From positions 1 to 64,000 of the forward strand of contig JBFOMH010000021.1 in NCBI GenBank assembly GCA_040830765.1: 64,000 nt of DNA, read 5' to 3'. The notes under the pieces were generated by a model. That model saw nothing but the letters and a program-made list of their open reading frames with translations. It had not been told where the DNA came from and made no database searches. Of this stretch, positions 1-64,000 are shown piece after piece (the stretch's first letter is position 1; every line of letters begins with the position of its first letter). The DNA is from Puniceicoccaceae bacterium (GTDB taxonomy: Bacteria; Verrucomicrobiota; Verrucomicrobiia; Opitutales; Oceanipulchritudinaceae). A program made the translations under genes and the position numbers.

Positions 1-627
1 CCCCCCCCTTTCTCCGTTCCCCCCGGCTGGGCCTCCCCCCCGCCCCCTAACCATGCCCCCCCCTCCCCCCCCCTTTCCCGAGGGGTCCAACCCCCCTCCC
101 CCATCGCCTCCCCCCCAGTCGAGGACCTCCCGGCGGTTTGGGCCTTTTCTTCCGACCTTTCCCCCGCCTTTCCCAAGAACCGCCTCAACGGAAGACTTCT
201 GCTCACGGGCCAGCGCTGCCATCATCTGGGCGGCCGCCGCTTCCATATAGAGTTGGCCAAGATCCTCCCGGGCCAGACGGAGGGCGGAGGCATATTCGGC
301 ACGAGCCAGGTCCAACCGGGCTTCTTCGCGGTCGTTGAGCGCACCTTCCCTTGTCAGGTTGGGAATGGGGAAGCGCAGGCTGACAGCGGTCTGGTCGCGG
401 TTGTTGGGCCGGTCGTCGGTACTGATGCGCAATTCGGGATCCTCCCAGACAAGGCGTTCTTCTGACCGGATGGTGCGGGCTTCAATCTCGACTTCAGCAA
501 GTTTCAGGGAAGGATGGTTTTGCAGTGCCGGGACGAGCCACTCTTCCAGCGTGATCAGGGTCTCCTCCCCTGGAAGCAGGATGCAAAAGGCCAGAAGGCC
601 CGTCAAAATGGTCCAGCTGTGCTTCAT
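1..627 (-). CDS. TolC/CzcC-family outer-membrane efflux protein, 5' part only (runs off window; last ~170 nt unreliable)
   Basis: Not in the ORF track because it has no stop in the window. ATG at 627 overlaps the HlyD stop (ATGA). My translation: MKHSWTILTGLLAFCILLPGEETLITLEEWLVPALQNHPSLKLAEVEIEA...WEDPELRIS...AVSLRFPIP..., i.e. signal peptide, 'AL-xHP-L' helix, 'DPEL' and 'SLRFPIP' strands typical of OEP proteins; directly follows HlyD. Confidence 0.7.
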   Translation of the reverse strand, partial: MKHSWTILTGLLAFCILLPGEETLITLEEWLVPALQNHPSLKLAEVEIEARTIRSEERLVWEDPELRISTDDRPNNRDQTAVSLRFPIPNLTREGALNDREEARLDLARAEYASALRLAREDLGQLYMEAAAAQMMAALAREQKSSVEAVLGKGGGKVGRKGPNRREVLDWGGGDGGGGLDPSGKGGGGGGMVRGRGGGPAGGNGERGG

Positions 628-1724
628 TCTCCCGGTTTCCAGCCTCCGAAAATTGACGTCCAAAACATCTCCCCGCGTGGAAGCAGGATGACAAGGCTGG
701 TCCCAGGTGGAAGGTCCATTGGCTCAACCGGGATAAGCTCCAGCCGCCGGCCCCGGACCACCTGGTTGGGGATGGGGCTGGCCCGATCGGGGACAGCGAT
801 AATCTGCGGGGAGATACCGGTGATTTCCGCGCGGAAGCGGTTGCCTCCGACAGCGGGCTCAACATCGATTACTTCCCCGATGGAAATGGGCCGGGTATCG
901 GTCTCGTCCATGAAGGCGAGGATCCTTGGTGGCTGCCGTGTAATGATATCGAGAATACGCTGGCCGGCGTCGATGACTTCCCCAGGTTGGCGCCGAATCC
1001 GGGACACCGTTCCGGACTCGCTGGCCCGCAGGATATGGTCCTGTCTCCGCTGTTCCAGCAATTGCAGCCGGGAGGGAATGGCGTCATCGCCGTTGACGGG
1101 CTCATACTGTGCGAGGACGGCAGACCGCAAGTCATTGAGATTGACCAGTTCTGCCTCCAGTTCCTCGATGGCTTCCGCATAGTGGATCAAGCGTTGATTT
1201 CGGGAAGCAACATCGAGATCGATCTCCACAATGTCCTCCGCTGTGGCAAAACGGTCGGCAATGAGGCCTTCAATCCTTTCCTGTTCAGTAAGGAGAAGGT
1301 CGAGCTCAGCCTGGGTTTCGGCCTGCGCCAGCCGAACTGCCCGAAGCTCTTCGCGGACTCTCTGGGAAGCGCTGAGGAACTGGCGCAGGTCCTCGGCCCG
1401 GTTGGCCTTGTAAGCGCTCTCCCGCAGGGCAATTTCCTCGTCGATAAGGGTTGTGTCCATTTCCGCGACGATATCACCGGCCTCAATGACCTGGCCTTCG
1501 CGGACGAGAATCGTTTTCAATCGGCCGGTCTCCAGCGGGGCCACGGATTCCTGGACAACCTCAACCATGCCGTTGATGCGAATGTATTCACCTCCGTTTT
1601 CATACAGCCAGAGGGCAAAGACGGCCAGGAAGAGCCATACGAGAATGGGCCACTTCCACCGGAGACGGCTCCAGAGGACGGAGGGATGGCGGGGCAGGGG
1701 ACGGGCTGGTTTTTCGCTGGCCAT
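624..1724 (-). CDS. HlyD-family periplasmic adaptor (membrane fusion protein)
   Basis: One N-terminal TM helix, lipoyl half-motifs (GRLKTILVREGQVIEAGDIVAEMD; LRASESGTVSRIRRQPGEVIDAGQRI) flanking a long coiled coil. Confidence 0.9.
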   Translation of the reverse strand: MASEKPARPLPRHPSVLWSRLRWKWPILVWLFLAVFALWLYENGGEYIRINGMVEVVQESVAPLETGRLKTILVREGQVIEAGDIVAEMDTTLIDEEIALRESAYKANRAEDLRQFLSASQRVREELRAVRLAQAETQAELDLLLTEQERIEGLIADRFATAEDIVEIDLDVASRNQRLIHYAEAIEELEAELVNLNDLRSAVLAQYEPVNGDDAIPSRLQLLEQRRQDHILRASESGTVSRIRRQPGEVIDAGQRILDIITRQPPRILAFMDETDTRPISIGEVIDVEPAVGGNRFRAEITGISPQIIAVPDRASPIPNQVVRGRRLELIPVEPMDLPPGTSLVILLPRGEMFWTSIFGGWKPGE

Positions 1725-2407
1725 CAGATTTCCACGGTTGAACGTTGCATGATCAGGCTGACCTCGTTCACTTCATCGATGATTTCGATGTCGCTGACCA
1801 GGTTCGTTTTGTAAGTCGGGTCCAGGAGCCTTACCTGATAGGCGTACTCCAGGAAGTCGCCCTGGGCACCTTCCCGCACTGAAACCATTTCCGCCGAACT
1901 GGCGTAGCGGTCAAATACCTCCTTCAGGGGCGACTCCAGCTTGTTGTGCCGTGGGGCGGAAAAGCGGAGCAGGCCCTCGAAGGAGCGCCTTGAAGAAAAG
2001 GGCGACCAGTGGAGGTAGAGGGAAGTCAGGCTGAAAAAGAGACTGCCGACAATGCAGACCATGAAAACCTGAGCTCCGGCGGCAATCCCGACGGCGAGGC
2101 TGGCAAAGAGGAATATAATGTCCCGGGGGTCGCGGATAGGGGTCCGGAACCGGATCAGGGCGAGGGCGCCAAGGATGCCCAGGCCGCGGGCGAGGTTGTT
2201 CCCGATGGCGATAATCATGATGCAGGAGACAACGGCCGCGAGGACCACCGTCTGCAAATAGGACCGGGAATAGGAAAAGCCGGAATGGGTCCAGCGGTAG
2301 ACCATTGCCAGCATGCTGGAAGCGAGGAAGGCCACGATCAGGCACAGCAGGAGCTGCATGCCATTGAGGGCGCGGGCGGGGCCGAGGGATTCGAATATGG
2401 GTTGCAT
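1724..2407 (-). CDS. DUF4956-family membrane protein (MgtC-like TM region plus C-terminal soluble domain)
   Basis: Signature IGNNLARGLGILGALALIRFRTPIRDPRDIIFLF; several TM helices; next to a VTC gene as is usual for this family; TGATG overlap with the HlyD start. Confidence 0.9.
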   Translation of the reverse strand: MQPIFESLGPARALNGMQLLLCLIVAFLASSMLAMVYRWTHSGFSYSRSYLQTVVLAAVVSCIMIIAIGNNLARGLGILGALALIRFRTPIRDPRDIIFLFASLAVGIAAGAQVFMVCIVGSLFFSLTSLYLHWSPFSSRRSFEGLLRFSAPRHNKLESPLKEVFDRYASSAEMVSVREGAQGDFLEYAYQVRLLDPTYKTNLVSDIEIIDEVNEVSLIMQRSTVEI

Positions 2408-2419
2408 GGGATATCAGGT

Positions 2420-3211
2420 TCAGTAGGTGCAGTTTTCCGCCGCATCCGAAAAAGAAAAGCCGCAATGCAGCAATTCAAGCCGGGTAGCAGTGGCATATTT
2501 GCAGAAGTCAGTCCGGACCAGGTTAAAGCGCTCGATAAGTTCGGCCATCCAGCTTGGCTGGTCGGAGGTGCATTTCAACTCAAGAATAAAGGCTGGATAG
2601 TCTCTCGCGTAGGTCATGGTGCTGTCCATGGCGCGCCAGCGACCGCTGCCGGGCAGGTCCCAGCCCCGCGTTGGCTGGTAACGGATTCGGCGATCGAAGG
2701 TGACCCGGGCGTAGGCGTCGTTCTCGCTCATGAAGCTTTCTCGGTCGTAGCGGACCCGCAGGACGGGCCGGGCGTTTATTAAACGAAAGGCGTGCTCGAA
2801 CTCGTAGAACGGCAACCGTTGCCTGTCAGGGAGGCTGGCCGGCATGCGGGGGCCAAGGATAATGTCTTCCAGGCCCGACCAGCCCGGTGGAAGGGCAGCA
2901 CGGCTCTTGTCGACAAATTCCCCGACGCGCCGTTTGATTTCCAGGAACAGCGGGGCGTTATCCGAGTTTCCATAGGTCCGGGCCCGCAACTTGAAGCGGT
3001 TGGCTGACTTGTTCTCGTTGGCGAGGTAGCAATCGCGTTTGTAGCTGTCGAAAAAGAGGGTCGAGACGGTGTATTCCCCGGTTACCGGGTCGGCATGCCG
3101 ATCCCGCTTGCAGAATAACAGGACAAAGTCGCGAATGGCATCCCGTAGCCGGACATCTACGACATATTTCATTTCGTAGCGGGCGATGTGCTGTTCGGAT
3201 GCAACGAGCAT
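2420..3211 (-). CDS. VTC-domain (polyphosphate polymerase-like, CYTH/TTM fold) protein
   Basis: Motifs RYEMKY, Y-x-V-STLFFDS, RFKLRARTY, FLEIKRR, VRYDRESF, RVTFD, ILELK, FCKY. Confidence 0.9.
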   Translation of the reverse strand: MLVASEQHIARYEMKYVVDVRLRDAIRDFVLLFCKRDRHADPVTGEYTVSTLFFDSYKRDCYLANENKSANRFKLRARTYGNSDNAPLFLEIKRRVGEFVDKSRAALPPGWSGLEDIILGPRMPASLPDRQRLPFYEFEHAFRLINARPVLRVRYDRESFMSENDAYARVTFDRRIRYQPTRGWDLPGSGRWRAMDSTMTYARDYPAFILELKCTSDQPSWMAELIERFNLVRTDFCKYATATRLELLHCGFSFSDAAENCTY

Positions 3212-3232
3212 GGGTAATTTTTTGACAAGGGA

Positions 3233-6200
3233 TTACTTGAGGAGCCAGACCCATCTTCCTGAGGGAGCCTCCGAAGCGACATAGGCATAGAGGTACTGCC
3301 ACCAGACCCAATTGCCAAGGATGGGCTCGCCATAGGGACTCCAGACCCATCCGAGGGTGTAGTCATCCACCCAGACACCGAGGCTTTCCTCCGCTTCACC
3401 GGGAGTGCCTCCCGGGTTGGGGCTGGCCTTCCATGCGGTCGATTGGGTTGGCCAGCCGCGTCTTCCGATGTTTGCCGGGATCAGCGAGTAGCCGGCGGTT
3501 GCGGCCTCCTCCGGCCACGGATTTCCGGGCTGATAGACGACTTCCTGGATCCGGCCAAGGGTGGCATGTTCCAGGACCAGGTGCTCACCGTCATTGGAAA
3601 GGTTGCCGGCATATTCACCGGCGACCGGGGCACTTGGATGCAGTTGCGCAAATGCGGCAGCATTGCTGACGACCAGGATACGTTCATCAGGCTGGATTTG
3701 CTGGCCGGGCAGGAAGCTGAAGCTGACCGCGCCGGAGAGTTGAACCCCGTACAGACTGATGGGAGCCGGACCGGCATTGCGGATTTCGATAAACTCGAGG
3801 TCCCGGCCCAAGGCGAGTTCCGTGGGCAGCGGGGCGTAGTGAATCTCCGCAATCTGCAAGTCGGCTGGATCCCCTTCTGGGTGGAAGTTGCCCTCCTGCA
3901 GGGGTCCCCACACGCCGTTGGAAAGGATGCGGGCCTTGATCGACGTCCGGAGATTGACGCTAAGGGGCTCTGAATAGACGAGGGCCTGCGGAGAGACCGA
4001 GCCTCCTGGCTGGCGGGGATCAGGACCGTTCAAGGTGTAATAGATGATCGGATTACCCGTGCTGAAGGTTTCCATGACGAGTGGGTTTTGCGGGGACAAC
4101 GAACCGGAGTACCGGGAAAATGTCGGAGCCGGGACCGGCGGGATGAGTCCGAGTTCGGCGTACTGCTGGAGGAGTAAACTGTTGCGGACCGGAATCAAGT
4201 TGTTGCGCAAGCGTTGGCGTTCCTTGACCCATTGGTTGTCCCGGGTATAGAGCTCGTAGGGTCCGGCAGTACGATGAACATCGCGGCGGTAGTCCCCCCA
4301 GCGGGCGGATTCTGCGACCAGAGCCCGGTAATTTTCAACTGAGCGTTCCTCCCAGAGTCGCAGGGCTTCATCGGTCGTCAGGACCCCGTTGTTGCGGAGG
4401 TGCTTCTGGATCCGGTCAGTGACAAGGATCCTGTACTCCGCATTACGGAGAAGGGAGTGGAATATTCCGCCCGGATTGTCCTCGGTATTCTTGAGGGTGG
4501 TGTTCGACTGCGGCGTCTCGAAGATGAACTCGCTATCCCAGGCCAGGAAGTACCACTTCCCTCCGTTACGGTTACGGATCGAATACCAGTTGTGGTGGTC
4601 CCAGTCCTCGTTGCCGCCCCAATGATTAAGCATCATGTAGTCGGTGAAGGCCTCCAGGTCCAGGACCTCGGCTATCTGGTTGTATACTCCCGGCTGGCTC
4701 GTGTCCTGGCGGACCAATGAAAGAAAGGTATTCCAGGCGTCGATTGTCCCATCGATGACCTCGCTGGAATTGAGGCAGTCATAATCGTCTTCATCGCCAC
4801 CGAAGTAGGAAGCGCCAAACTGGTTACTGGCCCTTTCCGTTGGATTGAAAAGACCCCAGAAGATGCCGTTGATGTAGAGGAAGGCGTTGATGTTGTGGAG
4901 GTAGGGTGAGCCCATTGCCCCCTGGAGGTCCTTGGCAAATTGGTCGCGGACGTACTGGGCGCGGCCCCGGTTGTCGCCCCGGAATGTATTGTGGTGCAAC
5001 CAGGACTGGTTGCCATGACCACGAAGGATGAGGGTATCAAACTCTGTGTCCGCATCCGGTTGCGGAAAGAGGGGAAACTTGAGATTGCCGTCCTCGTAAT
5101 CGCGACGGAAGGCGAGGCGGAAGGAGCGTTTTGGGGAGCGTTGGGGGTCCCGCATGTGACCGCCCTGCATACGGAGGCCGGCATCGATCTGGAAACCCTC
5201 ACGTCCATCGGGATAAATGAGCTCCAGGGAGACCGGTCGTTCCCAGTCCATGCCTGTCTCCTGCGGGTTCATGAAGATGCCAGTATTGCGGTCGAAAAGA
5301 TTCTCCTTGGCGGTGACAATGGAAAGCGTTGGCAGTGAGAGCAGCGACTGTCGCATCTGGTCCCTGTACTGGTCACTATCGGTCACTTCCGGGTCCATTT
5401 CGTAATCGGCCGGCATGTCCTCTCGGTTGCGGATGTTCTTCCAGGTCTGCGGATAGCCTTCGGGGTTGTTGTCCTGCCGGATGACGTCCTCGAGGAAGAT
5501 GTAGGTCTGGGTATCGACATCGGTTGCCTTGAAGCCCTCCTTGAAGGCATAGGCACGGAGGACGGTGGTCGTGGCAATGGGAACCGGTCCGGTGTAGGTT
5601 GTGCCATTGGATTCGGTCGGGAGGCTGCCGTCGGTGGTGTAGCGGATGGTGGCTCCCTCGGTGGCGCTGGTGATGACCAGATCAAAGGGCAGGTCATAAA
5701 AGCCCCGGTCAATTGAGAAAACGGTATCGGCGACGACTCCCTCGAAGGCGGGGACGAGATTGGCTGTACCCGGGGTCATGGCGGTAAAAAGCTGGTAGCT
5801 GCCGCTGGCGGAATCCCATCCGTAGGAAGTTCCAATCACCTGCGGGGGAAACTCCGGGGCCAGCTCACTGACCACGGTGCCGGCAGCGTTGTAGAGCCCA
5901 AGGTATTCACCGGAGGAACTGAGCTTGAAGGGAACCTGCAGGGGCAGGGCCGGGTCCCGCTGCTCGATATCCGTTGCAAAAACAAGGAGGTACCCATTGG
6001 CGGGAATGGAGACGGAGGGAAATATCCACTTACGGGGCAAGGTGGCGTCATCAGTCAGCGACCAGCCAGCCAGATCAATCGCTGTTGTCCCATAGTTATG
6101 CAGTTCGAGCCAGTCCCCCTCAATTCCGGTTGGCTCAGTGATGGGACTGGGTTCCTGCAGGCCGACAAAGTACCGCCACGGATCGGCCGGACCGTTCACG

Positions 6201-6829
6201 GAGGTGGTTCCAACCTGAACATCCACATGGAGAAAGGCGTCGCTGCTGCGAATGGATTGGTTCAGCAATTGAATGGCAATGACGTTGGTACCCGGCTGGA
6301 AAACCCCGTAGGCCGGTCCAAGGTTGAAGACTTCTCGGTGGTCTTGTCCGTCGCCGGCATCATTACTGGCCCGGTGGGAACCATCAGCGAGAGCAGTGTA
6401 GGGAAGGGGGGAGCCGTCGAAAGTGACATTCCCGTGGGCCACTGCGATGCCATCGATGTAGAGCACGAAGGCATCGTCGTAATCAATAATCAGATTCACA
6501 TCCTCGGCGGATTGGGCGGCAACCGGTTCCATTTCAATGAGGGACCGCGTGTAAAGGGTGGTCGCCTTGAGATACATCTCCCCATGGAGATTCGTTGTAA
6601 CCTGGTAATCCGTTCCGGCATCCATGCCAATTGGCAGGGTCGTTAGTCCCCAGGATGAATCGTCGAAATCCGGATGGCGCCAGTCTTCCGGGCCTGGGGT
6701 TGCATCAAGAACAAGCGTCGGAAAGGCGCTCAACTCGTTAATGCGGACAGACTGGGCGTGACCCTGGGAGAATAAGCAAATTGTCGCCAGGACAAGGCAC
6801 AAGGGCAGGCTGGGGCGCAAAGAAGACAT
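3233..6829 (-). CDS. Secreted CotH-kinase protein with lamin-tail and chitobiase/Fn3-like domains and a C-terminal Trp-rich tail
   Basis: Signal peptide; LTD motifs (DWLELHNYG..IDLAGWSLTD; EFIEIRNAG); IRYTTDGSLP; CotH motifs (KRSFRL, YINGIFWGLFNPTE, GNEDWDHHN, LAWDSE, ESARWGD). Confidence 0.88.
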   Translation of the reverse strand: MSSLRPSLPLCLVLATICLFSQGHAQSVRINELSAFPTLVLDATPGPEDWRHPDFDDSSWGLTTLPIGMDAGTDYQVTTNLHGEMYLKATTLYTRSLIEMEPVAAQSAEDVNLIIDYDDAFVLYIDGIAVAHGNVTFDGSPLPYTALADGSHRASNDAGDGQDHREVFNLGPAYGVFQPGTNVIAIQLLNQSIRSSDAFLHVDVQVGTTSVNGPADPWRYFVGLQEPSPITEPTGIEGDWLELHNYGTTAIDLAGWSLTDDATLPRKWIFPSVSIPANGYLLVFATDIEQRDPALPLQVPFKLSSSGEYLGLYNAAGTVVSELAPEFPPQVIGTSYGWDSASGSYQLFTAMTPGTANLVPAFEGVVADTVFSIDRGFYDLPFDLVITSATEGATIRYTTDGSLPTESNGTTYTGPVPIATTTVLRAYAFKEGFKATDVDTQTYIFLEDVIRQDNNPEGYPQTWKNIRNREDMPADYEMDPEVTDSDQYRDQMRQSLLSLPTLSIVTAKENLFDRNTGIFMNPQETGMDWERPVSLELIYPDGREGFQIDAGLRMQGGHMRDPQRSPKRSFRLAFRRDYEDGNLKFPLFPQPDADTEFDTLILRGHGNQSWLHHNTFRGDNRGRAQYVRDQFAKDLQGAMGSPYLHNINAFLYINGIFWGLFNPTERASNQFGASYFGGDEDDYDCLNSSEVIDGTIDAWNTFLSLVRQDTSQPGVYNQIAEVLDLEAFTDYMMLNHWGGNEDWDHHNWYSIRNRNGGKWYFLAWDSEFIFETPQSNTTLKNTEDNPGGIFHSLLRNAEYRILVTDRIQKHLRNNGVLTTDEALRLWEERSVENYRALVAESARWGDYRRDVHRTAGPYELYTRDNQWVKERQRLRNNLIPVRNSLLLQQYAELGLIPPVPAPTFSRYSGSLSPQNPLVMETFSTGNPIIYYTLNGPDPRQPGGSVSPQALVYSEPLSVNLRTSIKARILSNGVWGPLQEGNFHPEGDPADLQIAEIHYAPLPTELALGRDLEFIEIRNAGPAPISLYGVQLSGAVSFSFLPGQQIQPDERILVVSNAAAFAQLHPSAPVAGEYAGNLSNDGEHLVLEHATLGRIQEVVYQPGNPWPEEAATAGYSLIPANIGRRGWPTQSTAWKASPNPGGTPGEAEESLGVWVDDYTLGWVWSPYGEPILGNWVWWQYLYAYVASEAPSGRWVWLLK

Positions 6830-6881
6830 CTTCTGGGGTAGTAGACGGGGGAAAGACAGGGACAGATTAGGCAGAATTTTC

Positions 6882-6934
6882 GAGCAGACTGTAGGTCTGC
6901 TCCTTCAAAATGCCAACAAATACTTCATTTTGAA
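6882..6934. promoter_or_regulatory. Two dyads upstream of the CotH operon
   Basis: GAGCAGAC-N5-GTCTGCTC (6882-6902) and TTCAAAATG-N13-CATTTTGAA (6904-6934); no U-tract on the minus strand; function unknown. Confidence 0.35.
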
Positions 6935-6980
6935 CAGTAAAAAAGTGTACAATCGTGCACTTAGGAGGATGGTGCCCTCG

Positions 6981-9254
6981 CTAGAAGCGGTACAATATGG
7001 AGTGCTTCCCGGACCCGATGCCGTCAATCCGGATGAAATTCCCTTCACGAACGCCGAATACTTCGTGGTCATCAACCAGGACCTTGTTGGAGATGCCACC
7101 CTTGGCAGGAATTAACAGGCGGGAGACGGTATTGGCAGGGGTTTCGATTTCGAGTTGGAAGCTACTGCCGGGGTGATTCTCAAATCGCACGCTGACCGGG
7201 CCACGGATGGTCGGCTTAGTGATCTCGGCCCACTTGAGGGAGCCCGGTTGGGGGGCGATGAGGATTTGCTCGAAGCCGGGTGTTAGGGGCTGGATACCCA
7301 TGAGGTTGCGGGGGATGATATTGGCCGGGGCGGCTCCCCAGGCATGGTTCCAGTCCTGGTTGGGTTTGAAACGGTTGTCCCAGGCCTCGAGGGTGATGGT
7401 TGTTCCAACGTCGTAGACCATGTGGGCCCAGGAGCGTTCCCCGGTTGAGGTGAGGAGGGCGAGGGCGTAATCGTCCTGACCGGCGGCATAGAGCGCCTCA
7501 AGGAGGAACTGCGACCCATAGACACTGCAGGCCATGCCCTTGGACTGGATATGAGCCAGGACGGCCTCCATTGAGGCTTCGGGCACCAGACCGAAGGCAA
7601 GGGCAAACATGTTCGCATGGAGGGAACTGTGGGAGCTGCCTTCCCCGTCCAGTACAAGTTTCGTTGTCGGGTCGAAAAAGACCGCGTGAAAGCTTTCCCG
7701 GATCTCCGCCGCCCGGTCGCGGTACCAGCGGACATCGTCCGCATGGCCGAGGGCCTCTGCGATTTTCTCCATCAGGACGACGGCCCGGTAGTGGAACGCG
7801 TTGACAACCGCGTTCATCGGCCGGTCGTCGAAGTTATCCCGCTCCGACTGGGGCCAGTCGACAATGTTACGCAGGCCCTTGGGATACATTTCCAGGGAAT
7901 CCCCGACAAAATGAATGGAGGCCATGATGTCGTCATTCATCCCTTCGAGGGAAATCAGGTGGTCCTCACGGGCGAGGGCGGTCAGCGCCTTGGCCTTGAG
8001 GTTCTTGTAGTGAAATTCCAATGACGAGGGATCGCCAGTGTAGATGTAATCGTTCCAGGCGATGAGGACGGAATCGAGAATCCACTCCGTCGGCCAGGTA
8101 GGGTAGTGGATAAGATGTTCATGGGTGCGGCGCCCCATGGCGTACTCGCGGTCGACACAGTAGTGCCCCAGCTGGTTGATATAGGCATCCGCCTCATAGG
8201 GAATGCGCTCGCGGTCCCCGTCGACGTAGTATCCGCAGAAGCTGGTTGCCTTCATCGTGTAGTGGCAGAGTTCCCAGACATCGTTGAGTACCTCGCTGGA
8301 GGACTGGAAGCGGGCGGCATTGTCGTCGAACGGCGTATGGACCCGCAGCTGGCGAACGCTTTCCGGTGCCAGCTCCCGCTGCAGACTGTGAATCTCCACA
8401 TAGCGGAATGGATACACCTCAAAGAGATAATCCGGCATGTGGATGGCGAAGTCCCGCGTATTCCGTTCATCGGGGGGGATGACCAGACGATAGGTCGTGG
8501 TTCCCGGAACCAGCTGTAGCGGGATCATCTGGTAGCGCCGGCTGCCACCCGGTTCCCGGTCGATGCGACCCGGGGCCAGCAAGACTTCTCCCAGATGAAT
8601 CTCAATGGTCCGTTGCTGCTCCACCTCGACGTCGAGCTCGATGGTACCAAAGGCGGCTTTCCCGAAATCGATGAACCAGGCGCTTTCCCCGATACTCTGG
8701 ATCTCCGTAGCTGGTACAGGGGTGTAGACCATTCGATGGGCATCCACCGGGCGCTCGTGAGCGAGCGTGCCCGTGGTGAAGGCCTGGGTCTCCGACCATG
8801 TGCTGACGTCATCCGGTTCATTCCACGTCCGGACTTTCCAGTAATAGGTGGTATCGGACTCGAGTTCCTTTCCTTTGTAACGGACATGCGTGGATTGCCC
8901 GTCGACCGCCCATGCCGAACCGGGATCCGGCGCTCCACTGTCCCACAGGTCGCCCTCGCCAGCCTCAACACCGCTGGCGGTGCTCCCCACGATGATCTGG
9001 TAGCCCACCTGATGGGCATTGGGAGCCTGATCATTGACGATCCACGAAAAGCGGGGATACCGGTTGGTTATCTGGCCGTGTTCTGGCTCCACCAGGAGAT
9101 CGACCATTAATCCGGTCGGGCAATCTGCGGTTTTCATTTTGTCTTCCAAATTAGGGTGAGGTTGGGCCGACTCCAGGTAAGCCACCAACAGGCTTATCAT
9201 CAACAGGATGGAGACGATTTTGAGCAAAATAGGTCTTTTGTGATGAAGGCTCAT
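6981..9254 (-). CDS. Alpha-L-rhamnosidase, GH78
   Basis: N-terminal Fn3-like region (YYWKVRTW), FIDFGKAAFG, YVDGDRERIPYEAD, TLEAW...DWNHAWGAAP. Start may be the downstream MKTADC. Confidence 0.9.
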   Translation of the reverse strand: MSLHHKRPILLKIVSILLMISLLVAYLESAQPHPNLEDKMKTADCPTGLMVDLLVEPEHGQITNRYPRFSWIVNDQAPNAHQVGYQIIVGSTASGVEAGEGDLWDSGAPDPGSAWAVDGQSTHVRYKGKELESDTTYYWKVRTWNEPDDVSTWSETQAFTTGTLAHERPVDAHRMVYTPVPATEIQSIGESAWFIDFGKAAFGTIELDVEVEQQRTIEIHLGEVLLAPGRIDREPGGSRRYQMIPLQLVPGTTTYRLVIPPDERNTRDFAIHMPDYLFEVYPFRYVEIHSLQRELAPESVRQLRVHTPFDDNAARFQSSSEVLNDVWELCHYTMKATSFCGYYVDGDRERIPYEADAYINQLGHYCVDREYAMGRRTHEHLIHYPTWPTEWILDSVLIAWNDYIYTGDPSSLEFHYKNLKAKALTALAREDHLISLEGMNDDIMASIHFVGDSLEMYPKGLRNIVDWPQSERDNFDDRPMNAVVNAFHYRAVVLMEKIAEALGHADDVRWYRDRAAEIRESFHAVFFDPTTKLVLDGEGSSHSSLHANMFALAFGLVPEASMEAVLAHIQSKGMACSVYGSQFLLEALYAAGQDDYALALLTSTGERSWAHMVYDVGTTITLEAWDNRFKPNQDWNHAWGAAPANIIPRNLMGIQPLTPGFEQILIAPQPGSLKWAEITKPTIRGPVSVRFENHPGSSFQLEIETPANTVSRLLIPAKGGISNKVLVDDHEVFGVREGNFIRIDGIGSGKHSILYRF

Positions 9255-9307
9255 TTCAAACCATTCCGGATACTTAACAATCTCTGGCAGATTTCGATTC
9301 CTACCCC

Positions 9308-9319
9308 TTCATACAATTA
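9308..9319. promoter_or_regulatory. Shared operator-like motif, copy 1 (TTCATACAATTA)
   Basis: Lies in the divergent GH78/secreted-protein intergenic region; matches copies at 10478 and 36001. Confidence 0.5.
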
Positions 9320-9436
9320 GGAGTTCAAAGGAATGGCGGACCCGGCAGATTATTGAATTAATCAGTTCAGCTTTGGTGCCCTTCCTTGGAGTACAAGCTA
9401 GTACATATTACACCTCGAACCCTCAAACCAACTATT

Positions 9437-10399
9437 ATGAATAAAATCAAACTCACTACCCTATGTGGACTCGTTTCACTGTTTTCCGTCTCAGCGTTTG
9501 CTGAATGGGTCCTGATTACGGACTTTGAAGGCGCTGTCTATGATGACTTCGACCTGTACAAGCGCTTTGCTCCCCAAGGTGACCTGTACTTGAGTGGCTT
9601 TGACCCGGTCAATGCCGCCAATGGTCACTATTATGCCGACCCCGGACCGCAGGTTGACGGAGCAAACAACCAGATTTGGAATGGCTTCACCCTGCCGACC
9701 CCGGTCGCCGAAGGGGAAACCGCTACCCTCAAGTTTGACGTTTATCTCTACTCGACCGGTCCGTTCAATCTGAATGTCGGTCTCAGTGATATTCCGGTTT
9801 CCATCGACGACACACTCTCCAAGGAAAACGGCCAGCTGCTCGAGCCCAACAATTATGGTTCCTATGAATCGCAGATGGGTATCGGAGAGACCCTGAATGC
9901 CCGTAACGGCAGCGGCTTTACCAACACTGGGGTCTTTTCTCCTGTTGGCGAGTGGTTCACCCTTTACTATGTTGCGGACAATGCCAATGACGTGACCTAC
10001 TTCTACTACAAGACTGCGGCCATGTCGGTTCCGACTGCGATTCCCCTTCCGGATGCACCGTTTGCCCTTTTCCGCAACGGTACCACGGATCCCCTCGTGA
10101 CCTTCACGATTACCAGTGCGGGCAGTAACAGCGGACCGATTGATGTCTTCCTTCTCGACAATGTCTACATCGACACGACGGGTCCGAACCTTGATGGTGG
10201 TACCCATGTCGGTGGTGAATTCTGGGGCGGCTACCCCCTCTTCGATGAGTCGGGTAATGTCGACACCGGTGACTGGTTGAGCTTCATCAATGTGGCTTCC
10301 GACCCATGGATCTATGTCTATAATCTGTCCACCTACGTCTACATGCCTGAAGATTACGTAAGTGGCACCGGTTCCTGGGCTTACGTCCCGAACTTCTAA
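9437..10399 (+). CDS. Secreted beta-sandwich-like protein of unknown function with C-terminal Trp-rich domain
   Basis: ATG 9437 gives a clean signal peptide (MNKIKLTTLCGLVSLFSVSAFA); ends WGGYP...GNVDTGDWL...DPWIY...GSWAYVPNF. Confidence 0.8.
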   Translation: MNKIKLTTLCGLVSLFSVSAFAEWVLITDFEGAVYDDFDLYKRFAPQGDLYLSGFDPVNAANGHYYADPGPQVDGANNQIWNGFTLPTPVAEGETATLKFDVYLYSTGPFNLNVGLSDIPVSIDDTLSKENGQLLEPNNYGSYESQMGIGETLNARNGSGFTNTGVFSPVGEWFTLYYVADNANDVTYFYYKTAAMSVPTAIPLPDAPFALFRNGTTDPLVTFTITSAGSNSGPIDVFLLDNVYIDTTGPNLDGGTHVGGEFWGGYPLFDESGNVDTGDWLSFINVASDPWIYVYNLSTYVYMPEDYVSGTGSWAYVPNF

Positions 10400-10431
10400 T
10401 CCATCGGATTATCTGACAGGTTTGTTTTTTC

Positions 10432-10468
10432 AAGGGCCGGCGATGCAAATCGCCGGTCCTTTTTTCTT
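10432..10468 (+). terminator. Intrinsic terminator
   Basis: GGGCCGGCGAT-GCAA-ATCGCCGGTCC followed by a T-tract. Confidence 0.85.
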
Positions 10469-10477
10469 TCCAAACCC

Positions 10478-10494
10478 GTTCATACAATTATAAA
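10478..10494. promoter_or_regulatory. Shared operator-like motif, copy 2 (GTTCATACAATTATAAA)
   Basis: Exact reverse complement of 36001-36017; upstream of the TBDR. Confidence 0.6.
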
Positions 10495-10607
10495 TGGATA
10501 GCGGTTGAAGGCCGGAGATAATCCCAATGGGATGGCATCGGTGATTTAGCAGACTGAGCCGCCCGACGGCGGTAAATCGACCCCCATAACCCAGAACTAC
10601 AGACCTT

Positions 10608-13600
10608 ATGAAAGACGTACTCCGCAAACGACTTCAGGTTGTCCTGTTGGGCAGCCTGCTTACAAGCACCTGGGCAGCGGCCCAGGAAGGAATCGAACCT
10701 CCCGAGGAGGAGGAAGTATTTGAACTGTCCGCCTTCGAAGTGGTAACAACCAATGACCGTGGCTACCTGTCGACCAATGCGGTCTCCGGAACCAGTTTGA
10801 ACATGGCCATCCGTGACATCCCGATGCCTCTGGAAGTCATCAATCAAGAGTTCATCGAAGATTTGCAGGCGACGGATCTGGAGGAAGCTCTCGATTATTC
10901 CTCTGGTGTCTTCACGCAGACCTTTGCCAATGGGTCCGGCGCGAACGCGCAGGGGAGTGCGGAAACGTCCCCCTCTGCTTCTGTCAGTGTGAACAATCCC
11001 TTCGCCAACTCTATCTCCATTCGCGGGTATTCTGTCCCGAACCAGCAGCGTTTTGGTTTTCGGGTGGGTGGCTTCGCGGTGGGTGAAGGCTTCAGTGTGG
11101 TTCTTGGCGGTGCGACCGACACACTTAATGCCCGCCGGTTGGAAGTGGTGCGGGGACCGGCCTCGCTGCTTTACGGGGTCAACGTCCTCAGTGGTATCGT
11201 CAACATCATGCCGAAGCGTCCCTTGTCAGAGCCGCGGGCGAACATCGGATTGAGCATGGGTAGTCATGGATTCATGCGGGGCACGGTCGATTTCACCGGT
11301 CCGCTGATCAAGAACAAGCTGAATTACCGCATCATGGGCGCCTATGAGGAGCGCGATCATTTTACGGATTTCCGTGGTGATCGCAAGGAGTATCTCGCCG
11401 GCCAAGTGGAGTGGCAAATCAATCGCACCACCCGCCTGTTGACCGAAATCCAGTGGGCCGACCAGTTGCGGAATGGCATTGGGCCGCAGTATTTCCGGGA
11501 TACCGTGGGAGGCAGCGGGACCAACAATATCGATTTCCGCAACAAGTATGGTGAGTTTGTCCAGTGGGGCCGGGAAGACATGAGTGATCTGATGGACCGT
11601 GACGAAAGCGATCCCGATGATGTCTGGTTAATCCGCAAGACCAACCCCATGGTTCCCTATAGTTACGGCAACCTCGGGGACAGCTACCGGATCAGCGGTC
11701 CAGATACCTATTTCCAACGTGAAGAGCTGAACGCCCTTGTTCTGCTTGAGACCCGACCCCTTGAAGGCCTCAGCCTTGAACTCGGTGGATACTACACCAA
11801 GATCGATCAAGAACAATTCACCATCGTGACCAATTCCGTTACGGGCTCAGAGGCCTCCATCCGGCCGAGCGATCTTGTTCCCTTCCCAATCATTTCCCAG
11901 CAGAATTTCTGGATCCGGAATCCGGAAGTACTTGATGTCCTCGGCCTTACTGACGTTCCTGACGGGCCAATCCGTTCCAAATACGGTTTGGACGAAGCGG
12001 TAGGATTCAGCGTCACGACGGACGACATTCCCTATATCTTCAATCCGGGATCACTGCTTACCGTTACCAGTGGTGGTATTGGTGAAGTCTTTGCGGTGCC
12101 GGACCGGTCCTTACGGGCCCAGCTTCCTGACGATCCTCCGTACAACACGACCAACGTCAAATTTGCCCGCTACAACTGGATCAAGACGCCCACGGAAGCG
12201 GAATCCATCCAGCTGCGTCTTCGTGCCGCCTATGAATTTGAAACGGGTATTCCCTTCATCAATGGTGGAACAATCAAGCACACTATCATTGGCGGTTATC
12301 AGTATACCAAGGACGACCTGATGATCGTCTCCGGACGACCAGGTGTTCCCGACATGGTTACCCAGGGGCAGATTACCAAGCGACCCGATTCGGGTGCATT
12401 TACCAACGGACGCCTTGGGGATGATCCCTACCTTCTCCGGAAGAGCGTCTTTGATTATTCGCCGATCTATTATAATGGTGAGCCGATAGCTATCCCCGGT
12501 TCCCTCGGAACGAGTATCCAGGACTTGGGACCTCTTCTCGATGAATATGTCAACGACGGCAAGGTCACCCATCCCGACGAAATCATCGGGCATAACCTGG
12601 CGCGTTCCGGCTGGCGTGACGTGGAAGCGGAGTACGGCGGCATCTACGGTATTTACCAGGCGCAGCTGTTCACCGACAAGCTGACCTTCATTGCTGGTGC
12701 CCGGCAGGATTCCTATCAGGTCGAGGAAACGGAACAGATCCGTCTCCTCGATGGCACGCCCTTCATTGACCCGACCAAGACTGGGACTCAGACCGATATC
12801 TACTACGGCAGTCAATCACTGACGACGCTCCCGTTCCTCATTAGCGGAACAGAGCCCTATTCCCAGGATAAGTGGTTTTCCGTTTTGCCTGACAACCTGA
12901 ATGAAGAAATCGAGCGGGAGATGGACCTTCTGCTGGAAGGACTCGGCGAGCAGGGGACCCGAAGCAAATTGTTTGAGGAAACCCAGAAGTTCGTCACCAA
13001 CACGGCTGGCTTGTCCTATCGGATTACAGAAGACCTGAGCATGTATGTTACCTATTCGGAAGGGGTTTTCCCGAATCAGGGACTCCGTGACGGAAATAAC
13101 AATCCGATTAAGGCGGAGCAGACAACCGGCAAGGAAATTGGCTTCAAGTTTGATTTCTTTGACGGCAAGATTTCCGGCACCGTTTCCTTCTTCCAGATCG
13201 AGCGGGAGAACGCCACCTGGAACTTCCGCTACGCTCCGTCACCGCGCCGATGGATTGGCGGCCGTTTCGGGGATTCCGAGACCGAGGCCTACGAGAAGCA
13301 GAGTTATGGTAACTTTGACGCCAAGTCATGGGTCAGTGGTGACGGTGCCGAGGCCAGGGTTTATGAGGACTTCTTCTTCTCCGGCTATGGCCAGCCCTAC
13401 CAGCAGGCCAGTTACGGCGTCCATGAGGACTTCTTCAAGCAGGCCTGGCGGGACTTCATTGGCGAGGAACCGCCCGAAAACCTGAACATTGCCATAATCG
13501 AAGAATTAACCGGTATCAACTTTTTGGCCGCGAACGACTTTGGTGTCGGTGGTTCCCAGGAGAACCTCGGCGAGGTCGACCCTTACTATTTTGCTGACGT

Positions 13601-14453
13601 CAACCGGGACCTGGTGGCGGGCAAGCATATCAATGAAAACGGGGTTGATGTCGGCCTGATGATGCAAGCTGCCTTCGATGCAGCCCTGGCCGCGAAGGAG
13701 TTCGATGGTTTCAGCATCTACTACATCAACAATGGACGAAACGGCGAATTTGGTGCGGGTAACAATCCCAGCAACCAGACCGGCGCCCTGGTCACTTTCA
13801 AGGAAGAGACCATTGGTGTGGACGGGCAGATTATCTTCAGCCCGACAAACAATTACCAGATCCTCCTGACCTATTCCCACCAGCAACGAGAAGTTGTTGG
13901 GAACGGATTTGACCTGGCACCGCTCATTGATCCGGTGACCGGAATGAAGATTGTCGGGACCAAGTATGATTCCTGGGTACAGGTGCTCGGGGAGGAAAAT
14001 TTCAGCGATCCGGGAGACCCGACGACCTTCAACGGCAATGGGGTCAACGGCCTGGACCTGTCATTTGTTCCCGAATGGAATGTCAGTCTCTGGAACAAGT
14101 ACCGCTTCAATGAAGGTCCTCTTGAAGGGCTGGAGCTGGCCGGTGGTGTGAAGTACTATGGTGAGGCACCAACATCAGTGCCGATTGGTGGAACGCGCTT
14201 GAACGAGAATGAATTCCCGACCCCACCGACACCGGAGCGGTTTGAATTCGATGCCAGTCTTTCCTACCGGTTCACCTTGATGAACCAGGATTGCCGGATC
14301 GCCCTGAAGGTGAACAACCTTCTTGATGACCGGGTTGACGAGGCCGTTGTCCAGTACGAGGATCCGGATGGACCGATTAATCCTGTCTATCGTCGGACCC
14401 GCGTCTACTACGGACCACGGACCTACCGTTTGCAGTTTTCCATGGCCTTTTAA
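10608..14453 (+). CDS. TonB-dependent receptor, large verrucomicrobial type
   Basis: Signal peptide, VFELSAFEV TonB-box-like segment, plug (LEVVRGPASLLYG), C-terminal NNLLD...YYGPRTYRLQFSMAF with terminal Phe. Confidence 0.95.
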   Translation: MKDVLRKRLQVVLLGSLLTSTWAAAQEGIEPPEEEEVFELSAFEVVTTNDRGYLSTNAVSGTSLNMAIRDIPMPLEVINQEFIEDLQATDLEEALDYSSGVFTQTFANGSGANAQGSAETSPSASVSVNNPFANSISIRGYSVPNQQRFGFRVGGFAVGEGFSVVLGGATDTLNARRLEVVRGPASLLYGVNVLSGIVNIMPKRPLSEPRANIGLSMGSHGFMRGTVDFTGPLIKNKLNYRIMGAYEERDHFTDFRGDRKEYLAGQVEWQINRTTRLLTEIQWADQLRNGIGPQYFRDTVGGSGTNNIDFRNKYGEFVQWGREDMSDLMDRDESDPDDVWLIRKTNPMVPYSYGNLGDSYRISGPDTYFQREELNALVLLETRPLEGLSLELGGYYTKIDQEQFTIVTNSVTGSEASIRPSDLVPFPIISQQNFWIRNPEVLDVLGLTDVPDGPIRSKYGLDEAVGFSVTTDDIPYIFNPGSLLTVTSGGIGEVFAVPDRSLRAQLPDDPPYNTTNVKFARYNWIKTPTEAESIQLRLRAAYEFETGIPFINGGTIKHTIIGGYQYTKDDLMIVSGRPGVPDMVTQGQITKRPDSGAFTNGRLGDDPYLLRKSVFDYSPIYYNGEPIAIPGSLGTSIQDLGPLLDEYVNDGKVTHPDEIIGHNLARSGWRDVEAEYGGIYGIYQAQLFTDKLTFIAGARQDSYQVEETEQIRLLDGTPFIDPTKTGTQTDIYYGSQSLTTLPFLISGTEPYSQDKWFSVLPDNLNEEIEREMDLLLEGLGEQGTRSKLFEETQKFVTNTAGLSYRITEDLSMYVTYSEGVFPNQGLRDGNNNPIKAEQTTGKEIGFKFDFFDGKISGTVSFFQIERENATWNFRYAPSPRRWIGGRFGDSETEAYEKQSYGNFDAKSWVSGDGAEARVYEDFFFSGYGQPYQQASYGVHEDFFKQAWRDFIGEEPPENLNIAIIEELTGINFLAANDFGVGGSQENLGEVDPYYFADVNRDLVAGKHINENGVDVGLMMQAAFDAALAAKEFDGFSIYYINNGRNGEFGAGNNPSNQTGALVTFKEETIGVDGQIIFSPTNNYQILLTYSHQQREVVGNGFDLAPLIDPVTGMKIVGTKYDSWVQVLGEENFSDPGDPTTFNGNGVNGLDLSFVPEWNVSLWNKYRFNEGPLEGLELAGGVKYYGEAPTSVPIGGTRLNENEFPTPPTPERFEFDASLSYRFTLMNQDCRIALKVNNLLDDRVDEAVVQYEDPDGPINPVYRRTRVYYGPRTYRLQFSMAF

Positions 14454-14484
14454 GAGGTTGTTATAGGTATCCATTAGGTTTAGG

Positions 14485-14526
14485 AGAAAGAAAGAAAAGG
14501 TCCCATCCCTTTTCTTTCTTTTTTTA
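14485..14526 (+). terminator. Terminator-like hairpin between the TBDR and the enzyme genes
   Basis: AAAGAAAGAAAAGG-N7-CCTTTTCTTTCTTT followed by a T-run. Confidence 0.6.
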
Positions 14527-14538
14527 TGGGAGGATTTC

Positions 14539-17500
14539 ATGAATAAGCGTTCTCTTGCATTCAGCCTTCTCTCCACTTTCCTGGCTGGGATCGTTTCATC
14601 CGGTGATGGAACAGATTGTCTCGTGGAGGGATTCGGAAGTCCCCCGCTGGAGGCCAAGCCAAAGACATGGATGCATGTCATGAGCAGCAATATGTCGCGC
14701 GAGGGACTGAGCAGGGACCTGGAGGCAATCGCCTCCGCCGGAATCGGAGGGATTCAGCTTTTCAACGTGACCCAGCGGATTCCGCGAGGAAACGTGTATT
14801 ACAACACCGATGAGCACCGCGAACTGATTCGCCATGCCATACTGGAAGCCGATCGCCTCGGCCTGACCTTTGATATCCACAACTGCGATGGCTGGTCCTC
14901 CAGCGGTGGGCCATGGGTGACGCCCGAGGACTCCATGAAAATGGTCGTCTGGTCGAGCCAGCAATGGAGTGGCGGCAAAGGTGAACTGGTCTTGAAACAG
15001 CCCACCATCCGTGAGGGATTTTATGAGGACATTACGGTCCTCGCCTATCCGGCCCTGCCAGGTGAGCTGGCGGATGCAGCGGCCCGCATGCAGGTCACGG
15101 CATCGGACCCGGATTTTTTTGATACGACCCTGGTTACCGACGGTCGCTGGGAGGAAACCTCAACCATCGGGGAAAGGGAATCCGGTGGATGGGTGCAGTT
15201 CTCCTTTGAAACCCCATTCAGCGCACGCTCCCTGCTTGTTGTCCATGAACTCCGGGAAGGGGAAGTGGAACTGCAGTACTCGGACAACGGTACTGACTGG
15301 GATTCGGCCGGAATGACCCAGGTAATCCGCACCGGCAAGCGGGAATGGATAAATCACGACACCTTTGCGCCTCTCACGGCGCGGTTTTTCCGCTTTGTTT
15401 TTCCGGCAAAGACCTCCATCAAGGAGATCCGCCTTTCAGCTTTGCCGGCTGTCGAGAACCTCATCGGCCGCAATGCCTTCGGGAATGCCGAGGACATCCA
15501 GATGCAGCCCCTTGGCGAGATTGATGAGGAGGCGATTATCAACCCGCAGGAGATTATCGACCTGACTGGCGCACTCCGCCCGGATGGCCTTCTTGATATT
15601 GAGCTTCCCGCCGGTGACTGGACTATTCTCCGCATCGGCTATACCTCCACCGGGGCCTTCAACAATCCGGCCTCCCCGGAGGGGAGGGGACTGGAGTGTG
15701 ATAAGCTGGATGCGGGCGCCTTCCGCCGGCACTGGGACGCTTTCATCGCCCGGGTCATCGAGGAGAATCCCGACGAGACAGGAAAGGCCTTCCAGTCGGT
15801 CCTCATCGACAGTTACGAGGCGGGAGGACAGAACTGGACGCAGGGATTCGAGCAGCTGTTTCGGGAACGCAAGGGCTACAGCCTGAAGGAGTTCCTCCCG
15901 GTCTTGACCGGTCGTTATGTCGAGAGCACGGCCGTGACCGACGCCGTCCTGTACGACTTTCGACAGGTGGTGGCTGACCTGATGGAGACGGAATATTATG
16001 GGGCTTTCGCGGAGCTGTGTCATTTGTATGGATTAAATAGCTACATCGAGCCCTACGGCTTTGGCCCGCTGAAGGATCTGGACATTGGCAAGTTTGCCGA
16101 CATCCCGATGGGCGAATTCTGGTCCACGCGGGATTCCTTCCGCGGTCTGCAGGCAGCCCGTTCCTCAGCCAGCGTTTACGGCCGCAACATCGTGGCTGCC
16201 GAGGCCTTTACTTCCTTTCCACAAATCAACTGGAAAGGGCATCCCGGGATGATCAAGACCAAGGGCGACATCGCCATGACCTACGGGGTGAACCGCTTTG
16301 TCTTCCACCGGTATGCCCACCAGGCCAATACGCATGTCGAGCCCGGGATGACGATGAATACCTGGGGATTTCACTTTGACCGCACCCAGACCTGGTGGGA
16401 CAATGCCGGGGCGGCTTTCTTTGAATACCTTGCCCGCTGCTCCCATGTCCTGCAGTCGGGCATACCGATTGCTGATGTTGCCCTTTACGAGGGGGACGGG
16501 GCGCCCGCTTCCCCAATGTACGGTGGGGATTTACAGGAATTGATTCCGCAGGGGTATCTTTTCGATAACCTCAACCGGGACGGTTTCTTCAACCGCACCC
16601 GCATCCGCGCGGACCGACTGCTGCTGGCGGGCGGCAATGAATACCGTGTACTGGCCTTGCGGCCGGGAGTGCGGATCGAACTGGAGACCATGCTGCGCCT
16701 GCGTTCCGTGGTCGAGGCCGGCATTCCCCTGATCGGGGACCGTCCCTCGGGTATTCCCGGGCACGGATACGATGCATCGGACCATGCCCTTTATAAGGCT
16801 TTGGTTGAGGCCATCTGGTGCCGGGATAACGTATTTCCCTGGGGCGCTTTTAAGGAGGCAATCGCCTCGATCAAGCTCGCCCCGGACCTGGAGATCCTCG
16901 CACGGCCGGACATCCGCTTCGTCCACCGTCATGTTAATGGTGTGGATGCCTGGTTTTTCTATAACCCTGATGCGGCGGAAACGACATTCACCTGTCGCTT
17001 CCGCACGCCCGGTGCTCATCCGCAATTCTGGGACCCGGTGACCGGGGAGCGGAGCCGGTTGAGGGATTTCTCTTTAATAAATGGAGTCACCGAGACATCG
17101 ATCCGCCTCGAGGCAAACGGTTCCGCTTTCGTGGTCTTCGGACTGCCGGAAGATGCCTCCCTGCCGGTGGTCGCCTTTCACCAGGCGGAACCGGTCATTT
17201 TTCAGGAGCAAAACCTGACTGATGGATGGGTCGTTCAATTTGGACCTGATGGTGCGGGCGTCCCGTTCCCGGAGCTTGTCGACTGGAAGGAGCATCCTGA
17301 TGAGGCCATCCGTTATTTCTCCGGAACGGCCCGTTACATGAACCGATTTTCTGTTGAAGCGGGAGAGCTGGATGACGGTCGTCAGGTCCTGCTCGACCTC
17401 GGCACGGTTGAGATTTGCGCCCGGATCCTTGTCAATGGAACGGATCTCGGGGTCCTGTGGAAAAAGCCCTTCCTGAAGGAGATAACATCCGCCCTCAAAC

Positions 17501-17769
17501 CCGGGGAAAACGAACTGGTCATCGAGGTGACCAACCTCTGGACCAACCGCCTGATCGGGGAAGAGCGCCTTCCCGACACCTCCGGCTACAGCTACCCCGG
17601 TAATGACAGTCATGACATGCCGGAATGGTATGTCCGCAACGAACCGCAGCCGGAAGGTCCGCGGACAACGTTCACCACGGCCCGCTTTTATGAAGCGGAC
17701 GATCCCCTGATACCGTCCGGCCTGATCGGACCGGTCCGACTACTAATTTTGGACAACCCGTCACAATGA
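14539..17769 (+). CDS. Alpha-L-rhamnosidase, GH106, with C-terminal GH2-type sugar-binding domain
   Basis: PKTWMH, GWSSSGGPWVTPE, GLECDKL, IDSYEAG, PMGEFW, AAEAFTS, LDLGTV...VTNLWTNRLIG, SGLIGPV. Confidence 0.9.
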   Translation: MNKRSLAFSLLSTFLAGIVSSGDGTDCLVEGFGSPPLEAKPKTWMHVMSSNMSREGLSRDLEAIASAGIGGIQLFNVTQRIPRGNVYYNTDEHRELIRHAILEADRLGLTFDIHNCDGWSSSGGPWVTPEDSMKMVVWSSQQWSGGKGELVLKQPTIREGFYEDITVLAYPALPGELADAAARMQVTASDPDFFDTTLVTDGRWEETSTIGERESGGWVQFSFETPFSARSLLVVHELREGEVELQYSDNGTDWDSAGMTQVIRTGKREWINHDTFAPLTARFFRFVFPAKTSIKEIRLSALPAVENLIGRNAFGNAEDIQMQPLGEIDEEAIINPQEIIDLTGALRPDGLLDIELPAGDWTILRIGYTSTGAFNNPASPEGRGLECDKLDAGAFRRHWDAFIARVIEENPDETGKAFQSVLIDSYEAGGQNWTQGFEQLFRERKGYSLKEFLPVLTGRYVESTAVTDAVLYDFRQVVADLMETEYYGAFAELCHLYGLNSYIEPYGFGPLKDLDIGKFADIPMGEFWSTRDSFRGLQAARSSASVYGRNIVAAEAFTSFPQINWKGHPGMIKTKGDIAMTYGVNRFVFHRYAHQANTHVEPGMTMNTWGFHFDRTQTWWDNAGAAFFEYLARCSHVLQSGIPIADVALYEGDGAPASPMYGGDLQELIPQGYLFDNLNRDGFFNRTRIRADRLLLAGGNEYRVLALRPGVRIELETMLRLRSVVEAGIPLIGDRPSGIPGHGYDASDHALYKALVEAIWCRDNVFPWGAFKEAIASIKLAPDLEILARPDIRFVHRHVNGVDAWFFYNPDAAETTFTCRFRTPGAHPQFWDPVTGERSRLRDFSLINGVTETSIRLEANGSAFVVFGLPEDASLPVVAFHQAEPVIFQEQNLTDGWVVQFGPDGAGVPFPELVDWKEHPDEAIRYFSGTARYMNRFSVEAGELDDGRQVLLDLGTVEICARILVNGTDLGVLWKKPFLKEITSALKPGENELVIEVTNLWTNRLIGEERLPDTSGYSYPGNDSHDMPEWYVRNEPQPEGPRTTFTTARFYEADDPLIPSGLIGPVRLLILDNPSQ

Positions 17770-19703
17770 GCAGCAATCACCGACAACTATTTGGCATCCA
17801 GTATTACCCGGAACACTGGCCGGAGGACCGATGGGTGCAGGATGCCCAGTTGATGCGGGATGCGGGTGTCAACACGGTGCGCATGGGCGAGTTTGCCTGG
17901 AGTGCCTATGAGCCGGAACGGGGCCAATTGGACTTCTCCTGGATGGATCGGGCGATCGACCTCTTCGGTTCGGAGGGGATCAAGACCCTTCTCTGTACTT
18001 GTTCGCGCACACCTCCCCTGTGGCTATACCGGGAACACCCGGATATCAAGGCCGTTGATATCGACGGAAGGCCGAAGGCCACGGACCACCGCTACCACGT
18101 CGGCCTGGCCCATGCCAGTTTCATCAAAGCTTCACGTCTCATCGACGAGACGGTTATCCGCCACTTCTCCGGTAATCCCCACATTCTCGGCTGGCAGGTG
18201 GACAATGAGGTGGGCTACAATGATTGCTATTGTGACCAGTGCCTGGAAGCTTTCCGTTTGTATCTGTACAATAAGTACAACACAGTCGAGCAGCTACGGG
18301 AAGCCTGGGGTGCCCACTTCTGGTCATATGCGCCGCAAAGCTTCGACGACATCCCCCTGCCGCGAAGCAACCCCCAGGCGAGATTGGAATACCGCCGTTT
18401 CCTCTCCTCCCTTAATGTTTCCTTCTGTCGCGAGCGGGCGGAACTGATGCGTAAACTGGATCCGGAGAAGCCGGTTACGACCAATTTCCAGAATCTCTTC
18501 CTCTCCCATACGGATTATCATGAGATGGGCGGGGCGCTGGATTTCAACGGGATGAACAATTATCCCAAGCGGACCCCGCACCTTGCCCTTGACTACTATC
18601 GGGGCCAGCGGGGGTCCGTCTGGATCCTCGAGCAGCAGACCCACCTTGCCAACGCCGACTCCCCGGCGGGCCTGATGCGACTCAACGCCTGGCGGGCCAT
18701 CGCCAAGGGGGCCGGGGCACTGCTCTTTTTCCGCTGGCGCCAATGCCGCTGGGGGCAGGAGCAATTCGGTGACGGCGTCCTGCCTCATTCCGGTGAGCCG
18801 GGACGGCTCTACGAGGAATTTTCGCAAACCGGAAGGGAAATCCGGTCATTGGCTTCCCTGCTTGAGGAAACCAAACCGGTATCCGATGCCGCTGTCATCT
18901 ACAGTTATCCGTCGCGATGGGCCGTTGAAGCGTCGGGATTCGGAGAGCGGCTCGATCCGGTACTGGAGGCCATCCGGATTCATGACCTGCTGGAGAAGCG
19001 GATTCCGGCTGTCGACGCGATGGATCCCGGCGGCAGCCTGGAGGGGTACAAGCTGGTTCTTGCTCCCCGTTTCTGGATGACCGACGAGGCGATTGGCCCG
19101 CGGCTGAAGGAATACGTTGATAAGGGCGGTTGGCTGCTGCTGACGGCTTGCAGCGGAGTCGTTGATCCCTTTGGGAAAAGTCATCCAGTCCCGCGTCCCG
19201 GACCACTCAGCGAACTGGCCGGGATAACGGTGGAGAACTTCTATTTCGAGGAAGGAGCGTCCGCTTCCCTGAAAGGGAACCTTCTTGATGGTCGACCGGG
19301 CCGGGCTACTGACGTCTTTGATGAGATAATCCCGCAACAGGCCGCGGTCATCGCCAGCTATGCTGACGGCTTCCGGAAAGGACAACCGGCAATTACCCTG
19401 AACCGCTTTGGCCAGGGTCGAGTCTGTTATGTGGGTACGCTCCTCGATACGGGTGCCATGCAGATCCTGATCGAGTTTCTTTGCCAGGGAGCGGGTATTC
19501 CCCCGGGATACGACCTGCCCTCCGGGATTTCCGCCCACGAACGGAGAGGGCCATGCGGGCGCCTTCTGGTCCTTTTGAATGAAGCTAACGGCCAGCAGGC
19601 GGTCAGTCTGCCGGGGAATTGGAAAGATGCCTTTTCGGGGGACCGGATTAAGTCCCCGGTGCTGGATCCCCTTGATGTGGCCGTTCTTTTTTCCGAGACT
19701 TGA
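17766..19703 (+). CDS. Beta-galactosidase, GH42 (no signal peptide)
   Basis: YYPEHWP, VRMGEFAWS, WQVDNE (acid/base), Cys cluster CYCDQC, WILEQQ (nucleophile), FFRWR, trimerisation domain. Confidence 0.92.
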   Translation: MSSNHRQLFGIQYYPEHWPEDRWVQDAQLMRDAGVNTVRMGEFAWSAYEPERGQLDFSWMDRAIDLFGSEGIKTLLCTCSRTPPLWLYREHPDIKAVDIDGRPKATDHRYHVGLAHASFIKASRLIDETVIRHFSGNPHILGWQVDNEVGYNDCYCDQCLEAFRLYLYNKYNTVEQLREAWGAHFWSYAPQSFDDIPLPRSNPQARLEYRRFLSSLNVSFCRERAELMRKLDPEKPVTTNFQNLFLSHTDYHEMGGALDFNGMNNYPKRTPHLALDYYRGQRGSVWILEQQTHLANADSPAGLMRLNAWRAIAKGAGALLFFRWRQCRWGQEQFGDGVLPHSGEPGRLYEEFSQTGREIRSLASLLEETKPVSDAAVIYSYPSRWAVEASGFGERLDPVLEAIRIHDLLEKRIPAVDAMDPGGSLEGYKLVLAPRFWMTDEAIGPRLKEYVDKGGWLLLTACSGVVDPFGKSHPVPRPGPLSELAGITVENFYFEEGASASLKGNLLDGRPGRATDVFDEIIPQQAAVIASYADGFRKGQPAITLNRFGQGRVCYVGTLLDTGAMQILIEFLCQGAGIPPGYDLPSGISAHERRGPCGRLLVLLNEANGQQAVSLPGNWKDAFSGDRIKSPVLDPLDVAVLFSET

Positions 19704-21235
19704 ACACAAACCCACCCGGAATCCGGATGACCCCAATTTCCAGATACGCCAGACTTTCCGCCTTTCTCCTGATGGCGATGGTCTGCCTTGGCCTTTCCGG
19801 AGCTGAGCGGCCCCGGCTCATCATCCTGGCCGACATGGGCAACGAGCCGGATGAAGAGCAGCAAATGGCGCACTTCCTCCTTTACGCCAATGAATTTGAT
19901 ATTGAGGGCCTGGTCGCCGTTACCGGCAAGTTTCTGCGCAAGGATCCCCGACCAGACCTCTTCTTCGACCTTATTAAAGGTTATGCCGGGGTGGAGGCCA
20001 AGCTGCGCCTGCACGCCCCGGGATGGCCTACCGCGGCCTATCTGCAGTCGGTGGTGGCGGCCGGCCAACGGCACTATGGCCACCAGTCAACCGGGCCGGG
20101 CCGCAGTTCTCAAGGCTCACGCTTGATCGAGGCCGCCCTCACGAACGCGGATCCGCGACCACTCCACATCATTGTCAATGCAGGGTCCAACACCCTCCTG
20201 CAGGCCCTGATCGATCTCGAGGCACGGCTGCAGCCGGACGTATTCAAGGCCGCCCTGGGCAAGTTGCGGGTCTACGAGAACGGGGCCCAGGACAACTCAG
20301 GTTCCCTGATTTGCCACCGCTGGCCCGGGTTGAACTGGATTCGAAGTAATTACCAGACCTACAGTTACGGGGGTCCGGGGAGGGATGCCCGCAAGGACGG
20401 CCCGGATTCGACAAGCCTGCTGGGGCCATATTGCTGGACCCCATACCCGGAGTCGGCACTGGGGCAGCATTTGTGGTTCATGGAGCATGTGAAAGTGGAG
20501 CATGGACCTCTGCTGAAGCGCTGGCCCTTGCGGCAGATCCATACCAGCGGACGTCTGGAGCCGGTCGAGGGTGGGGGAACGATTCCCTGGTTGCGGCTGC
20601 TCGAGGTCGGACTTGGCGGTGTGGACAATCCCGACTGGGGCAACTGGGGAGGGCGGTATGAAACCGTCCGGAGTGAGAACCTGTTTTCCAAGCATGCCGA
20701 CATCCGAGAGGACGAACAGTCGGTAATCCCGTTCCGGATGTTCGGTGAGGCCGCCGATACCTGGACCGACCTATCCTCAGGTGTCCGGTATCTGGAAAAC
20801 ATCTACGCACCGGTCTGGCGCTGGCGAGAGGCATTCTACAGTGATTTTGCCGCCCGGGCCGATTGGTGTGTCATGGATTACGCCGAGGCGAATCATCCCC
20901 CACAGGTCATCCTGGATGGCTATGCGGACGATTCAGTGATTCATCTTGATGCCCTTCCCGGGTCCGCGTGGTCGCTTGATGCCTCTTCTTCCTCCGATCC
21001 CGACGGAGACGCATTGACCTATGACTGGTGGATTTATGCCGAGGCCGGTTCCCACCCGGCGGCATCGGAAACACAGCTTGCAGACGAGGGTCCGGTCGCC
21101 ACAATTGAATTACCGGAAAGTCCTGGCACGGGAACAGTGCACCTAATCCTCGAGGTTTCCGACACCGGTAACCGGCATGCCTTTACTCGTTACCGGAGAA
21201 TCATCTTCAACCTGACAACAACGGCCGTACAATGA
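19700..21235 (+). CDS. DUF1593 (nucleoside-hydrolase-like) secreted protein with C-terminal Ig-like domain
   Basis: RLIILADMGNEPDEEQ..FLLYANEFDIEGL, WGGRY, FAARADWC...ANHPP, LDASSSSDPDGDALTYDWW, RYRRII. Start may be ATG 19727. Confidence 0.85.
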   Translation: MNTNPPGIRMTPISRYARLSAFLLMAMVCLGLSGAERPRLIILADMGNEPDEEQQMAHFLLYANEFDIEGLVAVTGKFLRKDPRPDLFFDLIKGYAGVEAKLRLHAPGWPTAAYLQSVVAAGQRHYGHQSTGPGRSSQGSRLIEAALTNADPRPLHIIVNAGSNTLLQALIDLEARLQPDVFKAALGKLRVYENGAQDNSGSLICHRWPGLNWIRSNYQTYSYGGPGRDARKDGPDSTSLLGPYCWTPYPESALGQHLWFMEHVKVEHGPLLKRWPLRQIHTSGRLEPVEGGGTIPWLRLLEVGLGGVDNPDWGNWGGRYETVRSENLFSKHADIREDEQSVIPFRMFGEAADTWTDLSSGVRYLENIYAPVWRWREAFYSDFAARADWCVMDYAEANHPPQVILDGYADDSVIHLDALPGSAWSLDASSSSDPDGDALTYDWWIYAEAGSHPAASETQLADEGPVATIELPESPGTGTVHLILEVSDTGNRHAFTRYRRIIFNLTTTAVQ

Positions 21236-22647
21236 ACTTTCCCAAAGCCCGTCTCATCACTCTTCTTTCGATAGCCTTCCTCGGGGCATTCTTTTCCGCC
21301 AACCTGCAGGCCTCCAGCCAGCCGCCGAATGTCCTCTTCATCGCGGTGGATGATTTACGACCGGAGCTGGGTTGCTACGGGGCTGACCACATGAAGACCC
21401 CGAACATTGACCGGTTGGCCTCCATGGGGACCCTTTTTAAAAGGGCCTACTGCAATGTCGCCGTCTGCGGGGCCTCACGGGCCAGCCTGATGAGCGGGAT
21501 CCGGCCGACTGCAAACCGTTTCCTGCGGCACACCGCCCGCCAGGACGAACAGGCTCCGGATGTTCCCAGCCTGGCGGAGCACTTCCGGGCAAACGGGTAC
21601 TACTCGATTTCCAACGGGAAGATTTATCATTTCAGCGCGGACACTCCGGAGAGCTGGTCGGAACCGGCCTGGAAGCCGGACCAGGGGCATGCCAGGTACC
21701 TGATTGCGGAAAATGCCGCCATTGCGGAACAAAATCCCAAGGGCCGGGGTCCTGCCTTCGAGGCAGCAGAGGTCCCGGACAATGCCTATCCGGACGGGAT
21801 GGTGGCGGATAAGGCCATCAGCGACCTGCATCGTCTGAAGGCAATGGATCAGCCCTTCTTCCTTGCCGTCGGTTTCATCCGGCCGCACCTGCCCTTTAAT
21901 GCCCCGAAAAAGTATTGGGATCTCTATGACAGGAACTCCGTCCGACAGCCGGATAATCACTTCTTCCCGCTGGGTGCCCCGGAGGAGGCCCGCTACACCT
22001 TCGGTGAGCTTCGCAACTATTCCAATATCCCTGATGAGGTGCCCATTTCCGATCCCGAATTGAGGATTTCCCTGCGGCACGGTTACTATGCCGCGACCAG
22101 CTTTGCCGATGCCCTTGTCGGCAAGGTTGTCGACACCCTGGAGCGTCTTGGACTCGCGGAGAACACGATCATTGTCCTTTGGGGTGATCACGGTTGGCAA
22201 CTTGGCGAGCACACCTATTGGTGCAAACATACCAACTTTGAGGTCGCGGTGCAGGTTCCCCTGATCATCGTTGATCCCCGTAAGCCCAAGGGAAACAAGG
22301 TCAATGCCCTTGTCGAATACGTCGATATCTATCCCACACTCTGTGAGTTGGCCGGACTAGAGCTTCCCGGCCACCTGCAGGGAGAAAGCATGATGCCATT
22401 GCTGCTTGACCCCGCAGCACCGGGGAAAACAGCTGTCTTCAGTCGCTTCGGAAGGGGTGAATCCATCCGCACCGACCGCTACCGCTACACGGCCTTCTTC
22501 GATGGGGAGACCATCGTCTCCGACATGCTCTATGACCACCTCGCGGATCCCCATGAAAATATCAACATTGTTGATATTAAGGGATCTGAAGCTATTGTTG
22601 AGACCTTACAATCCACGCTCTTATCACACATTGAAGGACGCCAATGA
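21232..22647 (+). CDS. Secreted Cys-type S1 sulfatase (iduronate-2-sulfatase-like)
   Basis: PNVLFIAVDDLRP, CGASRASLMSG (CxxxR), GKIYH, RPHLPF, GDHG, WCKH. Confidence 0.93.
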   Translation: MNFPKARLITLLSIAFLGAFFSANLQASSQPPNVLFIAVDDLRPELGCYGADHMKTPNIDRLASMGTLFKRAYCNVAVCGASRASLMSGIRPTANRFLRHTARQDEQAPDVPSLAEHFRANGYYSISNGKIYHFSADTPESWSEPAWKPDQGHARYLIAENAAIAEQNPKGRGPAFEAAEVPDNAYPDGMVADKAISDLHRLKAMDQPFFLAVGFIRPHLPFNAPKKYWDLYDRNSVRQPDNHFFPLGAPEEARYTFGELRNYSNIPDEVPISDPELRISLRHGYYAATSFADALVGKVVDTLERLGLAENTIIVLWGDHGWQLGEHTYWCKHTNFEVAVQVPLIIVDPRKPKGNKVNALVEYVDIYPTLCELAGLELPGHLQGESMMPLLLDPAAPGKTAVFSRFGRGESIRTDRYRYTAFFDGETIVSDMLYDHLADPHENINIVDIKGSEAIVETLQSTLLSHIEGRQ

Positions 22648-23381
22648 AAACACACCAACCCTGCCTTACCCTTGCCATCTCACTCGCCATTCTGGGCTTG
22701 TCCCAGACCGGCTTTAGCGAAGCGGTTTCTCCGGAGCCGTCCCTTCCACGTTCGCCGGAGCTGATAACCGACATCACCGCTTTGGTACCTCAGTCGCTGG
22801 CTAACGAGGATATCGACGATCCGCGGGTCACCTGCATGGTCCAGATCAACCACCTTGGCAATGTGGAGGACATTGTCAGTCTCAAGGCCAGCCATTCAGG
22901 ACTGATAACCCGCGCCGAGAACCTCATCCGCGAAGCCGAGTTTTATCCCGGGGAGCTGGCAGAAAATGAATCGGTCCGGCTGGAAATAGTATTGGGATTC
23001 ATCTATCCATCCCAGGCCGGGCTGAGTTCCAAGACGACCATGGATGACGTTGAGATCATGATCGGCATGGTCAAGTCGGAGGACCATAGCGTTGCCTTCA
23101 AGAATCCCCCGGAACTGGACGCGATGCCGAAAATCCTCGAGACGGGGCAAATTTATGTTGCTGAGGACCCGGATGGGAACCGGATTCCGGGATCGGCCAA
23201 GATTGAGTTCTATATCAATCATCTGGGAGAGGTCCGGCTTCCGCGGATTATCGAGTCCTCGCACCCGGAGATTTCCAAGGCGGCGATCCTCTCTGTCCAG
23301 GACATGCGCTTCACCCCGCCGCTTTCGGATGGACGGCCTGTCGTGACCAAGCTGCGCATGCCCTTCAACTCAGGGGCTTGA
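22644..23381 (+). CDS. TonB-family protein with two TonB C-terminal-like domains
   Basis: N-terminal hydrophobic segment; repeated 'INHLG-V' units; ends AKIEFYINHLGEVRLPRII...MRFTPP..DGRPV. Confidence 0.75.
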   Translation: MKTHQPCLTLAISLAILGLSQTGFSEAVSPEPSLPRSPELITDITALVPQSLANEDIDDPRVTCMVQINHLGNVEDIVSLKASHSGLITRAENLIREAEFYPGELAENESVRLEIVLGFIYPSQAGLSSKTTMDDVEIMIGMVKSEDHSVAFKNPPELDAMPKILETGQIYVAEDPDGNRIPGSAKIEFYINHLGEVRLPRIIESSHPEISKAAILSVQDMRFTPPLSDGRPVVTKLRMPFNSGA

Positions 23382-23397
23382 CGGTATATCTTATTAT

Positions 23398-24339
23398 ATG
23401 ACAACCACTCTCAAGAAATTTTTCCTCTCGCTTCTGGGTGCCGGGGCCATTGCTTCAACCTGTCACGCGGAGCTCACGCTCCTGTTCCGTGAAGACTGGG
23501 CAGAGATTCCCTTCGCCCTGCCGATCACCCAGGAGCATGTGGCCAACCCGGACCTGCAGCTTCACCTCTATGGCGGGGCAGTGGACTACCTGAAAAAGAG
23601 CAACCACGACAACATCCCCAACGATCCCTATTATGTCTGGTCCGGGGAAATCCGGGATACCGCGAACTGGGCCGCAACGCTCGGTTTCAAGGACGGGACG
23701 GTCATGGACCTTACCGGCGAGGCGAGCATCCGCTGGCGCACCCGCCAAAGCGGTGAGCATTGCCTGCGGGTCGTCTTGCGCCTTGTTGGTGGTTACTGGC
23801 TGATCTCAGGGCCCCTGGATTGTGAGTCGGCAGATTGGCAGGTTACGGGGCATCGTTTCAGCAGGCTTACCTGGGTCAGGTTGGAGGCGGGAGAACTGGA
23901 TTTTGCCAATATTTAGGAAGTCGCCTCACCGGATCTCTCTGCTGTGGTCGAGGTGGGGTTTACGGACATGAAGGCCGCCAACGGCACCCCGAGTTCATCC
24001 CGGGTGGACTGGCTGGAGGTGCGGGGAAAATCCGTTAACCTAAGCTGGTACAGCGCCTATCCGGAGATCGACGGCTGGCGTACGGTCCCGTGGTTGGGCC
24101 GGATATCGGTTGCGCTCGATCCCTGGGTTTTCCACGAGCACATGAGCTGGATCCAGGTATTCGAGGGGCAAAACGGAAGCTTTGTCATCTGGGATCCGGA
24201 AATCGGATGGACATGGACCGCCGAAGGCTGGTTCCCGTATCTTTACTCCTACGGTAACACCTGCTGGTATTATTTCCTGAGCGGTCCCAGTCCGCGTTGG
24301 TTTTTCAACCTGAACACGGGCGAGTGGGAACTGTTCTGA
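23398..24339 (+). pseudogene. Secreted protein with C-terminal Trp-rich domain, interrupted by an in-frame TAG at 23914-23916
   Basis: ORFs 23398-23916 and 23944-24339 share a frame; read through they give ...LDFANI*EVASPDLSAVVEVGFTDM...; the second part has no signal peptide. Confidence 0.75.
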
Positions 24340-24363
24340 TCTGCCGGAGGCGCAATAACCGCT

Positions 24364-26775
24364 TCAATTGAAGGCTGTTTCTATCCGGTGACTGCCGGGG
24401 CCGAGTTGCAAATCGCCCGCCACGCCGACCGCAACCGCCTGACCATTCAAGGCAGCCTCGCCAGAAGAGCCCTCGGGCAGAACCACGGTACAGGTAGAGC
24501 CCTCGGGAACAATCGCCTCGATACTCAACTTGCCGTCGGACAGCTTCCATGAGGATCCGGCTTTGCCTTGTGGGGTTCGGAGGGTAGCGCGGGCCCAGGT
24601 CAGGTTGCCCCCGGGTTGTGGCCGAACAAAGAAGTGCTTGTAACCGGGATTGTCCGGATCGGGGGCGAGGCCGGCAATCGTCTCGTACATCCATTGTCCG
24701 ATGGCCCCGTAGGCATAGTGGTTGAAGGAATTCATGGCCACATTGCCGAATCCTTCAGCGTGGCTGTAGCTGTTCCATCGTTCCCACATGGTTGTCGCTC
24801 CCTGGTGAATGGAGAATATCCAACTGGGATAGGTCTCCTTGAGGACGATCTCGTAGGCCAGCTTGGTCTTGCCGTAGCGGGTCAAGGTTGGCGCCAGGAG
24901 AGGGGTACCGACAAAGCCGGTACCGAGATGGTTGTCGGCTTCCTCAATTAGCCGAATAAGGTTATCGAGGGCCTGTACCTCAGCCTCCTCGTCCAGCAGG
25001 TCGAAGGCGAGAGCGAGAAGGTAGGCTGTCTGGGTGTCTGAGGACAGTTTGCCCTCGGGTAGCCAGAAGGTCTCCACAAAGACCTGCCGGACTTCCTCAG
25101 CGAGCTTTTTCAAGCGTTCCGCCTCCTCGACCTCACCAATCAACCCGGCGATCCTGGCGGTTAGCCCTGCACCGTAGGCGAAATGGGCCGTGCCGATAAG
25201 GGAACGGTTGGTATCCCCCTTGTTGTCACCATTCTTTGGATACGGCTGCAGCCAGTCCCCGTAGCCGGTTTCCTCGCGGACCAGGCCGGGTGAGTTGGTT
25301 TTCTGGTAATCGAGCCAGGCCAGCATGGCCTCAAAGTTGTCACGCAAAATACCAATGTCACCATAGCGTACATAAATTTCCCAGGGAATGAGATAAATGG
25401 CATCCGACCAAGCCGGGCTTTCACGGAAGGAGCTTTTGAAACCATCCGGCGCGATGACCGGGACGGACCCGTCCTCCCGTTGAGCGTCCCGCACATCGAT
25501 CATCCATTTGTTAAAAAAGTCGAGGACATCGAAGTTGAAGCTGGCCGTGGGGCAGAATATCTGGGCATCACCGGTCCAGCCAAGGCGTTCGTTGCGCTGG
25601 GGACAATCGGTGGGGACCTCGAGGAAATTGCCTTTCTGCCCCCAGATGATATTGCTTTGCAGCTGATTGAGAAGATCATTCGAGCAGGCAAATTCACCGG
25701 ATTGATCCATGTCGGTGTGCAGGACAATCCCTTCCACCCAGTCTGCGCTTGGGACGGCGTCTTCCGGCAGGCCAGCCAGCCCGACATAACGGAATCCATG
25801 GAATGTGAACGTAGGCTCCCATTCCTCAAGATCAGAGCCTCCCCGGGCTATGTAAATGTTAGTGGACTTCGCTGAGCGGTAATTTTCAGTATAGAGATTA
25901 CCATCCTGCTGCAGCATCTCGGCAAAGCGGATGGTGATTTCCCGGCCCTCCTCTGAGGGTAGACGGACCTTCGCCCAGCCAACCATGTTCTGGCCGAGAT
26001 CGAAGAGCCATTCCCCGTTGGGGGCCTTCCAGAACTTTTGTGTCGAAAGTATGTTCATGCGGCGAACCGGGCGAATCCTGGCCGGCTCGATGAGGACATC
26101 GGCATCCAACGGCCGCATGGCCACAGATTCCCATCCGGAGTCGTCAAAACCGCTGCGGTCCCAGCCGTCCATTTCCAGCCGGGCATCGTAGATCTCCCCG
26201 TCGTAAATATCGGACATCAGGATGGGTCCAGTTGCCGTCTTCCAGGAGTCATCTGTGGTGAGAAGGATATCCCGACCGTTTGCTCCGGGCGTTTCCATCT
26301 GCAACAAAAATTCGGGATAGTCCCCGTAACAGGCTCGTCGGTTGATGAACATCTTCCCGCAATACCAGCCATCACCAAGCATAACGCCGATGGTGTTCGT
26401 TCCCTCACGGAGCAGATCCGAGACCTCGAAGGTCTGGTACGGGACCCGGGTATGGTAATCCGTCCATCCGGGTGAGAGTTCCCCGTCACCGACCCGCTGG
26501 CCATTGATGTAGAGTTCATAGAGCCCGAGGGCTGTCACGTGGGCGACCACACTTGAGGGAACCGCCTCAAGCTCGAATTCCTTGCGCAGGTAAGGGGCAG
26601 GCCCCGGCTCATTGCGGTCCACGCCTTCCATGTAAATCCATTGTGCTTTCCAGTCCACAGTTGTCTCTTTCTCTGACGTTGCAATTGTCGTTAAAGCCAT
26701 GCTCCCGCAGCCCAGCAAGGTGGCGGCCAGGGCTGCCGTGAAACGGCGGGTTATCCTCGAAAAATATATGTCCAT
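24364..26775 (-). CDS. Alpha-L-rhamnosidase, GH78
   Basis: TALGLYE, PGWTDY, DLGQNMVGW, FTFHGFRY, PTDCPQRNERLGWTGD, GATTMWERW, NSFNHYAYG. Confidence 0.95.
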   Translation of the reverse strand: MDIYFSRITRRFTAALAATLLGCGSMALTTIATSEKETTVDWKAQWIYMEGVDRNEPGPAPYLRKEFELEAVPSSVVAHVTALGLYELYINGQRVGDGELSPGWTDYHTRVPYQTFEVSDLLREGTNTIGVMLGDGWYCGKMFINRRACYGDYPEFLLQMETPGANGRDILLTTDDSWKTATGPILMSDIYDGEIYDARLEMDGWDRSGFDDSGWESVAMRPLDADVLIEPARIRPVRRMNILSTQKFWKAPNGEWLFDLGQNMVGWAKVRLPSEEGREITIRFAEMLQQDGNLYTENYRSAKSTNIYIARGGSDLEEWEPTFTFHGFRYVGLAGLPEDAVPSADWVEGIVLHTDMDQSGEFACSNDLLNQLQSNIIWGQKGNFLEVPTDCPQRNERLGWTGDAQIFCPTASFNFDVLDFFNKWMIDVRDAQREDGSVPVIAPDGFKSSFRESPAWSDAIYLIPWEIYVRYGDIGILRDNFEAMLAWLDYQKTNSPGLVREETGYGDWLQPYPKNGDNKGDTNRSLIGTAHFAYGAGLTARIAGLIGEVEEAERLKKLAEEVRQVFVETFWLPEGKLSSDTQTAYLLALAFDLLDEEAEVQALDNLIRLIEEADNHLGTGFVGTPLLAPTLTRYGKTKLAYEIVLKETYPSWIFSIHQGATTMWERWNSYSHAEGFGNVAMNSFNHYAYGAIGQWMYETIAGLAPDPDNPGYKHFFVRPQPGGNLTWARATLRTPQGKAGSSWKLSDGKLSIEAIVPEGSTCTVVLPEGSSGEAALNGQAVAVGVAGDLQLGPGSHRIETAFN

Positions 26776-29411
26776 GTGCTTGCGCCCGGGGTTAGGGTTT
26801 TGCTGGCCAGGTACATCCAGCTGTTCAGGTTAACGCAGTATACGTAGGGGAAAGCTGAATATTCAAGCCAGCCTAAGGGAGGGCCATAATCGAGCCAATC
26901 CCCGGTGGATTGTTCCGTAAACGCCGCCTTGGTCGACGGGTCGGCAGTGAGAAGGGAGTCACCGTACTGTAGTGAACTGCCACTACCAATGTAAAGGGAC
27001 TTGAGGTCGCCATTCTCACTTGTCGTCACGACCCCGAAGTGACCGGTAAAGGTGATGCCCAATCCGGGATTGGAGTAGGTTTCGTCAAGGTTATCCAGGA
27101 TGATGATGTATTGCCGCAACAATTCGCCATCAATCATGCTTTCGACAACGAGACCCTTGAAGGGGCCGCCATCATTGAGATTCTCAACCGACTGGATGGC
27201 CGGCCCCTCGGTGGCGTTGGTATAGGATTCGAATACACAGGCAAAAGGATTGGTCCATGCCTCTCCATCCTGGCGGACAACCATGGTGGGGATGTCCCGC
27301 CCGGCATAGGAGGTCGGGGCGTTCTTTGACGAAGGAGCCATCGCCTTGCTATAGGTCTGGAGCGGTCCACCGGGCATATGGATATCCATGGAGGCGGGTC
27401 CCCGTGGCATGCGGAAGATGTTGAAGCGGGCCTGGACAGGTTCTGCAGTTGCAGTCGCTGTGTAGACCTCCTCAAAGAAGTGCCACCCGGGATTGCGGTA
27501 CTGCCGGTTCTGCTGCCAGGGCAGATTGAGGCTGTTGTGAAAGCGAGCAGGGGTCGGGACGAATAGGAACGGGTCCGGTCCTTCGGGAAAGGACAGGCTT
27601 TCCCCGACATTATGGTAAACATAGTCGTGGTACTGGCCCGGGGTGTCGGAGCGGGCCCGGAAGACATCGACATAGTAACCGCGGGTAGGGGAAGTCCGGA
27701 TAAGGGCCAGTGTGCGCTGATGCTCGGCCGGGGCCATTGTGTTGTGGCGGTCGTAAAAGGTCGTCGTGCTGAAGGAGTGCCACGGTGAGACCGCATCCTC
27801 CCTCGGCATGGGTTCCATGGCCTTCAGCTGGACGGTCTCGATACCAAGGTTGACCCATCCGCCGGATCCGGCGGAGGCCCCGTTGGAAATAACCGTGTTG
27901 TGGGCTGCGAAGATGCGGTAGTAGTTTTCATGGATATCGGACCGGTAGCTGCCGGGCCCGCTATCGATGCCGAGGACCTCCCCCTCGCCATAGAGCTCGA
28001 TGTTCATCCCGGAGGCGTGTCCATGGACATAGCCAGCCCCACCGACAAAGAGCATCAAGCCGGCATTTTCCGGATCGGTACTACTCTCGTTCCGCTGGAT
28101 GAAGATGCCGGCAAATGGCAGTTCATCGGTCCTTGGTTTAGGATACTCAGTTGCCTCCCCGAGCAGGTCCGGGACAGCCCAAAGCAGGCGGATGGGGGTG
28201 AAGTAGGGATGGGCCCCATAGCTTCGCGAGGGAAGGGTTGCCCTGTTATAGTTGCCCTTGGCGATGCCTGTTTTGATGAGGGAACCGAAGCGGATCATGC
28301 TTTCCGTATCTCCGGCCAGGGAGGAGAGGTAATAGGCTTTTTCAAAGGCAAGGAAGTCCGGGCCATAATAGCGGGCCCCGTCGCCAAAGCTGATGACGTC
28401 GTCATTGGGATAGCGCAGCGGATCCATGCGCCCGTTGGCGGCGACCACGTTGGGGTACTTCTGGGCCAGATCGAGATCCGGATAGAGGCGGTCCAGAACC
28501 CCCATCAGGTAAGTGGACAATTCTGCTACCCCGGTCGAGTATTGCAGGGATTCCGGCCAGATGTCACCCGGCTTCTCGTAGCTTTGCGCCACTACGGAAA
28601 GCGGATCCTGCCGGGTCGTGTTCTTGTTCAGGTAGAAGGGCAGGTACTGGTCAATCTTCTCCTGCGTGTCCATCATGAGGGTATTGCCAACGAGACTCGG
28701 CGATTCCAGAACCGACCAGTTGGAGCCGGAGTGACCCACCTCAATGGCCATGTCGGCATAGGTCTTGAAGACCGTCTGTGCATCAGCAAAGGGGAAGTCC
28801 CGCTCCCCGCCGGTGACGATATCGTGGACCTTGGCCCCGTTCTGGACAAAGGTATAGATGAAGTCGCAGGCTACCGGTATCTGGGCACCGAAAATGCGCG
28901 CCTCCTTGAGGTGGTCGCTGGTATAGACCAGTCCCCCGTTGCCCGCTGAACCCTTCCGCTCCATCCGGGCGAGGCAGGAAACCACCACCCCCATGATGTC
29001 GGCCGCCGCCTGGGCATAGCGCTCCTCGCCGGTCAGGTAGTAAACCACCCCGCATTCAATGGCATCCTGCAGGAAGGGCATGATGATGTAGCGGTCGCTC
29101 TCACTGCTGGTGATGTATCGGAACCGCGGGTGGGCAGCCTGACCAGCATACCAGTCGAGTGGAAGTTCCTTCAGGAAGGCATCCCGATCGGTTTGGTGCT
29201 TGCTGACAGCAAGGTCCGCCCGGGCCCGCAAGTTGTTGAAAAATGTGCCCGCCCACGCCTCGTTGTGAATCTTTTCATTGATGGCCTCTTTATCGTCCGG
29301 AGACACCCAGATGCGCGGGTGTTCGAGGGCCGCTTTGGCTGAAAACAGGCACAGGTGTAGGGTGAAGAGCAACACGGCAGATTTTCGCAGCTCAGTTATT
29401 CGGGGTTTCAT
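26751..29411 (-). CDS. Heparinase II/III-like polysaccharide lyase with C-terminal Trp-rich domain
   Basis: Signal peptide, HPRIW, WPESLQYS, FGDG, HGHASGMNIELYG, AAHNTVI, YYVDVFR, HDYVYHN. Confidence 0.8.
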   Translation of the reverse strand: MKPRITELRKSAVLLFTLHLCLFSAKAALEHPRIWVSPDDKEAINEKIHNEAWAGTFFNNLRARADLAVSKHQTDRDAFLKELPLDWYAGQAAHPRFRYITSSESDRYIIMPFLQDAIECGVVYYLTGEERYAQAAADIMGVVVSCLARMERKGSAGNGGLVYTSDHLKEARIFGAQIPVACDFIYTFVQNGAKVHDIVTGGERDFPFADAQTVFKTYADMAIEVGHSGSNWSVLESPSLVGNTLMMDTQEKIDQYLPFYLNKNTTRQDPLSVVAQSYEKPGDIWPESLQYSTGVAELSTYLMGVLDRLYPDLDLAQKYPNVVAANGRMDPLRYPNDDVISFGDGARYYGPDFLAFEKAYYLSSLAGDTESMIRFGSLIKTGIAKGNYNRATLPSRSYGAHPYFTPIRLLWAVPDLLGEATEYPKPRTDELPFAGIFIQRNESSTDPENAGLMLFVGGAGYVHGHASGMNIELYGEGEVLGIDSGPGSYRSDIHENYYRIFAAHNTVISNGASAGSGGWVNLGIETVQLKAMEPMPREDAVSPWHSFSTTTFYDRHNTMAPAEHQRTLALIRTSPTRGYYVDVFRARSDTPGQYHDYVYHNVGESLSFPEGPDPFLFVPTPARFHNSLNLPWQQNRQYRNPGWHFFEEVYTATATAEPVQARFNIFRMPRGPASMDIHMPGGPLQTYSKAMAPSSKNAPTSYAGRDIPTMVVRQDGEAWTNPFACVFESYTNATEGPAIQSVENLNDGGPFKGLVVESMIDGELLRQYIIILDNLDETYSNPGLGITFTGHFGVVTTSENGDLKSLYIGSGSSLQYGDSLLTADPSTKAAFTEQSTGDWLDYGPPLGWLEYSAFPYVYCVNLNSWMYLASKTLTPGASTWTYIFRG

Positions 29412-29596
29412 CCCACCACTTTGGGCAATCGTTCAGGGATAGGAACCCATTGCCCTTCCTAACTGTATTATGGGGTGGATCCTGGAAGGTGCCTTGTATC
29501 AAACCATATTTCTACAATAAGGAGCACTAAAGTTTTGTTGGGATAATTGGCATGGACCTACTTTCAGGGAGTCCGTCGGGCATCCTTTTACCACCA

Positions 29597-30985
29597 ATGA
29601 AAAATTTCGATTTCCTTATCCAGGCCGGCCGCTCCTGCCGTTTACTCTGCTTATTCGTCCTTCTTTTTGAAACGGCTTCCGCCGCGGAGCTGGAACTGCT
29701 GGACCCACCGGAGATAGTCGGCCAGAGCAGCCCGGGGAAGGCGTGGGTGGCCAACCGGGTCTTCTTTGATCTGCATACGGTCGGCGATCGCCAGTTCATC
29801 GCCTATTACGACGAGGAGCGTGACATGACTGTCGGCATGAGGGAGGTTGGAAGTGATGCCTGGCAGACAACCGAGCTGCCCAGCAAATTGATGTGGGATT
29901 CCCACAATTCGGTGGTGATGGGCATTGACCCGGCTGGATATATCCATGTCAGCGGCAACATGCATGTGCATCCGCTGGATTACTTCCGCAGTGCCAAGCC
30001 CTATGATACCAGTGAAATGATCGAGGTGGACCGGATGGTCGGAGAGGATGAGGACCGGGTGACCTACCCCAAGTTCTTTCACAATCGCGAAGGGGATCTC
30101 CTTTTCTCCTATCGCTCCGGATCCTGTGGCAATGGGAACATCCTCGTGAACCGTTTCAATACGGATTCCCTGGAATGGGAACGGTACCTTCAGGTGCCGC
30201 TCTTTGAGGGTGTTGAGGAAAGTGACGACCGGGCCGCCTATCACTCGTTCGTCAAGGATAGCAGCGGGAATTTCCACTTTATCTGGATCTGGCGCTGGAC
30301 TCCGATGGTGGAGACCTCCCACCAGATTTGCTATGCCACCACACCTGACATGAAGACCTGGAAGAATGCAGCTGGTGACGTTGTTTCCTTGCCCTTCAGG
30401 CCGGATGATCCGGCTGTCATTGTTGACGGAACTCCCAGCGGCGGGGGGATGCACAATGGACGGTACAAGATCATCCTGACCCGGGAAGACGAACCGGTTG
30501 TTGGCTACATCAAGTACGATGAGGTGGGGCTGACCCAGTTTTACATGGCCCGTCACGACGGAAGTGAATGGCAATCGCGCAAGATCAGCGACTGGGATTT
30601 CCGCTGGGAATTCTTCGGGGGTGGCGACGGCATGAGCTCGGGAGGTTCCTTCAGGTTTGCCGGATTATCTGAAGAGGGACACATCGTTGTCGATTGGAGC
30701 ACTGAAGTCGGTCAATCGGGCCGGTATGTCATTAATCCGAAGACATTGGAGCCGGCAGCAGGACCCGTGCGTTTCCATCCCCAGATGCCTGTTTCAATCC
30801 AGGACCGGCTGACTGACCGGCCGGGACTTTCCGTGCGGATGGTTCCCGGAACGGTGCATGGCGACCCTGCGGGAAGCAGTTATATCCTGAAGTGGGAGAG
30901 CGGACCGGCAAGTCATGGCCGGAACGCCCCAGAAGTGATGCCTTCCGGTCCCCTCAGTGACGTTCTTATCCTCGAATACAAGTGA
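29597..30985 (+). CDS. BNR-4 beta-propeller protein, PL25-like (ulvan lyase-like)
   Basis: QFIAYYD, WDSHNSVVMGID..GYIHVSGNMH, VTYPKF, YRSGSCGNG, WRWTP...SHQICYA. Confidence 0.75.
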   Translation: MKNFDFLIQAGRSCRLLCLFVLLFETASAAELELLDPPEIVGQSSPGKAWVANRVFFDLHTVGDRQFIAYYDEERDMTVGMREVGSDAWQTTELPSKLMWDSHNSVVMGIDPAGYIHVSGNMHVHPLDYFRSAKPYDTSEMIEVDRMVGEDEDRVTYPKFFHNREGDLLFSYRSGSCGNGNILVNRFNTDSLEWERYLQVPLFEGVEESDDRAAYHSFVKDSSGNFHFIWIWRWTPMVETSHQICYATTPDMKTWKNAAGDVVSLPFRPDDPAVIVDGTPSGGGMHNGRYKIILTREDEPVVGYIKYDEVGLTQFYMARHDGSEWQSRKISDWDFRWEFFGGGDGMSSGGSFRFAGLSEEGHIVVDWSTEVGQSGRYVINPKTLEPAAGPVRFHPQMPVSIQDRLTDRPGLSVRMVPGTVHGDPAGSSYILKWESGPASHGRNAPEVMPSGPLSDVLILEYK

Positions 30986-31222
30986 TTTCTACAGTTATTA
31001 TTGCGCAGCCTTTGTCTATTCCAGATTTACCCCTTTAAACCGTATCATCCTTATTTGTAGACACATGCGCTTCCATTCTAAAACCTCATCTGCAACAGCG
31101 CAGCTGGTAGGTCGGGCCACCTTTGCGCCTGTCCGCACGGTCCGGGGACGAACACTTCCCTCGGGGCTTGGGCCCATTTGCTGAAAAAGTTTGTTTAACC
31201 AACAGTAACCCTAAAACAATCA

Positions 31223-32071
31223 ATGAATAAATCAAAACGTAGGCGCCTAATCAGTATCGCAGCGGGCTTGGCGCTCCTGCCGGCGGTTGCCTCAGCAACC
31301 GTCATTAATATCTGGAGCTCGATTGGAGATGAAGCGAACTTCTCCGGTGGCTCCGCCATTACCGATCCTATCCCCGATCCACTTTCCGGTTCTGGTGTTG
31401 GCATTGTCGATCCTTCGGATATCGGCAATGGTTCCGCTCTCTTTTACTGGGATGACGACTCGGGTTCGCGCGTTACCTCCCGGTACCATACCGGTGGTTT
31501 CACCGAAGGTATCCAGGTCAATTTCACCGGGCGGGTTGCTTCCGGCAGTCCGGCAGGGGATCTCCTGTTCCGGATCGGCGACACTACCTCCAGCCTGGCC
31601 TCTGGTGGGGATGCCGCCATTGATATCCGCATTTCGGACGCGGGCAACCTCCGCTACTTCTATGGAGGTGGTGATGATTCCATGAGCGTGGGAGTGGATA
31701 CCAACTTCACGTTTTCCATGGTTATCAATGCCGCACCCCTGTTGGGAGCCGACTTCTCCTACGATGCCGGTGGTTCCATGACGACCCTGGCCCCGCAGGA
31801 GTTCGACCTCTTCATCAATGGCAATTTCGTCACTCGCCAGACGACCCGCCTTGATGAGACCAACGACTACGATGCCTTGAGCCTGGCCCGGTTCTGGTTC
31901 CTCACTGGGGGCAGTACAGCCGGCTCATCCCCGAGTATTCTCATCGACGACTGGACCATCAATACCGAGACAGATGTCATCGGTCCCTCCGCTGTTCCGG
32001 AACCGTCGCTCTATGCTGCCATCATCGGCCTCGCAGGATTGGCCTTTGTGTTCCTCCGTCGCCGCAAGTAG
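31223..32071 (+). CDS. PEP-CTERM protein
   Basis: Signal peptide; C-terminal VPEPSLYAAIIGLAGLAFVFLRRRK. Confidence 0.92.
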   Translation: MNKSKRRRLISIAAGLALLPAVASATVINIWSSIGDEANFSGGSAITDPIPDPLSGSGVGIVDPSDIGNGSALFYWDDDSGSRVTSRYHTGGFTEGIQVNFTGRVASGSPAGDLLFRIGDTTSSLASGGDAAIDIRISDAGNLRYFYGGGDDSMSVGVDTNFTFSMVINAAPLLGADFSYDAGGSMTTLAPQEFDLFINGNFVTRQTTRLDETNDYDALSLARFWFLTGGSTAGSSPSILIDDWTINTETDVIGPSAVPEPSLYAAIIGLAGLAFVFLRRRK

Positions 32072-32104
32072 GCTTCGGTAGAATCTGACTTGATGCCTTT
32101 GGCC

Positions 32105-32139
32105 GGGCGGCCTCCCAAGTGGAGGTCGCCCTTTTTTTT
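32105..32139 (+). terminator. Intrinsic terminator between convergent genes
   Basis: GGGCGGCCTCC-N5-GGAGGTCGCCC followed by a T-tract. Confidence 0.85.
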
Positions 32140-32995
32140 AATCCTTGGGAATGTAGGTCCAGGCGCCAGACCCGGTTACGCTGTCGCCGGGGAGGTACAT
32201 ATAGCGGGAAATGGAATACGACCAGGCCCATGGGTCAAATTGGACATTGAGCCAGCCGAGGAATGTGCCGGTGTCGACGTTCCCCTGCGCATCGGCAAAA
32301 TAGGGGCCCCATGGGGTTCCTTCAGGGGCGAAATTGGATGCCTCGAGGGAGTTGAAAAGCGCCTCATTGGTTCCTTTGCCGGTGACCTGGTTGGCGAGTG
32401 AGTACTGCGAGCGATCCCAGAGAATGAAGCGGTCAACCAAGTGGTCCCGGGAGCGGACGGACATCTGGATGGCGTATTCCTGGCCGGACTCGAGGACCCA
32501 CGAAAGGGAGTGCGGATCATTGTCCTTGTTGGAAGCCTGGTGGGACCAGCCCCTGGCGTCGTTCATGTAGACCTTGTACCATGAACCCGAGGTGGCGACA
32601 TTCTGGTTGGGGACCGGCGTGACCGGGTTGCCATTGCTGTCAACGAGGCGGATAAAGGAATCGTTGTTGTCCGTATTGCTGGTTCCGACCCCGATGCGGG
32701 AGCGGAAGGCAAACTGGTAGGTCCCGGCGCGACTGATCCGCAGTGGATAAGTAATCGTCCCAAGATTGGGGGTATTGAATGAATTGACGTTACCCCGCAG
32801 GTAACCGGTGCCCTTGAAGCCGGTGATGCTGTCACCAAAATCAAATCGCAGCCCTGAATCCTGGGTTTCGGCCTCTATGACGACGAGGCCGTCTGCTTCA
32901 AGAGCTGTCTGGGCATGGCCCGTCAGGCAGAGGATCGGAGCCGCAAGGGCTGCCAGAAGAATGGTCAATTTGTTGGTCATATTGTGTTTTATCAT
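32138..32995 (-). CDS. Secreted carbohydrate-binding-like protein with C-terminal Trp-rich domain
   Basis: Signal peptide; EADGLVVIEAE...GFKGTGYL...ND S...LVDRFIL beta-sandwich pattern; ATGA overlap with the GH43 stop. Confidence 0.75.
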   Translation of the reverse strand: MIKHNMTNKLTILLAALAAPILCLTGHAQTALEADGLVVIEAETQDSGLRFDFGDSITGFKGTGYLRGNVNSFNTPNLGTITYPLRISRAGTYQFAFRSRIGVGTSNTDNNDSFIRLVDSNGNPVTPVPNQNVATSGSWYKVYMNDARGWSHQASNKDNDPHSLSWVLESGQEYAIQMSVRSRDHLVDRFILWDRSQYSLANQVTGKGTNEALFNSLEASNFAPEGTPWGPYFADAQGNVDTGTFLGWLNVQFDPWAWSYSISRYMYLPGDSVTGSGAWTYIPKD

Positions 32996-34284
32996 TTAAA
33001 GAACTGGATGGATTGCAGTTCAATGGTGGAGCCGTTTTCTCCTGCTGAACGGAGGCGCAGGCCAATAGGGTCCGAGAGTTGAAAATCGAGTGGAGTATTG
33101 ACCGATTGCCAGTCCTTGCCGGCGACCCAGTCGAGGAAGAAGGATTGTTGTTCCGCGGGATCGCCTTGAACGGATTCAATCATCAGGACAGGATGCCGAC
33201 CTTCCGCTTTGAGCTTGATCGAAATCATGGGACGCTCATCCAGACCGTGTATTTGGGGGAAATCGATATGCCCGCCATCCTTCAGGAGGACGGCGTGACC
33301 ACTCCCGTCGAGCGGATATGTGGTTGCATGCGAACCCTTGAGGAAATCAGCGGCCGCGATTGGGCCGGCATTGGCATCATAAGCCCCGACTGCCATTGAG
33401 TTGATCCGGATGGGCTCGATTTCCCCGTTTTCCCTGTAGTGGACATAGCTGATCCAGAAGTCACGATAGTAGCGATTGCCGGAAAAGCACATTTCACAGT
33501 AGACGAAGAACCATTGACCGTTCCACTCAAAGAACGAGCCGTGCCGGCCCTGGGTCGGGCCGTGGGGCCAGGTTGATTCCCTGAAGCGGTCTTCCATCAA
33601 CCGGGGCTCGACGATGCATCCACGGTAACGGTAGGGCCCTGTAGGATTGTTGCTGGTCGCGTAGTAACTCCCCCATGACAAATAGTAGAGCCCATCCCGC
33701 TTGTGTAGAAAGACCTTGTCGTCCGTCTTGCCCGGTCCGTAGGGACCTTCCGGCTTTTCGACAGTCAGTGGAACAGGTTTCCCCTTGATGGAGAGCATGT
33801 CATCGGCCATCTCCGCGATATAATAATCCCAGACCCCGAAGAGGATGTAGACGGTTCCGTCGTCGTCCTTGAAGAAACAGGGATCATAAACTTCTGTTGC
33901 AACGAGCCGGTCATGGATGAGTGGCTGCCCGAGGACGTCCTTCCATGGGCCGACAGGGGAATCCGCAACCACCATGCCTATCTGGTGGCGGTCGTTGGGC
34001 TTGTCCACTTCGGAGAAGGCCCAGTAGTACTTGCCGTCCTTTTCAACGGCATCGGTTGCCCAGCAGCCATCAATTGGCTTTCCAATATACGTCTCCTCGG
34101 GCTTGAGGGTCGATTCCAGTTGCCAATCAAGGAGGTCATCCGACGACCAGACCTGCCAGTCGCGCATGACAAAGCGGTCACTATCGGCAGCGGCATCGTG
34201 GGAGGCATAGAGGTAGGCCCGGTCGTTGAAAATCCGGATATGCGGATCCGTGACACCTTGGCCAATTATATTAATCTGCTCCAT
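32992..34284 (-). CDS. GH43-family glycosidase with degenerate C-terminal CBM6-like domain
   Basis: Start reassigned to MEQINII (34284) to avoid overlap with the sulfatase; TDPH, YLYASHD, WATD, YDP, HKRDGLYYLSW, HGSFFEW. Confidence 0.85.
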   Translation of the reverse strand: MEQINIIGQGVTDPHIRIFNDRAYLYASHDAAADSDRFVMRDWQVWSSDDLLDWQLESTLKPEETYIGKPIDGCWATDAVEKDGKYYWAFSEVDKPNDRHQIGMVVADSPVGPWKDVLGQPLIHDRLVATEVYDPCFFKDDDGTVYILFGVWDYYIAEMADDMLSIKGKPVPLTVEKPEGPYGPGKTDDKVFLHKRDGLYYLSWGSYYATSNNPTGPYRYRGCIVEPRLMEDRFRESTWPHGPTQGRHGSFFEWNGQWFFVYCEMCFSGNRYYRDFWISYVHYRENGEIEPIRINSMAVGAYDANAGPIAAADFLKGSHATTYPLDGSGHAVLLKDGGHIDFPQIHGLDERPMISIKLKAEGRHPVLMIESVQGDPAEQQSFFLDWVAGKDWQSVNTPLDFQLSDPIGLRLRSAGENGSTIELQSIQFFK

Positions 34285-34300
34285 CGAGTTTGCGGGCGGC

Positions 34301-35854
34301 TTAGCTGTCGCCTTGATAGAGTCTCTTGTTGAAAGCCTGCTGGCTCCGGTCGTCTTCCATTCCTTTCCAGAAGGTGTAGTCGCCCATCTGTTCCGGAAGC
34401 CCTTCCGGTTCATCCTGGAAAAGGAGCTCCGCATCCGGATCCGCCTTGAGGTAGTCACGGGTGAGGGGAGGGTGCTGAACCCAATCAATGGTTCCATCCT
34501 TGCTCAGCACTGCTTCTGTATCCCCCTTTTCGGCGAGATAAGCCTGCAGGCGCAAACAGAGGTTCGCCTTCACTTCCTGGTGGGCCTCATCCCCGGCTGC
34601 ATTTCTCGTTTCGCGGGGATCATCCAGGCGGTCAAAGAGGATCTCCTTTTCCTCTCCCGCCGAGTAAATGTATTTCCAATCCCGGTCAGCAATCAGATAG
34701 ATGGCGTTCCGGCCCTTGCCCCATTGCGAGAAGACATGAGATCTCCCACAATCGCCCCGGGCAACATCCGCCAGGTCGAGACCGTCCACATCTTCTGTGG
34801 CAATGCCGGCGGCTCCGGTCATGGTGGGAAGAACGTCCACCAGGCTGGCCGGCTCCATGCATCGGGCCCCGGCTTCAAACCGGCCCGGCAGGCGGATGAT
34901 CATCGGAACCCGGGAGGACGGGTCGTGCATGCTTCGTTTGCCGTAGCAACCATAGTCACCGAGATATTCCCCATGGTCAGAACTGAAGATGACCAGTGTG
35001 TCGTCGAGGATTCCCAGTTGTTCCAGCTGCTCCAGCATTCTTCCAACCTGGTAATCGATGTAGGAGATGGTCGCGTAATAGTAGGCCCGGATAACTCGCA
35101 GTAAATTGAGGTCCATTCCCCGGTCCCGCCACTTGTATCGGTTTTGGGCAAGATTGATGTGAGTCAGGAGCTCCTCATGGTTTTCCGGAATCATCGGGTC
35201 CGGCATCTTGCGCGGATCATACAGCTTGGTCCACGGGGCCGGCGGAGTCAGCGGTGGATGCGGATGAATGATACTCGACATGATGCACCACGGCTGCTCC
35301 CCGTCGCTCAACTCCCGGATTTTCTCCATTGTCCGGTCGGCAACCCATTCCGTCGGGTGGGCCTCACCCTGGAACCGGGACGGCTGGGGGATATAATACA
35401 TCGGGCCCCGTTCCCCGTGCGCTTCCACCGGGCTATGCCCGTTATCCAGAAGCCATTTCCGGTAATCATCCTTCTCGTAATCGGTAACCCGTTCCTCCTG
35501 GATCAATCGCTCGGCAAAGCCCCGCTTTTCGTAGGGATCCGGAGTAAAGTGGCATTTCCCCACCGATACGGTGTGATACCCGCCGGAAGAAAGCCGGGAA
35601 GCCAGGGAGGCCCCGTTGTCCTCCATCATCCGGCCATTGACGAACAGTCCGGTCGATTGGGGATAAAGCCCATAATGCATGCAGCAACGGGCTGGTACGC
35701 AAACCGGCGAAGGCGTGTAGCAGCGGGTGAAACTGGTCCCTTCCCGTACCAGGCGGTCCAGGTTCGGGGTCTGGATGTGAGGATTGCCAAGCGCACCGAT
35801 GGTGTCGGGTCGCTGCATGTCCGTGAATATGAGGAGTATGTTCGGCTTGCCCAT
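34301..35854 (-). CDS. Cys-type S1 sulfatase, no signal peptide
   Basis: KPNILLIFTD, SPVCVPAR, GKCH, HPHPP, SDHG. Confidence 0.93.
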   Translation of the reverse strand: MGKPNILLIFTDMQRPDTIGALGNPHIQTPNLDRLVREGTSFTRCYTPSPVCVPARCCMHYGLYPQSTGLFVNGRMMEDNGASLASRLSSGGYHTVSVGKCHFTPDPYEKRGFAERLIQEERVTDYEKDDYRKWLLDNGHSPVEAHGERGPMYYIPQPSRFQGEAHPTEWVADRTMEKIRELSDGEQPWCIMSSIIHPHPPLTPPAPWTKLYDPRKMPDPMIPENHEELLTHINLAQNRYKWRDRGMDLNLLRVIRAYYYATISYIDYQVGRMLEQLEQLGILDDTLVIFSSDHGEYLGDYGCYGKRSMHDPSSRVPMIIRLPGRFEAGARCMEPASLVDVLPTMTGAAGIATEDVDGLDLADVARGDCGRSHVFSQWGKGRNAIYLIADRDWKYIYSAGEEKEILFDRLDDPRETRNAAGDEAHQEVKANLCLRLQAYLAEKGDTEAVLSKDGTIDWVQHPPLTRDYLKADPDAELLFQDEPEGLPEQMGDYTFWKGMEDDRSQQAFNKRLYQGDS

Positions 35855-35920
35855 GGTATGAGGTCATTTGGGGATAGATATCAGCATGCCCTCCCACCAT
35901 AAGATCCCTCAATCCACTGC

Positions 35921-36017
35921 CAATAATTATTGTATGATCGGAATTCGGCCTCGGTCTGGGACCCGATTGGCCTTCAGTCTGTTTTTGAACAGGATTGTAT
36001 TTTATAATTGTATGAAC
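35921..36017. promoter_or_regulatory. Divergent sulfatase/LacI control region with repeated ATTGTAT motifs
   Basis: CAATAATTATTG palindrome running into TATGA (35921-35937); ATTGTAT twice within 35994-36013; 36001-36017 is the exact reverse complement of 10478-10494. Confidence 0.55.
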
Positions 36018-36081
36018 CGGACCTTTTTGCCACGCTGGGCTATTATCCCTTAACCCTTAAATCCCACTATTCCCACCTCAC

Positions 36082-37185
36082 ATGCCCCCAAAGAAGCCGA
36101 ATGGAACTCCTAATCCGGAAGGGCGACGGGTAACCGTACGCGATATTGCCAAGGAAGTTGGCTTGCACTTCACCACCGTGGCCGAAGCGCTGCGCGGTTC
36201 TTCCCGTATCAAGGAAAGCACCCGGGAGCGGGTCTTTGAAGCAGCTGACCGCCTTGGTTACCGTCCGGATCCCGTTTTGTCGGCCCTTTCCGCCTATCGC
36301 TCCTCACAATTGAGGAGCTCCTTCCAAGGCGTCATGGCCTGGATCAATGGATTTCCCGAGCGGGACTTGTTTACATCCGAAAAGTCCTTCTACGCGGATT
36401 GTTATTCGGGATCGCTGGAGCGGGCGACTTCCCTTGGCTACAATCTGGAAATGTTCTGGGTCGGGGGGTCCCAAATGACCGGGAAACGGATATCCCAAAT
36501 CCTGCAAAGCCGGAACATTGTCGGAGTGATTGTCGGCCCGATGCCTGCCATGCTCGATGAATTCCATTTGGAATGGGAACATTTCAATTCAGTTCGAATT
36601 GGCTACTCCCTGAAGGATTCGCGGATTACCACCGTTATTTCGGATCAGTATCAGAATACCCGCGGGATTGTCGAAAAGTTGCTCAAGGATGGTTTCCGGA
36701 GGATTGGATTTGCCTGCCCGCGCTATTTGGACAGCCGGGTCAGTAACAAATTCTCGGGAGGTTACTTGAGCATGATTTACAATCATTTCAATGAGCCTCC
36801 GGTACCCTTGTATCTCGACCGGGAGCCCGATGGGGACCCACCGAAATTCCTTAAATGGTACAACAAGTACAAGCCGGAGGTGATCGTCGCTGGTGGACGC
36901 TCGATTTACTACAAAATGCTGGCCGATGCCGGGATCCGGGTCCCGGAAGAAGTCCAGTTTGTAGCACTTCATGCGGAATACCTGAGCTCACCGGTGGCCG
37001 GTATCTCACAGAACGGAAAAGTTGTTGGAGCGACGGCAGTGGATCATCTCATATCAATGATCCAGGGCTTCAAAATCGGGCTCGAATCGTTTCCCAAAAC
37101 GACGATGATACCGGGCCGGTGGGTGGATGGAGGATCCTACGATCCAGCACTCTTGAAGCAGAAAGCCGATTCAATCCTACAATAA
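36082..37185 (+). CDS. LacI-family transcriptional regulator
   Basis: VTVRDIAKEVGLHFTTVAEALRG...LGYRPDP HTH, RRIGF, GIRVPEEV. Confidence 0.93.
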   Translation: MPPKKPNGTPNPEGRRVTVRDIAKEVGLHFTTVAEALRGSSRIKESTRERVFEAADRLGYRPDPVLSALSAYRSSQLRSSFQGVMAWINGFPERDLFTSEKSFYADCYSGSLERATSLGYNLEMFWVGGSQMTGKRISQILQSRNIVGVIVGPMPAMLDEFHLEWEHFNSVRIGYSLKDSRITTVISDQYQNTRGIVEKLLKDGFRRIGFACPRYLDSRVSNKFSGGYLSMIYNHFNEPPVPLYLDREPDGDPPKFLKWYNKYKPEVIVAGGRSIYYKMLADAGIRVPEEVQFVALHAEYLSSPVAGISQNGKVVGATAVDHLISMIQGFKIGLESFPKTTMIPGRWVDGGSYDPALLKQKADSILQ

Positions 37186-37289
37186 TTAATTGTGTCCCCT
37201 TGCCGCTCATTGAGACCTCGACCTGCATAATTCCGCGGTCGTCCTTTAAAGGCGATTAGGATGATAAACCCTCCCATTACCCACCCGAA

Positions 37290-39074
37290 ATGACACTGGA
37301 AATCGCCACATTAGGCATCTATCTACTTTTAATGCCTGTGCTTGGGTATGTATTTTCCAAGCTGAACACAAACCTGAGCGACTTTGTCCGGGGGGGCGGT
37401 CAGGGAACCTGGTGGCTCGTCGGGTCAAGTATTCTGATGTCAGGAATCAGTGCCTTTACCTTTACCGGTAATGCTTCCGCTGCCTTTGAAGCCGGCCCGA
37501 CGGTATTGATCATTTATGCCGCCAATGTGGTGGCTCTGGGCCTGGGAGCCTGGTTCCTGGGAGCCTGGTTCCGGCAGACCCGGGCCTACACCCGTACGGA
37601 CGTGGTCCGGTTGCGGTTCGGCGTGGCCATTGAACAGTTCAATGCCTACACGGTGGTTGCCCTGAACCCGATAGCGGCCTCGATTCAATTGTGGGCGCTG
37701 GCCGTATTTGCCAATTCGATTTTTGGCATCCCGGTACCCGTGGGGATCATTGTCATCGGATTAATTGTCATTTTCTACTCCACAACTGGAGGCAAGTGGG
37801 CGGTCATGGCGACGGACTTCGCCCAGAGTCTGATCCTGTTTTCCATCACGATCCTGGTGGCTGTGCTTTCGATTATCAAGATAGGCGGCTTTGGGGAGTT
37901 CTTCTCCTTCTTCGGGGATCCGCGTTTCGCGGAGGATTTCAAGTTCATCAAGGATCCGGGGGCCTTCCCAACGGATCGTTTCACCATGAAGTGGATCATT
38001 GTCATCTTCCTGATGTCAATCTACCAGCAGATCGCCTTGACCTCCGCCGACCGCTACCTGACGGTGCGGGATGGCAAGGAAGCCCGCAAGTCGGCAGCCC
38101 TGGCGGCTGTCCTGATGGCCTTCGGAGCGATGATCTGGTTTATTCCGCCGATGGTGGCGCGTTTCCTCTACCAGGACGAAATCCTTGCCCAGTCCGTCGA
38201 GAATCCCGCCAACACGAGCTATGCCTACATCGCTCAGCAAGTCCTGCCGAACGGGCTCATGGGCGTGATGATTGCGGCGATGTTCTCGGCCACCATGAGC
38301 AGCATGGATTCCGGATTGAATGCTCAGGTCGGGGTGATCGCCCGAAACATTGTCCCGGCATTGCGACGCCTCTTCGGGATCACCAAGGAAATGTCCGACC
38401 GAAGCAGCCTCATCATGTGCCGATTCCTGACCCTGATGCTGGGGCTCCTGATCATGACCTACAGTATCCTGTTTACCCTGAACAAGGAATTGATCCTCTT
38501 TGATGCCTACTTGATGGTAAACTCGATCATTGGGATCCCATTGGGCTTCCCGCTTGTCGTCGGCCTATGGATAAAGCATATCCCGCGCTGGTCATTCTTC
38601 TGGATATTCGGGGTCTGCCTGGTTCCCTCAATCTATTCATTCTATCTGAATTTTGCCCACGACATTCAATGGACCATCCAGTACCGGGCGATGTGGATCT
38701 TTATCTTCGGATTTGTCGGAACTGCGGTTTCGTTACCCTTTTACCGTTACAGCTCGAAGGAGTTCAAGGAGCTGACTGAGACGTTCTTCAAGACCATGCA
38801 CACCCCGGTCGATTTCCTCAAGGAGATCGGGGTTTCCAAGAACTACCAGCAACTGGTCATCCTCAGCCGGACCTCAATTGGGATCGGTCTGTCGATGCTT
38901 CTCTTCCTGCTTGTTCCCAACAGCTTGGGCGGCCGCATTTCGATTCTTTTCGTCGGGGGCTTTTGCCTCACGGTTGGCGGCTTGCTCCACTGGGGCTCGA
39001 GGGTGGAGAAACGCAAGTCCGAGCGCGACTCGGAGCGTCTGGCGAGTCTGGAGAACGAGAACGTGGCAGAGTAG
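37290..39074 (+). CDS. Sodium:solute symporter (SSS family)
   Basis: Many TM helices; SAFTFTG, GGKWAVMATDFAQ, AAMFSATMSSMDSGLN. Confidence 0.92.
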   Translation: MTLEIATLGIYLLLMPVLGYVFSKLNTNLSDFVRGGGQGTWWLVGSSILMSGISAFTFTGNASAAFEAGPTVLIIYAANVVALGLGAWFLGAWFRQTRAYTRTDVVRLRFGVAIEQFNAYTVVALNPIAASIQLWALAVFANSIFGIPVPVGIIVIGLIVIFYSTTGGKWAVMATDFAQSLILFSITILVAVLSIIKIGGFGEFFSFFGDPRFAEDFKFIKDPGAFPTDRFTMKWIIVIFLMSIYQQIALTSADRYLTVRDGKEARKSAALAAVLMAFGAMIWFIPPMVARFLYQDEILAQSVENPANTSYAYIAQQVLPNGLMGVMIAAMFSATMSSMDSGLNAQVGVIARNIVPALRRLFGITKEMSDRSSLIMCRFLTLMLGLLIMTYSILFTLNKELILFDAYLMVNSIIGIPLGFPLVVGLWIKHIPRWSFFWIFGVCLVPSIYSFYLNFAHDIQWTIQYRAMWIFIFGFVGTAVSLPFYRYSSKEFKELTETFFKTMHTPVDFLKEIGVSKNYQQLVILSRTSIGIGLSMLLFLLVPNSLGGRISILFVGGFCLTVGGLLHWGSRVEKRKSERDSERLASLENENVAE

Positions 39075-39077
39075 GGC

Positions 39078-39917
39078 CTAGCCGTCCAGCTGCTCAAGGT
39101 GCCGGTTGTAGGCAGACCATAAGGAATCTTCCATCGAATCCGAAAAATTACCCTTCAGGAAGGCCGGCCAGTATTTATCCTGGAATTGTTTCCAGGAGTC
39201 GGCTTCATTCCCGGGCAGGATCGGATAGGCGCGGATGCCGTTTTCATTGGCCGATGTCCGGTCGCCGGGCGAGTCCCCCACCATGAGGATGTTATCCGGC
39301 TGATAACCTTTGTTGAGGGCTCCCTGCAGTTGCTCGGATTTGGTCCCGGCCTCCTGACCACCGATTTCAGTAACCGATTTCAGGAGAGCTGCTTCCCCCC
39401 ATTCCAGTTCCAGGGCTTTTCGGTTGGCCGCGGAACAGACCATCAGGTCGGCCTGAATTGCTGCTTCCCGGATGGTTTCCTCTACTCCCGGGAATGGTGG
39501 GAGAAGCGGCATTCCTGTGGCGATTGCCTCGTTGACCGACTCGCTCCAGTCGAGGACCCGGTCGAGGATTGGCGCGTCCCGGTCTCTCTTGAACTGGCGG
39601 AGGGCTTCATTTGATTTTGCCATCTTTGATTGCAGCCACTCCTCAAAGGACCTCCTTTCAGGGAGCCGGTGATCGGCATGGCCTTCGAGAGCAGCTAAAA
39701 CGATATTCAGGGTCTCAAAACGATTTCGCCCACGGTTGGCCGAGTAGAGATTGGTCCGCAACCAGTGGTCCATAACAGCCTCGGCACAGGCCTGCAGATC
39801 AAAAACCTCGATCAGCTTCGGCCCAAAGAAGCGTTCATGCTTCAATCGCATGGTATCGAAAGCACAGCCGTCGGAGTCGATGGCCAGCAGGAGGGGCTTT
39901 TCGGGACAAGGGTCCAT
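39078..39917 (-). CDS. HAD-superfamily hydrolase
   Basis: Start reassigned to MDPCPEK (39917); motif I IDSDG, motif II CSA, motif IV MVGDSPGD. Confidence 0.85.
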   Translation of the reverse strand: MDPCPEKPLLLAIDSDGCAFDTMRLKHERFFGPKLIEVFDLQACAEAVMDHWLRTNLYSANRGRNRFETLNIVLAALEGHADHRLPERRSFEEWLQSKMAKSNEALRQFKRDRDAPILDRVLDWSESVNEAIATGMPLLPPFPGVEETIREAAIQADLMVCSAANRKALELEWGEAALLKSVTEIGGQEAGTKSEQLQGALNKGYQPDNILMVGDSPGDRTSANENGIRAYPILPGNEADSWKQFQDKYWPAFLKGNFSDSMEDSLWSAYNRHLEQLDG

Positions 39918-39930
39918 GCTGCTCAATCGC

Positions 39931-41646
39931 CTAGAGAACGTCGCTGTTTGCCACCGGCAGAATGCCATTGGCCGGACCGTCGGCAAAGAGGTGGTCTGCC
40001 ACAGCTTGCATGCATTCCTTGGTGTACCCCACTGAAAGAAGGACATTTTCCGCTTCCGGGGGAATGGACAGCCCGTAAGGCGTGTTGGTGACCACGATAA
40101 CGGTTTTCCCTTCCTGCCGGAGTAGTTCCTCAAGTTGTTTGCGGTTTGAACCAACTCCACGTCCGTAGTTGGAAACGAATACAATCGTATCGTACTTCTG
40201 TGTCAGGGTCTGCAACCGCTTCTCATCCTCCTCGTCTGCCCGGAGGGCAACCTCCAGGTAGACGCAATTGGGATTATGGGCGAGGCAGGCATGAAAGAGC
40301 ATACCCGGGTAGGAATAGGCATTGTTGCTGAGGGTGTACAGCGGCTCAATGACCAGGATGGGCTGGTCCTGCGGCAGGGGGAGGGCTTCCTTGCTCATTT
40401 TCAAGGAGGCGAGGGAATTTACCGCAACTTCCTTGGCCAGTTCGACAACTTCCGCTTCGTTGCCCACTGCCTCCGGATCTCCTGAGTCAGGGGTATCCTC
40501 AAAGAGGCCGTATTGCGCTTTCAAATTAAGGATGCGCTCAACCTTGGTATCCAGTTCGGCCTCCGGAATTTTCCCGGAAACAACCCAATCCATGATCTCC
40601 TGGTAGCACTCCCCGACGAAATGGTTCTGGGCCTTCATGAGGACAAGGTCCGCCCCGGCGGCCAACGACATCGCGCAGGCCGTGGGGACACCATGCCTGA
40701 GGGCAAGGCCACCCATGGTCATACTGTCGGTCGTGATGACACCTTCAAAGCCCAGTTTTTCCCGTAGTAATCCGGTCACTACAGGTTTGGAAACGGTCGC
40801 GATATGGTCCGGATCGATTGCCGGGAATATGCTGTGGGCCAGCATGATCGACGGAAGCAGGCCCTGCTGGATCAATTCCCGATAGGGGAGCAGGTCCCGC
40901 TCCCAGAGGGTTTCCAGATCGGCATGAATTTCGGGGATCTTGAAGTGGGCATCCACCGCTGAGTCGCCTCTTCCGGGGAAATGCTTGCCGGTGGCGATGA
41001 CGTCTCCTTCCCGGTAACCCCGGCACAGTTCCGCCGCCCATTCGGCAACCACTGCGGGATCGTCGGAAAAGGCACGATTGTAGACCTCCGGATTGGCGGG
41101 ATTGACCGAGACATCGAGCACCGGGCTGTGAATGTAGTTGAACCCGATGGCCCGTAATTGCCGCGCCGTGGCCAGGGCCACGCGATAAGCCATTTCCTTC
41201 TCACCAGTGGCACGTAGTCCCATCGGCTTGGGGAAAATCTTCACGTTCTTGAATACACAATTGGCCTCTGTCCCGTCACCCTCCTGATCACAACTGAAAT
41301 GGAGCGGTAATCCGGACTTTCTCGCACGAGCCACCCTCTGGAGCTCATCCAGGGTTGCCTTGTACTCAGCGGCCGTCACTTCGGGCGGTGCAATGCCCTT
41401 CTTGAAGAAGTATTGGTCGTTGCGGATGTTCACCACCACTTCGTTGGTCTCGGGATCGATGTAATCCCCGAATTCCCGGATATTCGGTGTCAGACGCAGA
41501 CCACCACATTGATACCGGGTTACGTATTCGAGTATATTCGGGGTCACCTGGGTGCCGTTGAAAGCCAGCGTCAGGACGGCACCGACCTTCTCCTCGAGGC
41601 TGAGGTTTTTGATGATCTGCGGGATATCGGGATGACTCATGGGCAT
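39931..41646 (-). CDS. GH3 NagZ-like glycosidase, no signal peptide
   Basis: DQEG, PVLDV, RAFSDDP, KHFPGRGDSAVDAH, ITTDSMTM (nucleophile). Confidence 0.9.
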   Translation of the reverse strand: MPMSHPDIPQIIKNLSLEEKVGAVLTLAFNGTQVTPNILEYVTRYQCGGLRLTPNIREFGDYIDPETNEVVVNIRNDQYFFKKGIAPPEVTAAEYKATLDELQRVARARKSGLPLHFSCDQEGDGTEANCVFKNVKIFPKPMGLRATGEKEMAYRVALATARQLRAIGFNYIHSPVLDVSVNPANPEVYNRAFSDDPAVVAEWAAELCRGYREGDVIATGKHFPGRGDSAVDAHFKIPEIHADLETLWERDLLPYRELIQQGLLPSIMLAHSIFPAIDPDHIATVSKPVVTGLLREKLGFEGVITTDSMTMGGLALRHGVPTACAMSLAAGADLVLMKAQNHFVGECYQEIMDWVVSGKIPEAELDTKVERILNLKAQYGLFEDTPDSGDPEAVGNEAEVVELAKEVAVNSLASLKMSKEALPLPQDQPILVIEPLYTLSNNAYSYPGMLFHACLAHNPNCVYLEVALRADEEDEKRLQTLTQKYDTIVFVSNYGRGVGSNRKQLEELLRQEGKTVIVVTNTPYGLSIPPEAENVLLSVGYTKECMQAVADHLFADGPANGILPVANSDVL

Positions 41647-41941
41647 TGATTAATATTTATTAATTCAAGGCGGTTGCCGGACGGCAATCAATCCAAAAGG
41701 TACCCGGAGAATTTGTTTGTAAGCAAATGGATGAGTGATTTTGCCGGTAAGAGGAGCCCGGTAAAAGAGGCGGGTGGAGAGACTCCCTCTTTCCTACAGG
41801 AATGATTGATAATCTCTCGTATCGGAGGAGCAAAATTTGGCTAAATTGGGAACCCTGACGTATCCTGCCTGTCCTTTTAATTGCTATCCCTGCTGAGGAC
41901 CGAATCGGAAAGGTACTACCCATATCAACCTGAAACCCACC

Positions 41942-43846
41942 ATGAGAAAAACCATACCAATGTCCCTGTTCAAATCAGCCAGACAACGGGCAGCCCTGCT
42001 GAGCCTTGGCCTGGCCATTACACTGCCGGCGGTGACCGCCTCAGCGGAGGTCGATGTGCTGAAAATAACGGAAGTGGATCCGACTGGCCTGACATTTGCT
42101 GACGGTTCACAGACGAAGTTCAGCAACAACATCAATGGCCGGACATTCGGCAAGCAGAACGCGGTAACCAGTTTTAACGGCTACCAGTATACCACCTACT
42201 ACGACAAGGATCGTTATGTTGTCCTTGGCCGGCGTGAACTTCCCGACGGGGAATGGGAACTGATCCGCTTTCAGGATTACAACATCACCAGCAGTGACGC
42301 CCATAACATCACATCGGTCGGCATTTGCGAAGGGGATGGAACCATTCACCTCTCATTTGACCACCACAAACACGACCTGAATTACCGGGTATCGGAGCAG
42401 GGAGTGGCCACGAATCCAAAGGCTGTCAACTGGACCAAGGACCTTTTTGGACCTGTCACCGACCAACTGGGATCTGTTGGCAAGCTGACAAACGTAACTT
42501 ACCCACGCTTTTTCAACGCTCCCAATGGTAACCTGATGCTCTACTATCGCGATGGTGGATCAGGGAATGGCCGGGGTGCCCTTCAGGAATATGATGCCAC
42601 GACCCACGATTGGACAACCGGTCTGGGCACCTTCATTTCCAGCGTTGGTTTATACAGCGGAACCTACACCTCCAGCAGTTCATCGCGGAATCCCTACCTC
42701 AATGGGATTTTCTACGCCGGGGACCGCCTTCATGTCTCCTGGGGCTGGCGGGAAACGACCTCTTCCCGCAGTAACCACGATGTTTGTTATGCCTACAGCG
42801 ATGATCACGGCCGCACCTGGTACAATACCGATGGCATTAAAATCGGCACCATCCGGACGAGACCCATGATCGTTACCGATCCCGGGCTGGTTGTCGGGGA
42901 AATCCCGCAGGACGAGGGTCTGACCAATCAGTACACTTCCTATTATTATCCGGATGGACGGGCCAGCGTCATGGTCTACCACAGCAACCGGTACGAGCAC
43001 TACTTCCGGACAGTCGATGGTACCTGGGACCTTGATATCCTGTCATTCGTCGGAAGCCGGCCGGACATTGCCGGTGACAAGGACGGTAATTTGTTTCTCG
43101 TTTACTCCTCCGGTGGGCGCCTGAAGATTGCCAAGGGAACGCCCAACAGCGAAGGGACAGCCTGGACCTGGAAGGTGATTTACACCCGTGGCGATGCCAC
43201 GGAAATGGGTGAAGGCATTTATGACCGTAGCCGTTGGGAAACGGATCGGATTCTCTCCGTCTTCGGCCAGGAGCAGCCGCCACAGACTCTTGACTATGGC
43301 AGTGGTCCGATGATCGACGGTATTCCGGCACCGGTGCACATTATTGACTTCCACGTTTCCTCCAGTGCGGTCCTGCCGGTACCGCGGAGTGGAGCTGGAC
43401 TCGTGCAGACATCCAGTAACCTGACCTGGACACCCGGACAAGGCGCAACAGCGCATCAGCTCTACATCGGTTCAACCGAGATATCCGTGAAGAGAGCGGA
43501 CACCAGTTCCCCGGAATACATGGGTGAAGTGCAAACGGCGGAATACACGCCGGCCAGCCTTGAAGCGGACCAGACCTATTTCTGGCGTGTCGACCAGGTC
43601 CAATCGGACGGTTCGGTCGTCAAGGGTGCGGTCTGGAGCTTTACCACCGCAAGTGACGTTGTCGTGACGGAGTGGGCCGGGTACCCGGTTTCCGAAGCGG
43701 GTGATGTCAATACGGACCCCTGGATGGGCTTTCTGAATGTGACCCTGGAGCCCTACGTCTGGAGCTACAGCTTGAATCAGTGGACCTATATCGAGGAATC
43801 CATCGTCACAGAGGATGGCAGCTGGACGTATTTCCTGAACCTATAG
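41942..43846 (+). CDS. BNR-4 beta-propeller (lyase-like) protein with Fn3-like and C-terminal Trp-rich domains
   Basis: Signal peptide; YQYTTYY, DAHN..SVGI..GDGTIHLSFDHH, TYPRF, YRDGGSGNG, YAYSDDHGRTW; YFWRVD...GAVWSFTT. Confidence 0.8.
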   Translation: MRKTIPMSLFKSARQRAALLSLGLAITLPAVTASAEVDVLKITEVDPTGLTFADGSQTKFSNNINGRTFGKQNAVTSFNGYQYTTYYDKDRYVVLGRRELPDGEWELIRFQDYNITSSDAHNITSVGICEGDGTIHLSFDHHKHDLNYRVSEQGVATNPKAVNWTKDLFGPVTDQLGSVGKLTNVTYPRFFNAPNGNLMLYYRDGGSGNGRGALQEYDATTHDWTTGLGTFISSVGLYSGTYTSSSSSRNPYLNGIFYAGDRLHVSWGWRETTSSRSNHDVCYAYSDDHGRTWYNTDGIKIGTIRTRPMIVTDPGLVVGEIPQDEGLTNQYTSYYYPDGRASVMVYHSNRYEHYFRTVDGTWDLDILSFVGSRPDIAGDKDGNLFLVYSSGGRLKIAKGTPNSEGTAWTWKVIYTRGDATEMGEGIYDRSRWETDRILSVFGQEQPPQTLDYGSGPMIDGIPAPVHIIDFHVSSSAVLPVPRSGAGLVQTSSNLTWTPGQGATAHQLYIGSTEISVKRADTSSPEYMGEVQTAEYTPASLEADQTYFWRVDQVQSDGSVVKGAVWSFTTASDVVVTEWAGYPVSEAGDVNTDPWMGFLNVTLEPYVWSYSLNQWTYIEESIVTEDGSWTYFLNL

Positions 43847-43903
43847 GTCCCACCCAGCGGGGAATCTCTCCACATTCTTCAGGAGGATCCTGAAGGAACG
43901 GAA

Positions 43904-45178
43904 TTACTGGCCCTGGGACAGCTGTCTTGGGCTGTACTTTTCCATGAAACGCAGGTAGAAATCCACAGGATCCTGTGGGGCGTCCGCCATGTTGAGATAA
44001 TTCATCTCATACTGTTGCAGAAGGTGGGTAATGGCCTGCTTCAATCGTGCCTGGGCCAGCTTTTCCTCCTCGGAACCGGATGCTGCCCGGTAAGCGGCCG
44101 CGGCCATTTCAAATTCCAGCCAGGCTTCCCGTAACTCGGGGGAAAGGGTTTCCTCGGTGGTGATGGCCTCCGAATCACTCAAGTCAATTGCCGCCAGAGA
44201 CTGGGACATGGATTCAATGGCATTTAAGTTGGCTTCAAGCCGTTGCAGTTTCTCGACCTGACGGGAGAGGTTGTTCCTCAGGTTGGTATTGGCGGTGACT
44301 ACCTGATTGATGGTGGAGACCTGTGTCTTGAGTTTTTCCGGAATCTCAAAGTCCCCGATAATTTCCCCGGCTGTCCTTGGTACCGGCACTCTCAGGGATT
44401 CATTGGCCACGACACGATACGGGGTTCGCCTGCCACCCGGGCTGTAATACCGGTACTCGATGTCATTGAATCGGGTCAGCAGGTAACTGAGGTCGCTTTC
44501 CGGCAATTCGTAGGCGTTCTCGAGATTTTTGGCTATATCCGAAAGGGTCTCCGTTGCTCCCACAAGATATGTCTGAAATTCAAAATTCTCCTCATCGAGC
44601 CGGTTGATGGACAAGGCGTCGATGGTGGAGACGTCATCAAAGAGCTGATCCCAGCCCGTTCGCGCTTCTTCGAGACTGGAGGTGATGGCTTCCGATTCGC
44701 TCCGCATCTCGTCAATCAGGTTCAGGGTGTCGGAGAGCTCGGTGGCTGAGTTGCGGGCCTCCGCTTCATAACTGTCAAGGGCTTCCTGGACGATAAGGGA
44801 GGCCGCTTCCAGCTTTTCACTTTGTGCACTGGATTGATCCTGCATGGAACCGACAAAGGAGGCTATGTGGGATTCCATCAGGGTCGCCAGTTGGCCGAAT
44901 TGGCCGGAAATTTCTTCCTCGAAGGATGCCTGGACCACTTCCGGTTCCGCATCGGGTTGGGTCGCTGTACCATCCGGGACCATCGCTGAATCATCATCTG
45001 CAGCTGCTGTCGCCGCTGTTCCGGGACTGGCTGCCGCATCGGTTGCCGTCGTTTCGGTGGCCGTCTCCTGACCTCCGGGGAAAAGGATCGGATCCGTTGT
45101 CTCGCGATAAATAAAGTAGCCTCCGAGGGCCACCAGGAGGAGTACGATTAGGAGCAGGATGGCGTCGTAGCGTGTCAT
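43904..45178 (-). CDS. Hypothetical membrane-anchored acidic coiled-coil protein
   Basis: N-terminal TM helix, Ala/Thr/Asp-rich linker, long heptad-rich helical region; no family recognised. Confidence 0.7.
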   Translation of the reverse strand: MTRYDAILLLIVLLLVALGGYFIYRETTDPILFPGGQETATETTATDAAASPGTAATAAADDDSAMVPDGTATQPDAEPEVVQASFEEEISGQFGQLATLMESHIASFVGSMQDQSSAQSEKLEAASLIVQEALDSYEAEARNSATELSDTLNLIDEMRSESEAITSSLEEARTGWDQLFDDVSTIDALSINRLDEENFEFQTYLVGATETLSDIAKNLENAYELPESDLSYLLTRFNDIEYRYYSPGGRRTPYRVVANESLRVPVPRTAGEIIGDFEIPEKLKTQVSTINQVVTANTNLRNNLSRQVEKLQRLEANLNAIESMSQSLAAIDLSDSEAITTEETLSPELREAWLEFEMAAAAYRAASGSEEEKLAQARLKQAITHLLQQYEMNYLNMADAPQDPVDFYLRFMEKYSPRQLSQGQ

Positions 45179-45475
45179 AAATGTTTGGTGTTCAGGATTA
45201 GAGCGGTGTCAGCTATGGGGACCAATTTTCCAGACTATCGACTGCCAAGTCAAGGGTGGCCATGATGCCGGTTTTACCTGCAAATTGCCTCTCGGGAAGG
45301 CTTACGGGCATATAAAAGCCCCGGTCTGTACGACCGAGGCTTAAATTGGGCCTGCCCAGCGACTTGTCATGCAAAACACAGTGAAGCATGAAGCCGGGAG
45401 GCGAAGATGGGTGCCCACGCTTCACTTCGTTTCGCGGGGCACTCCAATTTCTATCGAAGCGGAGCTTCGAGAAAT

Positions 45476-45559
<84 letters not shown>

Positions 45560-45676
45560 GATGGGGATTGCCGATCGGCAAAGATGAGAAAGATGGACGG
45601 GATTTTGGCTGATTCAAGTATTTTCTTTAGAAATTTGAAGACTTGGAAATACGGAGTTGGATGGTTTACTGCTGCT

Positions 45677-46645
45677 ATGAAGACAATTCGCTGGGGAATC
45701 ATCGGGTGCGGGGACGTCTGTGAGGTGAAGAGTGGTCCCGGGCTGCAGAAGGCAAGTGGTTCGGAATTGGTTGCGGTGATGCGGCGGGACCCGGTGAAGG
45801 CGGCGGATTACGCGAAGCGCCACGGGGTGCCGCGCTGGTATAATGATGGAGCGGCCTTAATTGGAGATTCCGAGGTTGATGCGGTCTACATCGCGACGCC
45901 CCCGGGGAACCATTTGGAATACACCCGGATGGCGGCTCTTGCAGGGAAGCCGGTCTATGTTGAAAAACCGATGGCGGGGACCCATAACGAATGTCTTGAA
46001 ATGCTGGAAGTTTGCGAGGCTGCCGGGGTGCCCTTGTTTGTTGCCTATTACCGGCGTTGCCTGCCGCGGTTTCTGGCGGTTTGCGAGGCCGTACAAGCCG
46101 GGAGGATCGGTAAGCCTATGACGGTGCACATCGCGTTCCGGCGTCCGCCGTCCCCAAAGGAGTTGGGACCGGACAAGCTTTGGCGGGTCATTCCCGAGCA
46201 ATCAGGCGGCGGTCACTTGTGGGACATGGGAAGTCATGCGCTTGACTATCTGGATTACCTTTTAGGACCCATTGAGGAGGCAAGCGGCTTTGCGACCAAC
46301 TCGGCGGGTCTTTACGAGCCTGAGGATACCGTTTGCGGGAGTTTCCGGTTTGCCAACGGCGTCCTGGGGTCAGGTGCCTGGAGTTTTGCCTGCGGGGTGG
46401 AGGAGGACAGCATGGATATAATCGGCTCGGAAGGCAAAGTCAGCCTGTCCGTATTCGGGACCGAGCCACCCAGGCTGGTGACGAACGACGGATGCGAGAA
46501 TCTCGTCGGGGGGACGCCTGTTCATGTCCAGCAACCGCTGATCCAGACTATTGTCGATGAGCTCAACGGCTCCGGGAAATGTCCCAGTACAGGCGAGAGT
46601 GCCGCCCGGACCAACAAGGTCCTCGAGCAGTTAGCCGGATGCTGA
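45677..46645 (+). CDS. Gfo/Idh/MocA oxidoreductase
   Basis: IRWGIIGCG, VDAVYIATPP, VYVEKPM, DMGSH. Confidence 0.92.
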   Translation: MKTIRWGIIGCGDVCEVKSGPGLQKASGSELVAVMRRDPVKAADYAKRHGVPRWYNDGAALIGDSEVDAVYIATPPGNHLEYTRMAALAGKPVYVEKPMAGTHNECLEMLEVCEAAGVPLFVAYYRRCLPRFLAVCEAVQAGRIGKPMTVHIAFRRPPSPKELGPDKLWRVIPEQSGGGHLWDMGSHALDYLDYLLGPIEEASGFATNSAGLYEPEDTVCGSFRFANGVLGSGAWSFACGVEEDSMDIIGSEGKVSLSVFGTEPPRLVTNDGCENLVGGTPVHVQQPLIQTIVDELNGSGKCPSTGESAARTNKVLEQLAGC

Positions 46646-46818
46646 GCCAGCCCCAAAGGCTATGCGGTCGCAGGATCTGGTTTTGGAAAAGGAGGTCTTT
46701 ATCCAGCCAGTATGGAATAGAGTGCTGGTTCCCTAACGTTCTGTTCCAGGGAGGATTTGTCAGCCCTGAGGGTATTTCCGCTTGATTCAGCCTGTCGGGG
46801 AGGCAATCATGGGACACT

Positions 46819-47583
46819 ATGAAGAAGTTGCTCAAGACCTGCCTCTTATTGCTTTCGACGGCCCCGTTTATCACCCCACTGGTTCTTGCGGATAGTGAAT
46901 GGGAATGGTCGCTGGAGCCCTATTTTGCCACCTCCACCATTGATGGGGATGTTGGTATCGGCAGGAGGCTCGATACCAACATAACTGTTGATACCAAGCA
47001 AATCCTGGAGAATCTCGACATCGGAGGCATGATTCACGGAGAGGGGCACCACAGCAGTGGTTGGGGTGGTACGTTTGATTTCGCCTTTATGAAGTTGGGC
47101 GATGACATTTCCGGACCATTTGACGGTTTGAACGAAGTGCGTTTCAAGCAATCGATACTCGAAGCGACCCTGATGAGGCGGATTGCCGGTGAAAGCGGGA
47201 CTTGGGACATTTATGTTGGGATGCGGCGTTGGGATAATGAATTGAAGGTTGTCCTCGATATAAACACTTCCGAAGGAAGGCCCGAATTCAAGGGAGGGGA
47301 TAACTGGATTGATCCGATATTCGGGGTCCGGTACTTCACGCCATTGAGTGAAAAGTGGACCTTTGTCCTGCGGGGTGACATCGGTGGGTTGGGGATTGGC
47401 TCCGACTTTACCCTGAAAACGGCCACCGCCTTTCAATACCGTTTCAACAAGACCTTCTCCCTGGATCTTCAATATTACGGAGTATGGGTGGACTTCGAAA
47501 ATGGCAAAGCGGACACTGGGGATTATTTCAAGTATGACACGGTCACGCATGGCTTGATCGTCGGACTCATCATTGATTTCTAG
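46819..47583 (+). CDS. Outer-membrane beta-barrel protein
   Basis: Signal peptide, alternating strands, WIDPIFGVR, RGDIGGLGIGSD, terminal Phe. Confidence 0.8.
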   Translation: MKKLLKTCLLLLSTAPFITPLVLADSEWEWSLEPYFATSTIDGDVGIGRRLDTNITVDTKQILENLDIGGMIHGEGHHSSGWGGTFDFAFMKLGDDISGPFDGLNEVRFKQSILEATLMRRIAGESGTWDIYVGMRRWDNELKVVLDINTSEGRPEFKGGDNWIDPIFGVRYFTPLSEKWTFVLRGDIGGLGIGSDFTLKTATAFQYRFNKTFSLDLQYYGVWVDFENGKADTGDYFKYDTVTHGLIVGLIIDF

Positions 47584-47600
47584 ATTGCCAAAACTAGCAG

Positions 47601-48818
47601 ATGAGCGAATTTGCGGTCACTCCGGTTGATACACTGATCGTCAGCATTGTCGTCCTCTACATGGGTAACGTGCTGACCCGGAAGATCGGCCTTCTGAAAA
47701 AGTACAGCATCCCCCAGGCGGTGACAGGTGGCCTGCTGGTCAGCCTACTGGTTCTGGCTATCGGTTCCATGGGTGGGCCCAAGATCACCTTTGACATGAC
47801 ATTGCGGGACGCCTTCTTGCTGGCATTTTTCAGCACAATCGGCCTCTCAGCGAAGCTGGGAAGACTCAAGGAAGGTGGAAAGCCCCTGGTCATCCTGCTA
47901 ATTTGCGCTGGGGTCTTCCTCTTCATCCAGGATGCTATTGGGGTTGGCCTGGCCTTGATAATGGGAGGCCATCCGGGCTATGGCCTGTTTGCCGGAAGCG
48001 TTTCCTTTGCCGGGGGACACGGCACGGCTATCGCCTGGGGTCAGGAAGCGGAAGCGGCGGGCCTTGAGGGGGCAGCCCTAATCGGCATTGCCTTTGCCAC
48101 TTTTGGCCTGATCGCCGGTGGAATCATCGGCGGTCCCCTGGGGGAAAGATTGATCCGGAAGCACCAGTTGGCTCCCTGTGAGGGGAAAGGGGACCTCCCC
48201 ATGATGGCCAGGAAGGATGAAGCCCTTCAACCGATGGAACCGGTGACCATGCAGCGGGCCCTGACAACCATTTTCATTCTGGCTATTTGCGTTTCCTTGG
48301 GGGACATGGTGAACCGGTTGTTTTTTTCCGCCGGCGTCAAGCTGCCAGGCTTTCTCACCGCCATGATGGTCGGGATCCTCATTACCAATATGGCCGATGT
48401 CCTTAAAAAGGAGATCCGCCAGAGAGACTTTGACCGGGTAGGTGACGGTGCCCTCCAGCTTTTCCTCGCGATGAGTCTCATGAGCCTCGATTTGGCAGCA
48501 CTGGCCAGCGGAATGCGGACCATCCTTATTGTCCTCTTCGTCCAGGTGCTGGTGATTACTCTTTTTGCCGCCTTCATTGTTTTCCGTGTAATGGGGAAGA
48601 CCTACGATGCAGCCGTAATTTGCGCTGGCTTCACAGGTCTTGGCCTGGGCGCAACGCCCGTGGCCATCGCCAACATGAATGCCATCACCAGCAAGCACGG
48701 GCCCTCCTTCAAGGCATTTCTAGTGGTTCCGCTGGTGGGGGCATTCTTCATCGACCTGATCAATGCCCTCGTGATCAAGTTCTTCCTGGGGCTGCCCATC
48801 ATGCAGGGCGGATTCTGA
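47601..48818 (+). CDS. gltS: Sodium/glutamate symporter
   Basis: IPQAVTGG, FFSTIGL, GGHGT, GLGATPVAIANM, VVPLVGAFFID. Confidence 0.93.
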   Translation: MSEFAVTPVDTLIVSIVVLYMGNVLTRKIGLLKKYSIPQAVTGGLLVSLLVLAIGSMGGPKITFDMTLRDAFLLAFFSTIGLSAKLGRLKEGGKPLVILLICAGVFLFIQDAIGVGLALIMGGHPGYGLFAGSVSFAGGHGTAIAWGQEAEAAGLEGAALIGIAFATFGLIAGGIIGGPLGERLIRKHQLAPCEGKGDLPMMARKDEALQPMEPVTMQRALTTIFILAICVSLGDMVNRLFFSAGVKLPGFLTAMMVGILITNMADVLKKEIRQRDFDRVGDGALQLFLAMSLMSLDLAALASGMRTILIVLFVQVLVITLFAAFIVFRVMGKTYDAAVICAGFTGLGLGATPVAIANMNAITSKHGPSFKAFLVVPLVGAFFIDLINALVIKFFLGLPIMQGGF

Positions 48819-48884
48819 CTCCGGGCCTTATTGCTGACCAGCTTGAGATTGACGCAGGAACGCCACTGATTAAGGATCAAGCAG

Positions 48885-49817
48885 ATGGCATCGCTCAAGA
48901 ATTCCGCGACCTATATTCTGGCTGCCGCCCTGTTTGCCCTGGCGGTGGCATTGGTTTATTTCTCGGTGGTTTTGACGAGAGTCCTGATAGCGCTGCCTGA
49001 ACTCACCGAGGAAATCCAGGTCACGGCGGAGAAGATCGATCCCATCATCGATGAAGTCCATGCCATCCAGGTGCAGATCCCCCTCATCCTGGAGGAGGTG
49101 GCCCTGATCCGGGAGCAAATACCGCCGATTCTGGAACAGGTCCCCCCGATTCTTGAGGAGGTGGAACAAATACGTCTGACTATACCTTCTGTCTTGTCGG
49201 AATCAGAACAGATTCGCCTCACCATCCCTGCGATTCTCGAAGAGACAGCGGCCTACCGGGAACAGATACCGGAAATCCTGCAGCGCGTTGATGCCATCGA
49301 AGAGCAAGTGCCTTTTATAGTTGCTGAAGTTGAGGCGGTGCGTGGGACCATTCCCGACATCCTTGAGCAGGTGGAGGCCATTCGGGCGGAGATTCCCCAA
49401 CACTTGGATCAGGCCGAGCGGATCAGCCTGAATATAGAGGAGGCCGGCCAAAAGGCTGGTGAAGGAGCAGTTACCGGGGTTTTCACAGGTATCATCAAGG
49501 CCCCGATGAGCATCGTCTCCGGAATTAGCGGGTCGATTTTCTCCAGTTCTGAATTGAATGAGGAGGATCATCGAGCCATTGGAAAAGCCATGGAGGCTGT
49601 TGTTTCGGTGGCAAAAGTCGGGGAGACCGTCGACTGGCAAAACAAGGAGTCCGGGGCCAAGGGGAAAGTTAAGATAGTCAGCATTGACGAGCAATCCGAC
49701 CCCCCCTGCATGACGCTCAACATCACTGCCTACCGGCGATACAAGAAAGTTGGTGAAGGCCTTGCCACCGTCTGCCGTAGGGCTGATGGAACTTGGGAAT
49801 TCGTCGGGGTGGAGTAA
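48885..49817 (+). CDS. Membrane-anchored protein with 14-aa helical repeats and C-terminal 17-kDa surface-antigen-like (RT0821/Lpp0805-type) domain
   Basis: N-terminal TM; repeats IPxILEEVxxIRxx; C-terminus VDWQNKESGAKG...C...VCRRADGTWE. Confidence 0.7.
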   Translation: MASLKNSATYILAAALFALAVALVYFSVVLTRVLIALPELTEEIQVTAEKIDPIIDEVHAIQVQIPLILEEVALIREQIPPILEQVPPILEEVEQIRLTIPSVLSESEQIRLTIPAILEETAAYREQIPEILQRVDAIEEQVPFIVAEVEAVRGTIPDILEQVEAIRAEIPQHLDQAERISLNIEEAGQKAGEGAVTGVFTGIIKAPMSIVSGISGSIFSSSELNEEDHRAIGKAMEAVVSVAKVGETVDWQNKESGAKGKVKIVSIDEQSDPPCMTLNITAYRRYKKVGEGLATVCRRADGTWEFVGVE

Positions 49818-49847
49818 CCGATAGCCCTACCTAAGCACCCGAGTGTT

Positions 49848-50996
49848 TTACCTTTTGTCTTTCGGGCTAAACAGATTCGGCAGGTCCTGGGCAATCAGCT
49901 TGCGGTAGTCGTAATACCACCGGAAGCGGATGGATATGCCGAAGTCCTGTCCGGTTTCTTCAACGATGGGCAACTTGAGCCGGAGACCGACGTCCCAGTT
50001 GCCGGGGATGAAGATGCCGTCCCGGATTTCCTTGGTGGGGAACCAGGTAATGGAGGGATAGGCGATAACCTCATGCACACTGGTGAACGCAAGGTACCAG
50101 TTTTCCCGACGGAATCCGGGTGGTGGCACCAGACTGGGCAGGGGTCTTGGGCCGGCTGCGTCCCGGAAATCCAGTGCATTTGTCCGGTACTCCAGTTCGA
50201 AGGAATAGCGGAAATTTCCACCGGGATAATAAATGAAGCCGGGACGCAGGAATATCCGGTCCTTGGGCTGTGGGTCGACCGGTTCCGCCCGGAAGGGCGT
50301 CTGTTCAACAAACTCGTAGGCCACATTGAGGTAAACCAGCCAGTGGGGGTGCTCCTTTAACTGGTGGCTGAGCGAGACATAGGGCTCGTAGCGGGCGTAG
50401 CCATCCGTGATCTCAATCGGGGGATCGGAAATCGGCATTTCTGCATCGAAACCAATCGCCACGTTGACATCGGAATCCCAGGCATTGATCCAGCTGTATT
50501 TACCCCCGACCATCCACATGTACAGGCCCACGCCATCGCCACTGCCGAAGGGATTCGGAAAGTAGGTTCCGACATCGCTACGGACCTCGAAGTAGCGGCT
50601 GGGGTTGTAGCGAACCCCAATCGGGAAGCGCACATAGTCATCCCCCAGAAAGTCCCCGAATTTGGGGCTCAGGCGCAAACTTAGCTGTCCCTTCTGTTGT
50701 GCCCCGGGAAGATTGGTATCAAACAATTCGTCGTTAACACGTGGGGTGAAGATTCGGCGCAGGACCTGGTTGCTCTCGATATTGTCAGGAAGTTCACTTT
50801 CATAGTACTTCTGGTACTCGGCCTCTCGTTCCTTCCGTTCATCCTGCTCGTTGGGATTGCCGAAGAATTGTCCACTGGAACGATCGTTCTCCTCCTCCGT
50901 CGGGTCCACAACGCCGACTTGAGCGTAGAGAAGCGTGCCTGCCATCAGGATCAGGCAGAGTATCAATCCGGTTTTTGCATGCGTTCGCGCTGGCAT
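49848..50996 (-). CDS. Hypothetical secreted or outer-membrane beta-barrel-like protein
   Basis: Signal peptide; aromatic amphipathic strands; no family recognised. Confidence 0.65.
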   Translation of the reverse strand: MPARTHAKTGLILCLILMAGTLLYAQVGVVDPTEEENDRSSGQFFGNPNEQDERKEREAEYQKYYESELPDNIESNQVLRRIFTPRVNDELFDTNLPGAQQKGQLSLRLSPKFGDFLGDDYVRFPIGVRYNPSRYFEVRSDVGTYFPNPFGSGDGVGLYMWMVGGKYSWINAWDSDVNVAIGFDAEMPISDPPIEITDGYARYEPYVSLSHQLKEHPHWLVYLNVAYEFVEQTPFRAEPVDPQPKDRIFLRPGFIYYPGGNFRYSFELEYRTNALDFRDAAGPRPLPSLVPPPGFRRENWYLAFTSVHEVIAYPSITWFPTKEIRDGIFIPGNWDVGLRLKLPIVEETGQDFGISIRFRWYYDYRKLIAQDLPNLFSPKDKR

Positions 50997-51101
50997 GGCT
51001 ACAGGATTGAGTGTTTTCCGTGGATGGCAATCTTTTGACGAGCTCTGTCACGACCATTAGGAGCAAGTCCATGATTGACGGGCATTGCTCCGTTTGTGTG
51101 A

Positions 51102-52499
51102 TTGTTGGCGATGGTTTCCGATCGACAGTTTATGCCGGCCAGACGGGCTGTGGTCCACACACTGGGATGTCGCCTGAATCAGGCGGAGTCACAGATGCTG
51201 CGGGACCGCCTGGCGCAAAAGGGCTACAGCATTGTCCCGTTTGGGAGCGAGGCTGACCTCGGCATCATCAACACCTGCACGGTGACCCGGGAGGCTGATG
51301 GCAAGTGCCGCAAGGCCATCCGGCAGTTTACCGCGAAAAACCCGGAGGCCTTCACGGCAGTGATTGGCTGCTATTCGCAGATGGGGGCAGCGGCCATTGC
51401 GGAAATACCTGGCGTCGACCTGATTGTCGGCAACCAGGACAAGTTTGCCGTCCTCGACCATCTCCGACAGGGAAAGATCGACCGGCCGCTCATTCTCAGG
51501 GATCGCATCAGTCGGGAGGATTTCAGCCATGGCTACGTCGGGGATATCCCTTTCGACAAACGGGCCAACCTGAAGGTGCAGGATGGCTGCGACTTCATGT
51601 GCAGCTTCTGCATTATTCCCTTCGCCCGTGGCCAGGCCCGTTCAAGGAATTGGGAGGATACCCTGGCGGAAGCCCGGGCAGCGGCCAGTCGGGGCATTAA
51701 GGAGCTGGTTTTGACCGGGGTCAACGTAGGGACCTACGAGAGCGAAGGGCGCAACATCGTCGATCTGGTGGATGCCCTGAATGAGGTTCCGGGATTGCTG
51801 CGGACGCGGATTTCCAGCATCGAGCCAACGACTGTTCCAGTAGCCTTGTTGGAGCGAATGGCTGACGAGGACCACAACCTTCTGCCGTTTTTGCACCTAC
51901 CCCTGCAATCCGGTTCCAATGCCGTCCTGAGCTTGATGCGGCGGAAGTACTCCATGGAGGATTACATTGAATTTGTCCGTCTGGCCAAGGTTACTGTTCC
52001 CGGTCTCTGTCTGGGAACGGACATCATGGTTGGCTTTACCGGTGAGACCGAACAGGACTTCGACGAGACCTGCCGGCAATTCCTTGAGTTGCCCTTCGCC
52101 TACACACATGTCTTCCCCTTTTCAGAGAGGGAAGGTACCTTGGTAATGCAGAGAAAAGACGGGTGGGTGTCGATGGAGGAGCGCAACCGCCGCTGTGCCT
52201 TCCTGCGCCGCTTAAGCGATAAGAAACGATACGATTTCATGGAAGCCCATCGGGGAAGTGAAGCCAATGTGCTCCTTGAGGATCCAAGGGATGGGGGATT
52301 TCCCGGTTACACGGAAAATTACATCCGGGTGCGGGTGGATAATCCCGGGTACGACATCCGCAACCGCCTGGTCCGGGTACGCCTCGGGTCCGTCCGGGCA
52401 GACTGGATGGAGGCAGATGTTCTCTCCTATCTCGATGAAGAAGACCCGCGCCCCCGTTTGGCAGGGACGCGGGCCCGTATGTCAGGGATACGTGTTTAG
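51102..52499 (+). CDS. mtaB: tRNA t6A37 methylthiotransferase (radical SAM)
   Basis: HTLGCRLNQAES, INTCTVT, LKVQDGCDFMCSFC, LTGVNVG, RISSIEP, HVFPFSEREGT, GYTENY. True start probably 51111 or 51132. Confidence 0.9.
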   Translation: MLAMVSDRQFMPARRAVVHTLGCRLNQAESQMLRDRLAQKGYSIVPFGSEADLGIINTCTVTREADGKCRKAIRQFTAKNPEAFTAVIGCYSQMGAAAIAEIPGVDLIVGNQDKFAVLDHLRQGKIDRPLILRDRISREDFSHGYVGDIPFDKRANLKVQDGCDFMCSFCIIPFARGQARSRNWEDTLAEARAAASRGIKELVLTGVNVGTYESEGRNIVDLVDALNEVPGLLRTRISSIEPTTVPVALLERMADEDHNLLPFLHLPLQSGSNAVLSLMRRKYSMEDYIEFVRLAKVTVPGLCLGTDIMVGFTGETEQDFDETCRQFLELPFAYTHVFPFSEREGTLVMQRKDGWVSMEERNRRCAFLRRLSDKKRYDFMEAHRGSEANVLLEDPRDGGFPGYTENYIRVRVDNPGYDIRNRLVRVRLGSVRADWMEADVLSYLDEEDPRPRLAGTRARMSGIRV

Positions 52500-53260
52500 G
52501 CTCGGCTCTCAATCTCCCGTCGTGGGAGAAAGCGTCTTGCCAGCAGCAGAAGAAGTGATGCCACGCCAAAGCCGAGGGCGGTGGCCGATGGTTCAGGGAC
52601 ACCGATGACCTGCAGGTTATCGAAGCCGACGGCCTCGCTACCGCTTGTCATGAGCGTGTCGATACGAATATTCAGTAGTGATCCCGTTACCGGAATGAAG
52701 GAGCTGGTAACGGTCTGGAAGGCGAGGCCAAGCTCGGTGGTATCACCGATGCCGTCGAAGTCCGTGTCGTTCAGGAGAGGTCCGTTGAAGGTTTGTCCAT
52801 TGTTCTGGAAGGCGAGCGCGGTTTGCCACGGACCCTCATCAAAGTTGTATTCGACAAGGATAAAGTCATCCACACTGTCGAAGGCGCTGTTGGAACCGGC
52901 TCCGAGGTCAAGCGACAGTTGAATTTGCGGAATTCCCGGCAGGGATATGGAGGAGAAGTCGAGCAAGGCCACGCCGCTGGTGTTCTCGGCCGCGTCAATG
53001 TCTTCGGCCGCCCAGAACATGGATCCACCAAAACCGGTAAATGCCGGGATGCCGCTGGCCTCGGTGGTACCGTCGGTCCGGATGAAGTAGTCGTCACTGC
53101 CATCCGTGAAGGAACCAGTGGAGGTGTAGCGGGTCCCTTCACCATCGGTTTCGAATGATTCGTGAAAAATGATACTGGCTTCCAGGGTGATGGAACTGGC
53201 CATCAACGGGAGCATGAAGGGAAGGATTCTCGAGGATTTTTCTAAGGTGATTGCTTTCAT
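52496..53260 (-). CDS. PEP-CTERM protein
   Basis: C-terminal VPEPSATALGFGVASLLLLLARRFLPRR; start uncertain. Confidence 0.85.
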   Translation of the reverse strand: MKAITLEKSSRILPFMLPLMASSITLEASIIFHESFETDGEGTRYTSTGSFTDGSDDYFIRTDGTTEASGIPAFTGFGGSMFWAAEDIDAAENTSGVALLDFSSISLPGIPQIQLSLDLGAGSNSAFDSVDDFILVEYNFDEGPWQTALAFQNNGQTFNGPLLNDTDFDGIGDTTELGLAFQTVTSSFIPVTGSLLNIRIDTLMTSGSEAVGFDNLQVIGVPEPSATALGFGVASLLLLLARRFLPRREIESRA

Positions 53261-53358
53261 AACGAGTGAAAGCATCACTACACCTTGGAGGGCATGCAAA
53301 TGCGCCGTATACCTCTTTTTAGGTAGGCGTGGTATTGGAAGAAACCTTGTCCTTGGGC

Positions 53359-53811
53359 CTATTCGAGGACCATCACGAGGCGGTCTCCTTCAAGGAAGAG
53401 GCACCCCTCATCAAGGTTCCCGTCATCAATCATTTCATCAAGACGAACGAGGACACGGGTTCCTGCCTTGCAGTTGACGAGACAAATGCAGGGGGGCGAG
53501 GAGGGACCTTCCGGACTCCATTCCCATTCACCACCCCCAAGGGGTTGCTGGTCAAAGAGTCCAAGTGAGGCTTCCACGATGGGGGGAAGTTTATCCGTTT
53601 GCCCACCGTCAGGCCAATTCCCGTGCTCGGTCTTGTAGGCTATGAGGGCCGCGCCTTGCTTGCGGAAGGCCTCCGCCAGATCCGATGCCTGGTTCTGGGT
53701 CCGTCTCTGCAGATGATTGGGCATGGCCACGAGGAACATGAGACCGAAAATCGCAGCCATCACAAAGACCTCGACGAATGAGAAGCCTGTATCTCTTTTT
53801 CCCGACGCCAT
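53359..53811 (-). CDS. Type IV pilin-like / pseudopilin protein
   Basis: Class III signal G|FSFVE (Glu at +5) followed by a hydrophobic helix and P. Confidence 0.8.
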   Translation of the reverse strand: MASGKRDTGFSFVEVFVMAAIFGLMFLVAMPNHLQRRTQNQASDLAEAFRKQGAALIAYKTEHGNWPDGGQTDKLPPIVEASLGLFDQQPLGGGEWEWSPEGPSSPPCICLVNCKAGTRVLVRLDEMIDDGNLDEGCLFLEGDRLVMVLE

Positions 53812-53887
53812 GGGAAAGAAGAGTCATAAACACTGAGGTAAATGTGTCAAACAAAGAAAATTTAATGTAAAAACCGGTCCAATTTAT

Positions 53888-54583
53888 CTAATTATAATCG
53901 ATTTCCTCATCTTTTGTGGAGCCTTGGAGGAGACGAAAGAGCTCGTGGCGTTGGCACTCCTTACCGAGAAACTCGAGAAAGAGGTCAAATCGGCGTTCGA
54001 GGGAAAGAGTCTCCAAAAGCATTTGCTTGGTGACCGCATTCTGGCACAGGGAGTGGACTGCCACATCGATAAAGGGACCGGGTTTCTCCAGTGAGTGGAT
54101 AAACTGGACATACTCCTCGGGAAGCCCGGTTGTCAGGTAGGACTCACGGTCGAGAATTTCCAGGATTTTCTCTCGTTTTCCGGAGACAGAGGCGTCTTCC
54201 TCGTTGGCATCATGACAAGGGGCGACTCGAATGAGTCGGTACGGCGCTTCCTGGACTATTTCCACCAGGCGTACCCGCTTTATTCCCTGCAGGGCAAGGT
54301 TGGAGGTGCCGTCCGGGTTTTTGTGCGCTGCCCGGACGATGCCGACCGTACCCATGATAGCGGGGGGTTCCTCGTGGCCTTCATCGTTCTCCACGTGGCT
54401 CTCATTGAATATGGCGAACAACCTGTGTGAGTTGAGGACCTCCTCCAACATTATCCGGTACCGTTGCTCAAAGATGAACAGTGGCATTACGGCATGCGGG
54501 AACAGCACCGTATCCTGTAGAGTCATGACCGGAACAACCTCCGGTATTGTTATATCGCCTGTCTCATCCATGTTTGTGAGCAT
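53888..54583 (-). CDS. Stand-alone LON substrate-binding (N-terminal) domain protein
   Basis: VLFPHAVMPLFIFEQRYRIM, GTVG, DGTSNLALQGIKR, KQMLLE; no ATPase or protease domain. Confidence 0.88.
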   Translation of the reverse strand: MLTNMDETGDITIPEVVPVMTLQDTVLFPHAVMPLFIFEQRYRIMLEEVLNSHRLFAIFNESHVENDEGHEEPPAIMGTVGIVRAAHKNPDGTSNLALQGIKRVRLVEIVQEAPYRLIRVAPCHDANEEDASVSGKREKILEILDRESYLTTGLPEEYVQFIHSLEKPGPFIDVAVHSLCQNAVTKQMLLETLSLERRFDLFLEFLGKECQRHELFRLLQGSTKDEEIDYN

Positions 54584-54610
54584 GATAAGTCAATTTCGCG
54601 GAAGGTGCAA

Positions 54611-54931
54611 CTAGTCCTGGATACTTGGTTCGGCCCACTTCCATGCTTCCAGTAATTGAGGATCGGGATTATCCGTCTCTGCGTAGTAGACCGCCAATCT
54701 GAGGTAACTTAGGCGGTCCCGTGGGGTCTGCTCCCGCAGGTTGAAAATTTCCTCCAGGAGTGCCTCAGGCGAACGACCCCTTAATTCATCAATTTCTGTG
54801 ATCCCGATATCCAACAGGTCGCGAACGGAAGATATGTCCATTCCCGGAATCCGTTTCAAGGGGGATTGGAGGGCCTCGATGTCGACCTTTTTCTTCTTCC
54901 GGCCAGTCAGTTCCTCAAAGGGCTCATGCAT
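54611..54931 (-). CDS. Helix-hairpin-helix protein (Cdd1-like)
   Basis: LKRIPG...DLLDIGI..IDELRGRSPE...RLAVYYAE...WKW. Confidence 0.75.
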   Translation of the reverse strand: MHEPFEELTGRKKKKVDIEALQSPLKRIPGMDISSVRDLLDIGITEIDELRGRSPEALLEEIFNLREQTPRDRLSYLRLAVYYAETDNPDPQLLEAWKWAEPSIQD

Positions 54932-55007
54932 CGCGTTATGAAAGGTTTAGCAGCAGCAGCATGGCAAGCGGGATTTGGGAGAATTGGCTGAATTGCCTGC
55001 CTGCATT

Positions 55008-55072
55008 GGTGGGACAGGGGTGGGACAGGGAATGGCAGGGTGTGACACAAGGTGTGACAGGTGGTGTCACAC
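55008..55072. repeat. GGTG(G/T)GACA repeats at ~11-12 bp spacing with perfect dyad GTGTGACA-N5-TGTCACAC
   Basis: Copies at 55008, 55019, 55039, 55051; dyad at 55052-55072. Confidence 0.75.
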
Positions 55073-55156
55073 TTTCTCATCCGTGGTGGGTGACGGGAAG
55101 ATCTGAATTATCTCAAATTGTTGTATACCAATGCCTTAAGAAAATAACCCCATCTC

Positions 55157-55172
55157 TGGCACAGTGTTTGCA
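55157..55172 (+). promoter_or_regulatory. Sigma54 (-24/-12) promoter candidate for dnaK
   Basis: TGGCAC-AGTGT-TTGCA, GG-N10-GC spacing exact. Confidence 0.65.
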
Positions 55173-55186
55173 GGAGAATTGGCGCT

Positions 55187-57130
55187 ATGGGTAAAATTTT
55201 AGGAATCGACTTGGGTACCACCAACTCCTGCATGGCTGTCATGGAGGGGGGCGAACCGGTGGTCATCCCGAACAGCGAAGGCTCACGCACGACACCGTCG
55301 GTTGTGGCTTTCACCAAGAACGGCGAGCGGCTTGTGGGCCAGGCTGCCAAGCGGCAGGCTGTCACCAATCCCAGCAATACAGTTTTTTCAGCGAAACGCC
55401 TCATTGGACGCAAGTTTACGGAAGTTTCTGAAGAATCGGCGCACGTCCCCTTCAAGGTGATTGAAGGAAAGAATGGCGATGCCTGGCTTGAGGTGGAGGA
55501 GAATGGGGAAACGAAGAGTTTTCCGCCGGAGCAGATCAGTTCCATGATTCTCGGCAAGCTGAAGGCGGATGCGGAAGCTTATCTCGGTGAGCCGGTCACG
55601 CAGGCCGTTATCACGGTTCCGGCATACTTTAATGACTCGCAGCGTCAGGCCACCAAGGACGCCGGCACGATAGCCGGGCTGGAAGTACTCCGGATTATCA
55701 ATGAGCCGACAGCCGCCTCCCTGGCCTACGGATTGGACAAAAAGAGCGAGGAAACGATTGCGGTTTATGACCTCGGTGGAGGTACCTACGACATTTCCAT
55801 TCTCGAGATCGGGGATGGCGTCTTTGAGGTCAAGGCCACCAACGGCGATACGCACCTCGGTGGGGACAACTGGGATGATGCCATTATCACCTGGCTCGTG
55901 GACGATTTCAAAAGCGAGCACGGCATCGACCTGCGCTCCGACAAAATGGCCCTCCAGCGCCTCAAGGAAGAAGCGGAAAAGGCCAAGATTGCCCTGAGCA
56001 GTTCCCAATCCACGGATATCAACCTTCCCTTTATCACGGCGGATGCCTCAGGTCCCAAGCACCTCAACGTGCAGCTGACCCGGAGCAAGATCGAGCAGAT
56101 CACCGACCATCTCTTCCAACGGACCGTTGATCCCTTCAAGTCGTGTCTCAAGGACGCCGGCCTGACGGAAGGCGATATCGGCAATCTGGTCCTCGTCGGG
56201 GGCATGACCCGTATGCCGAAGGTCAACGAGGTTGCCCGCAATCTTGCCGGCAAGGAGCCGAACAAGGGTGTCAACCCGGATGAAGTTGTGGCCATCGGGG
56301 CTGCCATCCAAGGCGCTGTTCTCGCCGGGGACGTCAAGGATGTCCTCCTGCTTGATGTGACTCCGCTGACCCTTGCCATTGAGACAGCCGGTGGCGTGGC
56401 CACCGCGATGATCGAGCGCAACACCACCATCCCGACGAAGAAGTCACAGATTTTCTCCACCTACGCCGACCAGCAGACAGCGGTTGACGTCAAGGTGCTG
56501 CAGGGTGAACGCCCGATGGCCAAGGACAACAAGCTGCTGGGCAATTTCCGCCTCGACGGCATTCCGCCGGCCCCGCGTGGCATGCCGCAAATTGAGGTCA
56601 CCTTTGACATCGACGCCAACGGTATCCTGCACGTGTCCGCAACCGACAAGGGAACGGGCAAGAAGCAGCACATCTCCATCACCAATGCCTCCGGTCTCTC
56701 GGATGACGAGGTGAACAAGATGAAGGAAGATGCCGAGCGCAACGCCGAGGCGGACGCCAAGGCCAAGGAATCGGCCGAGACCCGCAACCAGCTGGACACG
56801 GTCGTCTTCGGGACGGAGAAGGTCCTCAAGGAAAGCGGTGACAAGTTCAACGATTCCGAACGTACGCTCATCCAGGGCCTTGTTGACGAGGGCAAGCAAG
56901 CGCTCGAATCCAACGACGCCGAGCAGATGAAGGCGGCCTTGGAAAAAATCAACAACAGTCAGGAGATGCAGCAGGCGATGGCCCGCATGTACCAGGAGCA
57001 GGCAGCAGCTGCCGGTGCCGAAGGTGGTACGGAGCAATCGGGACCTGCTCCCGAAGCAGAATCTGCCTCTGCTGCCGCCGATGACAATGTCGTCGATGCC
57101 GAAGTCGAGGATGTTGACGAGAAGAAGTAA
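55187..57130 (+). CDS. dnaK: Chaperone DnaK
   Basis: [50 protein letters not shown]. Confidence 0.99.
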
Positions 57131-57134
57131 TTTC

Positions 57135-57174
57135 CAGCCGGTCTGTTCCTTTCGGGGAGTAGGCCGGCCTTTTT
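57135..57174 (+). terminator. Hairpin with T-tract between dnaK and groES
   Basis: GCCGGTCTGTTCC-TTTCG-GGGAGTAGGCCGGC followed by CTTTTT. Confidence 0.6.
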
Positions 57175-57223
57175 GAACAACGCAAATCCAAATCTTATTT
57201 AACAACTAAATACTGATAGAAAT

Positions 57224-57517
57224 ATGGCTAATAAAGTGAATATCCAACCTCTCGGCGACCGCGTTCTGGTGAAGGCGATCGAAGTTGAGGAAGAAGTTAA
57301 AGGTGGAATCATCATTCCTGATTCAGCCAAGGAAAAGCCGACCACGGCAGAAGTCCTGGCCCTCGGCAATGGCAAGAAGGACGGCGAAACCTATGAGTTC
57401 TCCGTCAAGGTCGGTGACCAGGTCATCATCAGCAAGTACGGCGGCACGCAGGTCAAGCTGGACGATGTCGAGTACACCATTCTTCGCGAAGACGACATCC
57501 TTGGCATCATCGCCTAA
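57224..57517 (+). CDS. groES: Co-chaperonin GroES
   Basis: [26 protein letters not shown]. Confidence 0.99.
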
Positions 57518-57545
57518 GTGGCCGCCTCCGCATCACAACTGTTAA

Positions 57546-59213
<1,668 letters not shown>

Positions 59214-59255
59214 TGCCGGCCACGACCCTTTAGGACATAATCATAGTTAACGATC

Positions 59256-59286
59256 AAGCCCCGGGCAGGACGCCCGGGGCTTTTTG
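59256..59286 (+). terminator. groEL terminator
   Basis: AAGCCCCGGGC-AGGAC-GCCCGGGGCTTTTT. Confidence 0.85.
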
Positions 59287-59297
59287 TTGTAGTAAAG

Positions 59298-59348
59298 GAG
59301 TCGGCGCTTCAGCGCCGGTCACTGAGACCGGGCCTGAAGGCCCGACTC
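59298..59348. repeat. Inverted pair of REP-like palindromes
   Basis: GAGTCGGCGCTTCAGCGCCG ... CGGGCCTGAAGGCCCGACTC. Confidence 0.55.
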
Positions 59349-59358
59349 TATTTCGCAC

Positions 59359-59387
59359 AAAAAAGCCCCGACTTGCGTCGGGGCTTT
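59359..59387 (-). terminator. sodA terminator
   Basis: AAAAAAGCCCCGAC-TTGC-GTCGGGGCTTT on the plus strand. Confidence 0.85.
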
Positions 59388-59411
59388 GTGAAAAGATGCT
59401 CGACTATTGCC

Positions 59412-60044
59412 TCAGGCGGTCGCCTTGGCGTAATTCGCAGCTACCTTGTCCCAATTGACGACATTCCAGAAGGCGGAGATGTAGTCGGGACGACGGTTCT
59501 GGTAGTTAAGGTAGTAGGCGTGCTCCCAGACATCGAGGCCGAGGATCGGGGTTGCAGAGCAACCGGCGATGCTTTCGCCCATGGTCGGACTGTCCTGGTT
59601 GGCCGTGCTGCAGACGCAGAGGCTGCCATCGGCCTTGACGCAGAGCCAGGCCCAGCCAGACCCGAAGCGGGTCGCTCCAGCCTTGGCAAATTCCGCTTTG
59701 AAGTCATCAAAGCTGCCAAAGACGGCGTTGATCTTGTCTCCCAGCTCACCGGTCGGCTCACCGCCGCCATTGGGGGAGAGGATGGACCAGAAGAAGCTGT
59801 GGTTGGCGTGGCCGCCGCCGTTGTTGCGGACAGCGGTCTGGACGGCCTCGGGAAGGTCACCAATCTTGCTAATGAGGTCGGCGATGCACTCGGGGCCTTC
59901 AATGCCGGCTCCCTCGAGGGCATTGTTCAGATTCGTGATGTAGGTATTGTGGTGCTTGCTGTGATGAATCTCCATCGTGCGCGCATCAATATGCGGTTCG
60001 AGGGCATCGTAAGCGTATTCCAGTTCCGGTAATGTATATGCCAT
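59412..60044 (-). CDS. sodA: Superoxide dismutase, Mn-type signature
   Basis: [36 protein letters not shown]. Confidence 0.95.
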
Positions 60045-60107
60045 GATGTGTTTATTGGTTTTTGAGTTAAAAACGAAAGTTAAACAAACCGCAGGATTGC
60101 CGGTTCG

Positions 60108-60623
60108 TCAACTGCCAGCCCGTTTTACTTGAAAGTAACCCTGCAAGACTGCCTTGCACTCTGCTTCCAGAACACCGCCCTCGACCTCGACGCGGTGGTT
60201 CAGGTCCGGCAGCTCGTGCACCGCAGTGGCTCCTCCCATGCAGCCCATCTTGGGATCGGGAACGGCGTAGACAACATGCGACAACCGGGCCATGACGCTG
60301 GCGCCCGAGCACATCGGACAGGGTTCCTTGGTCACATAGAGCGTGGCTCCGTTGAGCCGCCAGTCGCCGATGACCTCCGTGGCCTGGGTGATGGCGAGAA
60401 TCTCGGCATGCGCGGTCGGGTCGTTGAGCGACTCCACCTGGTTGTAGGCGCGGGCGATGATTGCCCCGTTAAATTCAATCACCGCCCCGATTGGCACTTC
60501 GTTGGCTTTCCACGCCTTGAGGGATTCATTAAAGGCATGGGACATGTAATACGACCTGTCCCGGTGCAGCTCGGATGGGTGGAGCTTTTCAAAGGGGCAG
60601 GGCGGTGGTGGGTCGGTTTTCAT
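60108..60623 (-). CDS. tadA: tRNA adenosine(34) deaminase
   Basis: EVPIGAV, DPTAHAE, LYVTKEPCPMC, DPKMG, LNHR. Confidence 0.9.
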   Translation of the reverse strand: MKTDPPPPCPFEKLHPSELHRDRSYYMSHAFNESLKAWKANEVPIGAVIEFNGAIIARAYNQVESLNDPTAHAEILAITQATEVIGDWRLNGATLYVTKEPCPMCSGASVMARLSHVVYAVPDPKMGCMGGATAVHELPDLNHRVEVEGGVLEAECKAVLQGYFQVKRAGS

Positions 60624-60637
60624 GAAAGAATCCAATT

Positions 60638-60753
60638 TCAATCCCAATCCCCATTCCATTCGAGATTAAAATACGCTGAGGGGGGAGGATTAAGATCAAG
60701 ATTAAGGTTAAGACTAAGATTGGGATTGAGATTGGGATGGGGATTGGGATTGT
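60638..60753. repeat. Degenerate hexamer tandem repeat with an inverted partner
   Basis: Eleven GATTAA/GATTGG-like units at 60688-60753; complementary TCAATC CCAATC CCCATT CCATTC at 60638-60661. Confidence 0.8.
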
Positions 60754-60762
60754 AGGGGAAGG

Positions 60763-61548
60763 ATGGAGAGACGTGTGCAGCATATCCATATTCCCAAGTG
60801 TGCCGGGAACAGTGTTTTCAAGGCCATGCGGGAGGCCCTGCAACCGGACCGCACCCTGGTGCTTGATTCCATAGCCACATACCTTGCTGCGAGGAAACTG
60901 AAGCGATGCCGGAATGAGTTCGAGTTCGAGAGTCTGCACCTTGAGGTGAAGCAGGTCCTGTTGTCCTTTTATCTTGAGCAGGGCTATCCCATGATCAGCG
61001 GACACTTGCCATTCAGTCCCTTGTGCCACAGCCAGTTCAGTGATAGCACGGACTTCGTCACCATCCTCCGGGAGCCACTGGAGCGATTGAAGTCTCATGT
61101 GGCCTACCTGATATTTGCCCAGCCGCGGACCTCCGTGGAGGATTACTATACCGGCAAGGTGGATCCGGCCGACGAGGTGGTCCGCATCCTCCAACGGGAG
61201 GAGATCGGTATCTGGATGGCCCGATCCCTCACCGTCTACCTGGGTGGCCTCGGTATGGACGGCAAGGCTGACCTCAGTAATCGGGTCCCAAACGCCATCT
61301 CTTCCCTGGACAAGCTACAATTGGTCGGATTTGACCACGACATTCCCGGTTTTGCCCAGCGGTTCGAAAGCCTCTACAAGCGGCCTCTTTCAATTGGTCG
61401 GGAGAACACCATCCGCCAGGTCCAGGATGACCAGGACCTCCTCAAGCGGGTCTATGACGTATTCGAAGGCTCCATGAAAAAGGTAATCCAGGAAATGTCG
61501 GCAGACGATCTCGCCCTTTATGAATCGGCCCTGAGCAAGTGGGGTTGA
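60763..61548 (+). CDS. Sulfotransferase-family protein
   Basis: 5'-PSB HIPKCAGNS, ISGH, 3'-PB ILREPLERLKSH, D-LALYE. Confidence 0.85.
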   Translation: MERRVQHIHIPKCAGNSVFKAMREALQPDRTLVLDSIATYLAARKLKRCRNEFEFESLHLEVKQVLLSFYLEQGYPMISGHLPFSPLCHSQFSDSTDFVTILREPLERLKSHVAYLIFAQPRTSVEDYYTGKVDPADEVVRILQREEIGIWMARSLTVYLGGLGMDGKADLSNRVPNAISSLDKLQLVGFDHDIPGFAQRFESLYKRPLSIGRENTIRQVQDDQDLLKRVYDVFEGSMKKVIQEMSADDLALYESALSKWG

Positions 61549-61670
61549 GACCTTCTTGAATTCGTCGAGGCAGCTTCCTCTACCGGGTGGCTGCCGATTC
61601 ATAGCTTGACTTTAGTAGCGATCCAGCCAGTGATCTCCCTGCTTAATCAAACGAAATCCAGACCCATTAT

Positions 61671-61943
61671 ATGACCGAATCTGAAGTTGTAGAAGTTGAG
61701 GGCAAAGTTGCCGCCGTTCTCCCGGGTACCATGTTCCGGGTGGAATTGAAGAATGGACACCAGGTATTGGCCCACATCTCAGGAAAGCTGCGTAAGCATT
61801 TCATCAAGATCACGGTCGGGGACATGGTGAAAATGGAGATGACCCCGAAGGATATCGACAAGGCGCGTATCATCTACCGCCTCCGCAATGCTCCTTCGAA
61901 CCGGAACGCGCCGATCCGCAGTTTCGGGCCCCGCAAGCGCTGA
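61671..61943 (+). CDS. infA: Translation initiation factor IF-1
   Basis: [28 protein letters not shown]...GD.V..EMTP...ARIIYR; basic C-terminal extension. Confidence 0.97.
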
Positions 61944-62103
61944 CCAAAGCCCGCCCGAGGTATTCTGGGACTGGCTCCGCCCCGTATCTTGGGTTGTTTT
62001 CCCAATTTACTCTGGAAATATGGAATAAGCTATGGTAGCTTCAGCTTCACATTAGTAGAGAAACCTTTATTCACCAAGAACCCTGTATTTGGAAAGGACG
62101 GAA

Positions 62104-63072
62104 ATGAACCAGTTAGCGAGCAGTGTCATCGACACGATTGGAAATACTCCCCTGATTAAATTGAATGCGGCAGCGGACGGCTGCGTAGCGGACGTGTACG
62201 TGAAGTGCGAGTGGTTCAATCCGCTGGCGAGCGTGAAGGATCGGATTGCCAAGGCGATGATCGAGGCCGCGGAGGCGGACGGCCGCTTGAAGCCGGGAGG
62301 AATCGTCATTGAGCCGACGAGCGGCAACACGGGGATTGGTCTGGCCTTTGTCTGCCGGGCGAAGGGTTACCGTTGCCTGCTGACGATGCCGGAGACGATG
62401 TCGATGGAACGCAGGGTCCTGTTGGCCTTGCTGGGCGCGGAACTGGTCCTGACACCGGGACCGAAGGGGATGCCGGGAGCGATGGCCAAGGCACAGGAAC
62501 TGATTGATCAGTACGGTGATGAAGCATTTGGGCCGGGGCAGTTTGACAATCCCGCGAACCCGGAAGTGCACCGCCAGACGACAGCTGAGGAAATCTGGAC
62601 AGCTACGGATGGTGCAGTGGATATTTTCATGGCTGGCGTTGGTACCGGTGGAACCATCACCGGAGTGGGCGAGGTGCTGAAGTCCCGCAAGCCGGATGCG
62701 AAGATTATCGCCGTCGAGCCGGCTGCCAGTCCGGTAATCAGTGGTGGCCAGCCGGGTCCGCACAAGATCCAGGGGATCGGTGCCGGTTTCATTCCGAAGA
62801 ACCTGAACGTGGATGTCATCGATGACACGGTGACCGTGACGAACGAGGATGCCTTTGACATGGCCCGCAGTGTTTCCATTTCCGACGGCCTGGCTGTCGG
62901 TATTTCCTCGGGTGCGACCATATGGGCAGCCCTACAGGTAGCCAAGCGCCCGGAAAACAAGGGCAAGATGATTGTCGTGGTGGCGGCCAGTCCGAGTGAA
63001 CGCTACCTCAGCACACCCTTGGCGGAATCGGCCCGGGAATCGGCGGCAAAGCTCGAAACAGCCACCGTTTAG
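62104..63072 (+). CDS. cysK: Cysteine synthase A
   Basis: [44 protein letters not shown]. Confidence 0.96.
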
Positions 63073-63102
63073 GCCCGCCACGGTTCCGTTAGAACACCTT
63101 TC

Positions 63103-63136
63103 AGACCGCCTGCAAATCGCAGGCGGTCTTTTTATT
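63103..63136 (+). terminator. cysK terminator
   Basis: AGACCGCCTGC-AAATC-GCAGGCGGTCT followed by TTTTATT. Confidence 0.85.
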
Positions 63137-63179
63137 GACGAGGCTTTACGGGAGGGGCAGTCGCCGATAGCTTAAATAC

Positions 63180-64000
63180 GTGGATTCGGTGATAGTATGG
63201 TTCAGGCAGGATTTGCGGTTAGCCGACAATCCGGCATGGCAGAAAGCGGTGGCCAGCGGTCGACCGGTCCTTCCGCTGTACATACATGCCCCTGATGAAG
63301 CTGGTCGCTGGAAGCCCGGCGGGGCTTCGCTGTGGTGGCTCCACCATGCCCTCGAAGACCTGCAATCGCAACTGAATGAGGCAGGGCTGCGCCTTATTCT
63401 GCGCAGCGGGGGCAGTGAAGAGGTTTTAAAGGAGTTAGTCGAGGAAACCTCGGCCAAGGCTGTCTATTGGAACCGTTGCTACGAGCCGCATCGTGTGCGC
63501 CTTGATGGCCAGATTAAGCGCTCCCTCAAGGACCACGGGGTGGATGCCTGGAGCGGCAACAGCTCATTGCTCTACGAGCCATGGGAAGTGGCCACGGGCG
63601 CTGGAAATCCCTACAAGGTCTACACGCCGTTTTCCAAGGCTTGTGCCAAACTGCCGACCAAAAGGCCGGTCAAGGTCGAAGGGGAGGCAGGTATTTCCGA
63701 TAGCTGGCCCGACTCATTGTCCCTGCAGTCCCTCGGATTGCTGCCGGAAATCGAATGGGACAAGGGGATGCGGGAGTTCTGGGATCCCACCCGGCAAGGC
63801 GGGCTTAATCGGATGCAGGCATTCCTGGATGATTGTGCCGGCGACTACGCCGAGGCACGCGACTACCCGGCGGTCGATGGTACCTCTCGCCTCTCGCCAT
63901 ACCTGCATTGGGGACAGCTTGGTCCCCGGGAGGTGGCGGCGGCCATTGAAGAGGCCGACAAAAGCCCGGGCAGGGATGTGTTTCACCGGGAAATCGTCTG
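63180..64000 (+). CDS. phrB: Class I DNA photolyase, partial (runs off window)
   Basis: Not in the ORF track. GTG at 63180: MDSVIVWFRQDLRLADNPA...GGASLWWLHHAL...VYWNRCYEP...PYKVYTPF...GTSRLSPYLHWG. Confidence 0.92.
   Translation, partial: MDSVIVWFRQDLRLADNPAWQKAVASGRPVLPLYIHAPDEAGRWKPGGASLWWLHHALEDLQSQLNEAGLRLILRSGGSEEVLKELVEETSAKAVYWNRCYEPHRVRLDGQIKRSLKDHGVDAWSGNSSLLYEPWEVATGAGNPYKVYTPFSKACAKLPTKRPVKVEGEAGISDSWPDSLSLQSLGLLPEIEWDKGMREFWDPTRQGGLNRMQAFLDDCAGDYAEARDYPAVDGTSRLSPYLHWGQLGPREVAAAIEEADKSPGRDVFHREIV

Follow-up and report, generated by a model that had tools for sequence, protein, structure and literature searches.

A VTC-domain protein, a DUF4956 membrane protein, a periplasmic adaptor and a TolC-type duct are encoded in succession, with no pump gene among them, at the start of the stretch of DNA analysed here (64,000 nucleotides from a Puniceicoccaceae bacterium, hereafter the window). 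This joining of VTC and DUF4956 to a pump-less adaptor and duct suggests an export route for a phosphate polymer. We regard it as an evenly balanced proposition that polyphosphate made by the VTC protein passes DUF4956 and leaves through the adaptor and duct, the four proteins forming one dedicated envelope-spanning assembly. The original prediction of a VTC, DUF4956 and HlyD-TolC export machine is upheld in part: a conserved gene core, the absence of a pump and a phosphate-porin variant in a sister clade speak for it, and the observations that speak against it are weighed below. The trio of CotH, VTC and DUF4956 is already in print; its link to an adaptor and duct was not found in the literature searched.

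Gene order, contig end and flanks

On the minus strand, from position 6829 to 1, the ORF listing gives five co-oriented reading frames for a CotH-like protein, VTC, DUF4956, a HlyD-type adaptor and a TolC-type duct. The genes are closely coupled, with spacers of 21 nt between CotH and VTC and 12 nt between VTC and DUF4956, a TGATG in which the stop codon of DUF4956 shares one base with the start codon of the adaptor, and an ATGA in which the adaptor stop overlaps the TolC-type ATG at 627. The shared orientation, the spacers and the overlaps had been noted beforehand and agree with both the listing and the sequence; the minus strand is a correction. The expectation that no ABC, RND or MFS pump would lie among the five genes also held, as a Pfam search found no such domain there or after TolC on contig C3, and DUF4956 is indeed the sole polytopic membrane protein, being alone in having several hydrophobic blocks, against one in the adaptor and none in the VTC protein.

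Base 1 of the window is the end of contig C21, and this end (1..169) is degraded, repeating in G-rich and error-laden form a sequence whose true version opens contig C3. The resemblance, with poly-G degradation on the window side, extends over bases 1 to about 170-200 (C3:23-250 against window 21-249, 75% identity), and it follows that the rest of the TolC gene lies on C3 (L003, 2..862). DNA contigs of run X1 match positions 170-7300 without difference and end at base 170. The window holds the N-terminal part of a predicted TolC-type outer-membrane factor (1..627, minus strand, reliable from about 170 to 627), and both parts of the split gene score above the OEP (PF02321) cut-off of 22 bits, with 38.5 bits for the N-terminal repeat in the window and 23.2 for the C-terminal repeat on C3. 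An HMM of the ducts found behind adaptors at other loci matches L003:2-862 (E 1.7e-30). Provided that the two parts join within the overlap, the duct would have about 405 aa, a length taken from two unjoined contig parts. The ORF listing starts the duct at TTG 663; starting at ATG 627 instead yields an N-terminus that resembles a signal peptide, and this start coincides with residue 1 of the L004 homologue. Directly after TolC, where a pump would have spoken against the predicted machine, an aldo/keto reductase comes next on C3, followed by an 869-aa protein with sub-threshold Pfam matches only (CBM_35, Golvesin_C) and by a member of the FAA-hydrolase family. For the adaptor, neither the operon nor the genes after the duct include a cognate transporter of the ABC, MFS, RND or PET type.

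Upstream of CotH, the intergenic region 6830..6980 (minus strand) holds one sigma-70-like match at 6916..6888. Over 7.3 kb, 2 promoter-like sites were counted where 3.0 would be expected, so the site is no more than a match to the consensus and gives no functional evidence. RNA-library contigs from two runs cover all five genes and bridge the CotH/VTC and adaptor/TolC junctions, and may possibly stem from DNA carry-over.

Flanking genes encode a GH78 rhamnosidase, a TonB-dependent receptor, the aldo/keto reductase, a GH106 enzyme and a sulfatase, and the neighbourhood as a whole is rich in polysaccharide functions (glycoside hydrolases, sulfatase, sugar transporters). No pel genes were seen in the annotated 7.6 kb (approximately) upstream or 13.5 kb downstream, and membership in a pel-locus accessory set was rejected for want of contiguity with pelDEADAFG-type genes in these annotated flanks. 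Within the annotated operon and flanks, no glycosyltransferase was found in the operon.

Features of the encoded proteins

The VTC-domain protein (2420..3211, minus strand, 263 aa, predicted cytoplasmic) matches Pfam VTC (PF09359) with 119.6 bits against a cut-off of 23. Its sequence places it among the triphosphate-tunnel enzymes of Vtc4 (polyphosphate polymerase) type. A profile of 40 homologues (A2) matches the Vtc4 catalytic domain (3g3q) with E 3.3e-18, and Vtc2/3 more weakly. In the HMMER alignment K15, R76, R78 and E211 correspond to Vtc4 K200, R264, R266 and E426, and all four are invariant both in these 40 homologues and in 54 (A5); we take K200 to be a catalytic residue of the tunnel. 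The R264A/R266A/E426N form of Vtc4 is the inactive form (PMC9911596). No bacterial VTC protein assayed for polymerase activity was found in the literature searched. A fused VTC-DUF4956 protein was also searched for and none was found, which is weak evidence. The genome encodes PPK1 as well, so polyphosphate synthesis in this organism does not require VTC.

DUF4956 (1724..2407, minus strand, 227 aa; PF16316, 44.4 bits against a cut-off of 30.6) is a candidate inner-membrane conduit. It has about five helices, placed by the AF2 model at residues 16-40, 48-68, 71-84, 94-111 and 115-134, and an invariant Arg-rich loop (RFRTPIRDPRD, residues 86-96) that is predicted to face the cytoplasm. Conservation is high (70% mean column identity over 54 sequences, alignment A4) and model confidence moderate (pLDDT 76.8, below 50 at residues 89-91 of the loop). 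The C-terminal part is ACT/ferredoxin-like and resembles ACT and S6 folds weakly in Foldseek, which returned no solved look-alike for the membrane part. Assignment to the MgtC family (PF02308) was rejected as a resemblance only, at 16.7 bits against a cut-off of 31.4.

The adaptor (624..1724, minus strand, 366 aa; HlyD_3, 33.8 bits against 22.2) is a HlyD/EmrA-type membrane fusion protein with an AF2 model at pLDDT 87.5. One N-terminal membrane helix (residues 25-43) is combined with a lipoyl domain, a long alpha-hairpin (helices 92-156 and 163-207) and a beta-barrel, and there is no membrane-proximal domain. The same single-anchor plan is found in EmrAB-TolC (8zal, 8zar, 4tko), and the best solved match of the model is EmrA in that complex (8zal, E 8.6e-18, TM-score 0.52, 14% identity). 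Here too a predicted TolC-type duct follows, whereas the cassette lacks the MFS transporter. EmrA partners an MFS pump without a large periplasmic domain, and DUF4956 likewise lacks such a domain. The NCBIfam adaptor subfamilies (EmrA/EmrK, type I HlyD, RND_mfp, DevB) were all far below their cut-offs, the best scores being 53.1 against 393, 50.1 against 390.8 (the EmrA family), 44.3 against 208.65 and 43.9 against 94.9.

The CotH-family kinase-like protein (3233..6829, minus strand, 1198 aa) has a signal-peptide-like N-terminus and is predicted to be secreted. It carries two LTD and two CHB_HEX_C/Fn3_assoc domains and a CotH domain at about residues 553-823 (Pfam CotH, PF08757, 60.9 bits against a cut-off of 23.8; LTD 76.3; CHB_HEX_C_1 81.5), and the predicted Trp-rich tail is real, with eight W in the last 48 residues. 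A CotH profile (A7) matches Bacillus cereus CotH (5jd9, E 1.1e-6), and the columns aligned to D228 and D251 of B. subtilis CotH carry the same residue in all 9 sequences. By this family match and alignment the protein keeps the catalytic aspartates, and the mutations D228Q and D251A inactivate the B. subtilis kinase (PMC7821199). Bacillus CotH, by comparison, uses ATP within the mother cell; the window protein has three times its length, is exported, and is equipped with the LTD and CHB_HEX_C modules and the tail. Four CotH-family secreted proteins are encoded in this genome. A type I secretion system was rejected, as there is no ABC gene and the CotH-like protein begins with what resembles a signal peptide.

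Distribution of the cassette

With a VTC profile we collected 56 related loci (set A), which are biased to this clade because the search patterns were taken from close relatives, and 16 further high-scoring DUF4956 loci came from a 251-genome sample of the phylum (set B). The sets contain no duplicates at ≥97% identity; the loci compared represent related species and are not independent samples. DUF4956 lies after VTC in 53 of the 56 loci of set A, and the adaptor after DUF4956 in 51 of these 53 (50 by tblastn, L019 by Pfam); in the two misses less than 1 kb of contig remained. A stop/start overlap between DUF4956 and adaptor is frequent in this clade. The 50 adaptors found by tblastn are followed by a TolC-like gene in 32 loci, by a small DPBB_1 protein in 12, by CotH and by an unknown gene in one each, and by the contig end in four. 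In set B the adaptor was present in 15 of 16 loci and a duct after 12 of those 15. CotH is adjacent in 14 of 53 loci (set A) and 3 of 16 (set B). The five-gene linkage, put forward as a test of the prediction, is kept for the core of VTC, DUF4956, adaptor and duct, with CotH next to it in a minority of loci. A transporter gene lies near the cassette in three loci only (MFS_2 in L007, an ABC ATPase in L033, a second adaptor with MacB in L078).

In the 251-genome sample, VTC and DUF4956 are confined to the same 37 genomes, and VTC lies no more than 400 nt away from 39 of the 40 DUF4956 matches. CotH occurs in all 37 of these genomes, against 17 of the 214 others. In 14 genomes taken as controls, VTC and DUF4956 were found in the same three, and CotH in those three and B. 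subtilis. Giant secreted CotH/LTD proteins adjoin the cassette in L005, L008, L012, L013, L023, L043, L045 and L054.

The DUF4956 proteins linked to adaptors form a distinct and highly conserved clade, scoring above 290 bits against at most 131 for others. A sister clade of nine loci has the adaptor in three, and in four a gene of the Porin_O_P family directly follows DUF4956, standing where adaptor and duct would be. OprO and OprP are described as pyrophosphate- and phosphate-specific channels (PMC9769906), and the presence of a gene of this family in the sister clade points independently to a phosphate anion as cargo. In many genomes VTC and DUF4956, with or without CotH, occur without adaptor or duct (L081, L082, L085-L095).

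Proposed polyphosphate export and its alternatives

In the reading we prefer, the cytoplasmic VTC protein would polymerise phosphate from ATP and pass the chain to DUF4956 as inner-membrane conduit, from which the EmrA-type adaptor and TolC-type duct would take the polyanion across periplasm and outer membrane. The product would then be polyphosphate, conducted by DUF4956 in the outward direction, and secreted CotH-family proteins could depend on it, perhaps as phosphoryl donor, a use that is speculative. Against this stand the usually cation-selective lumen of TolC ducts, the DPBB protein in the place of the duct in 12 of 50 loci, the many hydrolases among tunnel-family enzymes, the moderate DUF4956 model, the three loci with a transporter gene near, the seldom adjacent CotH and the PPK1 gene.

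Besides EmrAB-TolC and Bacillus CotH, three known systems resemble the cassette in part. The eukaryotic VTC complex (yeast Vtc4/Vtc3/Vtc1; 3g3q, 7ytj, 8i6v) shares the catalytic family and tunnel residues. As proposed for the cassette, it makes polyphosphate on the cytoplasmic side and couples this to transit of a membrane channel, to which a positively charged path leads (PMC9911596). The full Vtc4 architecture is absent from the window protein, which is a VTC domain only, with neither SPX nor a fused membrane domain; it is paired with a DUF4956 protein encoded apart, which combines MgtC-like helices and an ACT-like part, and not with a Vtc1-type three-helix subunit, and the proposed destination is the cell exterior via adaptor and duct, not a vacuole. 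In Sinorhizobium meliloti, BgsA, a HlyD-like BgsB adaptor and TolC are proposed to export a mixed-linkage beta-glucan (PMC13438883). There too the pump's place is taken by an inner-membrane enzyme that polymerises, but the polymer is a glucan and the membrane-embedded glycosyltransferase is its own channel, whereas the cassette has a soluble enzyme, a separate conduit and a presumably inorganic polymer. The accessory genes of Gram-positive pel loci combine CotH, a polyphosphate polymerase and DUF4956 (PMC7112168, PMC12345266). The CotH-like protein is secreted there as well, DUF4956 is described as consisting of an MgtC-like membrane domain and ACT, and mutants of CotH or DUF4956 lower Pel-dependent aggregation (PMC12345266). 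These bacteria have one membrane and neither adaptor nor duct. The 2025 pel paper reports the trio as not found outside pel loci; here and in at least 70 loci it stands alone. That no function is established for the trio, as originally remarked, accords with the literature found.

The same adaptor and duct linkage would be expected if the four proteins were one exporter in which VTC served as an energy module (NTPase or triphosphatase) driving DUF4956, with for example a sugar polymer or small molecule as cargo. The hydrolases of the tunnel family, the glycoside hydrolases, sulfatase and sugar transporters nearby, and the Gram-positive trio beside pel genes, whose mutants lower Pel (PMC12345266), fit this account. 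We still consider it unlikely, as the VTC protein keeps residues of the polymerase subunit Vtc4 and matches the non-catalytic Vtc2/3 more weakly, the phosphate-type porin of the sister clade suits a phosphate anion as cargo but no sugar polymer, and the operon lacks a glycosyltransferase.

Quite unlikely is an inner-membrane pair of VTC and DUF4956 for phosphate or energy homeostasis and sensing, with the adaptor and duct serving a pump elsewhere and being neighbours for regulatory reasons. The weak MgtC match and ACT-like C-terminal domain of DUF4956 suit an MgtC-like protein with an ACT-like sensor (such a domain is stated for SIR_1592 in PMC12345266); the many genomes with the pair but neither adaptor nor duct, and the MacB and ABC genes near the cassette in L078 and L033, also fit this account. 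An adaptor after DUF4956 in nearly every locus of both sets, no pump gene in all but three, and the distinctness of the adaptor-linked DUF4956 clade argue against it.

The giant CotH/LTD neighbours in many loci and the CotH genes in every genome with DUF4956 could instead mean that the assembly takes Sec-exported CotH/LTD or other periplasmic proteins across the outer membrane, as MacAB-TolC takes periplasmic substrates. This is very improbable: to our knowledge folded proteins of at least 100 kDa do not pass the TolC duct, the conserved VTC catalytic residues would be left without explanation, and the trio is also found with a phosphate-type porin and in single-membrane bacteria (PMC7112168). 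Import or scavenging of external phosphate or polyphosphate is the least credible account: phosphate starvation induces OprO and OprP, which act in uptake (PMC9769906), and this would suit the porin genes after DUF4956 in four loci, but adaptor and TolC assemblies are known for export (PMC8277102) and VTC resembles an ATP-consuming polymerase and not an uptake component.

Returning to polyphosphate export, we tentatively offer a bolder version, which is possible but doubtful as a whole. Polymerisation itself would be the motor, threading the chain in one step and free of any pump through DUF4956, the EmrA-like adaptor and the duct, and the polymer would become a phosphoryl donor or an attached modification for secreted CotH enzymes acting on surface proteins or glycans; for the outer step, sister versions would use a phosphate-type porin and single-membrane bacteria nothing. 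If true, this would constitute a further class of envelope-spanning machine that works without an ABC or proton-driven pump.

Gene order and the contig edge

The minus strand of the window carries genes for a CotH-like protein (6829..3233, 1198 aa; CotH 60.9 bits plus two LTD and two CHB_HEX_C/Fn3_assoc modules), a VTC protein (3211..2420, 263 aa; 119.6 bits), DUF4956 (2407..1724, 227 aa; 44.4 bits), an HlyD/EmrA-type adaptor (1724..624, 366 aa; HlyD_3 33.8 bits) and a TolC-type duct (627..1, open at the window edge; OEP 38.5 bits), and the Pfam scores of all five ORFs exceed their cut-offs. The ORF list and the reverse-strand sequence bear out the original prediction of five co-oriented genes, with spacers of 21 nt (CotH/VTC) and 12 nt (VTC/DUF4956), a TGATG in which the DUF4956 stop and the adaptor start have one base in common, and an ATGA overlap between the adaptor stop and the ATG at 627. 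DUF4956 had also been named as the sole polytopic membrane protein, and a hydropathy scan agreed, finding several hydrophobic blocks there alone, against a single block in the adaptor and no block in VTC.

Window base 1 is the first base of contig C21, and window 21-249 matches the start of contig C3 of the same genome, on the opposite strand, at 75% identity; the mismatches are G-rich noise on the window side. Noise of this kind is produced by two-colour sequencers. Low-quality sequence was observed at both contig ends (window 1-200, G000:C3 1-250), and the first 22 bases of C3 have no match to the window. DNA contigs from run X1 show zero differences over 170-7300 and end at 170. Because the C21 and C3 ends overlap and the X1 contigs stop at 170, the TolC-type gene is taken to continue into C3; the two are neighbouring contigs left unjoined by the assembler, with a junction defined solely by overlapping ends of poor quality. 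In the fetched stretch of C3 (L003), the frame that continues the gene is open over 2..862. Its OEP score is 23.2 bits, and an HMM made from the ducts found in related loci matches it at E 1.7e-30. An aldo/keto reductase comes next, followed by an 869-aa protein with sub-threshold Pfam matches only (CBM_35, Golvesin_C), an FAA-hydrolase-family protein, a GH106 enzyme and a sulfatase. A pump directly after TolC had been named as a finding that would speak against the proposal; this check was negative, since the annotated C3 genes 3' of the duct include no pump (Pfam).

Promoter and terminator scans gave site numbers no higher than in shuffles and are silent on transcript ends. Two oligo-dT metatranscriptome runs, from the study that also yielded the likely source DNA, gave contigs that match stretches of each of the five genes exactly, some of them spanning the CotH/VTC junction (2716-3404, 3190-3394) and the adaptor/TolC junction (529-888); they may include DNA carry-over and show neither strand nor level. 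These contigs lend weak support to transcription of the cassette and are silent on a single transcript.

The surroundings are rich in polysaccharide-degradation genes, including GH78 and GH106 rhamnosidases, a sulfatase and a 1281-aa TonB-dependent receptor (window 6981-9254, minus, and 10608-14453, plus; L003 5916-13487). A 337-aa ORF with no Pfam match (window 9386-10399, plus) lies between rhamnosidase and receptor.

The proteins of the four-gene core

A 40-homologue VTC profile matched yeast Vtc4 at its catalytic domain (3g3q, E 3.3e-18), and the non-catalytic Vtc2/Vtc3 scored lower. Counted along the alignment, K15, R76, R78 and E211 of the window's VTC lie opposite Vtc4 K200, R264, R266 and E426, and all four are invariant in 40 and in 54 VTC homologues. 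According to excerpts of PMC9911596, R264A/R266A/E426N is the inactive Vtc4 form used for cryo-EM. No fused VTC or DUF4956 protein scored in the longer length class, which is weak evidence.

DUF4956 is by far the best conserved of the proteins compared, with a mean column identity of 70% over 54 sequences vs 62% for VTC and 35% for the adaptor. It contains an invariant loop, R86-F-R-T-P-I-R-D-P-R-D96, whose RFR core is common to all DUF4956 clades compared, and the positive-inside rule places this Arg-rich loop, by prediction, in the cytoplasm. In the AF2 model (pLDDT 76.8), five helices are joined to a C-terminal domain of beta-alpha-beta-beta-alpha-beta topology. Foldseek returned nothing at E 0.001 or better for this model and no usable match for the membrane part, the C-terminal domain being weakly related to ACT and S6 folds, and a single-sequence search of solved structures gave chance-level rows only. 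Parts of PMC12345266 describe DUF4956 as MgtC-like plus ACT.

Polyphosphate is the putative cargo on three grounds: catalytic residues of Vtc4 type, the Arg-rich loop and a phosphate-porin variant of the locus described below. A VTC protein that serves as an NTPase motor for some other cargo appears unlikely.

The adaptor model (pLDDT 87.5) combines a single membrane helix with a lipoyl domain, a hairpin whose helices span 65 and 45 residues, and a beta-barrel; a membrane-proximal domain is absent. The model's top solved match is EmrA in EmrAB-TolC (E 8.6e-18).

Conservation and distribution of the locus

A 15-sequence VTC alignment used against one-genome-per-species contigs retrieved 56 loci (set A). 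The titles of 53 name Opitutales, Puniceicoccaceae, Verrucomicrobiales, Kiritimatiellales or kin, two read 'uncultured bacterium' and one 'uncultured Enterobacteriaceae bacterium', and the set is biased to this clade because the search patterns came from close relatives. The nearest locus, L004 from an Opitutales MAG, shows 74% identity for VTC, 80% for DUF4956 and 56% for the adaptor. In 53/56 loci the gene 3' of VTC, read from the same strand, is DUF4956; the exceptions are L042, which has no DUF4956 within 1.5 kb, L055, where the contig ends, and L059, whose VTC match is fragmentary. Of these 53, 51 have the adaptor 3' of DUF4956 (tblastn found 50, Pfam L019), and in the remaining two the contig leaves 99 nt (L021) and 986 nt (L046). 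A TolC-like gene comes after 32 of the 50 tblastn adaptors, a small DPBB_1 protein after 12, CotH directly after one (L005), ORFs without a Pfam match after one (L035), and the contig ends after four. Nearby transporter genes turned up in just two of these 50 loci, an MFS_2 gene of sugar type in L007 and an ABC ATPase gene in L033.

The DPBB_1 (RlpA-like, 'lytic transglycolase') proteins are of 133-202 aa and replace the TolC-like gene directly after the adaptor (L014, L023-L026, L031, L032, L036-L038, L040, L044), all in Verrucomicrobiales-type MAGs. They may serve in passage through the peptidoglycan or as a link to the outer membrane.

A DUF4956 profile search of 251 genomes of the phylum gave 37 positives, whose matches were split by score class. 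The high class (>290 bits) held 16 loci beyond the window (set B), none a duplicate of set A at >=97% identity; VTC-DUF4956 is present in 16/16, the adaptor in 15/16 (all but L065) and the duct in 12 of those 15. The original prediction of a conserved five-gene linkage was thus upheld for VTC, DUF4956, adaptor and duct (51/53; duct 32/50), whereas CotH adjoins the adaptor-linked cassette in 14/53 loci of set A and 3/16 of set B, both lower bounds because the contigs are short.

Among the nine middle-class loci (110-131 bits) VTC adjoins DUF4956 in all except L081. An HlyD_3 adaptor is next in L076, L077 and L078, neither an adaptor nor a Porin_O_P gene is next in L081 and L082, and in four loci a Porin_O_P-family gene lies directly 3' of DUF4956 without adaptor or duct (L079 9636-10847; L080 7669-8937; L083 9639-10871; L084 7721-8965). 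The founders of this porin family, OprO and OprP, are pyrophosphate- and phosphate-specific channels, as stated in parts of PMC9769906. In L078 the cassette's own adaptor is directly followed by another (HlyD_D23, 96.5 bits) and by a permease of MacB type (10967-14471); this is the sole locus with a complete pump adjoining the cassette. In the lowest class, CotH adjoins the VTC/DUF4956 pair in 10/11 loci L085-L095 (nine by Pfam, L088 by tblastn, with L087 outside the Pfam annotation of this class), and by coordinates a CotH match lies no more than about 3 kb from the DUF4956 matches in G029, G059 and G200.

VTC occurs in 37/251 genomes, the same 37 as DUF4956, and 39 of 40 DUF4956 matches lie <=400 nt from a VTC match, the exception being in a 580-contig assembly. 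CotH is found in 54/251 genomes, comprising 37/37 with the pair and 17/214 without; these counts describe and do not test, because related genomes are not independent. Of 14 control genomes, B. thetaiotaomicron, C. glutamicum and M. acetivorans have both VTC and DUF4956, and neither was found in the rest; CotH occurs in those three plus B. subtilis. The distribution is patchy: same-genus genome G069 lacks VTC, DUF4956 and CotH, and all three are missing from families f19 (0/40) and f26 (0/20). The window's own genome has one VTC, one DUF4956, four CotH genes and PPK1, and gave no match for PPK2.

VTC, DUF4956, adaptor and duct very probably act as one unit, given their order and coupling, their conservation, the missing pump and an adaptor of EmrA type, which fits a partner without a periplasmic domain. 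VTC and DUF4956 might instead be an inner-membrane homeostasis pair to which adaptor and duct are unrelated; the pair does stand without them in L081, L082 and L085-L095, and in view of the 51/53 linkage we consider this quite unlikely.

CotH, the proposed route and its meaning

The CotH-like protein begins with a signal-peptide-like segment, and all four CotH proteins of the genome have LTD modules and signal-like N-termini. A single-sequence search of solved structures found no match; a 9-sequence CotH-domain profile matched B. cereus CotH (5jd9, E 1.1e-6), with invariant columns facing B. subtilis CotH D228 and D251, mutants of which are inactive according to parts of PMC7821199. Type I secretion of CotH was rejected because of the Sec-type N-terminus and the absence of an ABC gene. 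The three other paralogues (L096-L098) adjoin glycoside hydrolases, a CBM protein and a sugar MFS transporter.

The Trp-rich tail that had been ascribed to CotH is there, with 8 Trp in the final 48 residues (window 3233-3380, minus); tblastn gave weak, low-complexity-like matches only. Trp/Tyr-rich C-terminal tails with repeated G-W-[VIL]-[WY] were seen in exported proteins of this genome, two CotH paralogues and an unrelated 326-aa protein (window 3233-3380; L098 4615-7311, 11224-12204), a recurrence that rests on the reading of three C-termini, and a similar tail closes an LTD giant of a relative (L013 about 17174-17311). No Pfam or NCBIfam model matched the tail, which may serve to anchor proteins at the surface or to sort them. 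Giant exported proteins that carry five lamin-tail domains (LTD) and lack a CotH domain sit 3' of the duct gene (L008 5118-9131; L013 13997-17434; L043 11032-15060; L028 7049-7702), and LTD may be a recurring partner module of the cassette system. That the assembly exports CotH/LTD proteins is very improbable; that it is an uptake system is still less probable.

We return to polyphosphate export. VTC would make polyphosphate, which would leave through DUF4956, adaptor and duct, and we give this full reading, our best, an even chance. CotH might take the exported product as phosphoryl donor, a doubtful step, for which co-occurrence is strong and silent on chemistry. The observation behind the original prediction is thus confirmed, and its polyphosphate-export interpretation partly supported.

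Parts of PMC7112168 describe Gram-positive pel operons that adjoin accessory genes, namely cotH, DUF4956 and a gene for a polyphosphate polymerase. Portions of PMC12345266 report lowered Pel and aggregation in S. intermedius CotH and DUF4956 mutants and state that the authors did not find the trio beyond pel loci; VTC/CotH genes are listed for a C. perfringens locus in an excerpt of PMC2879425. Among the best 15 matches listed, no literature linked HlyD, TolC or a membrane fusion protein to 'VTC domain' or 'polyphosphate polymerase', and 'VTC domain' with 'outer membrane' gave an in-silico polyP-binding study. Within the literature searched, the link of adaptor and duct to VTC-DUF4956 is not found in print. 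A polymer synthase with an HlyD-type adaptor and TolC has a precedent in mixed-linkage glucan, according to parts of PMC13438883. The cassette, known from sequence alone, is a variant both of the eukaryotic VTC polymerase-translocase and of synthase- or pump-linked adaptor/TolC assemblies.

If true, polyphosphate export by this route would provide a first bacterial counterpart to the eukaryotic VTC polymerase-translocase and a tripartite TolC-type assembly with an inner-membrane partner outside the ABC, MFS, RND and PET classes, and it would account for the CotH/VTC/DUF4956 trio beside the pel biofilm loci of streptococci and clostridia. The finding bears on how bacteria put polyphosphate beyond the cytoplasm and on the source of phosphoryl donor for extracellular kinase-fold enzymes, and the four small genes, transferable to a model host and assayable, are a defined genetic handle on both questions.

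Follow-up and report, generated by a model that had tools for sequence, protein, structure and literature searches.

Two related aromatic-rich modules on exported proteins of a Verrucomicrobiota family: a possible means of surface retention

Two modules, A and B, are carried by 90 frames for exported proteins with unrelated cores in the genome of a Puniceicoccaceae bacterium. The modules are real, and their number goes far beyond the six cases that an initial annotation had picked out in one 64,000-nucleotide stretch of DNA, here called the window. Almost all of the 90 frames have a signal-peptide-like start, as judged by a lax heuristic that also scores 42% of background frames positive. Verrucomicrobiota rank with the chief marine consumers of sulfated glycans from algae and have large arsenals of polysaccharide-degrading enzymes. 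They are not known to possess either type IX secretion (T9SS) or the lipoprotein surface-export logic of Bacteroidota.

Carriers in the window and across the genome

The initial annotation had assigned one shared C-terminal module to six proteins of the window. Three tails, quoted there exactly, are clear copies of module A, the one at 32141-32311 lying on the minus strand at the end of gene 32138-32995, so that these coordinates make no sense when read on the plus strand. A heparinase-like protein ends in a divergent copy of A, but the tail of 23398-24339 is module B, and the assignment of a CotH protein is unsupported. All six have signal-peptide-like N termini when inspected by eye, as originally stated. 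The relevant features of the window are as follows.

3236..3400, minus strand: Trp-rich tail of the CotH protein encoded by gene 3233-6829; membership in A or B not demonstrable
10223..10396, plus strand: module A at the C terminus of an exported protein of 337 aa whose core is unannotated (gene 9386-10399); i-E 1.1e-19
10608..14453, plus strand: TonB-dependent receptor, 1281 aa, with Pfam Plug and TonB_dep_Rec_b-barrel domains
23914..23916, plus strand: in-frame TAG that divides gene 23398-24339 between a 172-aa part with the signal peptide and a 140-aa part with the tail
24046..24336, plus strand: module B tail, about 97 aa long, with which the interrupted gene 23398-24339 ends; AF2 pLDDT 94.6
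26754..26924, minus strand: module A in divergent form, ending a heparinase II/III-like protein (gene 26751-29411, Pfam PF07940 core)
31223..32071, plus strand: PEP-CTERM protein adjoining the tail-A gene 32138-32995; its C terminus consists of PEP, a hydrophobic stretch, and RRRK
32141..32311, minus strand: module A at the C terminus of an exported protein of 285 aa (gene 32138-32995); i-E 2.6e-20
43673..43843, plus strand: module A at the end of gene 41942-43846, which encodes a BNR_4 protein (BT3686-type rhamnosidase-like); i-E 2.4e-19

A profile of module A, which spans about 55 residues, was seeded with the three clear tails (10223-10396, 43673-43843, and 32141-32311). It matches at least 50 frames of the genome with E values from 1e-10 to 1e-37, and the similarity is therefore far above chance. 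After iteration (i-E below 1e-3), the genome total stands at 55 frames with 64 domains, and the match to the heparinase-like tail improves from an i-E of 5.9e-5 to 2.4e-11. C-terminal placement holds in most carriers, although not strictly: the module ends 1 to 5 residues short of the stop codon in 46 of the 55 frames and is N-terminal or internal in 4, while a further half-repeat of about 40 aa is present in 5. The genome also has tandem doubles and copies located after the signal peptide. Upstream of the module there is no conserved motif; the linkers are short and mildly rich in Thr, Glu, and Pro. A wider survey of a library of 1.84 billion proteins yielded 148 best representatives, among which the module lies no more than 6 residues from the C terminus in 134 and 7 to 50 residues from it in 5. 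The other 9 have N-terminal or internal copies, and all 9 are doubles. Three cargo-free proteins, P0104, P0105, and P0048, consist of a signal peptide and two A modules and nothing else.

Several window members merit comment. The core encoded by gene 32138-32995 shares 44% identity with the N-terminal part of a GH88 protein whose own tail is module A, and PDB searches with the cores of the two small window carriers returned no relative. For the BNR_4 carrier, a related-locus search with the whole protein found only two Roseibacillus loci, matched in the core and not in the tail. Its paralog at 29552-30985 has a signal peptide and no tail. A jackhmmer search with the "...FFRIL" end of a tail-less paralog found no family. 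The initial annotation had treated 23398-24339 as a single protein with a tail; the tail stands, as module B, but the gene is split into two frames by the TAG, which is also seen in contigs of runs X2, X3, and X4. Its ortholog in the congener G006 is a single uninterrupted frame ending in B. The CotH tail is not confirmed as a member: neither profile matches it with all filters off, leaving an uncorrected BLAST E value of 4e-5, obtained in a very small database, against B's second half. A true B tail ends a CotH paralog elsewhere in the genome (G000:C11:75608-78307).

The window as a whole is a rhamnose-directed polysaccharide locus. Its proteins with both signal peptide and tail are a lyase-like protein, the BNR_4 protein, and two small binding-protein-like ones. 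A GH78, a GH106, a Sde182-like protein, a sulfatase, and the second BNR_4 have a signal peptide and no tail, and a signal peptide is absent from a GH42, a GH3, and one sulfatase. The reported lack of the module in GH78, GH106, and sulfatase proteins holds within the window; elsewhere, a sulfatase (G000:C4:124045-126003) carries it. The TonB-dependent receptor at 10608-14453 lies directly downstream of the tail-A gene 9386-10399 and heads an operon-like series of genes, the last of which are TonB (22644-23381, TonB_C) and the B-tail gene. The genome has 17 TonB-dependent-receptor-like frames; 4 of the 55 A carriers have one of these within 500 bp, compared with 41 of 2362 frames in the background.

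Composition, predicted fold, and kinship of modules A and B

Module A contains 9.8% Trp and 8.7% Tyr, versus 1.5% and 2.6% in the background, and is poor in Lys (1.3% versus 3.5%) and Arg (1.1% versus 5.9%). Ten of its columns are at least 85% aromatic. As the initial annotation had noted, it has neither a membrane helix nor a basic cluster, and the column profile of 61 tails contains neither a PEP motif nor a hydrophobic helix. The AF2 model of alignment A2, whose first row is the 10223-10396 tail, is all-beta and confident (pLDDT 94.3), with no helix of 4 or more residues. Module A is predicted to fold alone, as a small all-beta domain studded with aromatic residues, and the model agrees with the aromatic-rich beta-hairpin domain envisaged at the outset. 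Module B, of about 100 residues, is likewise modeled confidently as all-beta (pLDDT 94.6).

Neither predicted fold resembles a known one. Searches with both models in Foldseek and VIA-align gave nothing above noise; the best VIA Z scores, 2.8 for A and 4.7 for B, were both to the OCRE domain and fall under the tool's noise level. The view that the family is unnamed was also borne out, as no Pfam, NCBIfam, or PDB entry covers A or B. For these comparisons, 61 tails were searched against Pfam (E up to 5) and NCBIfam (E up to 1), and 52 whole carriers were searched against Pfam (E up to 1e-3). Candidate relatives that were rejected include the choline-binding repeats of LytB (PDB 7pl5), several of which match the A profile marginally (E 0.015); a designed Kelch protein with a marginal match to B (E 0.022); Kelch matches of tails in Pfam, which are under cutoff; and Pfam DUF7183 (PF23811), which is weakly matched by 9 of 61 tails (best E 0.032) and whose best genome match scores 16.9 bits against a cutoff of 27. 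The ESM Atlas returned unnamed Verrucomicrobiota clusters alone. No description of the module was found in the literature, in a search of papers outside subscription-only journals. With confident models that lack a structural relative, A and B are candidates for new domain-family entries.

Profile comparison indicates that A and B are two related modules, not one. Homology extends across about 34 columns (hhalign probability 96%, E 4.3e-9), and the two swap on the same cores, namely, RCC1, GH88, LRR_5, and PL6-like proteins. Jackhmmer and profile searches place B on 37 frames, 35 of them in addition to the A frames.

Cargo, exchange with PEP-CTERM, and distribution

The module is indeed common to unrelated exported proteins, but its restriction to polymer-attacking enzymes, as first supposed, does not hold. 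Many carriers are CAZymes or sulfatases, and the enzymes act on unrelated substrates (GH16, GH10, pectate lyases, GH95, and PL6-like proteins). Beyond CAZymes, the cargo of A includes a multiheme cytochrome (MtrC/MtrF-like), CAP, RCC1, LRR, and cadherin proteins, and a homolog of a B12 binder. The last is a DUF4465 carrier homologous to BtuJ1 (PDB 9fct, E 2.7e-21), which is termed surface-exposed in the title of a cited reference (PMC13398666).

PEP-CTERM proteins co-occur with the module, as had been observed, both at 31223-32071 and as paralogs of carriers. In adjacent paralogs, module A takes the place of the PEP-CTERM signal at the same junction. The A carrier at G000:C12:62474 is 57% identical to its neighbor C12:63596, a PEP-CTERM protein, and three A carriers (C34:11799, C34:17558, and C34:18490) are 59 to 64% identical to the PEP-CTERM protein C34:16525. 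In both paralog sets, the A and PEP-CTERM endings begin at one and the same alignment column. Outside the family, the C34 core was found in one other genome only.

Among the searched genomes, module A is confined to one family of Verrucomicrobiota: it is present in 31 of 36 other genomes of that family and in none of 395 genomes of the phylum outside it. Module B is sporadically wider. The exosortase EpsH has three copies in this genome, yet module A is not tied to exosortase, because G521 has A and no EpsH match and four genomes of the same family (G517, G511, G513, and G510) have EpsH and no A.

Candidate roles of the tails

We favor a noncovalent surface-retention anchor over a cleaved secretion signal, and hold the anchor itself with confidence that is evenly balanced. 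Carriers would be exported by Sec and then cross the outer membrane by some route, after which the module would take hold of a ligand in the envelope of the producing cell. The likeliest ligand would be a glycan or a cationic head group, gripped by stacked Trp and Tyr residues on an acidic, Lys- and Arg-poor domain. First-contact enzymes and binding proteins might thereby be kept beside TonB-dependent importers. The anchor is favored because A replaces PEP-CTERM at the same junction, because A occurs in tandem, after signal peptides, internally, and without cargo, and because it is found on proteins with surface-exposed relatives elsewhere, such as the BtuJ1 homolog, the cytochrome, and the LRR and cadherin proteins. 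Of the two alternatives in the initial annotation, docking fits the same placements better than routing across the outer membrane. Against the anchor, the extreme C-terminal bias (46 of 55) and the swap with a bona fide sorting signal would also fit a sorting signal, both models lack a structural relative pointing to a binding function, receptor adjacency is limited to 4 of 55 carriers, and the GH88 and GH95 cargo is usually exo-acting and not obviously made up of surface enzymes. A fuller proposal is more tentative and falls somewhat short of even: a family-specific system of noncovalent surface display in which two homologous modules, aromatic beta-meanders whose fold has no match in the PDB, are borne by some ninety proteins per genome and would be interchangeable with PEP-CTERM and would hold an envelope ligand in Trp/Tyr cages.

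The tail could instead be a C-terminal secretion or sorting signal that a lineage-specific translocon or processing enzyme removes or attaches covalently, in the manner of T9SS. The C-terminal position in 46 of 55 carriers and 134 of 148 best representatives speaks for such a signal, as do the many cargo types, with signal peptides, that share one ending, and its swap with PEP-CTERM, itself a sorting signal; the narrow distribution would suit a lineage-specific machine. We nonetheless consider it unlikely, given the tandem doubles, the N-terminal and internal copies, the cargo-free proteins, and the lack of a conserved cleavage motif upstream. The cargo-free proteins are not decisive, since PorA, going by the title of a publication, contains a T9SS CTD and has no obvious role as cargo. 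T9SS CTDs, which polysaccharide degraders carry on dozens of exported enzymes and adhesins unrelated to one another, resemble A as folded, beta-rich C-terminal domains, but they belong to Bacteroidota, a different phylum, and A also occurs in tandem, N-terminally, and internally. The T9SS C-terminal domain models of Bacteroidota (PF18962, TIGR04183, and TIGR04131) match none of the 61 tails (Pfam E up to 5, NCBIfam E up to 1) or 52 carriers (Pfam E up to 1e-3). The SprA model (TIGR04189) has no match in this 96.9%-complete genome, nor in any of 14 control genomes. PEP-CTERM itself, as outlined by Haft et al. (2006, PMC1569441), is a short C-terminal element present in multiple copies per genome on diverse signal-peptide-bearing proteins of outer-membrane bacteria. 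It is interchangeable with module A on the same cores here, but it joins a PEP motif to a membrane helix and a basic cluster, whereas A is predicted to be a soluble, 55-residue all-beta domain, is uncoupled from EpsH across genomes, and is not limited to the C terminus.

Two further explanations invoke binding to other partners. Dockerins are helical, with duplicated calcium-binding loop-helix repeats, and place one small end module, in two types, on dozens of enzymes and some non-CAZyme cargo. A dockerin-like or self-associating module that assembles enzymes on one another or on a giant repeat protein would account for the two tail types; tandem doubles could mimic a dimer, and the genome contains giant frames with repeats, the longest of 18,661 aa. 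We regard this as quite improbable: module A is modeled as all-beta and not helical, no cohesin-like partner was identified, and the Pfam dockerin model matches none of the 61 tails or 52 whole carriers. It is very unlikely that the tail is a carbohydrate-binding module (CBM) that aims enzymes at algal polysaccharide and not at the cell. Aromatic richness is typical of sugar-binding surfaces, and both the abundance of CAZymes and sulfatases among carriers and the rhamnose-directed locus in the window are in keeping with this idea, but the module spans enzymes for unrelated substrates and non-CAZymes (cytochrome, CAP, RCC1, the B12-binder homolog, and trypsin and sulfotransferase clusters), swaps with a cell-anchoring signal, and matches no CBM family in Pfam (61 tails and 52 whole carriers).

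If the surface-retention anchor is correct, it would represent an undescribed mode of enzyme display in a two-membrane bacterium, a counterpart of Gram-positive choline-binding or SLH anchoring. The tail would then predict which of some ninety exported proteins act at the cell surface, could serve as a surface-display tag, and would point to an envelope ligand or partner. Choline-binding repeats, as in LytB, are also aromatic beta-hairpin units that hold diverse exported proteins noncovalently; they are mostly C-terminal and N-terminal in few proteins. They differ in forming a run of 20-residue repeats, compared with one 55-residue unit in A, whose host is Gram-negative, and the Pfam CW_binding_1 model matches 0 of 61 tails (E up to 5). 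The anchor might likewise do the work that lipid anchors do in the Sus-like systems of Bacteroidota. SusD/E/F-like proteins and BtuJ1 have an N-terminal lipid anchor, in place of which we propose a C-terminal protein module on proteins whose surface exposure we infer. In both settings, binding proteins or first-contact enzymes are encoded beside TonB-dependent receptors, and the BtuJ1 homolog in this genome carries module A.

Two related end modules

The initial annotation proposed that six secreted proteins in the window end in one shared module. The three tails that it quoted all translate as written and are clear copies of module A, an end module of about 55 residues rich in Trp and Tyr; the one quoted as 32138-32311 is a real module, but only on the minus strand, its plus-strand reading being meaningless. 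The heparinase-like protein carries a divergent A. The 23398-24339 protein, taken earlier for a doubled A, ends instead in a second module of about 100 residues (module B), and the CotH kinase fits neither profile. All six do have signal-peptide-like starts, as judged by eye.

Tails in the window assigned to module A or B
10223-10396, plus strand: module A, translation exactly as quoted
43673-43843, plus strand: module A, translation exactly as quoted
32141-32311, minus strand: module A, end of gene 32138-32995
26754-26924, minus strand: divergent module A of the heparinase-like protein (i-E 5.9e-5 with the three-tail profile, 2.4e-11 with the iterated one)
End of 23398-24339: module B, in a gene split by an in-frame TAG (23914-23916)

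The window's own genome (G000; 3.99 Mb in 40 contigs, with the window at C21:1-64000) yielded 54,337 stop-to-stop frames, each 40 or more amino acids long. Using jackhmmer from the end of 23398-24339 and a profile of the strong matches, we found module B in 37 frames, 35 of them outside the A set; the B seed also reached many A tails. Homology between the two modules covers their first ~34 columns (hhalign probability 96%, E 4.3e-9). In a congener (G006), the orthologue of the 23398-24339 gene is a single continuous frame with module B at its end, and that of another relative (G009) breaks off, with no tail, shortly past the corresponding position. Contigs from two RNA-library runs and from one run of a second study contain the TAG at 23914-23916 as well and show no differences; it is therefore a real allele, not an assembly error.

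The CotH tail matched neither profile with all filters off, and its alignment to the second half of B is weak and uncorrected for composition. Because a true B module closes a CotH paralogue with 32% identity over 95% of its core, the window CotH tail may be a decayed remnant, although its membership is unsupported by the profiles. The surrounding region (1724-6829, minus strand) encodes the CotH kinase-like protein, which has lamin-tail and chitobiase-C-like domains; a VTC-domain gene and a DUF4956 gene adjoin it, and HlyD-like and outer-membrane efflux genes lie upstream of these.

Extent, distribution, and cargo

The three-tail profile matches more than 50 G000 frames at E values of 1e-10 to 1e-37, and after four iterations the converged set comprises 55 frames with 64 domain instances (i-E <1e-3). 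The expected C-terminal position holds for 46 of these 55 frames, in which the last copy lies 1 to 5 residues ahead of the stop, but not for four in which A is internal or right behind the signal peptide (two pectate lyases, a CBM9 protein, and a 1015-aa frame at a contig edge). Five frames continue for 37 to 42 residues after A, a partial extra repeat that the B profile covers too, and four of the 55 are closed by a tandem double A. Signal-peptide-like starts, scored by a simple and lax heuristic, occur in 50/55 A frames and 31/35 B frames, compared with 999/2378 background frames; several frames that it missed are fragments or show an evident hydrophobic leader. Carriers (frames bearing A or B) have a hot spot at G000:C5:57000-115100, where ten lie within ~58 kb, and smaller clusters on contigs C34, C19, and C13.

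Among the relatives' genomes searched, A occurs in all 18 from the host's own family and in none of 12 other families of its order. An even draw of 400 genomes from the phylum Verrucomicrobiota gave A in 5/5 family genomes and 0/395 others. A is found in 31 of 36 other family genomes (E up to 1e-5), spread over 12 of 15 genera and numbering 2 to 76 matches per genome; the five without it are 69-92% complete. Module B is present in 5/5 family genomes of the even draw and in 9/395 others from seven other families, three of these nine being weak matches. B thus has a wider but sporadic range, which suggests that A arose from an older module as an offshoot limited to the family. Matches to A are few in a library of 1.84 billion representative proteins: 1056 at E up to 0.001, of which 593 have E up to 1e-10.

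A Pfam scan of 52 carriers (51 loci and one window gene), taken together with that of the window proteins, revealed diverse cores, and many others had no family match.

Carrier cores recognized by Pfam
Glycoside hydrolases: GH16 (three), GH10, GH88 (two), GH95
Lyase-like: pectate lyase (two), chondroitinase-B-like, heparinase II/III-like
Other enzymes: sulfatase, FGE-sulfatase domains (two), GDSL lipase, glucose/sorbosone dehydrogenase
Binding or adhesin-like: CBM96, CBM9, CAP (two), BspA-type LRR (two), RCC1, cadherin, DUF4465
Further: multihaem cytochrome with an MtrC/MtrF-like domain; BNR_4 protein

No Pfam model covers the tail in any of the 52 carriers or in the window proteins, which were scanned too. 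When 61 tails were searched alone, there was nothing meaningful in Pfam (E up to 5) or NCBIfam (E up to 1); the latter gave scattered single matches for A and zero for B tails. DUF7183 was rejected as the tail family, as its weak matches to 9/61 tails are all far under its cut-off. Look-alikes of A in the ESM Atlas all belong to unnamed Verrucomicrobiota clusters and carry trypsin, sulfotransferase, 5'-nucleotidase, and cadherin as extra cargo. Relatives of one carrier core occur in Roseibacillus; it is on these relatives and the Atlas clusters that the assignment to Verrucomicrobiota rests. The earlier view that the module belongs to no named family is thus borne out, with no relative of the tails in Pfam, NCBIfam, or the PDB, and a description of the module was absent from the published full texts searched. 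Shared end modules are a known means of placing exported proteins; the present implementation was not previously known.

One carrier links the cargo to solved structures. The DUF4465 carrier at G000:C4:297755-298735 (locus L009), which ends in module A, is homologous to BtuJ1 (9fct, E 2.7e-21) and to Coraliomargarita D5EK51 (9hmu, E 2.2e-19). The 9hmu chain has 250 residues and finishes with the DUF4465 domain; therefore, the tail is present in no solved structure. A reference title listed by PMC13398666 calls BtuJ1 surface-exposed, and the article itself places the BtuJ1/D5EK51 family at "the periplasm or cell surface." Some cargo families of A are surface-located in other bacteria. B12 binding is a property of the BtuJ1 and D5EK51 structures.

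Predicted fold and modular behavior

AlphaFold2 models module A (61-row alignment) as four short strands with zero helix (mean pLDDT 94.3, pTM 0.78) and module B (32-row alignment) as a ten-strand meander (pLDDT 94.6, pTM 0.82). Neither model has a relative in the PDB: the best Foldseek E and VIA-align Z (48,161 chains for the latter) were 5.2 and 2.8 for A and 0.56 and 4.7 (rmsd 2.4 over 48 residues) for B. The top VIA match of both, the aromatic-rich OCRE domain of RBM10, is under the tool's own noise level, and profile searches of PDB sequences returned marginal candidates, namely, LytB choline-binding repeats (7pl5, E 0.015) for A and a designed Kelch protein (E 0.022) for B. Trp and Tyr make up 9.8% and 8.7% of A tails versus 1.5% and 2.6% of long G000 frames, while Lys and Arg fall to 1.3% and 1.1% versus 3.5% and 5.9%. 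A single Trp (column 52) is present in every tail; conservation is almost complete for an Asp-Thr pair (columns 14-15), a Gly, and a Pro. Ten columns are at least 85% aromatic, and in the modeled fold these side chains would be too many for all to be buried in so small a sheet.

Module A behaves as an independent domain, as evidenced by tandem, post-signal-peptide, internal, and cargo-free copies. The cargo-free copies are those of the library proteins P0104, P0105, and P0048, short chains in which a signal peptide is followed by nothing but two A modules, with no cargo domain. Among the 148 best library representatives, all nine non-C-terminal cases are doubles. Moreover, A and B interchange on RCC1, GH88, LRR_5, and PL6-like cores.

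PEP-CTERM combines a PEP motif with a membrane helix and a basic cluster and has been linked to EpsH and exopolysaccharide (PMC1569441). Module A, in contrast, has no PEP motif and, as the initial annotation stated, neither a membrane helix nor a basic cluster. The reported co-occurrence of PEP-CTERM proteins was also correct and extends to two sets of neighboring paralogues in which one core is closed either by A or by a canonical PEP-CTERM: C12:62474 (A) is 57% identical to the adjacent C12:63596 (PEP-CTERM), and three C34 genes with A are 59-64% identical to C34:16525 (PEP-CTERM). In both sets, the two endings start at the same alignment column. In the window, PEP-CTERM gene 31223-32071 adjoins tail-A gene 32138-32995. 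Of 36 family genomes, 34 have EpsH; A occurs in one that gave no EpsH match and is missing from four that have EpsH, so A is uncoupled from exosortase.

Candidate functions and the window locus

The best fit to these sequence patterns, to which we give about an even chance, would be a modular, noncovalent retention anchor for exported proteins. Because of its strong C-terminal bias and its exchange with PEP-CTERM, A could be a cleaved sorting signal, albeit improbably; no conserved motif that might serve as a processing site was seen ahead of it, and internal copies and doubles occur. Less likely are a dockerin-like or self-associating role, which we consider doubtful, and substrate targeting, which is slightly more doubtful still for a module found on cores as different as a cytochrome, RCC1, and pectate lyases. 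G000 encodes three secretins and three exosortases; SprA had no match in a search run without a positive control.

Within the window, both a signal peptide and a tail are found on the lyase-like protein, one BNR_4 protein, and the two small proteins. The exo-type enzymes possess the signal peptide and lack the tail, and GH42, GH3, and one sulfatase are without a signal peptide. Three such levels are what a division of labor among surface, periplasm, and cytoplasm would produce.

Gene content around the tailed genes
9386-24339, in order: tail-A protein, TonB-dependent receptor (1281 aa), GH106, GH42, Sde182-like protein, sulfatase, TonB, B-tail gene
Around these: two GH78, heparinase-like gene with A, two BNR_4 (one with A, one without), GH43, GH3, LacI regulator, sodium:solute symporter

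The stretch 6981-43846 resembles a polysaccharide utilization locus aimed at rhamnose-rich sulfated glycans; its enzymes are two GH78, GH106, two BNR_4 (BT3686-type rhamnosidase-like), a heparinase-like lyase, two sulfatases, GH42, GH43, and GH3, and its receptor is unusually long at 1281 aa. Genome-wide, 4/55 A carriers lie at most 500 bp from one of 17 receptor-like frames, versus 41/2362 in the background, and the small receptor-adjacent carriers at 9386-10399 and C4:278001 have remotely homologous cores.

Giant repeat-filled frames of G000 are possible scaffolds or adhesins: C19:151240-207222 (18,661 aa), C5:130171-175248 (15,026 aa), C19:124577-151015 (8,813 aa), and C17:166769-190708 (7,980 aa). 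A third ending, "...(F/Y)(F/W/Y)R(L/I/V)...", lies in the last 16 residues of 23/3214 G000 frames with 250 aa or more, compared with counts of 8 and 9 in two control windows, and jackhmmer from one such terminus returned no family. Its bearers are often paralogues of A or B carriers that have no tail themselves; examples of the ending are C5:255075-257864, C26:52704-55373, C12:27135-28832, and C19:51115-53235.
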